A stretch of 64,000 bases of DNA from Phallusia mammillata (taxonomy: Eukaryota), in NCBI GenBank assembly GCA_965637545.1, contig OZ281500.1, forward strand, positions 3,348,001-3,412,000, in the 5' to 3' direction. Below, piece by piece: positions 1 to 64,000 of the stretch. A model generated the notes under the pieces. The model ran no database searches and was not told where the DNA came from. It saw only the letters and a program-made list of their open reading frames with translations. Numbering within the stretch: position 1 is the first letter of the stretch; the number at the start of each line of letters is the position of its first letter. The position numbers and the translations under genes are program-made.

Positions 1-189
1 CGCCGTTCAGCTGACAGGCGTTTGATTTAGGCTCAGTGGAAACATTACTGGCGGCAATTGGTAAAATAAAAACGTGTCATACGCCGGGCAAAAACGCTGC
101 TTACCCCGGGTTTTAAGAAATAGGTATCCAACTTTTTCAGCCTAATTTTTGGAACACGAAAGTGGCATATCCAGTGGTTTAAAACTTAC

Positions 190-1893
190 CAGTGACAAAG
201 GTACATCAGGCAATGAGTCGGTAATATCTTTTACTGTTCTAAACACATCGACCATACTTTCCGCTCTGTAGCGAGACATAAGATTCCAAGCGGCACACAA
301 AAGAACGGTTTTGGAAAATCCGGTTCTGTAACCAACAAAACAGATTTTCAATATTATCCATTACATTGTTGGCTTACTTTCTTAAGATTCAACAGCAGAA
401 GATACTTATACTGGCTACTACATCAATATAGAAATGATGCCGCTAAAAACTGATAAAACGCAGCAAAATTGGAGTGTTGCACGAATGTATGCACCTGGAC
501 AGAAATAGCATGCTGCATTCGTTAGTAAGCGAATGGTAGGATTCAATCATGGAAAGAAAATGGATCATGTTGTAGTCATCAGTTGGGGTTTCCTGATCAG
601 TCCAAAAGTTAAACTCGAACAGAAATATTTGACGCTAGAAAAAGTTTGAATAATGTTATTATTGTTAAGGACAAATGGCTAATGTAAACTGCGTAACCAA
701 CTTTTTGTTGCTGTTCTTCATTCACAACATATATTCTGGTGACTTTTACGTCTTCATTAATTGTTTCGTCAATAAATTGAAGAGAAATTGCACCGTACTG
801 TGCCGTTGTGTCATATTGGTTGGGCCAAACAATGGTTTGCTTCAAATACATGTGATATATGTTAGAAAACAAGTTATAGGCTACTGTGTTTCCTTGACAA
901 ATCCAACCATCAAACAATTCATAGATCAGTACTGTTGATCAATTTACATGTGAAAAATAATAATAAAAAAACATTAGAAAACAACTTACTCTGTTTTTTT
1001 TTTGACATGCAAGTCATAGACCAGAACTGCGGAAAAATTTACACGTTCAAAATGAAAAAAACCTAAAAAGCAACTTATACTGTGGTTTGTTTGAAACGCA
1101 AGTCGTAGACCAGAAATTACCATACATATGATAAAGTGATATTGTATTTAGCTTGACCGAAACCAAAAGGAATTTTTGAAATAAAATTTATATCTTCGTT
1201 GTATTGATGACCATAATGAAGATGTATAAGTCGACGTACCATTGGTTGGTCTACTTGAACGATAAATCCAGTGTTTTCCAGCAGCAGCACACGGAAAAAG
1301 GCGTCGATGCCATCGGCTGTTGGTTCGTCTCCAATCATCAAATGGTCAGCAGGGTTGTAAGACTGAGTAATAAATGTTAAAAAATAAATTCACGTTACTA
1401 GTTTATCAAGTTGCAAAAACACGGATCCGTTCGTTTCCCACCTCGACTTTGTAAATTCCATTTCTGTGTGAACCCGGAGCTCCTTCTGGTGATGTGTCTG
1501 TAAAATAGGATATTAGTTTAAGGCTAGGAACTATTGCTAAAAGAAACAAAATAAATGGAATTAATCCTCCCTCTCCCAAAAAACCCAAAACCTAGGTAAC
1601 TTTGATGCTATTTATTTAGTTTTTATTTTTATTTCGACATGCTTTGGGATGTTTTAAGGTGTTAGCTATTGTGTTTTACAATTGATTGAGCATGATATAA
1701 GTATATAATTTTAATATATATAAGTTATAAGTAAGATTTTGTTAAACTAAATAAACAACAAATCTGCATTTGAATGGAGAACTTACAATACACTTTGGCC
1801 GGGTTATCAATCTTTACTTGAGAAGTAGTTGATTCGCCAAACAAAATGCTCAGGTCATTGAACTCTTTACTCATTTCACTGGCATGCTGATAT
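190..1893 (-). CDS. Gene A PTP domain D2 (predicted inactive)
   Basis: FNFWTDQETP replaces the WPD loop. The P-loop equivalent is FLS|RTGFSK (no Cys, Arg to Lys) with the same phase-2 intron as in D1. Followed by VDVFRTVK. Confidence 0.85.
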
Positions 1894-4800
1894 CTATAGT
1901 AGCAATAGAAACAGTGTCAGTTTCACCATTCTTACTGTCTAAAGTCTTAACAAAAACAAAACTGTTAGGGTCTTGTATAGAGTATGTTTTCGGAGCTGGT
2001 TGATATGCCTGTGATTAATGTTCTTAACCAATTCGAATGTAGATAATTCGGTACCTTTTCTGTTGTCCCAGTTTCTCGTGTAACTGCTCGAATTGTAAAT
2101 CGGTTTCACTAAAAGCGACCGTTTCGGCAAGTAACTTGTGCATGAATATGTACTGCTCCTGTAAATATGATTGTAGTTTAAAGCGTGCTAACTTTTTAAA
2201 CCAGGCTTCAAATGCTTACAATGGTTTGAACCATTTCCATTCTTTGTTCCCTCATACCAACAACCGCTTTAAAAACATCAATCGAGCCAGTTTCACTTAA
2301 TTCCTTCAATAAGAAATCGAAACCAATGAAAGTTCCAGTTCTTCCAGCTCCAGCACTGAAAAACAATAACAGAAAATAAAATCTCTTTCTACTGGAAAAG
2401 TGTGTTAACCAATTCAAACCTGCAATGTACAACAGTAGGAACTGTAGTTTGCAGCTCATTTTGCAGTTGAGCATGATTGTCCTGAACTTCCTTCATATAT
2501 CTAACCAGACCTGTAGTGGTATTTGGAACGCCATGGTCGGGCCAAGCAATGAAATGATATTGCGTGATAAGGTGTTGGTCCTAAAATATCAAGTAATTTA
2601 ATCAGTTTCCTTCTAATTTTAAAGACACTTAAAACATACGGAGACGTAGGTGCTGTTAATTTCTTCGACAGTCATATGTCGGATGATGTAATTTCCTTTG
2701 TGGATGACTTCAACAACGCTAACACTAACCCGCTGATAGCTTTGGGCTTGTCCGATTTCTTCAGGCCAATATAAAGCACATTTGGACTGCAACACAAAAA
2801 CAAGGTTACGATGATAGGAAATGATTGTCGAATTAATGTTTTTGTGTGTGGCGTTTTGTGCTTTTTTAACTTCCCAAACCAATTGATTTGGTTTCACACA
2901 CATAGTTTCATTCCATGTATGTCATGTGCCAGTGATTTTATATTACAGTAAACATGTAGGTACATGGGAGACTTAAAGAGGTATTATAGACTCAGGAGAT
3001 ACTTATATTTCAGATAATTAGCTACCTTTCCTTTTTCATAGAGATTTGCAAGCATAACAATGATTCGGACGTTTTGCTCCCAAATCATTGTCCAGAAGTC
3101 ATCAACAGTCTTCGCAATCGGCCCTTGCGTAGCAATCCATTTGTTCGGTTCCTTAAATCCCTGTACAACAACATGCGGTTAAGAAATGCAAGAAGGATAA
3201 GTTTGGGCCTTTACGTTGATCACATTGAAAGAAAAATCATTAAGCCACGGTGTGCTGTACTAACGCAAACTTCGGATTAGCGTCTGCAAATCTTCGGACA
3301 CTTTTAACGATTGTTTGTTTCCCGTTAAGACCTACCCTCTTCAACACAAATGGTTAGTTTTTAACGTGCCCTGCTTGACCAACTAGCGTTTCTACCCTGC
3401 CTTGATTATCAGCGCACCTAATTTACTTTGCTTTTAACCTCGGGCACGAAGCGCCTCGCAGCGGCGTAGCTGCATAGTGTTTAACCCGATTGTGTCTTTT
3501 CTTTGCGCCCTAATCAAAAAATTACAGAACAATGATCCATAGTTCTGGTTTAAAACCGTCGCTAACTGAGCAAGGATCCCCACTTTGATCTAAAACCAAT
3601 ACCCAGTGATGGCCTGAGCCCATTTTCATGTCCATATTTCAGTTAGTTGCATACAGATGTAGGACGGACACACCTTTACATAGGAAGCGTTGATGTAATT
3701 ATTGTCACTTCCTTCGACTCCACGAAGAAATACCGTGTTGTGATCATCTACCAAAAAGTAACAAATATGTCAAAAAGTAGTTTTGGCTTTTAAGGTCTAA
3801 TCAATGCGACTGGTGACAAGGTATTCGCCGTACAGATCTATACGACACTGTTTCCTGTTGTATCGGCACATTACTTTGTAATAAGTTCTTTTTGACATAT
3901 TTCGATTTTTTTAAACAAAACGTTCAATCACCAGACAATTTGAAAGAGACCAAAAAACTAGTACTTGCAAATATACGTTATTATTAAACATTCTCGAACT
4001 GGAGTAGGAAAGTGTTATTTGTATAATTTAATACCAAAGACAGGCATTACGCACTGTGCAGTCAAAAATGTCGTGCAAGTGCCTGAACTATATCTTACAT
4101 GGTATGATATTCTTGTAACGATTTTTAGTCGTTTTGGATTCCGCCGTTGCGTCGTAAATACTTGCAAAGTTCTTAGATTCTTCTCTTACTCTCTGCAAAA
4201 ATAACATTAGTCCGCTTCACTGGTTAAGAAAAAAATGCGGCATGGTTGATGTATCAAATTACAATTGCCCACTTAAACCGAAAGGAAACAATTAAACTAA
4301 ACCGAGACTCAATCGACTGTCAAACCTTTTTCCCTCATACTAAAGTTGGTTGCAACGTTTCGTTGTGGTGTATACGTGTAAGGTTTGGGCAACATGAGGT
4401 TAATAAAATATGAGGTCTGTGAACACAAAGTCAACATATGTCCTTGTTAGCTTGTTTCATGCTGTTCTCGATGGAGGTACAACTCCAGGTTGCATCATGC
4501 TTTCAATAAATTCAAATACACACTTCATATTTCATAAAGTGTATCTTTTGAATCTGGGAACAAGGAAACTATAATTTAACCACTGGTCAGGTTTAACGGA
4601 GCTGCATTTTGACCGCCTTGCCGTACTTACATACCATTGCTGAACTAGAGCAGATGTTAATGCAACCTTACAATATGTTTAGGACATACTTCAAATTGTT
4701 GCTTCAAAGCTGCGTGACCGTTCTTTGAGCTGTCGATGAAAAATTCTCCAATATAAAACTTGAGTATATTCGTGCTTTCTTCCCTTGAAGTATCTAAACA

Positions 4801-7800
4801 AAAAATATCTTTATGAAAGATTTCCACCGAAACGAGTTGCCAATATTCTTATGGAAGCAATCCACAGAAAGATTTGTCGGTATCTAAAGAAAGATTGTCA
4901 AATCTCAAGAAAGAAAATCTTGGTATTTGGGGAGTTGTGGATTTAATTCAGAACACACAAATGACACTACAGAAGAAAACTTACGTTGTATGGGAACATC
5001 CCGTGCGCGATTGGGAGAGTTTCGTACAAGTGGAGCAATTGTTCTTTTCGCCCCAATCCTAGTCCGTATACGATCTCTGCGAAAGTAGATTTTTTGGTAC
5101 AGCTCATGTCGTTCCTAAGTTTTCTCAAACTTTATTTTACGAACCTATAGTACACGATCAGGACCAAAATAAGCAGAAGCACTAGAATAGCTGCAACAGA
5201 ACCGGCGATTACTGGCAAAGTCGAGGCTGCAGGAACTGCGAACAAATTACAAAAATGTTGAGTAAATGTCCAAAGTTTTGTTGCGTCACTTACGTTTGTG
5301 TTTCAAAGGCTGCTAGTTAAACCTAAGTTTATTGACTAACAATGCAAAACGTGTTGGATGAGAAGCTTATGTCAATCATTATTATATGTGTATATTATAG
5401 GTTTAGATTTTACCACAGGTTGGAACTAAAATACACACAGCCCGTTAAAACGCCTACTTCCTACAGAGCGTCGAAATAGATCAAGCTCCTCATGTAAACA
5501 CAACGCTTCCTGAGAATTACATTTAGAAGTTTAAATTAGTCCCGATGTGTAGGTTTTGATTATATCCCACTTACAAATATTAGTATATGCTAGTTCCGTG
5601 TTTATCCTCTTTTGAAAATATCAAACACCTGTTTAGTGTTCTTAACCTGGTATGACATACTTTGAAAACAATATCACACGATCTGCAGCATTTTGGTAAT
5701 GTTGCCTTTACACGTTGAATAAACAATCAATAAAGTGGGATTCGAGCCACACATACTACCCATAGCTGCGTTTTTTAAGTCCAAAAGGATTAAATGCAAT
5801 TTCACTCCACGTAAATTAAATCACAATAAACCCCAACCTACCATAAAGTACTGCGATCTAATTATCATGTGATCAAATGTTTGGATTCTGTCCAAAAGTA
5901 ACAAAGAACATACTTATCTCAACAGGTGGTGGTATTTCACATTTCCCAGTCACGTTAAAAATCGTGTTTGTACAAGCGTTTGTGATTGGTTGAAACTTCA
6001 CCACGAGTTCTTCATTTACACCAATCATCTCGCTGTGCTTTATTGACGAAATTTCAGTAAAATTTATTTCAGTCCAATTGGAAGGTTCTTCGACCGAATT
6101 AAACTCTCTTTTTCCCAAGTGAAGCTACAAAACACACTTTTACCATTTAAGCACACAACAAACATAATTTAGAAAACATTCTGTGAAGTTTAAGTTTTGG
6201 TGTTTTGTTACCTTGACCTCGTTGACCATGGTAAGAATATTAGTCGGTATGTGGACATCAATTTCACACACTGCCCCGTTTAATGACACGTTACCACTGA
6301 CGCCTTTAAATATGCTTGACGTCATTCCAATAACAGTGGGAATACTGAGTCGCCAAACATCCGGAAACATGCGTAGCTGAAACGTACACATTTTGCTATA
6401 AGGCATTGAAGGAGTTGACATAAAGTATTTGACACCTACCGAAACTTCATAAGAATCATCTGGCACTAGGTTGCCTAATGTGCTTGTGTAGATGTGGTTT
6501 CTTGTGGAAGGTTGCGTGACAGCATTGCTGACATTAACAGAGTGGGTCTCGTTCACTGCAGTCACAGCGTAGGTGATGGATCCATTGTAGCCAGTCATGT
6601 CTTTCCATTTAACGGCGATTCGGTCATAGTGACATTTGCTTGTGCTGATAATTTCCAATGCTGAAAAAGCAACGTTTAATAGCACGGCGGTTATTGATAC
6701 TGAAAATTATTTGCCATTTATTTTCACTTAACGTACAAAAAATAGAAAATAGTGCTTTTTTATTACGTGCCTAACCAAAGTCTGTAATTTCAAAAAAAGG
6801 ACAGATATACAAACCTGAAAACAAGCATATGTAATGATGCTCTGTAGAACATTCTTTTTGAACGACGCTTTTGTTATATACTTGAAATGTATTACAGGTA
6901 TTTCCACCGGGATTAGAGTCTGCAAATATAAATTGTACACTTTGGTGTATTATCGAAGTTTACCATAAACTGACGTTGCCATGAGTAAACACGGCGGTCA
7001 TAGTCGTTCAAAGTCTATTAGAGGTACTAATTTTGTAGTTCAAAACACCAACAGTCAGAAATACCTCCGAAATATTAGCATTTTAACATAGAATTATACC
7101 ACAAAGTATTGATGGCAAACCGATCAATTTCTAACAGGTATAATCTATGCACAAATCTACAAGTTGATCCTACAAATATTACTTGCAACACACAGTTGCA
7201 AATGCAGTTTCAAGACACTAAAAGGCAGCCTTAACACACTAACCTTCTACCCATATTTTCTTGTTTTCAAAAATGTCAAGCAAGGTGTTGTTTAGGACAG
7301 CTACATTGGGCAATTGGCCACCAATCGATTTGCAATGTTCTCTAGCATGACCAAAGTTGTTGGTTGTGTTTGGCCACGTGAAATATGTTCCATTGGAAGA
7401 CAAGAGATCTAGACACCATAAAAACATTCATTTCTAAAGACTAACAAAGTATAGTTAAATATAACTTTTATATCTCTTTGAGCACCAACATATAAACAGC
7501 TTTACGACTTTATAACTTACCAACACTCATGTTCATCTTTCTTAGTTTTGATGATGCAAAAGAACTATTTGCCCAACACACAACTGTGGAGCTTGGGCCA
7601 AATATAACTGAACTCGAGACAAGTAAGTTTGATACAATTCGGTCTGAATTGTCCAAAGGCATTTGAGTTATTTTAGTTGGGGTTTTGGCAGCGTTGTCAA
7701 TCATATGGCCGTTAATTTTCCAATTCACAATGGTCGAAGGAATTCCACCAAACGTGCATACAAACATTTGTGATTGCTTAAAAACTTCCGATTTCATTTT

Positions 7801-10800
7801 AGAAACAAAATAAGGTCCAACTGAAAAATACAGTTAGCGGAGTCACCATAACACTGTAACTGAATGGTAGGTGAAATACTAACCTTTTATGTTTGTCTTC
7901 GCTGTAACGGTACCATCACCAACTGAGTTGTTGACACTACAATCGTATTCACCCGATTCTTCAATATTAGGTTTTCGCAAATATAACACCGACGTTGTCT
8001 GATAGTGACTATTAGGAACAATTTGTTGGTAAACTGTCCTATTTGAGTCTGTTGTGGTATACGTAGAACGCCTGTAATGTAGAAGGAAAACAAAGAAATA
8101 CAATTAAGCCATGGTGACCTGCAGTAGCGCCACAGCTGTCATGTAACCATAATTTAGGCGCCTTGAGCAAGTAAAACATTTATAGACATCAAACATACAA
8201 TGGCTGCCAGACTAGGGTTACTCGACGTCCAAAATTTGGATGTAAAATCTTTGTCCGAAAATATATTTCAAAAACACAACTAATGTCCGTAATTTTAGCA
8301 TCTTACTAATTGTTTACTAAAATTTTTCAAAGTGGCCGGTGTAATTCAAGCAAGAGTGCATATACCTCGTCTAGTAATTAATCAAAACCGACAAAAAAAT
8401 CAAAACCGGGTTGATTTTTTTACTTATTTAGGGGGTTTGGGGATGTTTTAAATAGTTGTGTTTACTATTGTTTAGTAGACGGTCTTTGACATAGAATGCT
8501 CTAAAAAGTAATATGGCGCCAATTTAGTTTCGTGAAAGGTATTTAATAAAAGTGTCAGAAAGTTGACCCACTCCAGATATGGTACACCCTAAGCTAGATA
8601 ATATTGTTGCAAGATAGGATGCACGAGGACCTACTTGCTCCAATAAAGATTAGGAGTGGGAAAACCAAAAGAGGTGCAAGTTATGTTGTGCATCTCATCT
8701 TCCAAAATTATTACTTCACTTCTTGTCGTCGAAATGTTTGCTTTCACTAAAAAAACAGCAACATTAGTACAATAACTATTAGGTACAGTGAAAAAAAAAC
8801 ATGTCCAACCTTGTGCCTCGAACATTGCCTCCACACCGTTTGTATTAACGTTTGTTGCTTTGCATTTGTATTCTCCCGTTTGTTCAATTGTCAAATCGTT
8901 GAAATAAAGATGAGATACTGATTTGTATTTACCGTTGGTCGTTCGATGCTGGTAAATGGAAATGTTGTTCGACAAACCAACTGATGTTCCATTTCTACAA
9001 GGCTTGGGTTATTATGGCATCTTTGTTAACACGTGCATATTTATCCTAACCTTATCCAGTTGGTAACTGGTAACGGATATCCGTATGATTCACAACTGAC
9101 ATTAAACTTTCCAGGCAACATAAAAACTTTGTTCACTGGTGTGATGGAAATGTTGGCTGCCACTATAAATGGGAATATAACGTAACATGCTTAGGTCGTG
9201 TATGAGAAAGTGGAAAATAATTACCTGTAATATTTAATGTTTTCTGTTTTTCATCAACGTTGTCGTTGTCTGTCACACAAACGTAAATCCCTGAGTATGA
9301 CACGTCGTTGACAAGAATGTGGAGTTGTGTTGTTCTGGAGTATGTGTTTTCACTCACCACACTCGTGTAAATAGGAGCAGAATTAGATTTGCTGACCGAA
9401 AACCCAAATCTATAGCATACGTAAACACAAAGATTTCAAAAAGTTAAAATTGATTATTGAAACTAAATGGTAAAAACCGTTTCCACTCCACGGTTGGTAT
9501 TGGGGAACCATACGAAATGCAATCAACATGGTATTGTTTTAACTGCTCTGCGGTAATGGTCCAGTGTGTGAGCGATATTCTTGAAACGCCTGTGGGAAAT
9601 GCAAGTGATTGAAGTATCTACTTGTTATGGGTAATTAAACTAAGTTTTAAAGGCATTTCTTACCTTCGACTTGTAACTCTGATTTTGTGGGAGGATTACC
9701 AAGAGAGCTTCGACATTCGTAAATTCCTGTTTGTGAATCATGTGTTACGTTGAGATGAAGACGGGTGATTCTCGAAAACACACTTTCAGTGGTAATTTCT
9801 CGTTGGTAAATCAAAAAACTTTTTGAATTTGAAACCAGTGTATCGTTTCTAAAATAATTCGGAATTTGAAAATAATCAAAACTTACCACGTGACAGGTTA
9901 CCTGTACCAGTTGACTTCAGGCTTTGAAAATCCAAACGAAGTACAATCAACTATCACTTCAACACCATAGTTAGGCGTGACACTACTATTGGACACATGC
10001 ACAGCCGCCCGTACTAAAACAAAGTTTAATATGTGTCATTTTCTATGTCCACTTAAGTGTATATGTAAACGTTTAAACATCACTTCAGCTTACTATTAGC
10101 TGTAAACGATTTCGTTTTCGCATCAACACTATTAGTTGTTGTACATTTACAAACGTCAGATTGTGAAACATTAATAATGGTTATATATAGTCTGGCACGT
10201 TTCATGTATTCCGATTTTGCGATAGTTGTTTGATGAACCAGGAAATTTGTGTCTCCGGTTACCGTTACTCCATTTCTAAAAACATGGTTTAAAGTGAAGA
10301 AAGAACCAGGACGCACAAACGTATTGCATTCGTATACTTCTTCCATGTAACAGTGGGAGATGGATATCCAAAAGAAATACAATCAACCAAACGCTGTTGA
10401 GCAGAACTTACACTGATTGCAGATTCGATGGTTATGTTTGGAGAAACTAAACAAAATTAATTTATAAACTATAGCTTGTTTTGTTTGATAGAGATGTTTT
10501 GTTTGATAGAGTACGTAAATTCAATATGAAACACACAATTTCAAAATAACACTGTTTTAAGAACCACAAGTATTCCGCAGCCACTTATAAGAAATAGTGT
10601 GATGTTGAAATAGCTATTAGAATTTACTTCCAACTGATCTGATGGCACCAATATTCAGCCTCCAAAGACATACCTTTAACTCTGAGGTTCTTTGTGTTCG
10701 TTCCTCCACCGTTCCAGTTTGTAGCTTCACAAACGTAATTTCCTGCTTCAGTCGCGTCTCTCAAAGTAAAATATAGCACAGATCGACCTGTGTATGTGTT

Positions 10801-13332
10801 TGGTTGATTGGTGGTTTGATAAACATTTCTTGGCGTTGAAGATGTCACTATAGTCCCACTCCTGGTTAAAAATACGGGCTTACGTTTGCTTCAAATATAT
10901 TATTCAGACAGAATATTGCTACCTTTTCCATCGAACGGTTGGGTTTTCATATCCAACTGCAGTGCATGTAACGCTTTGTTGTCCTCCATACTGTGCTATT
11001 ATCTCGCTTTTATCGATCGAGTGTGTAAGGCTTGCTGTAAAATTTAAATAAAACAAAATATATCGGTCATTAGCAACAATTTCACACATTACCTGTTATT
11101 GCCAAATGAACCATTCCAGTAGTAACACAATTTGAGTTTCCAGAAATTTCGATTTGTATATTACCAACATGCGACTCAGTGACACTGCTTATTGTGTGAC
11201 TGAAACTGGATCCGTTGTAGTTAGTTAAGAGCGTCACTCGTTGATTGTTGTTGTAAATTGCTGTGACGGTGAGAGGTTCTGTGTAAAGTCCTGATATTGT
11301 TCCGCTTATAGTGATTGATTCGCCATACAACACTGAGTAGCTTGATTGCGAAAATGAGATGACTCTAGGTTCTGTATAAACACCGTTTACAAAACATTGA
11401 TTGCATGGAATATATAACTTACGGAAGTGTACAATTTTTTTGAAATAATTTTGGACATTTATTTCAGTCCTTTGACTATGGTTCCTAAAATATTTAAAAC
11501 ACAGATTTAATTGCGATGGAACAACAAAATTTAATACCGAGTCACTGTCACTCTTAACTAACAGCAGGAATGGTACAAAATTAACATTCTCTTAACATGT
11601 GCTTTAACATACTACTTAGAATACTCTAACAAACAAAACTACATAGTTCGCGTGGAATAAGACAACCGAACAAAAAAAACGAGTTATACAGCCAAGGTCA
11701 AAAATGTTGTCATATGGTTTTCAGAGAAACATGAAATATAAGTTTTTAGTGTTTAAGTTTTGTACTTCATTACATTAGCAAACCTTCATATTCGCAAATG
11801 TAGTAATTGTTCGCCGTACAGCTACCAGTACCCCATCCCCATATATTAGATTCTCGTACAAGTCGAACACACAGACCATTTCCAATACTTCCACCTAACC
11901 ATGCTTCGTATCCAACGCTGACCCAGTGATCTGATATAAAATTACGCTAATTATTGCAGCCACACAAGCTGTATCGGCTTGAGGCCTTGTTTGGGGTAGT
12001 GTCATACTTCTTAATGCTTTTTGTCTCGAAATGGAGGACATATATATTATGTTGTGCCCTGTTTAATACCACATAATTCACCATAACTGTTGCAAGAACA
12101 AAGAGATGTTTTGAAAAGAACGATATTGAATTTTAGCACGTACGCTATAACGGGTTGAAAAAAAATACACAGAAATGTTCCTACTTTAGTTGCTAAACAC
12201 GCAAAGCCAAAATCTACACACGAATCAATAGGCGTTTAACTATTTCTGATTGTATTTTGTGACAGGGAAGTGCGATTGTACCTGTTTTATAGGAAATTAC
12301 TGTCCCAAATGTTGAACAAGTAATCACTATTTACTTAAAGTATTGGAATGGTTAGTAACATTGTTGCGCATCTTACAAACCGTTTGTACAAAAAAAGTAA
12401 ACCATCACCAAAGATATTTTAAAACAAATGCCTAAATTTACGGCGGTTAATAAATTCTGCTTTGGATCAATGTATTTGCGCTTTTACTTGGTCGAATGTC
12501 TACGAAAAAAGTTCAACACACAAACAAGGATTGGTTGATTGCACTCCGGGTACCAAGTAGAACTTGTTAGTGCAGCACTCACCAACGCCTGTAGGTTTTT
12601 TTGCAAACACAGTTCCATCCGACCATTGAAAGGAGACACCACCCGACCCTCTTTTACTTCCCAAAAATATATCTACAAGAAACCGTTTAAAAATATTACT
12701 TAAAGACACAAAACTTTGCATTTTTACCCGCAAAATAACTTTTTCAAGGACACCAATCACACCAAGGATTGTCTTTTTAACCATAAACTTACAAACATTT
12801 CCGCCGGGCCACTTTGTTTGTGCTTTACCAACGAGAAAGTTTTGTGTTTCAGCATCTTTGATGCTAGCTAGTCTCCCACCATTATTCATACAAGCTGTGT
12901 TTGCATCATCCCAATTTTGTTGATTTGTACCAAGCACATAAAATCGTCCTTTGCATTCAGCAGCTGACGTGTCTGCAACAAATAGCATTTTTGCAAAACC
13001 TCTCATCTGAAGAATCTTGTAACATTGTTTAACCACAAACGTCTAAACCGATAAGAAGAGAATATTTTAAGCGTGCAGAGGGCCTCACATCGGTTTGTTG
13101 TCATTGTGTTTTCTGCTGTCTTGTATCAGTTAACAACATTTAATTGCTGTCTAATGAGATTTATTATAGTACCCTTAAAGTGCATTATGAGCGTACCAAC
13201 ATACTTGCCAAAGTTACTCGTGTCATTAGCAATTATACAACAAAAAACATTAGTGGACTTACGATAGGCATTTTTACGCAGCATGGAATAAAATATCATC
13301 AAAAATGCAAAAAGCCGACATATAATCTTCAT
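190..13332 (-). CDS. Gene A: multi-exon receptor-type tyrosine phosphatase (SP-CTLD-8xIg-CTLD-FN3-TM-PTP D1-D2); last exon lies left of the window
   Basis: Start exon 13263-13332 MKIICRLFAFLMIFYSMLRKNAY with gtaagt donor. D1 motifs intact: KNRYKNIIP (4099-4192), YINASY, WIATQGP, WPDHGVP, VHC|[14 protein letters not shown] exon 5145-5235. Last exon seen is 190-325; the terminal EQY-type exon of the paralogs is absent from 1-189. Confidence 0.9.
2055..4192 (-). CDS. Gene A PTP domain D1 (predicted catalytically active)
   Basis: [48 protein letters not shown]-x-x-MVQT and EQY all present in spliceable exons. Confidence 0.92.
5145..5235 (-). CDS. Gene A transmembrane exon
   Basis: PAASTLPVIAGSVAAILVLLLILVLIVYYR, followed by a basic juxtamembrane exon RDRIRTRIGAKR starting at 5076; 91 nt, phase 1 to 2. 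Confidence 0.88.
5915..7410 (-). CDS. Gene A membrane-proximal compact CTLD-like domain plus FN3-like region
   Basis: FGHAREHCKSIGGQLP...IWVEG and ...KECSTEHHYICLF are CTLD-like. IAVKW...TYAV...LGNLVPDDSYEVS is an FN3 signature; a second, more degenerate FN3-like segment follows. Confidence 0.65.
7521..11371 (-). CDS. Gene A Ig-like array: one atypical single-exon Ig-like domain, six split I-set-like domains, one single-exon Ig domain
   Basis: Repeated half-exon pairs C-x-S-Y/F-G-x-P-x-P-x-V-x-W-K/R | ...L-Y/H-F/L...S-G-x-Y-x-C (e.g. ORFs 10624-10848, 9647-9889, 9163-9360, 8631-8975, 7879-8103). Single-exon 7521-7822 has C...W...C. Confidence 0.85.
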
Positions 13333-13345
13333 TCCTTGGCTTTAC
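8800..13345. repeat. Duplication of the gene A 5' half; copy at ~42200-48610 (gene C)
   Basis: Introns align (e.g. 11370-11770 vs 45450-45850), as do the start exons (13230-13335 vs 48510-48605). Confidence 0.85.
11784..12972 (-). CDS. Gene A N-terminal CTLD (3 exons: 12793-12972, ~12591-12680, 11784-~11930)
   Basis: C-x-G-R-F-Y...W-D-D-A-x-x-x-C...GG-x-L-A-S-I, IFLG...F-x-W-x-D-G, C-V...W...C...Y-Y-I-C-E pattern; all junctions phase 1. Confidence 0.88.
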
Positions 13346-15064
13346 TCAATGGCTGTCCATAATACTGTGAAGTTCAGCACTAACCAACATGTAACTAAAC
13401 CGAACTCTCATCAGGTAACAGTTAAGTAGACTTTGTGTTATTAGTGCTATATTCATCAAACCAAATGATGCCATTTAAAAAACCCACACTTCCTTAGTCG
13501 AGTTTTTTTAGGCAACTGTTGCAACGTCACCAAACTCCCCCATACAAACAAAACTAAAATATTATAAATGGATGGACAATACAAATAAAACAACAATCAG
13601 CGTTTTGGTCTACACTACATGGTTGTAGCGCTATTCCAGTGGGGTAAGAATAGGGGTTGGGGTTTCGGCGCTGTAAGGGTGTGAGGGTAAGTCCTATTTC
13701 GTTCACATAGTTTACCAAAAAAGTACCAAGTGGTAAGAGTTTAACACATAGCGACACTAATTATGACGTAATGCATTTTCGCATCGGTTGTACTAAAACC
13801 AACTGTTTAAGTAACCAACCGGCTTTCAAAAGGAAGTGAATGACTTTATTGTATTAGATATCAGGTAGTGTAGGTCCGTCAAATACATTTTTGTAATTTC
13901 GCTTAAACTCAAAACCGAAATTTGAAAGACAATAAACTTAACTAACAAATATAAAAAAGCTATAATGCAATTTGACCCTCAATATATTATACTACATTTC
14001 TAGAAAATGTCGTTTATTCTATCACAGTCAACAATAGAAAGGCGTCGCGCACATTAATGAAGGCATTGATACTTTTACTACCTGTGGATTAAAGCCGGTG
14101 TACATAACCCTACATGTTGTAGCAGAAATACTTTAACGCTTAACTCAAGCTTTAGTTTTTCCAAGATATGTATCAAGACTAAATACTCTCTCGGGACCGA
14201 ATGAAATGACGTCGCTGGTCGAAATTGGCCCGCGTGACGTATTTGCTTGGACATAGGCATCGCATTTCAGGCCTGTTTAAACCTTCGAAACGGACATGAT
14301 GCGTTTCTCGAAATGGTTGTTGGTAGTAATAGCAATTAGAGATTACTCTCGTGAATGCCAAAAAATCACTGTTTAAGATTAAACTTGCAAAACATTGCTT
14401 TGGAAATCAAGAATGTTCATTTTTAAAACGACAAAAAGGACAAGATTTAAAATTTACAAAAGGGATATAATAACACGTGCAAGATTATACAGGGCGTCAT
14501 GAAACTGGCGAATTTGATCTTAAACGGCTCAAAGCGATAAACGTAAGTATCTTTGGCAAAGCTTAAATACGATTTAATGAAAGAAGTAATTTACCTACCT
14601 TTTTTATTTAATCGTACCTTGTTAGTACAGGAAACGACAAAACATATACTCGTTTCAAGATAACCTTTCCAGCGACTTGACGGATCTGAAAATTCACAAA
14701 GAAGTAAAAGAATGCCCTCGGTATGCCACACAGAATGAATTTTGACTTACCTGCTGTTTTGTTGGAAAACGATTAGTGAAAGCTAAACTTACATAATTAA
14801 GATACACCCTACTAATTTCTTCCGGCTATATGTTTATTCAGTTTTCTTTTTCATTAACACAAAGTGACAACATAGAAATTATACTACCAACGCTGTATAC
14901 ATAAGCATATCATATGTATATATTCATACATATTAACAAAAAAACAAGTTAACTTAATTATTCTTCAATTTTTTTTTACCAGGCAATACAGTTGTTTTTT
15001 TGTTGTAATAAAACTCTATGTCTGACAAACTGTGTTTTAAAATAAAAGTTTAATTTAAAAAACG

Positions 15065-16130
15065 TCATTCCTCTGTGCCGATGAAGGTTTGCATAAGAGT
15101 GTAGCGAGCCCCATACTGATACTGTAGCAATAAAAAAATGCCTATTGTTTATAATACACCACCTAACGGGAAAAAAACACACAAAGTCTTACCACTGTGA
15201 GGTGCATTTTAGGAAGACAGTCAGTAATATCTTTTACCGCTCTAAAACGTCGATCATTTTTTCAGCTTTATAGTGTTTTATAAGATTCCAGGCAGCACAG
15301 AGTTAGAAAACCCGCTTCTAAGTACATAAAACACGCCAATCAGGTTACGAGAAGAACCTTTAGTTGATCCAAAACTATAGGCATTTACCTACTAAGGACT
15401 ACCAAACTACCGGTAGCTTTTGTGTAGCGATTGCAACGGGTAGAAACGTGCAGCGTGTTGTATTGCTGCACGATTGATCGGTTCGTCAACAAAACTCACG
15501 ATTAAGTTGGAGATAATCTAGAACAGAGGTTTATAACCATTTTTACACGTTTTCAAATTTTGTGTTTGTCTTCTTTACACACTTAATCGCATAACCTACC
15601 TAAGAATACCTGCCTTATCAAGTTAACCTACAAGCATATCACATTTAGCCCTTGGCGGTGCATTTAACCCTCTTTACAACAAAACACATGAAGGCTTGAA
15701 AATTGTCTATGTCTGCATCCCCTCACAAGGTTAAACATATTTTTTTAAGTTTTTTGTAGCCTGCAAAATGCATTTACCGGTAACTTTATACAAAAGTCTG
15801 CTTCCTTTCGCAACTGCGTAGGACTTCAGGGTATTACGAGTGCCAATTTCTACACAAACATACTTGCTAGGTAAAGAGTAAAAATTCCAAGACATATTTT
15901 GTATCCAACTTACTATTAAGTGGACTTGAAACCTTATCGATGCAAGTTTTGAAGTAATTGCAAAGCCATTATTTCAATCGCCCGTGTTTCATCATCGTAT
16001 GCCCATCGTCTGTTTCCTGCAACATAGTACGTAGGCGACAAGGAAACAAAAACATCTAAACATTGCATGCAGATACTTACCTCCGAAAAGCCACGTTCAA
16101 AATGTACGCAAATAAATACGCGCAACATAA
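15065..16130 (-). pseudogene. R1: decayed 3' remnant (D2 exons and terminal exon) of a further RPTP paralog
   Basis: Terminal exon 15065-15121 YQYGARYTLMQTFIGTEE*. Penultimate exon 15193-15317 LCAAWNLIKHYKAEKMIDV-RAVKDITDCLP is 125 nt vs 136 in paralogs and frameshifted. Upstream VVLSR| donor; further exon-like blocks to ~16.1 kb. No D1 or ectodomain exons before gene B's stop. Confidence 0.8.
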
Positions 16131-16841
16131 ACGACCACAAAGTGCAAATAATTAATAAAGACTTCTCAAAACATAAGATTTCATAAATAATAAAGTTTAT
16201 GTGCATTCCACAAACGACTGCAAAGCAATTGTTACACTTAAACTTCGCCGAACATAAAGACTGATTTCCTAACATAATACAGTTTATTGCACAACATGGA
16301 TTGTTAAGGAACAAAAAAAATAGAAATTTCACAACCAAGTATATTTAAAAAACGCCAGTAAATGAAACGACCTACGCAATTAGAAACACGAAACGGTTTT
16401 ATACAACATGAAAAGGCACAAGTACAAATATAGTCACAATAATATATCAAGCAGTTTTCAATCGTTTTTGAATGCGGCGTATTAAGTTTTCAGACGCATA
16501 TTTCCTGTTTATGACATTTAATACTATTTTTGGTTTTTATGTTTGATTCAATAGTAGGAAAGAACGCATAGTTGGAAAATGATATGGTACAAATTAGGCG
16601 TTGCAAAAAGGTTAATGAAAACGAAGAAAATAAATGTGGTAATTTCACTGCTACTGGAAACAGTGCTTACAATCACGACTTTTCGCCAAATTGTTTTACT
16701 GTTATTTAAAACCACAGTTATAATGCGGCACTGTTACAAATCCCAAACGGCGCGTAAGGACGGCGCGTAAGGACGGCGCGACGCACGAATTTACAAAACA
16801 CTGAATCAGACTATAACTCGTAAAACGTTTAACTGATAGCT

Positions 16842-19800
16842 CTATTCTTTTTCAAATTCGATGTATGCTTTGACGAAGGAGTAACAAGCCTTGTATTGCC
16901 GCTAAAAATAAAAATCAGTTAAAAATGTTTATTAATCCATGTGTGGCATCCTATAAACAAAGAACTTAACAACAAAGACAAAAATGTTATCAACAACAGT
17001 ACGAGACATCTCTTCAACAAAAATCTTACCACTGTAAGGTGTATATCGAAAAAAGAATCAGTGATATCCTTTACTGTTCTAAAGACATCAACCATTTTCT
17101 CAGCTTTGTACCGAGATATCAGATTCCAAACAGCACAGAAGACAATGGACCTCCAATATCCAGTTCTAAGTACAACAAAGATTTTGAAACACATTTAAAT
17201 GCGACATACAATGGATGTCCATTACCTAGAAAGAACAGCCATGCTATACACAAGCGAATTCATCTGAAGTGACTCGAGTAGTGAAATAAATTCAATAAAC
17301 TGATTGATGTTGTCAGGAATATCATTGTCAGTCCAAGCATCAAATTCCAGCAAGGCAATGTAAGTCTATCCCAAAATACACAGGTTTATATCCATCTTTT
17401 CTAGTTATGTTTTTGAAAATAAATACTGTTACGTCGTTTTTATCAAATAAATTATAATGAACATAAAAATAAAATACTGGGATCAGTTCTGAAAGATCTG
17501 CACAGACCAGCGATCACGACACACTTATATTGCGTAAAGTGACAACCGTTGGTACCGGTCGTTACATTTCTATAAAGTTACGCTTTTATTTAACAAATGT
17601 GTCTTGAGTGTAGAGTAACAAACCTTTCGTTGTTGATTTGTGTCTTTAATAGATATCTTAGCCAATTGAAACTGCCCCTGAGTAGATCCTTCAATAAACT
17701 TCAATTTTATTCCACCTTGCACAATCTCCCGCTTTTTCTGGTTTGGCCAAACAAGGACTTTCTGCAAAACAATACACAAATGCATTTTTTCCCCAAAATA
17801 AAACCAACAAAAGCACAGACCATTGGTTTCTTCAGTATAACGACGAACTCCGTGTTTTCGTGCACTAACGTGCTCAAGAAGTTTTCCACTTCGCCAGCAG
17901 TCGGTTCTTCACTGATCATTATACGGTCAGATTGATTGTAAGCCTAAACGAAAAACATGTAACACAAAAGTAGAAAGCAAAGTAGGAAAACAGGCAAAGT
18001 AGTACAGTGCTTCCTTCTTGAATAATCATAATATACGACAAAGAAATAGAAACAGCATTAAACAAGAAAAAAAATAACAGATTGTTTGCGAAAACAAGCG
18101 CGTCTATCAACGCTAACTCGGCAAACTCGAACTGACTGAAACAGAGTCACCTTAGGGCTTAGGAGGTGGATAAATACCCGTGTATTTCATTCATTCATAA
18201 CCCTTTAAAGCCATTTATCAAAGTGCCCAATCAAATGCCAGTCGAAGTTGGAAGCATTTTATAAGCAACTCGAAACCCACCAACCTCGATCTTATAAACA
18301 GATTTTCGGTCATTTCCGACGTTCATGTATGCACTTTCCGCTTCTGGTGACTTGTCTAAATAAAAAAATTGCTGTTTATAAACGACTCGAGTTCCAAAAC
18401 GTATATGAGTTGTTACATGAGACAGATGTTGAGTTTTGAAACGTTACCAGAGAAGATGCTGACTCATCAAATAATATGCTTAGGTCATTGAATTCTTTTT
18501 GGATCTGGTTGGCATCTGGAAATCTGCAACAAACACTATTAGGTAAACAAAATTGCGATTCAAACAAATCACATTTCTACCTTTCAAGCTGGGTCAAATT
18601 CGTTTCCTTGAAGGTTGCTGTTTCAACAAGAAGTTTGTGTAGAAACACATATTGGTTCTGCAAAGATAAGTCGTAATCATGATTGATTGTGCAGTATTTG
18701 TTATCACCGATTTTTATGGGATTTACCAACTAAAGTACAAACGATCAATTTTCGCAACCTGCAGATTAAGCATATCAGCTATTGCTGCCAGGCATAATAT
18801 TAGGTTTATAGAGCTCTTCTGGCAAATGTAATGCAGATTAAACATATTAAGTAGATTTTAGCTGTTTTACAGCTACCGATCTACTTACCACATTTTGAAC
18901 CATATCCATTCTCTGATTACGCATATGAGAAACCGCCTTAAAAACATCAATCGAACCAGTTTCGTTTAATTCATCCGTCAAATAATCGAAACCTATGAAA
19001 GTTCCTGTTCGTCCAGCCCCAGCACTACTCAAAGAAAACAATCCTAAAGTCATGAAACGAAAATAACTGACCCTAGTTTGACGTTTACTCACCTGCAGTG
19101 AACTATAGTAGGAGTTTCTGTGCGCAAATCGCATTGTAGTTGTGTTTGAGTTTCTTGTACTTCCTTCATAAACCTAACAAGGCCTGTGGTGGTTTGTGGA
19201 ACTCCGTGGTCGGGCCAAGCTATGAAGTGATATTGTGTAACGATGTATTGCTCCTGAGATAAAAATAGTGCTGTAACAAGTACCAATGCACTTGCCATGT
19301 CAAAATGGGTAAAACTTCGCAAAACTCTGCTCTAGCGGAAACAAGTTATTAGGTTTAATGTTTTGGCTATGTGTGTAGGAAGAAAATGAAGCTTTCCACC
19401 CAGTCCTAGGAAACATACAATTGCTGACAGAATGTAATTTCCCTACAATTACAGAAAAATGGCTTTTTCGAGTTGACACATTTGAAAGCTTTTTTAACAC
19501 TAAACGCTTACTATTTCATAAGTACTGTTTGTTTCTTCAACGTTCATTCTTCTGATGACGTAAGAGCCCTTCTTGATGACGTCAATGACGGTGATATTTA
19601 CTCCCTCGTAGCTTTTGGTTTCATGGACGTCTTCAGGCCAATATCGGGCACATTTCGCCTAAAAAGTGGTGAATATACACAAAAACGTAATATTTGTAAC
19701 AACTTTGGAATAAAAAATGCATAACGGCTTGTTGAATATAACTGATAGAAGATTGAAGAACATTACCTTTCCCTTCTCCCATAGATTTGCCAGCATAACG

Positions 19801-22800
19801 ATAACTCGAACATTTTGTTCCAATACCATTGTCCAAAAATCACCCACTGTGCTGTCAAGGGGACCTTGGGTTGCGATCCACTTGTTTGGTCGATTGTAAC
19901 CCTGAAGAGAAAATTGTAACAACGGCAAAGGTGTTTACATTATGACATTAAATTTGAATGTACCAACCTCCACATATGAGGCATTAATGTAATGGTTTTG
20001 GTTTCCTTGTGCACCACGGAGAATTACTCGGTTGTTATCATCTGTCATTAAATACAACCGAAAGTTCAGACGTTTTAGTGCTGACCCATGTCAGCGGTTA
20101 TTAAAAAACTAGTAACATACACTTTGATTTTGGGGTGTACCTGGCCTGTTTGAGCCTTTTGCCTTTGGATGCTACAGTATCAGTTACGATAGGAAACTAA
20201 TATTAGTATGTAGGATTTGTAACAAGTAGGTTACTCAAGATGATGACTTACATGGTGTTATGTTCTTGTATCGGTTTTTCTTAGCATTCGTTGATGCTGT
20301 TGTGTTTTCATACACACTTGCATTGTTGATCGATTCATCCTTGATTGTCTGCAAACGTCAAATGATGACTAAGCATAAGATAATTGCTTACTAAGCACAT
20401 CGCAAAAGGGTTACAACAAACATCCACTAAATCTTTAAAATTCGGTACTAATTTTGGCTTCAAACAGGTCAAATAGAGTGAACAAGGTACACTATTCACG
20501 GTTTTGAATAATCTGAGCAAAAAATCGGAGCCAGTACATTTGTGTACTTGTCGAAACGTAGTTATGTTCTACACAAATGTACTGGCTCTGATTTTTTTTG
20601 CTCAGAGTGAACAAGAATCCGTAATCGTAAAAAACCTCAATATAGACAAATAGTGTGTGAAATAGTCAATTAAATTAGAACAAGTTATTTGCAGCACATA
20701 CTTAGTTAGGTGCATTAAAAAAGAAAATGACTTTTAGTGGGTGTTTCTGGTGAATCAACACAGTTCGTGGCCGCCCTGGGGACCCCTGGGCCCTAGCTGA
20801 GAACCCCTGACTTACGAAGTGTTTAACAGATTGCAACATGCAGTTGACTTTGTGCATAATTGCATATGGATATAATACGACACTTCACGTTAGTTTTAAA
20901 TAAAGCGGCACATAGTAGATTGCACACTTTACTGATGCCTGTACAGGAAGCGTTCATATGACTAAGTCAACTGCGTAACAGGAATAAGGGGACAAAGCGC
21001 AGCAACTTTACCACCGATAAGTTGCTACGCGAAGTACAATGTATTTCAGTGTTTAAACAAAATCAGTGTTTCAAAAAACGAGGCAAATTAACACTGTAGG
21101 TCTGTAGCTATATCATAGTGTCAAAGAACACACCTAAATACACCTCAATTAGGTTTATATAATAATGGTTTTGTCTGCGTTAAAACATTCCAACACAAGT
21201 GTTGTAAAACGCCATCGACAACATTATCATGAAACAAAAACAAAGAGTTGCCAGCATTAGATCAACCACAAAGTAAAAAGGTTGTTACTTTGTTTGACAT
21301 ATTACTCAGCCTTGCATTGAATCGCAAACCATATGGCAATGTAGATTACGCATTGGTGTGTTGCAACATAAATTGAATGAGTAATGATTATTTCCTGTTG
21401 TCTTAAAGCCGAATGTATTATGTCAGACAATAAGGAAGCAGTTTCACGTACTTTAAACTGTGATTTTAAAGTCTTGTGGTCGCTCTTTGAGCTATCGATG
21501 TAGAAGTCCACAAGATAAAACCTCAAAATCTTCGTGTTGCTTTCCGCAGATTCAACAAGAACGTCTATAATTTTCAATTAAGTGTTGGTAATACTAATTA
21601 CATATTAGTATTACGCAAAAATACATAAAACAAGCTAGTCTGCCTTTTAAGTTTTCTTTACGGATAAGGGAACATAACAAGTTTATCCATACAAAATTAG
21701 CATTCAATTCTCGGTCGTATATCACCATTTCTAGTTGTTTTTGTTTACTATTTTTAATGAAAATAGAGTTGCATAAAACGTTTTGCAACGTTTTAGTTAG
21801 AGATTTGTTTACCGTACAAGGACAGTAATGTCTTGAAAGCATAATCATGGAAAATCGGTTCAAACTCGTGTGACGAACCTGTGTTTGACAGTGGCATATG
21901 TTGTGAACTTTTACGTCGCATCACAGTGTCTCCTCTTGCAGCACCAGGTGATTTTCTATGTGAAATCCATCTTCTCACTTGCTCTCTTTAGCATAACAAA
22001 CTTATGTTTTAACACAGCTTTCATGAAATTGCATTAAACTAAGTCAAATGAAATTTCCTTACCTGTAAACGCCGCAAAGTATGAAGACAATTACAAGCAA
22101 AAGAAAAATCGATGATGGTGCGGCGATTGCAGCGAGAGGCAGGGCGTCAGGAGCTACAATAAAATAACTTTAAAAAAGTGCCTTGGCTTATACATAACCA
22201 TGAGTGTTTATTTTATGTAATATAACAAGCAAAGTATACTCATAAAACCTCATGCAAGATTTTTCTCATCAACTTTTGGCAAACATTTTTTGGCAACAAC
22301 ATTTGTTAAAACTATACAATACACTTCAAAAGGTAACTTACTCTCCGAGATTATGGAAGCTTTGCATTCTCCGCCAACTTTGAACACCGTATTGCGACAA
22401 TGCGTTGTGATTGGTTGAAACATGGCAAAAAGTTGCTGATTTAAACCAATTAGCTCGCTGTGCTTCGACGCGTTCGGAGACAATGTCACTTCGGTCCAAT
22501 TGCTTTGATCAGCAATATCCCCCATTTGCATTTTTAAGTAGCGAAGCTGCAAAATGTATGCAAATCTTGTAATATTTAACATGCACCAGCGCATTGAATA
22601 AAAACTGTATACATGGCAATAATATTCAATTGTAAACTGTAACAGAGATATGATTAAGGATTTTTAATGTCACTTTACGCTAGAGTTTTAATATACCTTG
22701 ATCCCACTAATCACACTTGATATATTTTCAGGGATAATAATTGCGAATTCACAAACTTGCGCCTTCAGTGACATTTGAGCGCTAACGTCACGAAAAATAC

Positions 22801-25800
22801 TTGACGTTACTGCAGAGGTTGCGGGTGAGTTGATTTTCCAAACTTCCGGAAACAATTGTATCTAAACAGAGCATTGTTGTGATATTGAATTTAACCGATC
22901 TATCATAACAAACACTCACGGATACATCATAGGAAACGTCTGAAGTCAAATTTCCGACTGTGCTTGTGTAGATGTGGTTGCTTGTTGCAGTTTGTGTGAC
23001 AAGTTTACTGACATTAACAGAGTGGTTGGATTTCACTGTTGTTACGATATGAGTTATGGATCCGTTGTTACCAGTCATGTCTTTCCATTCCACTGTGATT
23101 CGGTCGGGGTAGCAATTACTTGTACCCAGAACTTCAATTGCTGTTGAGAATATAATGACAATTATGAGTCACAAAATCAGTAGGGTGCAGAAACAAAACC
23201 GTTTTACGACTTACCTATACATACTTACTCATACATGTATTGGTAAAACATTTCAAAAGTTATGAAAGCAACAAGCCAAAAAAAATATTATGTCAAAACA
23301 GTGTGCACTGTCTGTAGCTTAAAACGAAAGTTATACCTGAAAACACGCATATGAACGTTTTTTTCATCGTGCATTCCTGTGTGTATACTGATTGTGTTAC
23401 TGTATTATAAGCAATACAATCATCTCCTCCATTAGTGCTTATTTTTCCTTTTAAAAAAACAACAACCCCTTGATTTTGGAAACGGGTAATTATTCAATAA
23501 CTTACCTTGCAGCCACGAAATATCAACACCAACTTTATTCAGGCAAAAGCTGCTGTTTAAAATGGACAAAGTGGGCAATACTCCACCAACGGATCCACAA
23601 TACTTCTTGGCACTGGGGAAGTCAAGTGTTGCATTGGGTTCAGTAAAATATGTTCCATTAGCAAAACGAAGATCTAAAAGCATTTAGAGGTATAGTTATA
23701 CAAAGTGGAAAGGAGTTCTGTCTATTTGAAGTACGGGGAACTTTGGGAAGTTACACAAATTACTTCTTCTTATGATTACCTGCATTCATTTTTATTGTTC
23801 TTTGTTTTGATAGTGCAAAATTTTCCGACCAACACCCAATTGACGAATTGGGACCAAATATAACTGAACTTGAAATGAGTAATTTGGATTGGACTTGATT
23901 GCCTTCTTTCATATTCGTGATCTGAGTTGGTGTATTCGATGTGTTTTCAATTTGTCGCTCATTAATCCTCCAATAAACAGTTGGAATGGGATCTCCGGTG
24001 AATGTACACGTAAACGTTTGTGATTGGCTGAAAATTGGCGACGTACCAACAGTGGCAACATATGGACCAACTGAAATACATTTTATGTTGGTTTAATCGA
24101 AATCATGTCTGCATTTTATCATTACCTTTCACATTTGCGTTAGCTGTAGATCCGGTTCCTACTGTGTTGCAAGTATATTCTCCACTGTCCTCGATTGTGG
24201 GCCGGTAAAAAGTTAACGATGAGGTTATTTGGAAATCGGTGACTTCGACAAGTCTTTGATACACCTTATTTGAAGTGTTGGTTGAAACATTGTAAGAACC
24301 TCTGCCAAATTCAATATTTTATGTAACAAGCAAACACATAAAAAGTAAAATCATACAAAAACAAGTGTAGTTTAGAAACAAATTACGTAGTATTCCGCTT
24401 TGTAGTGCTCTTACCTGGTCCAATAAACATGCAAAGCGGGATATCCTAAATAAGTGCAATTTATGCTAGTAATTTTGTCTTCTAAAACAGTTAACTCAGT
24501 TGTTGATAAGTATGTGTTCGGCTTCACTGCAAAACAATATGACACATAACTTCATAATTGTACCACAAAAGACAAACCAAAGTTCAAAATAAGGCAAATG
24601 AAAATCTATCATGTAAACAAATTACATCTAACCTGTTGCTGTAAAAATAGCCATTGCACCGCTTGTATCAACATTTGTAGCTTGACATTTGTATTTTCCA
24701 ATTTGTTCGATTGACGAAATATTGAAGAACAGCTTTGATATTGATTTGTATTCGCTAATATTGGTTTTATGTTGGTATATCGGGCCTAGGGGTGATGAAC
24801 TAACTGGACTTCCATTCCTGAACAAACATTACATTGGAAGTTTTGGATCAGTAAGTTATAAACTCACAATAATACCGTGTCCATTCTAACTTTGGTCGCG
24901 GAAACCCGTAAGATTCACAATCGATCACGAATTCATCAGGAATTGTTGCAACTTTGCTGGTTAACGAAATTGATATATTGGCGGGCACTGCGAAAAGTTA
25001 ACAGTAGCAAATGTATTGAAACTGGATTTTAAACTACAAAACCACGAACCTTGGATTTGCAACGTCTTTTTCCTAAATGTATTGCCAGCATCATTTGTCG
25101 CTTGACAAACGTAAAAACCAGATTCCATGATATTGTTAATGGTAAAATAAAGTCGAACAGTTTGAGAATAATTTCCTGTCGTGTGTAAAGCTTCATAAAT
25201 ACGAGATGCTGTTGTTGACCCAGTAATTTGGTGTTTGTTCCTGCATCAACATAACGCTCATTATGTTAATACGTGGCACAACTCTATATTTACAACACCT
25301 TAGCCACGTAACAGTCGGTTTGGGAAAGCCGTACGAAATACAATCCACTTCATAACGTTGTGTAAAATTCACAACCACTTTTGTTTGCGTAAGCGTTAGG
25401 TTTGGTGCCACTAAAAAGTTGCAAACAAATACCGTTACTGCACGTTATTAACACTTGATTGAAAATAAAATATAAAAAAATTACCTTTTACGTAAATCTC
25501 TTTTACTATCTCGGGTCCAGCTGAGTTACCTAACACTCGACATTCATATATTCCGCCCTCAGTAACGTCTTTAATGTTAAGATTTAACTCGTTTATTCTG
25601 AAGTAACTTCCTTGTAAAATGTATATTTGCCGTGTTATCCCATAGCTGGCCGAATTTGCGACCAATTGGTTTAATCTAAAACATTGGTTTACAAGATTAC
25701 AAATTGCAGATTTTGTTACGCATTAAATGTGTTTGAAACACCCACCTATACCAAAGAATTCTGGGGTTAGGGTTTCCATACGATGTGCAGTTAACGGTTT

Positions 25801-28800
25801 TTGCCACATCTTGTTCAACCGTAACGTTGCTTTGTGTAACAGATGTATTTGCAGGTACTTCATTAAATACAAATTTAATTTAAATGACACGTATATGATG
25901 AAGAAACATAACCCTTTATTTGTTAGTTATTTTGTTACTTGCCATACAAAGTGAAAACTTGAGTTTGTTCATCTCCGACACTGTTACTTGCAATGCATTG
26001 ATATTCTCCACTTTGCGAGACGTCACTGATGTTTAAGTAAAGTCGAACTCTATATTCAAATCCTATGTTTCTTACAATGACAAAATACACCGGTAAATTG
26101 GAGTTTCTGGATACGGTGATCCCGTTTCTGAAATGCAACCCATGATTAAATTTCCACACAAAATATTCGTAATAACTCTATAATTTCACATAATATGCTC
26201 AAATTAGATTTGCAAACATGTTTAAAGCACAACTGGAGCCCCATATCTACTATCTTAACCCAACGCATCCATAAAAGCTGCCAACAATATATTAAAACGT
26301 AATAAAACACGAAACTTGCTAAATAAATACACGCAAGTATCAAAATTAAGCCTTCAATTAAGTTGATTCAAGAAACTATGCAATCCCCTTTACGCATAAA
26401 TGCGACCCAAACGTAACAACTCGGTCAATATGAATCTGTACCTTTTCCATGTAGCGCTGGGTCTTGGAAATCCATAGGATACACAACCAACTGACTTTCG
26501 TTCGGCGTAATTGCCGATAGTAGAAGGATGTGTTGTTGTTAGGTTTGCTGGCACTAAAGCGGGGTATGAAACAAATTTAAGGTATTTTTAACCCGAAGAA
26601 ATGTTTAAACCTTTAACAGTTAAAGTCTTCGTTCTCATTCCAGCACCATTCCAGTTTGTAGCTTCACAAACATAATCCCCTGATTCAGCAACGTCACCAA
26701 TAGTTACACGAAGCACAGATCGTGCTTCGTACTTGTTCGTTTCACTGGTTTGGTAAATGTTATTTGAAGAAGATGCAGGGATCAATGCCGTGTTTCTATA
26801 ATTTAAGATAAATGTCACAAAGTATGGTAAAAACAAAGCAAGCCGGTTAAGTCACTGCGACTTCAGTAATTTTATATATCAGTGATCGAGTTAAACAGTA
26901 CGTGTACGAGGTTGTTGAGGTAAACTGTAAAGTCAAGAAGCATGTGATTATCAACATATCCTGGCTAAAATGTGCTTCATTTTTACTTACAGGCAGCGAT
27001 AAAGGAATAAAATGTTAAAACGTTACAAAATGTTTCACCCACACATATTGCCTTGGTTATTTCTATCAAAATGTTTCTGTCAACCTCCACGCAAAATTGT
27101 AACATAAACAATCACACAAGTAATAAATTTGAAAACAAGTTCAATCCTATAAAAACAGGCCCTGTTTCTATAAAATAGGCATCTTTAATAATCTGACTTT
27201 GTCGCAACAAAAATGATAGGGCGTTTAAAACAAATAAAAAATACTTTTTCCATTGAACTATTGGGTTGAGATATCCAGAACCTGTACAAGTGATAACGTT
27301 CTGTGCACCATAAGTTGCTACAATCTCACTTTGGTCCAGAGAAAGTGTAAGAGATGCTGCAAATGTTCATACTTTATTTGTTTTGTCCTAAATTTTAAAT
27401 TTATAAAAAAAAACTGTTTACCTTCTATCAATGTCACAGTTGCCACGGTTTGGCAAGAAGAGGTTTCGCCAACAATTTCGATTTGTATATCACCGAAATG
27501 CGATGATGTCACTCTGCTTATTGTGTAACTAAAAGTGGTTCCTTTATAATTAGTTTGCAGTTGTACTCGTTGATTATTGTTGTAAATAGCCGTGACGTAA
27601 AGAGGTTCCATGAAATGTTCTGATATTGTTCCGCTAATTGTGATTGATTCTCCAGTCGTTGCAATGTAACTTGATGGAGAAAATGATATTTCTCTTGGTT
27701 CTAGATATAAGTGTTAATAGCAAAAACTTGTTTTTATCGCCAAACAGAAAAAAATGTACGTGCTACTTCGTCAAAAGCTTTTAGTGTTTGCTTATAACTT
27801 CGTTTGAGATTGTTTTGCATCAAAAAGCGGTTTATTGAAATTGATTAATATAATTTGTACCATAAGCTTCGAATTATACAATTAGTAAAGCTTTAATCTC
27901 CCATAGGCGGCTAAGGTAGTGCTGCTATGCAAGGGATTCTAAGCGGGCTATTGTGCTATCCAAACGGCGATTGTTTACGGTGATTACCGTTGTTAAGGTA
28001 CAACATTATTCACCAACCTTGCCTTTCACAAATGAAGTAATTTCTAGTGTTACAATTATTCGTAATCCATCCCCATCCACCATCTTCTTTAGCGAGTACA
28101 ACGCACAAACCACTTCCAACATCGCCATCCTTCCATGACGTGTATCCAACTTTTGTCCAATCTTAACAAAATACCAAAGTTAAAACTATCTGATACCAGA
28201 CTGCCGTATACACTTTCCGAATACAATCATGCGAAAACGTGCAAAACCTTTTTTCACGTTTGCAAAACAATGTTTTGGTTTCGTGTAAACAGGGTAATAC
28301 CACCCACCAACACTAATCAAACAAAACTGCTATAAGGAACAAAAACAGTAGCAAAACACAGTAAATCTTGCGTTTAAAAAATCAGTTTACCTACCTGATG
28401 TAGATGAGATTCGACTGGTAAATACTGTTCCATCAAGCCATTGAAATGTGTTGTCATTGTTGTCGTTTCTTCTACCTCCCAACCGGGCATCTTAAACACA
28501 CAAGTAACAGAAGGATAGATAAGTGACTTAGAGATCCATCTAATGGCATTATACTACATCGTACGTATACCACCAATGATTGTCTCACCTATATATATAT
28601 AGCTCAGCTACGATCACCAAACAATTTACAAAATAATATGTTTAATTTTTACTAGTGTTTTGTGGCAGTTTGAATGCATAGCTGGGTGCTTATGGCAACA
28701 TTATACTTAGGCTACAACGCTTTGGTAAATCCGACAATACAGCAAACTATGATCGTACTGCAACCACTTCATAGAACAAAACTTTGATTTGTAGATTTGT

Positions 28801-29813
28801 ACTGCCAAAAATACCATCCAGTTTTAAGCGACACTTGACCTCAACCGACTGGTTTTTAGCAAGAAGTATATGATATAATACAGGCGATTGCAAAACCATT
28901 TTTTGTACAGACCACTTTAGGCCATAAACATTTACTGCTACTGCTATTAATTTAGAAAAATGTACAGGAATGTTTGACACAATTAGACAAAGCGAGCTTA
29001 GTTTAATAACATTACACCAGCATTAAGGTTACAACCCCAACCATACAAAGCCTGAAAGTCCTATTATACGAAGCGGATATGCGCAGCATACGAAACAGGC
29101 ATCGGTGCTTGTGATTCAACTTTCGGCGTGCTTATAGTCGGACCTTCTGTTCGATAACGAAGACGCCAAAGAGGTTTAAAAATAGCCTCTTTGGAGTACT
29201 ATCTGGAGTTTGTTTAGGGGGCAAAATTTTGTCCCGGGAGTGAAACCCATTTTGAAGATATTAATTTAATTACACCTGATACAAACAAGTGAAGCAACGC
29301 CACATGGCAGTCAATTTTACTTACAAATATTTCCGGCCCCATACTCTTGTTGTGCTTTGTCAACAAGAAGGTTTTGTGTTTCCACGTCTTTAATGCTAGT
29401 GAGAAATCCTCTGATTTCACTGTCGCTGCATCGTGCTTCTGCACCTTCCGCCGTTTTTCGCCCGCCAGATAATAAAAATCGACGCCCCTGACACGTACCA
29501 GCTGCAACTAAAACAAATTGTTGATGCAGCAACATTCTTTAACAACTCTAAACACATACTGTTTTCGATTATAACCCATCTTTACGTTTTCAGTCCCGCG
29601 TCGATAAAAAGTGTTTAGTATCCCTACTAACCTTTTTATTGAGGTAGGCTAATAACACTGGTTAACTTTATAGGGTAAGTTACTTTATGAAATTACCAAG
29701 CTACAAAAGTACAACAAACAAAAGCAACAGGTATGCTACTTACTGGTATCGAAGACATAGATTGCTCCAAACAGAGCAAACAAAATAAAAAATACACTAA
29801 AAGACCAACTCAT
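16842..29813 (-). CDS. Gene B: complete multi-exon CTLD/Ig receptor tyrosine phosphatase paralog
   Basis: Start exon 29744-29813 [27 protein letters not shown] exons 29325-29507, 28395-28490, 28018-~28165. Ig exons 23780-27700. TM 22063-22153. KNRY exon 20252-20348, WPD exon 19093-19253, SAGAGRTG exon 18889-19024. Last exon 16842-16901 [19 protein letters not shown]. No lesion found in the exons I translated. Confidence 0.92.
18776..18831. mobile_element. ~56-bp Penelope-like terminal remnant with ~15-bp TSD; orthologous copy at ~54300-54356
   Basis: agctattgctgccaggcataatattaggtttatagagctcttctggcaaatgtaat matches the end of the 56.05-kb element and is flanked by tgcagattaa(g/a)catat repeats. 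Confidence 0.7.
20512..20606. repeat. Intronic inverted repeat (about 35-bp arms, 23-nt spacer)
   Basis: tctgagcaaaaaatcggagccagtacatttgtgta ... tacacaaatgtactggctctgattttttttgctcaga. Confidence 0.8.
22063..22153 (-). CDS. Gene B transmembrane exon
   Basis: [30 protein letters not shown]; 91 nt with canonical splice sites. Confidence 0.88.
23780..27700 (-). CDS. Gene B Ig-like array (8 domains, same exon organisation as gene A)
   Basis: Half-exon pairs such as [15 protein letters not shown] | ...SGEYQC and [15 protein letters not shown] | ...SGFYVC; single-exon domains at each end. Confidence 0.85.
28018..29507 (-). CDS. Gene B N-terminal CTLD (divergent from the A type)
   Basis: CQGRRF...AEARCS...LTSIKD.ETQ, RLGG...FQWLDG, LCVVL...[17 protein letters not shown]. 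Confidence 0.85.
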
Positions 29814-30834
29814 ATTGCAAACCTCACCATGCAGAACACAGTTATATTTTTGCTTCCTTGTATCAAACACCTTAGTCAATTGTGCACGCGATTAAATGCT
29901 TCATCACATGCCAAGAACGCCGGAAGGACGATGTATATCCACCTGGAGTACGTAATACCGTAATACGTAATACAAATACTACAGGGTTGCAGTTCGCTGT
30001 GCTTGCCTTTTGACTTCTTGAACAAAATGGGTGTCCCTATAATAAGTTTTTTTTAAAATGGTTAGTTGTAATAGTTTTTTCCAGTTTAGTTAGTTGTAAT
30101 GGGTTTTTGGTTAGTTATAGTTTTTTCCAACGGCCAGTTTACACCATGCGTAGTGCGCGCGTTCGAACCTGCGTAAGTTTGTTTGTTCCCATTTTTCTGT
30201 CTGCTTTCGCACAATGAGCAGCTTAAACCTGTGCAAAAACGGGTTGTGTTAATCGTTTTGTACGGTTTGTGATTTGAAAAAGTTGGTTCATTTGACAAAC
30301 ATTTATAATGGTACGTAATTTGCCTAAAATGTAATTATTTATCAGTAGCACATTGTTATGATCAAGGATTGTTTTTTGTGTGTTTGAATATATATTGTAA
30401 TTAGGTCCATTTAAATAATTGATGTTTGTACATTCTACCCAGCACAGGGGACTACATGTTATAAAAAAAACATAAAAGTCAGATCAGAATGCCACCAGTT
30501 AACCACAGCGTCCTAACCAATCCTTTATGAATACCAAGATACAAAATCATGTTTACTCACAAAAAATTATTTAACTTAGATTTATACGAAGCTTATTGTA
30601 ACGACAAGCTTATATGGTGATGTATATGGTCATCGACAGCTGATGTGAGCTAAAAATCACGTCCAGCATTTCATTTAGTAAATTTCGGTATGCATCGAAA
30701 ATCGCAGTGTAAACGGTAGGGGTCGCAAGGTAAGGGTATAGGTTGGGCGCCACTAAGCATAGTGTAAATGAGATTTAAGTCATACCAAAAAGGTTAATAG
30801 AGTAGTTGAGACATTAAATCACTTCCGTTTTACA

Positions 30835-31193
30835 CACGTCTCGGTATCGAAAATATTTTGTCTCAGTTTTCGATACCAACGTGCGCGTACCGAAGGTTCA
30901 ATTTACACCATAAGAATACGGGCAACTTTATGCCAATATTAGCTTCCGACAGCACAAAATTGGAAAAAAAGTTCCACCAGTTTACGTATATCTTTTTCGC
31001 TATCACGTGGCGATTACATTTTTCGTCATGTGTGTGTGCCCCGACCATGGCAGATAAATTAGCCAATGATATACAACTAAGTACAACACTACACTTAAGT
31101 ACTCGGTAATCATACTCGGTATCGAAGGTATATACATGTGGTCCTCGTACTCGGTATCGGTACTCGCTCCAAAACCTGGTATCGTCCCATCAC
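30835..31193. mobile_element. Probable right end of a non-autonomous DNA transposon (hAT-like)
   Basis: Clustered (ac)tcggtatcg subterminal repeats ending in gtatcgtcccatcacta; no matching left end or TSD found. Confidence 0.45.
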
Positions 31194-33651
31194 TATTTTC
31201 TACCTTACCGTTTGTGCGGTTTACAATCGACGGCGACTTATAATATTTTTTGACACCTTAGCATGCGGCTTACAATCGAGTACAGTGTACAGCTCCACAG
31301 CTTTGATTAGTAAAAAAAAGCTTTGAAGAGAATACATTACCACCGCTGCCAGAAAACGGAGGCAAAGCAGGAACTACCAACCATCAATGAGGTATTATAA
31401 TGGCATTCAAAGAGCAAGGTAAATGTTAAATGTCATCAAGTGTAAATACACTCCTTTATCATTATCTATCCCAATTATGAAAAATATTCCACACCTAAGA
31501 ATGGTTTATTGTACAATGGCTAAAACATAGCTCTATTTTGCTGCAATAACTATTTTATTCACATAGCTTTTTTGTGTCTTTACCAATTAAATCATAAAAA
31601 TGTGACAACATTTGCATAGGCAAATTGTCACTCGTTTGCAAAAAAGATCATGTCAAGTTTTAAAACAAAAGGTTATCCTGGTAATTGCACACTTGCTGAA
31701 TATTACAGTCCTATTTATTCTGCAGTAGCCACTAGCCAAACTAAATTTTACATATACATGCGACATTGAAAACTTGCAAGGGCATTGATGTCAAATGTAG
31801 TTCTGGACCAAAAATGGTCTTAAAGCCTAATTGTCTGACAACACAGTAAAGCATAGGTTGACCAACATGTAGATCTAAGTTATGTTATAGTTAGACAAGC
31901 AGGTTCAAAACTGGGGCTCTCAAACAAACCAATTTATGTACAGAAGGAGGGAAAACAAACATCCATATAATTTTATTATTTCAACTATTGGTTTAATAGC
32001 TAGTACAATATTTAATTAGATTACATGGCAACAACAATTGTCACAGCAATTGTTACATATTACTACCCCAACCAACAAAACAAATATCTAGTTTAAAACA
32101 AATACACAAGTTTAGTATTCTAGATTATGACCTACTACTCATACTCTTAATCATGTTTGATTTTGCCCATGCATCCCACCTGGTTTAGGGTAATCACTTC
32201 CTGATGTTCCCAAGATTCTTTGTGTTTAATCAGAAGTTGTGACACGATAAGTGTTCACAGTGCATTTGTCTAAAACTTGTTTAATGATAATAAACTGGAA
32301 TTGTCTGTGCATGAAAATTTAAAATATAAACAACTTTTTACTTTAAACGGCTTCTGTACATAACATTTTTCTCTTTTTAATGCTTTTGGTTTAGAATAAC
32401 AGTACTGCTACCTTGATCTGCTAGAAGAATACTAACATTGTCATTGGTTTCAGGACCTATAAGGACTCATCACTGTAGCTGTTGACAAGAGATAGGCCAT
32501 ATTGGCTAGCAAAGCCAACTATGGGCACGCCAGTTTGTTGGGAATAACAGGCTATAATGCCATGCCTCACCTATTCTGTTTGATGACACAATTGGACACG
32601 AGTTAACTGGGTCACAATGGCCTAACAGACAGAAAACTTTGACAAGTCAGAAGTCGAAAGTATGCTTATTATTTCACCTAAGGAATAGACAACTTTCGCA
32701 TTCAAACAGTAACAAACACTGTTGTAATAGTAAAAGAATAATAATGCAAAGTTGCAAAATAGCAGGCAAGGAAACCGTAAAAAAATATTGTTGTTTTCAG
32801 ATGCCAAAAATGCCTAATGCTGAAGTGATATATATGTATATGTACATACACCTTTAAAAAACATTGCATGGCTTGCCAGAATTTTGCAGTCTGCAAAACT
32901 TGTGATTGATGTTCCCATTGTTTGCACTTACTCTCTAGTGACTTGAGGATATACATATTGTACTTAAAAACTGTATATATACCCTTTCAGTTAAAAAAAC
33001 AATGCTTAATTAAGGCTCATGCATGTAGGACCATAAAATATGATGCAGTAAAAAATCCATGTTAACACACAAGTTATTGCCAAACCATAATTTTTAAAGT
33101 ACACTAGGTCTTTGCTCAGAAACATCCAACCCAATCAGAGACAGGCTTTTGAGCAACTTTGTCGATATTTCACAAACGATAATAATACAAAAAGCAACAT
33201 ATCGTTAAATGACAACTTTCTATCTCACTCTCAACAATATGTGCTAATGCAAACTCGAAGAGCATTATCAACATTTACCTTTGGTTGAGCGTTTGTTAAG
33301 GTGCTTTAGTAGTTTTGAGCATTGCTTGTTTTATATGCTCAAACTGCAATAATTTTTTGGTTTAAGTGCATTACTGCATACCGTCAACAATTCAAAAAAA
33401 TTCTGCATATTGGGAAAAACGCGTACAAACTTAACCTGTTCGAAGTCACTGATCAATCTTCCCGCGGTTGGATACTTCTATTGACTGGTGGCGCTAAAGT
33501 CCAAATATTCTATAACTGGGCTGGTCCTTGGTTGAAGGAATATGCGACAGACCAGATATGCGGAAAATGCCTGCGATTGTGTGTGACTTATGTATTTTTT
33601 TGTTTTCACTAAGCTTGCATCTTGCGTTGAATATTTTACACAAACGACTTT

Positions 33652-34858
33652 ATCATAATAAACTAACCCCAAGGTCCGACATAAGATGCTCTTTAACAAG
33701 GAGTTTTTTGAGTTGAAAACCGCATTTTTTATAAATAAACGTGACTCTTTTACTTCCTAAAAAGATATCTGCGATAACCGGTTAAACGTTACAGAAAGAT
33801 CAAAAACTTTATTCTTTGTTTATTCGCCATTATTAAATGCAAAACAAATTCACGATAACTTGGCATTTGAATGAAGAACTTACAAACATTTCCGTTTGGC
33901 CACCTCGTTCTTGCTTTACCAACGAGTAAGTTTTGCGTTTCTGCATCTTTGATAATAGCTAATCTGCCCCCATCATTCATACAAGCTGTGTTTGCATCAT
34001 CCCAATTACGTTGATATGTAGATAACACATAAAAACGTCCTTTGCATTCGACAGCTGACGTGTCTGTAACATTTTCGAACATTTTTGGTGTGATTAAAAG
34101 GGTTTATGTCAGGGGCGGGCAACTTCTCCAGTCGGCGGGCCTGATATGGGAAAATGAAGTACTTGGCGGGCCGGATCCCTGAATCGATACATTAATCGCG
34201 TATTTATCCAGTGATTTAAAACGGATTTTTGACCACCTAAACTAAATACAATCAAGAACGTCGCAATTACAATACAGTCCAAACAATCTAACTGATATAA
34301 CATAAAATTATTCACCACAGCAAATTTAATGCATACACCACAGACTTAGATACTGCTGAAACACTAACTAGGCTACACGTGTGGAAAGAAAGAAAACGGA
34401 GAAATCAGGCCACCCACAAGGTTGGCAGTTATGTCGTAACAATGGACGTATGTGCAATGGTAACAACGGCGGGAAAGTTTTTTACTATTGGGGAACGTTA
34501 CTGTCCGTTACAACTATAATTTGACATAGTAAGCAAGTAGTGGCGGATTGCAGCAGACTGTAGCCGCGGGCCACATTATCATGTATGACCGGAAACTGTC
34601 TGCAGGCCGCTCAAAACCCCGTCGCGGGCCGGATCCGGCCCGCGGGCCGTATGTTGCCCGCCCCTGGTTTATGTCGTTTGAAGTACAAACTCGCACTGTT
34701 TAGTTGCTTTTACGTTAAGCGTACCAATATTTGCGTTTATAAGTTAAACCAAACCAAATAGCACAACAAAACATTGATGTATACTTACGGTACGTGTTCC
34801 CTGAGAGAGTAAAATAAAGAATCCCCCAAAATGTCGTATTTTGACACAAAAACTTCAT
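33652..34858 (-). pseudogene. E: orphan A-type 5' module (signal-peptide exon, intact CTLD exon 1, first 8 codons of CTLD exon 2, then a breakpoint)
   Basis: Exon 34789-34858 MKFLCQNTTFWGILYFTLSGNTY has the same 70-nt length as A's start exon. Exon 33884-34063 (180 nt) is near-identical in pattern to A 12793-12972. Exon from 33768 reads YIFLGSKR, then loses homology and reaches a stop about 30 codons later. Confidence 0.8.
34110..34666. mobile_element. hAT-type MITE, 557 bp
   Basis: TIRs caggggcgggcaac / gttgcccgcccctg; perfect 8-bp TSD gtttatgt at 34102-34109 and 34667-34674. Confidence 0.9.
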
Positions 34859-34988
34859 TTTTTCGGTCTAACCTAAAAGCAGTCCATCATACTGCACATC
34901 TATACACCAAACAATATACAATATTTATATAGACAACAGTAAAGTGGGCGATCTCCTGTTATTGCGGAGAATTCACAAAACCAACAGG

Positions 34989-35034
34989 TGACGTCACACG
35001 CCTTCTTACGTCACAAACAGAATCGATTGAGTCA
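34989..35034. promoter_or_regulatory. Cluster of bZIP-type sites (CRE, CRE variant, AP-1) 130-175 bp upstream of the E start codon
   Basis: TGACGTCA 34989-34996, TTACGTCA 35006-35013, TGAGTCA 35028-35034. Motif match only. Confidence 0.3.
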
Positions 35035-37025
35035 CTGAACAACAGCTGAGACCGAACTATTATTAAATTGTGTGTTCAGCTACCGAACAAATCAGTTTTA
35101 TTTTCGTTTCCAGGTTCAGTATTTGATATTAAAATGACAAACACGCAATTACAACTAGGCGGATATGGGTTTGATGGGCTTATTTTTTTACTCTTATTAA
35201 GGTAGATCTCAGCACCACAAGCTTGGTTTCCTTGCCTTCAATACAGACAGCATAGATTGTCCGCTGTTAGCGCGTGGTCTCTTAGTATGGTAAACCACAT
35301 ACGTGGCCTGTTGACATAAAACATACTAATTTAAGTTTTGTGTAATTTCAACGGTGCAAATTGAGCGCCGAGTCTCGATCCTAATAGTCCACGTCAACAG
35401 TGACTGAAAATTAAGATTTTTTAAATTACAAATTACTAACTACATGAAAAACAAGTAATCTTATTCTGTTTAAGATCATTAAACACCACCCTCTTCAATT
35501 TTTAAATCAAGAACATATACAATAAAGTCAAATGAAATGAACGCGGATTTTAGGTTCAGTCCGCAAAATACAAAAAGGCAACATTGTTTCTCTATGTCAT
35601 AAACCAAGCCTATAATAAAAAAGCAAGAATGTGTTTGCATATTGTTTCCACACGGAACGGCAAACACTGTTCCAGCTTGTTACATACAACTAACAAGATC
35701 ATACAAAAGCTTTATACCTAACAGTGGTTCCTTTGCATCATGGGGGTCAACACCAAATCTATGGTTGATAAAACAACGACTATGCACAGTTAAAACCAAC
35801 AGGCATGTTAAGTCTAAAGGCAGTTGAAGTTCTTGTAACAATAGCCTCAGGTTTCAATTTTCAGTGAAAATGTTGCGTTTGAAAACCACCAAGTTGTGCA
35901 AACAAGCAACTTTATTATGGTACAAACGCATCAGATTGGGTATATTATTATACAAGTCCATTAAACAAATACAAAAAACAGTCGTAAAAAATTAGACGAT
36001 TTAATTTGCTCATAACTTCTTGGTCTCTTATTCTTTGCAAGATTCGACGTAGGCCTTGATAAGTAGCAAGCCTTGTACTGTTCCTAAAAATAAACAAAAT
36101 AAAAACTTTGATTACCTGACAAATAAAACTCTATTTAGCACAAGAATGCAACGCAATTTTCCTACAGACTTTGATTACCACGACAAGATTTTTGGGCCCC
36201 GACGTGTGAGTGGTACAAGGTAGTTTAAAAGTGAAGGCGTCGTTCTACAGGGAGAAACCATTGTATATTTGTTCAACTTGCCTTCTATATCAAAATCCTA
36301 CCATTGTGATTTGTATTTCAGGAAGAGAGTCGGTGATATCCTTTACTACTCTAAACACATCAACCATTTTCTCGGATTTGTAGCGGGATATTAGATTCCA
36401 TACAGCACAGAAGAAAATGGATCTCGAATATCCAGTTCTTTGATAACAACGATATTAGGTACTACTTCGACGATGTTACAAGGTTCGCATTGTGATTACC
36501 TTGTTAGAATTAATGTGCTACAAGCAGGCAAATCCCACTGAAGAGATTCAAGCATTTGCACAGATTTAATGAAATGATCGTTGCTGGTCGGAGTATTATT
36601 GTCAGTCCATGCATCAAATTCCAGCAAAGTAATGTTACACTGTCGAAAAAGAAAAAACAAACAAATCGACTCTTAGTCCAACACAACGCGCGTTGCTTCC
36701 CAGCAAACACAGTGCCATAGACGTCAAGCACAAAAACAACAAGTTTCTGTACTGCGATGACGTAACATCTACGTTGGTAGATCCTGTAGAAGGTTTTGTA
36801 TTTTATCGGCTTTTGTTGCTTGATACGTCGGCTTCAGGAGAACATTAAACCATTAACGGTAACAGTTAAGATGAACATAAATTCATAACTGCCATCCGCC
36901 CTGAAGCGTCTATGCAAACCAGCGATCACGGAACATTCATAAAAGCCCATTGAAGGCGCAATACCGAATCAGCCGATCACCAAGCATTTACCACCATATG
37001 ACAAAGTGTAAGCAACAAAAATCTA

Positions 37026-37099
37026 GCCCGCGGCGGGATCTGGTACCCACGACAAGAGTCTTTCCGGGACTCGCGCTCCACTAACTGAGTTACGCAGGC
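37026..37099 (-). mobile_element. tRNA-derived sequence (SINE head or tRNA pseudogene); diverged copy at ~52479-52551
   Basis: 74 nt, GCCTGCG/CGCGGGC acceptor pairing, A-box-like TAACTCAGTTAGTGGAGCG, GAGTC-CCGGAAA-GACTC stem-loop. The T-loop lacks TTCGA. Confidence 0.65.
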
Positions 37100-40000
37100 T
37101 CAGTCGAGAATCTGCCAAAAGTTGAGTCACAAGCACCAGTAAGAAGAATAAACAGTAAGAAGAATAAAATTCAAAATCCATAAATTAGACAGGGAGCCTA
37201 GGCCAGTTAAGTTTAATTAAAAGTTAACGTGGAAAAAGTAATTCAACTAGATTCTGCTGACCAACGTGGGAGAAATACTTCAAATAAAGGACGCTTTATA
37301 CAATGACAGGACATATTATGATAAACAAACTTGTTTATGGTGTATCAGATCCTCTACAGATATTTTTGCCACTTGAAACTGTCGTTGTGTAGTTGCTTTG
37401 ATAAACTTTAAATTTATTCCATCAAGCACAATTTCCTTGTTCATTTGGTTCGGCCATACAAGTACATTCTGCAATTTACATAAGCAGCAATCATTGCTTT
37501 GTAATTACCAACAAATAGGGACACAAACCATTGGTTTCTCAAGTTGAACGATAAATGCTATGCTTTCATGCAAAACGGTTCTCAAAAAACTTTCCACTTC
37601 ACCACCAGATGGTTCTTCTCCAATCATCAAATTATCAGTTGGATTATAGGCCTGAAATTACGCCAACAACAAGTTAAAGGCAATTCAAATTCAAATCTTA
37701 CCTAATCAAAACTCAAATTTGACCGACCTTGATTTTATAAAGAAACCGTTTCCCATCTATGTCCATGTTTCTGTCTCGGGAGAATGATCTGAAGCAAACA
37801 TTTTAATTAACTGCAGTACAAGCACAAAATTATTTGTGTAGTTACATGACACTGATGAGGGGTTGAAAAGTGTTACTGGGTTGGATGTCGATTGATCAAA
37901 AAACACATCAAGATCATTGAATTATTTTACCATTTCTTTTAGTTTAGGAAACTTGTATTTAACATGTTACAATCATAAGTGTTTCAAGCAAATTACAAAT
38001 ACTGTTTGTACCTTTGCCTGTGCGTTCTGTTAGTCTGCTCGAATGCTAGTGTTTCAGCTATCAATTTGTGTAAGAAGACGTATTGTCTCTGCAAAATGTG
38101 CGTCTGATTAATAACAAGTATGCAATGGCAGGCAGAGCAAAATCTTGCAAAAACCGTTACATATGGCTTATTTTAAATTTAATTCGTTTCTCGTACCAGA
38201 TTTTGAATCATTTCAACTCTCTGTTGTCGTATGTAAAAAAAACGCCTTAAAAATATCAACCGAACCAGTTTCACCCAATTCCTCAATCAAATAATCGAAT
38301 CCGATAAAAGTTCCAGTTCCGTTGGCTCCGGTACTGACAAAGTTAAAAGAATCGTGGTTCAAAAGCCTAACTTTGCACTTTGCAACAAACATTTACATTC
38401 GTGCCAATACCTGCAGTGAACTATAGTAGGTATTTCCATTTGCAGCTTTCCTTGCAGTTGTACTTGAGTTTCTCGTATTTCGTTAAGAAACCTAATCATG
38501 CCTGTGGTGGTCTGGTGAACTCCATCGCTGGGCCAAGCTACAAAGTGATATTGTGTGACAACACATGGTTCCTGCATAATACAACATAAGTGAAGCTATT
38601 TTTGAAATTTATTTTCTTCAGGTATTTCTGTATGAGGATATCTTTGTCGTAAATGCTGTATGCGTATACACCAAAACACCAATAATGCTTAAACCAGAAG
38701 GAAAAGCACAAATAAGATTAGATTCCAACATTTGCTTACAACTCAGATAAGCGAAAACAAACCACCACGTTTAAAGCGCTTCTTTATACGAAAACTATTA
38801 TACACATACCATTTCATAAGTGCTGTTCGATTCTTCCACATTCATTTTTCTGATGATGTAACTGCCTTTTGAAATTACGTCAACGACGCTTATACGAAAA
38901 CCCACACAGGTTTTGTGTTCATGTGCATTCTCAGGCCAACAATGGGAACGTTTTGTCTGATAAAAAAACATTTGGCTCCAAAAAAGGGAATTTGAAAACA
39001 GTATTTACAAGTGTATGTTAAAATTACGTTTGCATCTTCGTTCAAATTGCCAAGCACGACTATAAGTTGAACACGTTTGTTTCAAACCAACTTTAACAAT
39101 TCGTCCATACTTTTGTCAAGCGGACCTTCAATGGCGATCCATTTCTTTGGTTGCTTGTAACCCTGTTTTGTGGAATTGAAAATGAAAACACAGGATTTTA
39201 CTCGTTAACAACTACATTTACCAACCTTCACATAATGAGCGTAAAAAGAATAGTTCACATTTTCTTCCACACCACGAACAGTTGCTCGGCTGCGTTCATC
39301 TTCATAAAACGTAGAAAAAAACTTTATTGATACTTCGTCCTAATTTTGGCGTTCTTAAATAAACTTTTACCAAAGGTAAATACAGTTTGCTGATACTAGT
39401 TTAACACAATACTTGTATCTAACTTACGTGGTATAATATTCTCGTAGTGGATTCGACTCGGGTTGTGGTTTGGTGTTGGGGTTTCATAAACGCCTGAGTT
39501 TGTTGTGGATTTTTTCTCGATTGTCTACAAGTGTAAAAACCAGATTAGTTTTACTTAAAATAAATACCCATAACTTAAAATATTGGAATACATTTATTAA
39601 TCACGGTTTAACCACTATAGAAGTACATTAGCAATAACATCTTAGCACGAAAAAATACACAAACAACATACTTCAAACTGTGTTCTTAAAGTTTGGTGAC
39701 CGTTTTTCATGCTTTTAACGTAGAAATCCACAAGACGAGACTTCACAATTTCAGTGTTGCTTTCTAAACGAACATGAAGTAAGTTTTATGATTTAAAAAA
39801 CATTTTACCATTATCCATTCACAACTCAATCCACCTGTATTTAAACTGCTCAACCGTTTAACAAAGTTTGTTTCTGTGGGTACAATGGATTTTCTTCTTG
39901 AAAACCATTGTTGTGTTCGCTTTCTGTCAAAATAACAATGTATGTCGACGCCAAGCAATATTATTTGTTTTGTAGTTGTAACAACCAACACTTTTTGTAT

Positions 40001-41179
40001 GCCATGCATTAAATTAACAATAAGGTGAAAAACTGTCACCTGTAGGCAGCAAGCAGAGCAAATACAATAATAAGAAGAAACGCAGTTAAGGAAACAGCAA
40101 TCGCGGTCACAGGTAATGTAACAGGGGCTGTAAAACAATACATTACAATAAACCTTAACATAAATTAACTTTATCTGAAATCAAATCGCTGAAACAAATT
40201 AAAAAAAACTACTTCTAAAAGTTGTTTGTCAGGTAAGAATGTGACAGTAACCGATTTGCAGAAAAAAAAACTAAAACTTTTGAAATTGAAAACTCTTGCA
40301 CTGTTGAACTATCTTTTGTCGAACTAAAACGGACAAAAAAGTACCTTCAGGAAAATGTGTCTTGCATTCTCCAGTGACTTTAAACACAGTTTTGGTGCAA
40401 ACTGTTGTGATTGGTTGAAACGTGGCAATGATATGTTGGTTTGCACCAATCATCACACTGTGTTTCAGTGACCGATTCGGAATTAAACTTACTTTGGTCC
40501 AATTGTCTTGATCAGAAATATTTTGAATCTCCATGATATTATAACGAAGCTAAAAATTATTGAAATAAATTAAAGGTCGATTCCACAAAATAACTTACAT
40601 CAAATGTGATAAGTATGTACCTTGACCTCAGTTATACGAATTGAGGTATTCAGAGGAATTTCAATATTAATTTCGCAAACTCCCGACTCCAGTGACATGT
40701 GACCACTGACGTAATGAAATACGCTTGACGTCACCGCTGTGGAAACGTCAAATATCCACACTTCAGGAAACAAGCTCACCTAAAACGGTACACAAATCGG
40801 AAACAAGTAATTTATAATTAACCTAACACCCACACATGACTACCGATACGTCATAGGATACATCTGACTTGAAATTATCGATTGTGCTTGCGTAGATATG
40901 ATTGCTTGTTGACACTGGGTTGACAACTTTGCTGATGTTAACAAACTGATCCAAGTTCACTGCTGTTATGATGTAAGACTTCGATTCGTTGGTGACAGTC
41001 ATGTCTTTCCATTCAACTGTGATTCGATAAGGGTAGCAGTTGCTTGTGCTAATGATTTCCACTCCTATTAATGCACAAAAATGTGCAGAAAGTTTTTAAA
41101 AAATCGAGTCTTATATCATGACAGCAGTGAACTTAAATCAGTTTGTTAACATAACTTTTTTAACAAAAATCATTTAAAT

Positions 41180-41500
41180 CAGGGGTGGGCAAACTTTGTT
41201 ACTGTGGGGCCAAATACAATTGCGATGATTAGATCGTGGGCCGCACCTTTGTATAATAACACAAGGTGATTTTACTTCGTCACATACCAAAAATGCCTTA
41301 CTACAAGTAAAATTCGCATTTGATTCTAACAGCATATTGTCAGGTCGCAGAAAAATAGCACCGGGTGCACTAAACTGCTCAAAAAATGATAATAATTGGA
41401 CTCGTTTTCCATTACATTTGAAATCCAAGTGTCTCTGCGGGCCGCACAACTTTAATCAACAGGCCGCATGTGGCCCGCGGCCGCAGGTTGCCCACCCCTG
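41180..41500. mobile_element. hAT-type MITE, 321 bp
   Basis: TIRs caggggtgggcaa / ttgcccacccctg; perfect 8-bp TSD atttaaat. Confidence 0.92.
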
Positions 41501-43491
41501 ATTTAAATGCTTTACACTAATCAGCCAAAATAAAATTTCAAAAAACAATTTGTTAGTGATAAACTATTTGTCGTAATAATGTCCGTTTAAAGTTGCATTC
41601 ATTCTAAGATTTCAATGTTAATAAAAACAATTAATAGCAAACCTGAAAACACACATATGTAGTGGTTGTTTTTGTTGCATTCTGTTGTGGTAACCAAGTT
41701 TGCTGTTAAATTAAACGCAATACAGAAATTTTCTATTCCTTCTGTAGTGTTGACTATCGTGTGGTTTCCTATCACAAAGGCAACATGAAAAGTGCCGAAT
41801 AGACTTTAAAATTTACAACATACCTAGCAGCCATAGTAAGTCGGTATTAGTTAAATTTTGAATGAAGCTGTTATTCAGATGAGCAAGAGTTGGCAAAGAT
41901 CCACCAACTGATTTACAATATTCCTTTGCAATATTCCTCTGTATTTGCCGCCTAATAATTTCGTGTAATACACTCTATTCGAAAAACGACCTGATACGAA
42001 ACCAACAATAAAACACTCATAAATTTAAAAAAACACTTTTTGTACAAAGACTTCTAAATTACCCAGAAGTTAATGCTTATTGGCCTGAAATATTTTGGTG
42101 TGAATTTGGTGAGTGATCATTTTAGAGAGACTTATTTTTGACACTCTTTATATAACTTGAATTTGTTGGGCCTTTTTCGTAGTCAAAACTTCAAAAATAC
42201 TAAAAAAGTACAAACCTACTGCCGTAAAGACTGCAGTTGTATTGTATGAATTAACATTTGTAGCTTGACATTCGTATTCACCAAGTTGTTCGATTTTTGT
42301 TGGGTTGAAATAAAGATGAGAAACTGATTTGTATTTACCAATTGTCATCCTATGCTGGTATATCGAAAATTTGTTTGACGCACTAATCGAAGTTTCATTT
42401 CTAAACAGAATATAAGTTTAATACGTATTTTTGTACATACATTTTACATATACCTTATCCAGTGGGTAACTGGTAACGGATATCCGTATGATTTACAAGT
42501 GATAACAAGCATCTCTGGCAGCTTGACAGCTCTATTCATTGGTGAAACAGAAACGTTGGCTGCAACTATATAAAGTGGTTTTAATGGTGAAATAATCCGG
42601 TTATATACTACAGACATGCTGATGATTACTTGTAATATTTAATATTATTTTATAATACTTTTTCTTTAACGTTTTCGTCATCTGTTGTACAAACGTAAAC
42701 CCCAGAATATAAAACATCGTTGATAAGAATGTGGAGTCGTGTTGTTCTGGAGTATGTGTTTTCATTCAACACACTCGTGTAAATAGGAGCAGACTCAGAT
42801 TTGCTGACCGAAATTCCATTTCTGTAGCGAATTAACATGTTAAGATTTTGAAAAAAATCCGTATTTGTTTATTACTGAAAATGAAAAAAAAAACCTTTTC
42901 CATTCCACAATTGGTATTGGGGATCCGTATGAAATGCAATCAACCACGTATTGTTTAAGCTGCTCAGTGATTATTGCGGATTGTGAGCAGTATTCTTGAA
43001 GCGACTGTGGAAACATAAGTAAATTGAACAACTAATGTCATACAAGCAGTTTAAAGAAAGTTTTAAATGTTATTTGTTTACCTCTAATATATATTTTCGC
43101 TGTATGTGCAGGATCCCCAATGGTGCTTCGACATTCAAAAATTCCTTTTTGTTCATCGCTTGTAGCAGTGAGATAAAGACGGCTATTTTTCGAGTAGTTG
43201 CTTGCTGTGGGAATTTCTTGTTGATAGATCAACAAACTCTTCGAAGTTAAAACTGTTGCACCATTTCTAAAGATTTGCCAATAATAACGAAATCGAAAAC
43301 TTTACCATGTGATATGTTACCTGTACCAGTTGACTTCGGGTTTTGAAAATCCAAACGAAGTGCAATCAACTGTCACTTCCACACCATAGTCTGCTGTAAA
43401 GTTACTTCTGGAGACAGTTACAGCAGCCGGTACTAAAAAAAATCATGTGTTCCATTTTTTCAGTACCAAATCTAAATGCGAAGGTTTACCG

Positions 43492-43778
43492 CAGGGGTGG
43501 GCAACCTTTGTTACTGTGGGGCCATTTACAATAGCCAAAATTAGATCGCGGGCCGCACCTGTGCATAACACAAGGTGATTTTACTTCGTTGCTTACCAAA
43601 TATGCTAACCACAAGTAAAATTCGCATTACATTCTAGCCACATATTGCCCGATCGCAGAAAAATAGTATCCGGCATATTAATCTTCTCTAAAATATTTAA
43701 TAATTTGACTCGTTTGTTAATAGATTTCAAATTCAAGCGTCTCTGCGGGCCGCACAACCTTTAACCAAGGGCCGCATT
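43492..43778. mobile_element. Right-truncated copy of the 41180 MITE family
   Basis: Same left TIR and internal sequence; ends at gggccgcatt without the right TIR. Confidence 0.8.
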
Positions 43779-46700
43779 TCAAAGCAATTCAATAGTCAAA
43801 TCATGTGACTGAAGTTTCTTTTGTGTACTATTAAGACCATTACAATACAAAACAAATGCTTTATTACGTTACTATATAGAAGATAATTTAATGCAAGCAC
43901 TGCGCCGCGTGGGCAAACGAACATGAAAACACACATAGGCTAGTAGGTGAAAGGTCTTGTGACAGCGTGTTGTGACAAAATACTCTATGTATGAAAAAAA
44001 AACGACGGACCGACAAGTTCAGACCGTTTCTCATTGCAAAAAGTGAGAGTTAATTCTAGTGATTATTAAATAAATGTGAAAAATTTTGAAAGTGGTTCGC
44101 TACATTTGAAGTTACATTTGGTTGCTAAAATGGGTAGCAGAATGGATAAGGTTGAAAACCACTGATTTGAACTTACTGTTAGATGTAAATGATTCCGTTT
44201 TTGTACTTCCAACACCATTAGTTGTTGCACATTGGTAAACGTCAGATTGTAAAACATCAGTGATGGTTATATATAGTCTCACACGTTGCATGTAGGCCGA
44301 GTTTGCAACAGTGACTTGGTAAACAGACAAAGTTGTGTTCGTGGGCAATGCTACTCCATTTCTAAAAAAGGTTTAAAGCTAATAAAGAACCAAGCCCAAC
44401 AAATGTATTGCATTCGTACACTTGTTCCATGTAACAGTGGGGGATGGATATCCAAAAGAAAAACAGTCAATCAAGCGATGTTGGGTAGAACTGACACTGA
44501 TTGCAGATTCGATGGTTATGTTTGGAGAAACTAAATATCATAAGTTAATGAAGCAGCGACTTACAAGTTGATATTAAGTGGCTTGAGGTTAAGTAGAGCA
44601 GGTTATATTAAATAGGGACCTGTTGTACAGAAGACATATCATTCAATTTGGGCGTTGCTTGAAATAGTATTAAAAAGGATTTTACGACGGTTTTCGCCTT
44701 TACTTCCAACTGAGGAAATTGCACCAATATATAGGTCTCAAACAATTCATACCTTTAACTCTGAGGTTATTTGTTCTCGTTCCACCACCGTTCCAGTTTG
44801 TAGCTTCACAAACGTAATTTCATGCTTCAGTCGCGTCTCTCAAAGTAAAATATAGCACAGATCGACCTGTGTAGGTGTTCGGTTGACTGGTGGTTTGATA
44901 ACCGTTCCTTGACATTAAAAATGTCACTGCCACCCCACTCCTAGTTAAAAATACGGGCTCACGTTCTCTTCAAATATATTATTCATACAAAATATTGCAA
45001 TAACGACCTTTTCCATCGAACTGCTGGGTTTTCATATCCAACTGCAGTGCATGTAACACTTTGTTGTACTCCATACTGTGCTATTATCTCGCTTTTTTCG
45101 ATCGAATGTGTAAGGCTTGCTGTAAAATCAAATAATACAAATAATATCGGTCATTAACAACAATTTCTCACATTACCTGTTATTCCTAGATTGACCGTTC
45201 CTGTAGTTACACAGTTTAAGTTCCCAGAAATTTCAAATTGTAAGTTACCAATAAAGGACTCAGTGACACTGTTTATTGTGTGACTGAAGCTGGCTCCTTT
45301 GTAATTAGTTAAGAGCGTCACTCGTTGATTGTTGTTGTTAATTGCTGTGACGTTGAGAGGCTCTGTGTAAAGTCCTGATATTGTTCCGCGAATAGTGATT
45401 GATCCTTTATACAGCACTGAGTAGCTTGATTGCGAAAATGATATGACTCTAGGTTCTGTATAAACACCGTTTACAAAACATTGATTGCATGGAATATATA
45501 AATTACGGAATTTATTTATTTCAGTCCTTTGACTAAGGTTCCTAAAATATATAAAACACAGATTTAATTGCGATGGAAAAACAAAATTTAATACCGAGTC
45601 ACTGTCACTCTTAACTAACAGCGGGAATGGTACAAACTTAACATTCTCTTAACATGTGCTTTAACATACTACTTAGAATACTCTAACTAACAAATCTACA
45701 TTATTCGCGCGGAATAAGACAATCGAATAAAAAAAAAAAAACTGTCTATGTTAAGAGTTATACAGCCAAGGTCGAAAATGTTGTCATATCGTTTTCAGAG
45801 AAACATGAAATATAAGTTTTTAGTGTTTAAGTTTTGTATTTCATTACATTAGCGAACCTTCGTTTTCGCAAATGTAGTAATTGTTCGCATCACAACTACC
45901 AGTATCCCATCCCCATCCATTAGATTCTCGTACAAGTCGAACACACAGACTATTTCCAATATTTCCACCCAACCATGCTCCATATCCAACACTGGACCAG
46001 TGACCTGAAATAAACTTAAAGTAATAATTGCAGCAACACACAAGCTGTCTCGGGTTGGGTTGATGTCATTCTTAATGCTTTTTGTATCGTTTGGAGGACC
46101 AAATTTATGTCGCCTTGTTTATTGCCACATAATTTAGCATAACTGTGGCAAGAACAAAAAAATGTTTGGAAAAGTACGATATTGAAGTTTAGTACCGACG
46201 TTAACGTGTAGAAAAAAATGCATTAACCTGTTTAAACTTTATCAATTGCTAAACATGCAAAACAAAAATCTGCAGACGAATCAAATATTTTCATGATTGA
46301 AGTTCTTCCACGCATGTTTAGTAACTGCTCTATAGGAAAGTTTACAACCCAAACGTTGGAAAAGTTATTACCAACTAGAAGGGTGGCTTAGCACATATTG
46401 CCCTTGCATATACACTATAACCTATTTTAAAACATAAATATATTTCCTATGCTTATTTTGTATTGGGTCCCATATTAGCCATTGTCTTTTATAACTTTAG
46501 TCGTTTCTGCAGGCAAAAACTCATGGGTCCCCACACATGTAAAGTTGAAAATAATGCAATTCAAGAGATAACCATGAGAAAGTCGGGTGATGTAAGGTAA
46601 AACACAGTGATCGGCACTGGGCTTAAATAATAATACTATGAATACAAGCTATAAAATTAGATTCACCCCAGATATTGTTTGAAGTATGTCCTATTTAACG

Positions 46701-47263
46701 TTTTAAAAACTGACCCATTTTAGGGGGCTAGTAGAGCAACTAATTGGGTTCGACACACAAACTAAAAAATATGTAAAAACCACAATGACTCAATCAGTAG
46801 TACTGCAAAATTTCAGCCTAATCCGCCAATGTTTGAAATTTCAACCACTAGAGGTGTTTTAAGCAACAACCGTTAATGTTTCTGACGTCATAGGGCTGTT
46901 AACAAGCCCCTAACTGCCATGGCATCTTTTGTTTATTGTAACGCCAATAAACGAAGCGATACGAAAAACTCAAGAAACGAAATCATCAGGCCGATGAATT
47001 TCGGGCACGTCACGCCTGACAACAAAAACGACCACCAAGCAACCCACCAATGAGCAACATACAACTGGTTGCCCTTGTAACACTATTGCTCCAAAGAAAT
47101 CTTTCGTTTGTGGTGACCAGTAACACACAAATACGTTTTACACTTTAGGGGCTTGTGGGGGAAATGTTAGGACTACAGAGTTGAACGCAACAATCGACAC
47201 ATATAAATGGCATACTATACAAGAAATCCAAATTTTAGCCAATTCTGACACTGTTTAAAAACT

Positions 47264-47716
47264 CACCCATTTTAGGGGGCTAACGGGGTAAATAACGGGG
47301 TTATCAACAAAACAAAGTGGGATGCACATCTACATAACTATATCTACCATCTGTGTAAATTTCAGCCAAATCCATCAAACATTTGATGGTAAAACAAGTC
47401 GGACAAACTTCGGGGTAAAAACACCCATTTTAGGGGGCGAGCGGGGTAAATACTGGGGTTATCAACAAAAACAAAGTGGGATGCACATCTACATAACTAC
47501 ATCTACCATCTGTGTAAATTTCAGCCAAATCCATCAAACATTTGATGGAAAAACGAGTCGGACAAACTTCGGGGAAAAAATACCCATTTTAGGGGGCTAG
47601 CGGGGTAAATACTGGGGTTATCAACAAAAACAAAGTGGGATGCACATCTACCATCTGTGTAAATTTCATCCAAATCCATCAAGGATTTGATGGAAAAACG
47701 AGTCGGACAAACTTTG
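47264..47716. repeat. Tandem repeat, ~158-bp unit x ~2.9; related monomers at ~46.7-46.9, 47.15-47.26, 48.84 and 49.76-49.87 kb
   Basis: (c/t)acccattttaggggg at 47264, 47422 and 47581, with shared tgtgtaaatttcagccaaatccatcaa. Confidence 0.85.
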
Positions 47717-48214
47717 GGTAGAAGAAAAAATAAGAAAAAAAAACAAACATTTTGAGTAAAATCAATATGTGTCCCCTTCAGGGAAGGGGACCCATAATTA
47801 CTATGACGCTTTGGAATGGCTGGTAACGTTGATAACAGCCAGTTGCGCGTCTTACCTAAACCATGTCTACAAATAGGTAAACCTTCAGCCAATTTATTTT
47901 AAAACATATGCCTATACATTTGTCATAAACTTTCCCCTCGGAAATTCTACTTTAGATCAAGGTATTTTCGCTTGTCATTTGTTGTTTGTCTGCGAAAAAC
48001 TGTTTAATGAACAAAAAATAATTGGTAAACAGATTGCTAACCCAATATCAATTGGTAACTTGTGAACCACTTACCTTCTCCTGACATTTTCTTGGCGAAC
48101 ACAGTTCCATCCATCCATACAAATGATAAATGACTATAGACTCTCTTTTACTTCCCAAATACATATCTACAAGAAACGGGTTAACAATCTTACAGAAAGA
48201 TGAAAAACTTTTTC

Positions 48215-48332
48215 TGTTCACGCAAAAAAAATCTCAAAAAGCATTTTATATTCACGCAAAAAACTCTGCGGGCCGCACATCCTTTAATCAAAGGCCGCAT
48301 TTGGCCCTCGGGCCGCAGGTTGCACAACCCTG
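48215..48332. mobile_element. Right-end fragment of the 41180 MITE family
   Basis: ctctgcgggccgcac...ggccgcaggttgcacaaccctg; left part missing. Confidence 0.7.
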
Positions 48333-48889
48333 TTTTAAACCAAAAACGAGGAGAATATTTTAGTATTTTAGGGGACCACCCTTAGTTTGTGGTCCCTTGT
48401 TTGCACAGCTGTTTTGAATCAGTTAACTATGTTTGATTGCACTAAAAAATGTCTAACAAACGAACGCATTAATTAACTTGGCAAACGAACTGATGTCATA
48501 TACAATACAACACAAAAACATTAGTAGACTTACGATAAGCATTTTTACACAGGACAGAATAAAGTATCATCAAAGATGCACAAATCTGACAAAAATCTTC
48601 ATTCCATATTAGCCACCGTCTTTTATAACCTTAGTTGTTTCATTTCAAGAGATAACCATGAAAAAGTCGGGTATAGTAGGGCAAAAACAGTGATCGGCAC
48701 TGGGTTTAAATAATAATACTACGTATAGTACAAACTATCAGATTCACCCCAGATATTGTTTGAAGTAAATCCTATTTAACATTTAACAAGAAAAGAGGGA
48801 GTAAATAGTGGCATAATGCATTCAATTTAAGTTGTTTAGAAAATTAACCCATTTTTGGGCGCTATTGGAGTAAATGTTGTGGCTACAAG

Positions 48890-49070
48890 CATTGGTGGGA
48901 TCCAAAATTTATGTAGGCCGGTTCTATCACAAAAGTCATATTTTTCAGCCGGATCTGTTAAAAAAGAGTTTATTGACAGTAAGCAATAATGCTAACCGGT
49001 TCGCTAATCTCATAAAATTTCGTGAGACGTTTCTATAGAACCGATGCGAAACGGCTGAATCCCATCACTG
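48890..49070. mobile_element. hAT-type MITE, 181 bp
   Basis: Degenerate TIRs cattggtgggatcc / gaatcccatcactg; TSD gctacaag / gctaaaag (one mismatch). Confidence 0.7.
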
Positions 49071-49113
49071 GCTAAAAGGTAAAATTCAATCGAAACTTAC
49101 AAATCGCGTACTT

Positions 49114-49747
49114 CAGGGGGGGTGTCAAACTCGCGGCCCGCGGGCCGCATGCGCCCCACAAAGCTCCCCAATGCGGCCCACGAACACTCAACAACAATTG
49201 TATTATTTTGTCAGATATTTTTGCGGCCATGAACAAATATAGGTACTGGCGGCCGTGACACAATTAAAACTTTTTTGCCAAATATTTTAATTTTTAAACT
49301 GCTCTAATCAGATTTTGTGGGACCGGAAAGAGCATTACCAGCCTAGTAGCCATATGCGTCAGACATTTTGTACGCCTATTGTGTGCAAACAATGCGAAGA
49401 ACGGGAACCATAAGCGTTACAATATAGATTATGCCGTAACAAGCAATTTAAACTGATCTTCACACTGTGCAGCTCACTCTGTGCATCAAGTTGGAAATTA
49501 ATCTGGGCTTTTGGGGCGTCAATAGATGATATATATGTGATATAAACCTATTTCTTTACATCTGTAATTTTAAAATAAAAACCAGCAGGTAATTGGCTGC
49601 TGTTGGTGAAATAAGGATCTGCAAAGCGGCCGTAGTAGCGAAAAGGTTTTTTAGGTGTTTAAAACCAGATTAAAAATCACATGCGGCCCTCGGCATAATT
49701 TCTAAACTGCCATGTGGCCCCCGTACCCGACAAGTTTGACACCCCTG
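49114..49747. mobile_element. hAT-type non-autonomous element, ~634 bp
   Basis: TIRs caggggg(gg)tgtcaaact / agtttgacacccctg with GGCCCG-rich subtermini; no TSD match seen. Confidence 0.7.
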
Positions 49748-49865
49748 CTTTACATGCTACCCAAATTTTAGCCAATTCCGACACTGTTTAATAAACTCAC
49801 CCATTTCAGGGGGTAGTGGGGTGAAATTAGGGCTACAAGGTTAAACATAACAACCAGCTCCTATA

Positions 49866-50950
49866 AATGGCAGCACAAAAGAGCACAGATTTAGAAACCC
49901 CGCTTCTAAGTACAAAAAATACGCCAGTCAGATTACGAGAAGAACTATTAGTTAAGCCAAAAGTATAGAGTGAGGGCATTTACCTACTAAAGACCAGCAT
50001 ACTACTGGTAGCTTGGTCTTTACGAAGAGATTCAACAAATGGACTTGCAATCACTGCCTTGTGGAAACAAACTGTTAAAATAGTACAATTGCATTTTTTT
50101 GATAATCTACTTGCTTTCTTTGACGCTGGTACAGATAAAAGCAGACCAAAAGTTTCTTTATGATTTAGTTTTATGTAACCAATAGAACATTTGTCCGTAC
50201 GAAACAAATGTTGACCAGTTATGTGACAATCAGAAGCGGTGTGTTCAAGACGGCAACCACGTTATGGACTACTATGAACTAATCTTACGTGTAAACAACC
50301 ATTTGTTAAAAATCATCATTTAGCACTGAGGTTTATACCCATTTTCACACGTTTTTTTAACTTAGTCTGTTTTCTTTGCACACTAAACCGCATACCCTAC
50401 CTACAAATCCCTGCCTTATCAAGTTAACCTAAATAAAGCATATCACATTTAGCCCTTGGCGGCGCATTTAACACTATTTACCATAAAACACATGTAGGCT
50501 TGAAAATTGTTTCTGTTTGCATCCTCTTCCAAGATCAAACATTATTTTTCGACATGTTTTTTTCTGTGGACTAAGCCTACAAAATACATTTTCTGGTAAC
50601 TCAATGCAATAATAAACAATAGGATGCTACCTTCCGCAGCTGCGAGGGACGTTAGGGTATTACCAGGGCCAATTTTCACAAAAAAAGACTTAAAGGGTAT
50701 AAGGTTAAATTCAAAGGAATGCTTTGTATCTAACTTACCATTAACGGGATTTGAAACCTTTTTGATGGAACTTTTGAAGTAATTGCATAACTTCAATCGT
50801 TCGTGTTTCACCACTGTATGTCGATCGCTTGTTTTCTGCAACATAGTAGGTAGTCGACAAAGAAACAAAAACTGTAGACTATACATTGCATGCAGATACC
50901 TACCTCCGAGGAGACACGCTCAAATTGTATGCAAATAAATACGCTGATCA
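49866..50950 (-). pseudogene. R2: second copy of the 3' remnant, truncated by repeat sequence
   Basis: Homologous to R1 (50340-50950 vs 15540-16130). MLVFSR|SGVSKSVLFCAA breaks off at ~49866 into the repeat family. Confidence 0.72.
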
Positions 50951-51696
50951 TAAACGACCACAAAGCACAGGAAATTTATAAATTGCTACACTTAGACTTC
51001 ACCGAACATAAGATTTCATAAATAATAAAGTTTATGTGCATACCACAAACGACTGCAAAGCACAGGAATTCATGAATTGAAAAAATAAACTTCGCCGAAC
51101 ATAAGACTGATTTCCTAACATAATACAGTTTATTGCACAACATGGATTATTAAGGAATAAAAAAATACAAATTTTACAACGATACAATATAAAAAAAAAC
51201 GGAAGTAAAAGGAAAAACTTCCGCAAATATAAACACGAAACGATCTTATACAACATAAAAAGGTACAAATGCAAACATGCACGAATAGTCACAATAAGAT
51301 ATCAAGTAACTTAGTTTATCCCAGTGGTTCCAAATCGTTTTTGTGTCGGCGTATTAAAGTTTCAGACGCATAATTTTTGTTTATGACATTTAATTCTATT
51401 TTAAGTTTAGATATTTGATTGAATAGCAGCAAAAAACGCAAAGTTGGATAACGTCGTTGTACGAATAAAGCGTCACACTGTGTTTGTTTTAAACGATAAA
51501 AAATGTGGTAACTTTAGTGTTACTGGAAACAGTGCTTATAATCACGACTTTTCGCCGAGTTGTGTTACTGCTATTTAAGACCGAAGTTATAATGCGTCAC
51601 TATTAGAAATCCCAATAGGCGCATAAGGACGGCGCGACGCACGAATTTACAAACAGTTAATCAGACTTTTACTCATAAAGCGTTTAACTGATAGCT

Positions 51697-54600
51697 CTAT
51701 TCTTTGTAAGATTCGATGTATGCTTTGACCAAGGAGTAACAAACCTTGTATTGCTCCTAAAAATAAATAAAAAACAGTTAAAACGTTTATTACTCCATGT
51801 GTGGCATCACATAAACAAAAAACTTAAAAACAAAGAAAAAATATTATGTTAACAACAACACTAGGTATTTGTTTAACGGCAAATCTTACCACCGTAAGGT
51901 GTATATCGAAAAAAGAATCGGTGATATCCTTTACTGTTCTAAAGACATCAACCATTTTCTCAGCTTTGTACCGAGATATCAGATTCCAAACAGCACAGAA
52001 GACAATGGACCTCGAGTATCCCGTTCTAATACAACAAAGATCTTAAAAACACATTTAATTGCAACATACAATGGATGTCCATTATACCTAGAAAGAACAG
52101 CCATGCTGTACACAAGCGAATTCGTCTGAAGAGACTCGAGCAGTGAAAGAAATTTAACAAACTGATTGATGTTGTCAGGAATATCATTGTCGGTCCAAGC
52201 ATCAAATTCCAGCAAGGCAATGTAAGTCTATCCCAAAAACACAGGTTTATATCCATCTTTTTTAGTTTTGTTTTTGAAAATAAATACTGTTACGTCGTTT
52301 TTATCAAATAAATTATAATGAACATAAAAATAAAATACTGGGATCAGTTCTGAGAGATCTGCACAGACCAGCAATCACGACACACTTACATACAATTAAA
52401 TTACGCCAGGCCTAGAAGGCGTAATGCCGAACCAGCCGGCCATTTCTCATACGGCAAGGCGTAGGGTACTAACATCTTGTCTGCGGTGGGAGTCGAGGTC
52501 ACGACAGGAGCCTTTACGGGACTCACGCTATACTAACTGAGCTTCCTAGCCTTACTGGCAAGGCCGTCGAAAGCCGAATCACAAGCAACGTTGCCTGCTT
52601 TGTATTTTGCACAGGTCAGTTTCGTAGGACCTATCCGTGCTTGTGCTTAAGGCAACGGTGCTTCTGATTTGGCTTTGCCTTGCATTGGTAAGACGCCTTC
52701 AATAAGTCTGGACGTCCATGTTTGTTTAAACCAGTGATTCTCAAACGCGGCTCTCAGGTCCGCTTGCGGCTCCCAACTACTTATTTGGCGGCTCCTACCA
52801 AACCCCAGAAAACCATCAAAAATTGCTATTTTAGCTTTCAAGGTAATCTTTAGTGATTTTCTCAAGTATTCGTTTTTTTTGTTTAAACCAAGAACGTTCT
52901 ACACACGGGGCGCTTTAGGTTGTGTTATACGGAGCCGTTTGCAAACAATAAGTGATAATCACCGCGATAAATTTGCGTAAAGTGACAACCGTTGGTACCG
53001 GTCGTTACATTTCCATAAAGTTACGCTTTTATTTAACAAATGTGTCTTGAGTGTAGAGCAGTGGTTCCCAAACTGTGGGCCATGGCCCAGTACTAGGCCA
53101 CCAAGACATTTTCAATGGGCCGCAGAGCCATTTGAACAGATTCTACTGTTTTGTTATGCTGTAGATATTATGTGCTTTGTTTTGAAAAAACATAATATTT
53201 GCAAACAATTCCGAATCTTGTAGCCAAATTTCAGGAGCATGAATCTCATTAAAAATAAATTGCTAGAAACCATTTCGCCTCTTTTTGAGTTATTTTTTTG
53301 TTTGTGCCCAAATTAACAGCACGCGGTGAGCCACGAATCGCTATTAAATTGACATTTGGGCCACAGACCAAAAAAGTTTGGGAACCCCTGGAGTAGAGCA
53401 ACAAACCTTTCGTTGTTGATTTGTGTCTTCAATAGATATCTTAGCCAATTGAAACTGCCCCTGAGTAGATCCTTCAACAAACTTCAATTTTATTCCACCT
53501 TGCACAATCTCACGCTTTTTCTGGTTTGGCCAAACAAGAACTTTCTGAAAAACCATACACAATGCACTTTTTTCCCAAACAAAACTAAGAATAGCACAGA
53601 CCATTGGTTTCTTCAGCAAAACAACAAACTCTGTGTTTTCGTGCACTAAAGTGCTCAAGAAGTTTTCCACTTCGTCGGCAGTTGGTTCTTCCCCGATCAT
53701 TATGCGGTCAGATTGATTGTAAGCCTGAACGAAAAAAACATGTAGCGTAAAAGTATACAGCAAAGTAGAAAACGAGTAACGTAGTACAGTGTTCACAAAA
53801 CTACTAACCTCGATCTTATAAAAATATTTTCGGTCATTTCCGACGTTTATGTACGCACTTTCCGCTTCTTGCGATTTGTCTAAAAAAACAAAGTTGCTGT
53901 TAATAAACGACTCGAGTTTCAAAACGTATGTGCGTTGTTACATGCGACAGATGTGGAGTTTTGAAACGTCACTAGAGAAAATGCTGACTCATCAAACAAT
54001 ATGCTTAGGTCATTGAATTCTTTTTGGATCTGTTTTGCTTCTGGAAATCTTTAACCAACACGTGTAAGTAAACACAATCGCAATTCAAACAAATCACATT
54101 TCTACCTTTCAAGCTGGGTTAAATTCGTTTCCTCAAAAGTTGCTGTTTCAACAAGCAATTTGTGTAGAAATGCGTATTGATTCTGCAAAGATTGGTCGAA
54201 ATCATTATTTATTGTACTGTATTTAATATCACCGATATTCAAGGGCTTTACCAATTTAAGTGTAAACGATTAATTTTCGCAACATGCAGATTAAATATAT
54301 AAGCTATTGCTGCCAGGCATAATATTAGGTTTATAGAGCTCTTCTGGCAAATGTAATGCAGATTAAACATATTAAGTAGATTTTAGCTACCGATCTACTT
54401 ACCACATTTTGAACCATATCCATTCTCTGTTTACGCATATGAGAAACCGCCTTAAAAACATCAATCGAACCAGTTTCGTTTAATTCATCCGTCAAATAAT
54501 CAAAACCAATGAAAGTTCCAGTTCTTCCAGCCCCAACACTGCCCAAAGAAAGCAATCCGAAAGTCATGAAACGAAAATAACTGATCCCAGTTTGACGTTT

Positions 54601-57600
54601 ACTCACCTGCAGTGAACTATAGTAGGAGTTTCTGTGCGCAAATCGCATTGTAGTTGTGTTTGAGTTTCTTGTACTTCCTTTATAAACCTAAGAAGGCCTG
54701 TGGTGGTTTGTGGAACTCCGTGGTCGGGCCAAGCTATGAAATGGTATTGAGTAACGATGTATTGCTCCTGAGATAAAAATAGTGTTGGAACATGTACCAA
54801 TGTACTTGCCATGTCAAAATGGGTAAAACTTCGCAAAACTCTGCTCTAGCGGAAACAACTTATTAGGTTTAATGTTTTGGTTATGTGTGTAGGAAGTAAA
54901 TAAAGCTTTCCACCTAGTTCTTGGAAACAAACAATTGCTAACAGAATGTTCTTTCCCTACAATTACAGAAAAATGGCTTTTACGAGTTGACACATTTGAA
55001 AGCTTTTTTAACACTAAACGCTTACTATTTCATAAGTACTGTTTGTTTCTTCAACGTTCATTCTTCTGATGACGTAAGAGCCCTTCTTGATGACGTCAAT
55101 GACGGTGATATTTACTCCCTCGTAGCTTTTGGTTTCATGGACGTCTTCAGGCCAATATCGGGCACATTGCGACTAAAAAGTCGTGAATATACACAAAAAT
55201 GTAATATTTGTAACAGCTTTGGAATAAAAAATGCATAACGGTTTGTTGAATATAACTGATAGAAGATTGAAGAAAATTACCTTTCCCTTCTCCCATAGAT
55301 TTGCCAGCATAACGATAACTCGAACATTTTGTTCCAATACCATTGTCCAAAAATCACCCACTGTGCTGTCAAGGGGACCTTGGGTTGCGATCCACTTGTG
55401 TGGTCGATTGTAACCCTGAAGAGAAACTTTTAACAACGGCAAAGGTGTTTACATTATGACATTATATTTGAATGTACCAACCTCCACATATGAGGCATTA
55501 ATGTAATGGTTTTGGTTTCCTTGTAAACCACGGAGAATTACTCGGTTGTTATCATCTGTCAAGCAATATAACCAAAAGTTCAGACGTTTTAGTGTTGACT
55601 CATTTTAGCGGTTAGTAAAAAACCTAATCATCTCAACTTCCAAAATCAAGAGGAGGCACTTATTTAAAGCAGTGATAAACTAGTAACATACACTTTGATT
55701 TTTGGGTGTTTCTAGCCTGTCTGAGCTTTACTTGCCTTTAGATGCACAGTATCAGTTACGATAGGAAACTAATATTAGTATGTAGGATTTGTAACAAGTA
55801 GGTAACTTAAGATAATGACTTACATGGTGTTATGTTCTCGTATCGGTTTTTCTTAGCATTCGTTGATGCTGTTGTGTTTTCATACACACTTGCATTGGTA
55901 ATCGATTCATCCTTGATTGTCTGCAAACGTCAAATGATGACTAAGCATAAGATAATTGCTTACTAAGCACATCGCAAAAGGGTTACAACAAACATCCACT
56001 AAATCTTTAAAATTCGATCCAGTACATTTATGTACTTGTCGAAACGTAGTTATATATAAGCTATTGCTGCCAGGCATAATATCAAGTTTGTAGAGCTCTT
56101 CTGGCAAATGTAATTTTCTTCCGACGTTTCGACGTCCTATACAGGTCGTCTTAATCAGGGTAAATAACACTGAATGCGACTAGTACAGTGCATTCTCCGT
56201 GATCGACGGGCAACTTGTTCCAAACAGGTGACTCATCCAAAAACAGAGGGTTTTGTGACACTTCCGTACATACCGAAACTGACGGATATTCTGCGGCGTA
56301 TGTTGCGTGACTTCGGCGTGGCGGTTGGCGTCCAACCTGCCAATACTCTCCGCAAGCTACTGAATCACCCGAAAGATCCAATCAACACCTTTGAACAACG
56401 TGGTGTTGTATATTCTATTCCCTGCGCCGAGTGTCCGTTAATATATATCGGGGAGACTCGAAGGTCACTCAACACCCGACGAAAAGAACATCAACGGGAT
56501 GTTGCCAACAGCGACGCGAAGAAGTCGGCCCTCTCCAATCACGCGGTATCACAAGGCCACCGTATTGATTTCAATGCGGCGTCTGTTGTGGCCCGGAAGC
56601 CTGACTACAGGAAAAGACTATTTCTTGAGTCATGGAATATTCACCAACGGGGCAACACAATGAACATCAAAACAGACGTGATGCTTTCAGCGTGCTACAG
56701 GCACCTGCTTAAAGATTAGAGGCCCAATCATTCGTTATCGCGCGGTGTTTTCGTTGCGTTGTAACGTGCTTGCGTTCGATTCTTTTTTCCTTTGTTTATC
56801 GTGCACTGTACTAGTCGCATTCAGTGTTATTTACCCTGATGAAGACGACCTGTATAGGACGTCAAAACGTCGGAATAAAATTACATTTGCCAGAAGAGCT
56901 CTACAAACTTGAAACGTAGTTATGTTCTACACAAATGTACTGGCTCTGATTTTTTGCTCAGAGTGAACAAGAATCCGTAATCGTGAAAAACTCAATATAG
57001 ACAAATGGTGTGTGAAATAGTCAATTAAATTAGAACAAGTTATTTGCAACACACACTTAACTAGGTGCATTAAAAAAGAAAATGACTTTTAGTGGGTGTT
57101 TCTAGTGAATCTACACCCGTGGCCCCCGGAACCAGAGTTGCAAGCGGGCCCGAAATCTGAGCCCGAACCCGAAAGTATAAGCCCGAAGCCCGGCCCGAAC
57201 CCGAAACGCTTTTGCAAAGCCCGTTTAGGCCCGAAATTTTGATTGACAGGCCTATCCACGAAAGCCTTGCAACAAAGGATGAGATAGAAAAAAGAGAAAG
57301 ACAACAAACACAATGAACAATAGTAGACAATGAGGTAAACAATACGTTTTAGAGGAGGGTGGGCATTAGGTCAAAGCCAGAGAATTGTTACTTAGCTGAG
57401 TGATTTTATTTAAAAAACAATGGCGGACACGGAACGTAAAGTCAGGCCCGTTTTAAGCCCGTTTTCTCACAAATACCTAAGCCCGAACCCGGCCCGACTT
57501 GCAACTCTGCCCGGAACGCAGCTCGTGGCCGCCCTGGGGGGGTCCTGGGCCCTAGCTGAGAACCCCTGACTTACGAAGTGTTTAACAGATTGCAACAAAC

Positions 57601-60600
57601 AGATGACTTTGTGCATAATTGCATATGGATATAATACGACACTTCACGTTAGTTTCAAATAAAGCGGCACATAGTAGATTGCACACTTTACTGACGCCTG
57701 TACAGGAAGCGTTCATATGACTAAGTCAACTACGTAACAGGAATAAGGGGACAAAGCGCAGCAACTTTACCACCGAAAAGTCGCTACGCGAAGTACAATG
57801 CACTTCAGTGTTTAAACAAAATCAGTGTTTCGAAAAACGAGGCAAATTAACACTGTAGCTATATCATAGTGTCAAAGAGCACATAATAACGGTTTTGTCG
57901 CGTTAAAAACGTTCCAACACAAGTGTTGTAAAACGCCATCGACAACATGTATCATGAAGCAAAAACAAAAGAGGTGCCAGCTATAGATTAACCACAAAGT
58001 AAAAAGGTTGTTACTTTGTTTGGCTTATTACTCAGCCTTGCATTGAATCGCAAACCAAATGGCAAAGTAGATTACGCATTGGTGTGTTGCAACAGAAATT
58101 GAATGAGTAATGACTATTTCCTGTTGTCTTGAAGCCGAATGTATTATGTCAGACAATAAGGAAGCAGTTACACTTACTTTAAACTGTGATTTTAAAGTCT
58201 TGTGGTCGCTTTTTGAGCTATCGATGTAGAAGTCCACAAGATAAAACCTCAAAATCTTCGTGTGGTTTTCCGCAGATTCAACAAGAACGTCTATAATTTA
58301 CAAATAAGTGTTAGTAATACTATTTACATGTTGGTATTACGTAATTACTTAGAAACAACAAGCTAGTCTGCCTTTTAAGTATTCTTTACGGATAAGAGAA
58401 AATAACAAGTTTATACAAAATGAGCTGTCAATTCTCGGCTGTATATCACCATTTCTAGTTGTTTTTGTTTACTATTTTTTGATGAACATAGAATTGTATA
58501 AAACGTTGTGCAACGTTTTAGTTTTTTTTGACCGTACAAAGACAGCAATGTCCTGAAAGCATAATCATGGAAAATCGTTTTAAACTTGTGTGACGAACCT
58601 GTACTGTTTGACAGTGGCATCTGCTGTGAACTTTTACGTCGTATCACCGTGTTTCCTCTTGCAGCATCAGGCGATTTTCTTTGCGAAATCCATATTTTTA
58701 GTTGCTCTCTTTAGCATTACAAACGTATGTTTTAACCCAGCTTTCATGAAATTGCATTAAACTAAGTCAACTGACATTTCCTTACCTGTAAACGCCGCAA
58801 AGTATGAAGACAATTAGAAACAAAAGGAAAATCGATGAGGGGGCGGCGATTGCAGCTAGAGGCAGGGCCTCAGAAGGAGCTACAATAAAATAACTTGAAA
58901 AAAGTGCCTTGGGTTATACTTAACCATGAGTGTATATTTTACGTAATGTAACAAGCAAAGTATACTCATCAAATCCAGTGCAAGATTTTTCCCATTAACT
59001 TTTGGCAAACATTTTTTCGGCAACAACATTTTATGTTAAAACTTTACAATATATTTCAAAAGGTAACTTACTCTCCGAGCTTAAGGAAACTTTGCATTCT
59101 CCGCTAAGTTTAAACACTGTGTTGCGACAATGCGTTGTGATTGGTTGAAACGTGGCAAATAGTTGCTGATTTAAACCAATCATCTCGCTGTGTTTTGATG
59201 CATTCGGAGACAAAGTCACTTCGGTCCAATTGTTTTGATCAGCAGTGCCCCCAATTTGCGTTTTTAAGTAGCGCAGCTGCAAAATGTATGTAAATCTTGT
59301 AATATGTAACATGCACCAGCGCACTAAATAAAATATTATTCAATTGTGTAATACATTCAATTGTCAACTGTAATAGACATATGCTTCACGGTTTTTAATG
59401 TCAGTTTGCGCTAGAGTTTTAATATACCTTGATCTCACTAATCACACTTGATATATTTTCAGGGATATTAATTGCGATTTCACAAACTTCTGCCTTCAGT
59501 GACATTTGAGCGCTGACGTCACGAAAAATACTTGACGTTACTGCAGAGGTTGCGGGGGCATTGATTTTCCAAACTTCCGGAAACAATTGTATCTAAACAG
59601 AGCATTGTTGTGATAATGAGTTTAACCAATCTATTATAACCAATACCCACGGATACATCATAGGAAGCGTCTGAAGTCAAATTTCCGACTATACTTGTGT
59701 AGATGTGGTTGCTTGTTGCAGTTTGTGTGACAAGTTTACTGACATTAACAGAGTGGTTGGAATTTACTGTTGTTACGATGTGAGATATTGATCCGTTGTT
59801 ACCAGTCACGTCTTTCCATTCCACTGTGATTCGGTCGGGGTAGCAATTACTTGTACCCAGAATTTTAATCGCTATTAGGAATATAATGAAAATTATTAGT
59901 CACAAAATCAGTAGGGTGCAGAAACAAAACCGTTTTACGACTTACCCATACACACTACATACTCACACACGTATTAGTAAAACATTGCAAAAGTTGAAAA
60001 TATCAAGCCAACAAATAATAGCCTATTATGTCAAAACAGTATGCACCATCTGTAGCTTATTACAAAAGTTACACCTGAAAACACGCATATGAACTGATTT
60101 TCTTTCGTGCATTTCCGTGTGTTTACTGATTGCGTTACTGTATTAAAAGCAACACAATCATCTCTTCCATTAGTGGTCACGTTACCTGTTCAAAAACAAC
60201 AACCCTTTGATTTTAAAAAACGAGTGAGTTTCAATAACGTACCTTGCAGCCATGAAATATTAACACCAACTTCATTCAAGTAAACGCTGCTGTTTAAAAT
60301 GGACAAAGTGGGCAATACACCACCAACGGATTCACAATATTTTTTAGCACTGGAGAAATCAAGAGTTCCATTGGATGTGGCAAAATATGTCCCGGCAGCA
60401 ACAAGGAGGTCTATAAGCATTAAGAGTAATAATAATAATGCAAATTATTTCGGCAAATCTGAAATACGTTTTTTTAGGGTAGGTAAGTCACATGTTTCTG
60501 TTTACGATTACCTGCATTCAATTTTATTGTTCTTTGTTTTGATAGTGCAAAATTTTTGGACCAACACCCAACTGACGAATTGGGACCGAATACTATTGAA

Positions 60601-63600
60601 CTTGAAACTAGCAACTTAGACTCGACTTCATTGCCTGTTTGCTGATTTGTGATCTTAGATGGTGTATTTGATTCGTTTCCAATTTGTCGCCCATTAATTG
60701 TCCAATAAACAGTTGGAACGGGATCTCCGGTGAATGTGCACGTAAACGTTTGTGATTGGCTAAAGTTTGGCGATGTACCAATAGTGGCAACATATGGAGC
60801 AACTGAAACACATTTTATGTTGGTTTAATCGAAATCATGTCTGCATTTTATCATTACCTTTCACATTTGCGTTAGTTGCAGATCCGGTTCCTATTGTGTT
60901 GCAAGTATATTCTCCACTGTCCTCGATTGTGGGTCGGTAAAAGGTTAACGATGAGGTTATTTGGAAATCGGTGACTTTGATAAGCCGTTGATACACCGTA
61001 TTTGATGTGTTGGTTGAAACATTGTAGGAACCTCTGCCAAATTCAATATTTTATGTAACAAGCAAACACATAAAAAGTAAAATCATACAAAAACAAGTGT
61101 AGTTTAGAAACAAATTACGTAGTATTCCGCTTTGTAGTGCTCTTACCTGGTCCAATAAACATGCAAAGCGGGATATCCTAAATAAGTGCAATTTGTGCTG
61201 GTAATTTTGTCTTCTAAAACAGTTAACTCAGTTGTTGATAAGTATGTGTTCGGCTTCACTGCAAAACAATATGACACATAACTTCATAATTGTACCACAA
61301 AAGACAAACCAAAGTTCAAAATAAGGCAAATGAAAATCTATCATGTAAACAAATTACATCTAACCTGTTGCTGTAAAAATAGCCATTGCACCGCTTGTAT
61401 CAACATTTGTAGCTTGACATTTGTATTTTCCAAATTGTTCGATTGCCGAAATATTGAAGAACAGCTTTGATATTGATTCGTATTCGCTAATATTGGTTTT
61501 ATGTTGGTATATCGGGCTTAGGGGTGATGAACTAACTGGACTTCCATTCCTGAACAAACATTACATTGCAAGTTTTGGAACAGTAAGTTATAAACTCACA
61601 ATAATACCGTGTCCATTCTAACTTTGGTCGCGGAAACCCGTAAGATTCACAATCGATCACGAATTCATCAGGAATTGTTGCAACTTTGCTGGTTAACGAA
61701 ATTGATATATTGGCGGGCACTGCGAAAAGTTAACAGTAGCAAATGTATTGAAACTGGATTTTAAACTACAAAATCACGAACCTTGGATTTGCAATGTCTT
61801 TTTCCTAAATGTATTGCCAGCATCATTTGTCGCTTGACAAACGTAAAAACCAGATTCCATGATATTGTTAATGGTAAAATAAAGTCGAACAGTTTGAGAA
61901 TAATTTCCTGTCGTGTGTAAAGCTGCATAAATACGAGATGCTGTTGTTGACCCAGTAATTTGGTGTTTGTTCCTGCATCAACATAACGCTCATTATGTTA
62001 ATACGTGGCACAACTCTATATTTACAACACCTTAGCCACGTAACAGTCGGTTTGGGAAAGCCGTACGAAATACAATCCACTTCATAACGTTGTGTAAAAT
62101 TCACAACCACTTTTGTTTGCGTAAGCGTTAGGTTCGGTGCCACTAAAAAGTTGCAAACAAATACCGTTACTGCACGTTATTAACACTTGATTGATAATAA
62201 AATATACAAATTTTTACCTTTTACGTAAATCTCTTTTACTATCTCGGGTCCAGCTGAGTTTTTTAAAACTCGACATTCATATATTCCGCCCTCAGTAACG
62301 TCTTTAATGTTAAGATTTAACTCGTTTATTCTGAAGTAAGTTCCTTGTAAAATGTATATTTGCCGTGTTATCCCATAGCTGTCCGAATTTGCGACCAATC
62401 GGTTTAATCTAAAACATTGGTTTACAAGATTACAAATTGAAGATTTTGTTACGCATTAAATGTGTTTGAAACACCCACCTATACCAAAGAATTCTGGGAT
62501 TAGGGTTTCCATACGATGAGCAGTTAACGGTTTTTGCCACATCTTGTTCAACCGTAACGTTGCTTTGTGTAACAGATATATTTGCAGGTACTTTAATAAA
62601 TACAAATTTAATTTAAATAACACGTATATGATGAAGAAACATAACCCTTTATTTGTTAGTTATTTTGTTACTTGCCATACAAAGTGAAAACTTGAGTTTG
62701 TAGATTCCCGACACTGTTACTTGCAAAGCATTGATATTCTCCACTTTGCGAGACGTCACTGATGTTTAAGTAAAGTCGAACTCTATATTCAAATCCTATG
62801 TTTCTTACAATGACGAAATACACCGGTAAATTGGAGTTTCTGGATACGGTGATCCCGTTTCTGAAATGCAACCCATGAATAAATTTCCACACAAAATATT
62901 CGTAATAACTCTATAATTTCACATAATATGCTCAAATTAGATTTGCAAACATGTTTAAAGCACAACTGGAGCCCCATTTCTACTATCTTAACCCAACGCA
63001 TCCATAAGAGCTGCCAACAATATAATAAAACGTAATAAAACACGAAACTTGCTAAATAAATACACGCAAATACTAAAATTAAGCCTTAAACTAAGTTGAT
63101 TTAAAAAACTATGCAATCCCCTTTACGCATAAATGCGACCCAAACGTAACAACTCGGTCAATAGGAATCTGTACCTTTTCCATGTAGCGCTGGGTCTTGG
63201 AAATCCATAGGATACACAACCAACTGACTTTCGTTCGGCGTAATTGCCGATAGTAGAAGGATGTGTTGTTGTTAGGTTTGCTGGCACTAAAGGAGGGTAT
63301 GAAACAAATTTAAGGTATTTTTATCTCGTAGAAATGTTTAAACAAACCTTTAACAGTTAAAGTCGTTCTTACTCCACCACCATCCCAGTTTGTAGCTTCA
63401 CAAATATAATCCCCAGATTCAGCAACGTCACCAATACTTACACGAAGCACAGATCGTGCTTCGTACTTGTTCGTTTCACTGGTTTGGTAAATGTTATTTG
63501 AAGAAGATGCAGGGATCAATGCCGTGTTTCTATAATTTAAGATAAATGTCACAAAGTATGGTAAAAACAAAGCAAGCCGGTTAAGTCACTGCGACTTCAG

Positions 63601-64000
63601 TAATTTTATATATCAGTGATCGAGTTAAACAGTACGTGTACGAGGTTGTTGAGGTAAACTGTAAAGTCAAGAACCATGTGCTTATCAACATATCCTGGCT
63701 AAAATGTGCTTCATTTTTACTTACAGGCAGCGATAAAGGAATAAAATGTTAAAAAGTTACAAAATGTTTCACCCACACATATTGCCTTGGTTATTTCTAT
63801 CAAAATTTTTCTGTCAACCTCCACGCAAAATTGTAACATAAACAATCACACAAGTAATAAATTTGAAAACAAGTTCAATCCTATAAAAACAGGCCCTGTT
63901 TCTAAAAAAAAGGCATTTTTAATAATCTGACTTTTTCGCAACAAAAATGATAGGGCGTTTAAAACATATAAAAAATACTTTTTCCATTGAACTATTGGGT
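51697..64000 (-). CDS. Gene D: close paralog of gene B, 5' part (SP, CTLD, first Ig) beyond the right edge
   Basis: Last exon 51697-51756 [19 protein letters not shown]; P-loop exons 54607-54767 and 54403-54538; TM 58786-58879; Ig exons 60.5-64 kb. The window ends inside the exon matching B ~27247-27268. Confidence 0.9.
53059..53390. mobile_element. hAT-type MITE, 332 bp, present in gene D intron and absent at the gene B site
   Basis: TIRs cagtggttcccaaact / agtttgggaacccctg; TSD gtgtagag / gagtagag; single gtgtagag at the empty site near 17610. Confidence 0.88.
56174..56719 (+). CDS. C-terminal fragment of Penelope-type protein (RT thumb/linker + GIY-YIG endonuclease)
   Basis: [10 protein letters not shown]...[30 protein letters not shown]...[12 protein letters not shown]...RLFLESWNI: GIY-YIG with the CCHH pattern typical of Penelope-clade elements. 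The true start is missing. Confidence 0.88.
   Translation: MRLVQCILRDRRATCSKQVTHPKTEGFVTLPYIPKLTDILRRMLRDFGVAVGVQPANTLRKLLNHPKDPINTFEQRGVVYSIPCAECPLIYIGETRRSLNTRRKEHQRDVANSDAKKSALSNHAVSQGHRIDFNAASVVARKPDYRKRLFLESWNIHQRGNTMNIKTDVMLSACYRHLLKD
56826..56880 (+). ncRNA. Minimal hammerhead-ribozyme-like motif (G12 to A); mirror copy on the minus strand at ~56112-56168 (G8 to U)
   Basis: CTGATGA - GAC/GTC stem II with CCT-GTAT-AGG hairpin - (G/A)AAAC GTC; stem I pairing only partial. Confidence 0.7.
57133..57509. mobile_element. hAT-type element, 377 bp, with gcccgaacccg subterminal repeats; D-specific
   Basis: TIRs cagagttgcaag / cttgcaactctg; perfect 8-bp TSD cccggaac; absent at gene B ~20760. 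Confidence 0.9.

What the first reader, a model, noticed from the sequence alone, without database searches (positions are those of the whole stretch)
190..64000. Rapidly turning-over tandem family of lectin + multi-Ig receptor tyrosine phosphatases: candidate invertebrate immune or recognition receptor locus
Seen in sequence: at least 7 same-strand copies or fragments (A, R1, B, E, C, R2, D) of one architecture, SP-CTLD-8 Ig-CTLD-FN3-TM-active D1-dead D2, including intact genes, a pseudogene, a chimera and 5'/3' remnants. Established knowledge: vertebrate tandem-domain RPTP classes (CD45/R1, LAR/R2A, MAM/R2B, R4, R5) are mostly single-copy and conserved, and none has CTLDs bracketing an Ig array. 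Lectin-bearing RPTPs have been reported from sea urchin (recalled as PTPRLec; needs verifying), so novelty is not guaranteed. Inference: birth-and-death evolution with diverging ligand-facing domains is what immune and allorecognition receptors do, and here the inhibitory enzyme is built into the receptor rather than recruited through an ITIM.
Basis: partly seen in the sequence, partly recalled or inferred. Interest (0 to 1): 0.85.

Follow-up and report, generated by a model that had tools for sequence, protein, structure and literature searches.

The report
Lectin-and-Ig receptor phosphatase gene cluster
This sea-squirt DNA holds three intact genes, one broken hybrid copy and three scraps of a cell-surface tyrosine phosphatase whose outer part carries a lectin-like cap, eight antibody-like domains and a second lectin-like knob; the layout is real, transcribed and apparently undescribed, but nothing here ties it to immunity.

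Summary
All seven elements lie on the minus strand. There are three intact-looking genes (190-13332, 16842-29813, 51697-64000+), one chimeric pseudogene (about 36025-48591), one orphan 5' piece (33746-34867) and two 3' scraps (15193-15302, about 49869-50014).

Gene 2 joins 40 exons into one 1,877-codon frame: signal peptide, CTLD, eight Ig-like domains, a short CTLD-like domain, FN3, stalk, TM, active D1 and a D2 with Cys-to-Ser. Spliced contigs from four studies confirm 15 junctions. They link Ig7 through to D1. A Phallusia mammillata database entry matches another junction exactly.

Birth-and-death features are present: recent duplicates, conversion mosaics, a pseudogene and fragments. But dN/dS is below 1 everywhere (ectodomain 0.49, cytoplasmic 0.21). 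The Ig block is the most homogenised part, not the most diverged. The Ig positions are old and orthologous between gene types. CTLD1 lacks the sugar-binding motifs. No immune expression could be tested.

This scan has already found lectin-FN3 phosphatase clusters on other DNA of this genome; the Ig array and the N-terminal CTLD are what is new here. I found no description of this layout. Verdict: a new variant of a known kind, of moderate interest.

The parts
190..13332 (-). The last small exon lies beyond the window start.
   Evidence: Joined frame of 1,841 codons with no stop and all splice sites AG/GT. Exon chain. D1 carries WPD and [10 protein letters not shown].
15193..15302 (-). R1: scrap of a D2 active-site-region exon (D2f-like), with a frameshift and a stop, about 1.5 kb downstream of gene 2.
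   Evidence: tblastn, 55-68% identity to the D2f exons of genes 1 and 2, split over two frames with an in-frame stop.
16842..29813 (-).
   Evidence: Joined ORF with a single terminal stop. Spliced contigs of 4 runs confirm 15 junctions. P0002 (Phallusia mammillata CAB3263946.1) is identical across the 27422|27356 junction.
29744..29813 (-). Gene 2 leader exon (signal peptide [23 protein letters not shown], phase 1 donor).
   Evidence: Scan for ATG plus a hydrophobic stretch plus a phase-matched GT donor. No RNA check was made.
28018..29507 (-). Gene 2 CTLD1, three exons (29325-29507, 28395-28490, 28018-28161).
   Evidence: Pfam Lectin_C scores 25.8 bits for exon c of gene 2 and 27.2 bits for exon a of gene 1, both above the 22.6 cut-off. 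No EPN/QPD or WND motif is present (read from the sequence).
27422..27700 (-). Gene 2 first Ig-like domain, single exon, no Cys pair, weak Calx-beta likeness.
   Evidence: AlphaFold2 pLDDT 84 with seven strands. Foldseek top matches are Ig V, JAM and NCAM domains, TM 0.6-0.74. The profile search hits Calx-beta repeat proteins. No Pfam hit.
24126..27356 (-). Gene 2 Ig2-Ig7: six Ig domains, each built from a 112-nt exon plus a 176-191-nt exon in constant phases.
   Evidence: Exon chain. Pfam I-set, Ig_2, Ig_3 and ig hits at E 1e-4 to 1e-2 on half-domain exons. Junctions 24070|24126 and 24301|24415 are seen in RNA contigs.
23780..24070 (-). Gene 2 Ig8, single exon.
   Evidence: Pfam Ig_3 E 2.4e-5 and I-set E 1.6e-4. 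Both flanking junctions are in RNA contigs.
23337..23673 (-). Gene 2 CTLD2-like domain, 92 aa in two exons, with the long-loop region missing.
   Evidence: Lectin_C E 0.006 on exon b. The exon a profile has DEC-205 and the 1wk1 chain among its top four hits, but only at E 0.1-0.6. hhalign against CTLD1 is not significant. Junction 23446|23505 is in RNA contigs.
22920..23140 (-). Gene 2 FN3 exon.
   Evidence: Pfam fn3 E 0.016. The boundary at 22920 comes from an RNA contig. The fold prediction failed with pLDDT 39.
22342..22861 (-). Gene 2 membrane-proximal region, two exons, about 120 aa, no family assigned.
   Evidence: Conserved in all four copies. Junctions are in RNA contigs. No Pfam hit.
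21452..22153 (-). Gene 2 TM exon (22063-22153) and two juxtamembrane exons (21879-21985, 21452-21564).
   Evidence: Hydrophobic run [23 protein letters not shown]. The 21882-21985 exon was found only through RNA contigs.
18581..20348 (-). Gene 2 D1 phosphatase domain, seven exons, with [17 protein letters not shown] and the Q-loop.
   Evidence: Pfam Y_phosphatase at E 5e-16 to 2e-4 on four exons. PDB RPTP hits. Six junctions are in RNA contigs.
16842..18523 (-). Gene 2 D2 pseudo-phosphatase domain and C-terminus. The nucleophile Cys is Ser, the P-loop is SMAVLSRTG and WPD is WTD.
   Evidence: hhalign of D2 against D1: probability 85%, E 5.8e-6, 181 columns, 22% identity. No Pfam hit at exon level. 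The terminal exon [19 protein letters not shown] is.
33746..34867 (-). E: orphan type-A leader, CTLD1a exon and 7 codons of CTLD1b, 4 kb upstream of gene 2.
   Evidence: 84% aa identity to gene 1 CTLD1a. Leader-like ORF at 34718-34867.
36025..48591 (-). The 5' part (leader to Ig6) is type A, with 72-95% DNA identity to gene 1. The 3' part (CTLD2 to the end) is a separate lineage, nearer type B.
   Evidence: Stop in Ig2b, frameshifts in Ig5a and Ig5b, stop in D1c, the D1 active-site exon out of frame, and CTLD1a, Ig7 and Ig8 absent. A 1-nt deletion in the last exon. Identity pattern.
49869..50014 (-). R2: degraded counterpart of R1, downstream of gene 4.
   Evidence: 83% DNA identity to 15294-15419, and a 12-aa match to the start of the D2f exon.
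51697..64000 (-). Ig2a is cut by the window end, and the leader, CTLD1 and first Ig-like exons lie beyond it.
   Evidence: Projection of the gene 2 exons gives a 1,582-codon frame with only the terminal stop, canonical splice sites and indels in multiples of 3. D1 has [10 protein letters not shown].

Best explanation
The window holds a lineage-specific tandem cluster of genes for one type-I receptor protein tyrosine phosphatase, most likely of the solitary ascidian Phallusia mammillata. The protein has about 1,880 residues and about 27 N-glycan sequons. Its long ectodomain runs: N-terminal C-type-lectin-like domain without the sugar/Ca motifs, eight Ig-like domains, a compact CTLD-like knob, FN3, and an unassigned stalk. 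One TM helix follows, then a catalytically competent D1 and a D2 whose nucleophile Cys is Ser (a pseudo-phosphatase).

Shown: the genes, their splicing, transcription of gene 2, and the catalytic motifs.

Inferred: it works like other Ig/FN3-type RPTPs. The ectodomain binds a protein or matrix partner (in trans, in cis, or homophilically). This binding places, clusters or excludes D1 relative to tyrosine-phosphorylated substrates, while D2 serves as a regulatory or docking module.

The locus grew by duplication of a two-gene unit (type A, a 3' scrap, type B). It was then reshaped by gene conversion and unequal crossing-over, which left one chimeric pseudogene and three fragments. The surviving copies are under purifying selection. 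An immune role is possible but has no support here.
For: - Intact joined frames for genes 1, 2 and 4.
- Spliced contigs from four studies confirm 15 junctions. One 2,232-nt contig links Ig7, Ig8, CTLD2, FN3, stalk, TM and the juxtamembrane exons, and runs on into D1. One 2,528-nt contig links stalk, TM and D1, and continues 1,270 nt further 3'.
- P0002 is identical across a further junction and names the species.
- Pfam Y_phosphatase, Lectin_C and Ig hits.
- Ig-like fold predicted for the first domain.
- D2 is homologous to D1, with Cys replaced by Ser.
- dN/dS is 0.49 in the ectodomain and 0.21 in the cytoplasmic part.
- Mosaic identity of 81-99% between genes 2 and 4, equal in introns and exons.
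- Positional orthology of Ig2-Ig8 between types A and B.
- Lesions of gene 3.
Against: - No ligand, tissue or activity data exist.
- The CTLD2, FN3 and stalk assignments are weak.
- The D1 subclass is unresolved. Exon-level PDB scores put PTP-alpha/epsilon and LAR/sigma about level.
- Only gene 2 was checked for RNA.
- Transcript contigs of other individuals show 35 of 36 differences in the ectodomain, 23 of the 36 being amino-acid changes. That would also fit a polymorphic recognition receptor.
Confidence: 0.7

Rival explanations
1. One reading: an immune or self/non-self recognition receptor family evolving by birth and death. Variable lectin/Ig ectodomains sense ligands, and the built-in phosphatase gives the inhibitory signal that vertebrate receptors obtain through ITIM-recruited SHP-1.
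For: Tandem multigene locus with a pseudogene, a chimera and fragments. Ectodomain dN/dS is higher than cytoplasmic (0.49 against 0.21). Differences between individuals' transcripts sit almost wholly in ectodomain exons, with 16 in the 221-nt FN3 exon of one run. CTLD and Ig are common immune-receptor modules.
Against: dN/dS is below 1 in every block. The Ig array is homogenised between recent duplicates, and introns are as similar as exons. Ig positions are anciently fixed. Ectodomain and cytoplasmic identity between the two types are close (45% against 52%). CTLD1 lacks the carbohydrate-binding motifs. No haemocyte or challenge data could be obtained. The species is solitary, so colony allorecognition does not apply.
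Confidence: 0.15
2. The apparent tandem duplication (unit 1 = genes 1 and 2; unit 2 = genes 3 and 4) is partly an assembly artefact, in which two divergent haplotypes were placed side by side.
For: Genes 2 and 4 are 97-99% identical over 3 kb including introns. Ascidians are highly heterozygous (general knowledge).
Against: Other blocks of the same pair are only 81-90% identical. Gene 4 carries a roughly 1.1-kb larger intron between the juxtamembrane and D1a exons (20349-21451 in gene 2 against 55921-58177 in gene 4). Genes 1 and 3 differ by missing exons and a different 3' lineage. E lies between the units only once.
Confidence: 0.05
3. The family is decaying. The 'intact' copies are transcribed relics without function.
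For: One of the four full-length copies is dead and three fragments remain. D2 is highly degenerate.
Against: Three frames of 1,582-1,877 codons across 34-40 exons are open with canonical splice sites. dN/dS is 0.2-0.5. All D1 catalytic motifs are kept. Gene 2 is correctly spliced in four studies.
Confidence: 0.05

Closest known systems
LAR-type (R2A) receptor tyrosine phosphatases (PTPRF/PTPRS/PTPRD; Drosophila Lar)
   Same: Type-I membrane protein. N-terminal Ig domains followed by FN3. Tandem D1 (active) and D2 (inactive or weak). Exon-level D1 scores against LAR and PTP-sigma are among the best.
   Different: R2A has 3 Ig and 4-8 FN3 domains and no CTLD. Here there are 8 Ig-like domains, one weak FN3, a CTLD at the tip and a CTLD-like knob before the FN3. 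D2 is far more degenerate (22% identity to D1, Cys to Ser). D1 does not clearly group with R2A.
PTP-alpha/epsilon (R4) phosphatase domains
   Same: Summed exon scores for D1 are about as high as for LAR/sigma.
   Different: R4 has a very short glycosylated ectodomain and a D2 that keeps the Cys. No tree was built here.
Lectin-FN3 receptor phosphatase clusters of the same genome (earlier notes s1-351705, s1-394843, s1-355933 and others)
   Same: Same genome. Tandem arrays with many broken copies. Lectin-like domain, then FN3, TM and tandem PTP, which is the same order as the membrane-proximal half here (CTLD2-like, FN3, stalk, TM, D1, D2).
   Different: Those notes describe no Ig array, no second (N-terminal) CTLD, and sister genes with tyrosine-motif tails. 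No tail-only sister is present in this window. Sequence relatedness could not be tested (one search was blank).
CD45 (R1/R6)
   Same: Heavily glycosylated ectodomain. Active D1 and inactive D2. The paradigm for an immune RPTP acting by size-dependent segregation.
   Different: The CD45 ectodomain is a mucin-like region, a Cys-rich domain and FN3, with no Ig or CTLD. D1f and D1e exon scores against CD45 are lower than against R4 and R2A.
Macrophage mannose receptor / DEC-205 family (the name the source gave to the Phallusia fragment P0002)
   Same: Contains CTLDs. The weak CTLD2a match is to DEC-205.
   Different: That family has a ricin-type domain, FNII and 8-10 tandem CTLDs, with no Ig array and no phosphatase. 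The database name is a similarity label on a 95-aa fragment.
Sea-urchin lectin-bearing RPTPs
   Same: Would share a CTLD on an RPTP.
   Different: Could not be verified. The term is absent from the paper library and related searches found nothing. The only related trace is a Fugu CTLD-containing gene model labelled PTP-GMC1, listed in PMC514892.

Membership tests
Classical receptor-type PTP with tandem domains | D1 with KNRY, WPD, HC(X5)R and Q-loop motifs | tested here: met
   Pfam Y_phosphatase on four D1 exons, E 5e-16 to 2e-4. [25 protein letters not shown] and QNVNQY are read in genes 1, 2 and 4.
Classical receptor-type PTP with tandem domains | Signal peptide and a single TM helix between ectodomain and PTP | tested here: met
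   Leader exons with hydrophobic cores and phase-matched donors. TM exons at 22063-22153 and 5145-5235. This was judged by inspection; no predictor was run.
Classical receptor-type PTP with tandem domains | Second PTP-like domain (D2) | tested here: met
   hhalign of D2 against D1: probability 85%, E 5.8e-6 over 181 columns. The exon lengths and phases run parallel. The nucleophile Cys is Ser, so it is a pseudo-phosphatase.
R2A (LAR-type) subclass | 3 Ig plus 4-8 FN3 ectodomain | tested here: not met
   8 Ig-like domains, one weak FN3 and two CTLD-type domains.
R2A (LAR-type) subclass | D1 groups with LAR/sigma/delta in a tree | tested here: inconclusive
   Only exon-level PDB scores were obtained. 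R4 and R2A are about level, and R5 is best for one exon. No tree was built.
C-type lectin (Ca-dependent sugar binding) | CTLD sequence signature | tested here: met
   For CTLD1, Lectin_C scores 27.2 and 25.8 bits against a cut-off of 22.6. For CTLD2, only 17.8 bits on exon b and E 0.1-0.6 on exon a, so CTLD2 is inconclusive.
C-type lectin (Ca-dependent sugar binding) | EPN/QPD and WND motifs of Ca site 2 | tested here: not met
   Gene 2 reads ...[29 protein letters not shown]... and gene 1 reads ...AWLGGSIGNGLCVRL...WGWGTGSC.... CTLD2 lacks the long loop altogether.
Immunoglobulin superfamily domains | Ig profile match with the Cys...Trp...Cys core | tested here: met
   Ig8 scores Ig_3 E 2.4e-5. 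Half-domain exons of Ig2-Ig7 hit I-set, Ig_2, Ig_3 and ig at E 1e-4 to 1e-2, all below the gathering scores. C-x-S-x-G-x-P and Y-x-C motifs are present. The first domain is Ig-like by predicted fold only.
Diversifying immune-receptor multigene family | dN/dS above 1, or excess divergence in ligand-facing domains | tested here: not met
   dN/dS is 0.44-0.9 in ectodomain blocks. The Ig block is the most similar between duplicates. Ectodomain identity is 45% against 52% cytoplasmic.
Diversifying immune-receptor multigene family | Gene birth and death in a tandem cluster | tested here: met
   Three intact genes, one chimeric pseudogene and three fragments.
Diversifying immune-receptor multigene family | Expression in immune cells or on challenge | not testable with these tools
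   The runs are coded and no tissue is given.
Lectin-FN3 RPTP family of this genome (earlier scan notes) | Sequence relatedness of the CTLD-like, FN3, TM and PTP core | not tested
The sequences of the other windows are not available.

The most novel reading that the evidence does not exclude
These are polymorphic recognition receptors of an invertebrate chordate in which the inhibitory enzyme is part of the receptor itself. Ligand binding by the lectin-like tip and Ig rod would hold an active tyrosine phosphatase at the contact site, so that 'self' or 'harmless' contacts are silenced without ITIM/SHP recruitment. The ectodomain differences between individuals' transcripts (23 amino-acid changes among 36 differences, clustered in FN3 and Ig7) would then be functional alleles.
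Probability: 0.12. Interest if true: 0.8.

Novelty: new variant of a known kind. Interest (0 to 1): 0.45.

Why it matters
Receptor tyrosine phosphatases are usually few and conserved, with a small set of ectodomain layouts. Here a chordate outside the vertebrates has built a new layout by domain shuffling: a lectin-like cap, eight Ig-like domains, a lectin-like knob and FN3. It has multiplied that layout in tandem, and gene 2 at least is transcribed and correctly spliced.

This gives a concrete, cloneable set of natural variants (45-99% identical) for asking how RPTP ectodomains choose ligands and set phosphatase position. It also gives a defined locus in which to test whether ascidian lectin-type phosphatase expansions have anything to do with immunity. 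If they do not, it remains a clean example of birth, conversion, chimera formation and death in a receptor gene family.

Tried and rejected
- A profile search of 1.84 billion representatives with the first Ig-like exon found only one close relative, the 95-aa Phallusia fragment. The other hits, those examined being Calx-beta repeat proteins, are not orthologues.
- The search for homologous proteins with the 188-aa FN3-stalk ORF of gene 1 found nothing. The length window excludes full-length proteins.
- The look-up of encoding contigs for P0002 and for one window ORF returned 'not on record'.
- AlphaFold2 on the FN3 exon gave pLDDT 39 and was unusable.
- hhalign of CTLD2 against CTLD1 matched only the C-terminal C...FIC motif and was not significant.
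- A PDB profile search with CTLD2 exon a returned CTLD chains near the top, but only at E 0.1-0.6.
- Exon-level PDB searches did not resolve the D1 subclass.
- The first Pfam pass used one wrong-frame ORF for CTLD1c. This was corrected.
- Seven paper searches found no description of this layout or of 'PTPRLec'.
- Look-ups in the scan's notes by Ig-related words and by sequence were blank.
- I considered that the first domain is a true Calx-beta domain. I rejected this as a family assignment because there is no Pfam hit and the predicted fold matches Ig domains best.
- I considered that the variant FN3 exon in run X17 comes from gene 4, 1 or 3. I rejected this because only 3-5 of its 16 variants match any copy.

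Full report
WHAT IS THERE

The window is AT-rich (35-40% GC) with no N runs. Long stop-free stretches lie mostly on the minus strand. Clustering them by similarity gives families with four members spaced about 17 kb apart, plus one family of 44 Ig-like ORFs.

DNA self-comparison shows that copies 2 and 4 are 90-92% identical over more than 9 kb, introns included. Copies 1 and 3 are 72-85% identical over their 5' halves only. The offset is about 34-37 kb, so the repeating unit holds two genes.

Notes of this scan call the genome a sea squirt. A database protein, P0002 (CAB3263946.1, 'macrophage mannose receptor 1-like', Phallusia mammillata), is identical over 92 residues to two spliced exons of gene 2. 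The source is therefore almost certainly Phallusia mammillata, a solitary ascidian.

GENE MODELS

I chained protein-level matches between copies and chose splice sites by phase. I then corrected the model with RNA evidence.

- Gene 2 (16842-29813) joins 40 exons into one frame of 1,877 codons with a single terminal stop. Every intron is GT-AG except one GC-AG.
- Gene 1 (190-13332) joins 39 exons into 1,841 codons without a stop. Its last 20-codon exon lies beyond the window start.
- Gene 4 (51697-64000+) joins 34 exons from Ig2b to the stop into 1,582 codons. Its 5' end lies beyond the window end.

The joined sequences were built only inside scripts, from the window file.

RNA EVIDENCE

I laid contigs of four runs from four studies on 18900-24500. 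They show 15 intron-skipping joints with CT..AC ends, which is GT..AG on the minus strand. These joints fixed three things:
- the D1 active-site exon at 18889-19024;
- the FN3 donor at 22920;
- an exon at about 21882-21985 that I had missed.

One 2,232-nt contig runs through Ig7, Ig8, CTLD2, FN3, stalk, TM and the juxtamembrane exons into D1. One 2,528-nt contig runs through stalk, TM and D1, and continues 1,270 nt past the laid stretch. That is enough for D2 and the 3' UTR, though this last point is an inference. The Ig/lectin ectodomain and the phosphatase are therefore one transcript. P0002 adds the junction between the first Ig-like domain and Ig2a.

Only gene 2 was examined, and the tissue of the runs is not disclosed.

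DOMAINS

- D1: four exons hit Pfam Y_phosphatase at E 5e-16 to 2e-4. The motifs [18 protein letters not shown] ([10 protein letters not shown] in gene 4) and the Q-loop are all present.
- D2: no Pfam hit at exon level, but it aligns to D1 over 181 columns (hhalign probability 85%, E 5.8e-6, 22% identity). SMAVLSRTG aligns opposite [10 protein letters not shown], so the nucleophile Cys is Ser. WPD is replaced by WTD. 'Dead D2' is supported.
- CTLD1: Lectin_C scores above the gathering cut-off in two separate exons. The EPN/QPD and WND positions are not conserved, as read from the sequences.
- First 'Ig': no Pfam match. The profile search hit Calx-beta repeat proteins. The AlphaFold2 model (pLDDT 84) is a seven-strand sandwich whose best Foldseek matches are Ig V, JAM and NCAM domains. 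I call it Ig-like.
- Ig2-Ig7: each is split into a 112-nt exon and a 176-191-nt exon in constant phases. They give I-set, Ig_2, Ig_3 and ig hits at E 1e-4 to 1e-2.
- Ig8: a single exon with Ig_3 E 2.4e-5.
- CTLD2: 92 residues with no long-loop region. Support is weak but comes from both halves: Lectin_C E 0.006 on exon b, and two lectin-domain chains (DEC-205 and 1wk1) among the top four hits at E 0.1-0.6 on exon a. hhalign against CTLD1 is not significant.
- FN3: Pfam E 0.016, plus the I-x-V-x-W and Y-x-V-x-V pattern. The fold prediction failed.
- Stalk: about 120 residues before the TM segment have no assignment.
- The ectodomain carries 27-28 N-glycan sequons.

STATE OF THE COPIES

- Gene 3 is dead. 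It has a stop in Ig2b, frameshifts in Ig5a and Ig5b, a stop in D1c, the D1 active-site exon out of frame, WPD changed, a 1-nt deletion in the last exon, and CTLD1a, Ig7 and Ig8 missing.
- Gene 3 is also a chimera. Leader to Ig6 is close to gene 1 (72-95% DNA identity, introns included). CTLD2 to the end is a different, older lineage, somewhat nearer to genes 2 and 4.
- E (33746-34867) is an orphan type-A leader, CTLD1a exon and the first 7 codons of CTLD1b.
- R1 (15193-15302) and R2 (about 49869-50014) are paralogous scraps of a D2 exon, one downstream of each type-B gene.

In transcription order they run: gene 4, R2, gene 3, E, gene 2, R1, gene 1.

EVOLUTIONARY DYNAMICS

- Between genes 2 and 4, dS varies six-fold along the gene: 0.04 in Ig3-Ig7, 0.07-0.08 in FN3 and D1, and 0.22-0.27 in Ig8, CTLD2, stalk and D2.
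- Introns are as similar as the neighbouring exons: 97-99% across 24000-27266 and 81-88% across 23157-23957. This is the signature of gene conversion or staggered duplication, not of selection on exons.
- dN/dS is 0.49 for the ectodomain and 0.21 for the cytoplasmic part, and never exceeds 1. The highest value is 0.9, in FN3, on 16 substitutions.
- Genes 1 and 2 are 48% identical overall, 45% in the ectodomain and 52% in the cytoplasmic part.
- In an Ig-by-Ig identity matrix the diagonal is highest in every row (36-55% against 17-35%). The seven-Ig array therefore predates the split of types A and B, and no Ig was duplicated recently.
- Transcript contigs of other individuals differ from the reference at 36 sites in the laid exons. 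Of these, 35 are in the ectodomain, and 23 of the 36 change an amino acid. This again gives a ratio near 0.5.
- One run has 16 differences in the 221-nt FN3 exon that match none of the window copies. This could be an allele or an unseen paralogue.

HOW IT MOST LIKELY WORKS

Shown: an expressed type-I membrane protein with a complete catalytic D1 and a nucleophile-less D2.

Inferred from what is established for RPTPs (D1 active, D2 inactive or weak, ectodomains setting contacts and position; PMC10815196): the long, glycosylated Ig rod with a lectin-like tip binds a protein or matrix partner. That binding places or clusters D1 relative to its substrates, and D2 acts as a regulatory or docking module.

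Ca-dependent sugar binding by CTLD1 is unlikely because the motifs are absent. Whether the partner is self, a neighbouring cell, matrix or a microbe is open.

COMPARISON WITH WHAT IS KNOWN

- Closest in working principle and general build are the LAR-type (R2A) phosphatases. The R2A membership features (3 Ig plus 4-8 FN3) are not met, and the D1 class is unresolved at exon level.
- No human subgroup R1-R8 carries a CTLD (PMC10815196).
- The membrane-proximal half (CTLD-like, FN3, TM, D1, D2) has the same order as the lectin-FN3 phosphatase clusters that this scan has already reported many times on other DNA of this genome. The N-terminal CTLD and the Ig array are the new part. A shared origin is plausible but untested.
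- Seven literature searches found no description of this layout and no 'PTPRLec'. The only trace of a CTLD-bearing RPTP is a Fugu gene model labelled PTP-GMC1 in a table of PMC514892.

VERDICT

The birth-and-death description of the locus holds. The immune or allorecognition reading, and the claim that ligand-facing domains diverge fastest, are not supported by the tests that could be run; expression in immune cells could not be tested.

It is a new variant of a known kind (an Ig/FN3-type tandem RPTP with added lectin-like modules) in a genome already noted for lectin-type phosphatase expansions. Interest is moderate.

LIMITS

- No joined-protein search or fold was run, by rule.
- No D1 tree was built.
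- RNA was checked for gene 2 only.
- Full-length relatives in other species could not be reached because of the length window of the homology tool.

Noticed in passing
window 22920-23140 (gene 2 FN3 exon): The transcript contig of run X17 differs at 16 of 221 bases here, against 0-2 per exon elsewhere. Run X1 carries another 5-site variant. Only 3-5 of the 16 match genes 4, 1 or 3, so this is either a very divergent allele or a paralogue outside the window.
   Followed up: partly
window 21564-21882 (gene 2 intron between the two juxtamembrane exons): All four runs show 4 unplaced letters at this joint, which makes the transcript 3 nt longer than the canonical GT-AG model from the reference. 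Gene 4's matching exon is also 3 nt longer (110 against 107). This may be an allele or a conversion difference.
   Followed up: partly
window 55921-58177 (gene 4 intron), especially 56054-56910: This intron is about 1.1 kb longer than in gene 2, lies in a GC-rich stretch (0.44 in the 56001-58000 bin), and has a 181-aa plus-strand ORF at 56174-56719. Another note of this window calls it a Penelope insertion with hammerhead copies.
   Followed up: no
window 25941-25942 and 62674-62675: The intron after the Ig3b exon has a GC-AG donor (ATG|gcaagt) in both gene 2 and gene 4.
   Followed up: no
window 47256-47732: A direct repeat of about 320 nt (89% identity, offset 160 nt) lies in the 5' region of pseudogene 3, where the CTLD1a exon is missing.
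   Followed up: no
window 33746-34867: The orphan type-A leader and CTLD1a exon sit 4 kb upstream of gene 2's own leader. Whether they are ever spliced onto gene 2 was not tested.
   Followed up: partly
window 27422-27700, 11093-11371, 45171-45461: The first Ig-like domain shares a motif ([23 protein letters not shown]) with Calx-beta repeats; one of the repeat proteins it hits also carries an S-layer homology (SLH) domain. It is the best-conserved ectodomain exon between gene types (66%).
   Followed up: partly
window 20583-20769 (gene 2 intron): Runs X17 and X1 have contigs lying inside this intron, with long unmatched ends. This may be a repeat or a transposon fragment transcribed elsewhere.
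   Followed up: no
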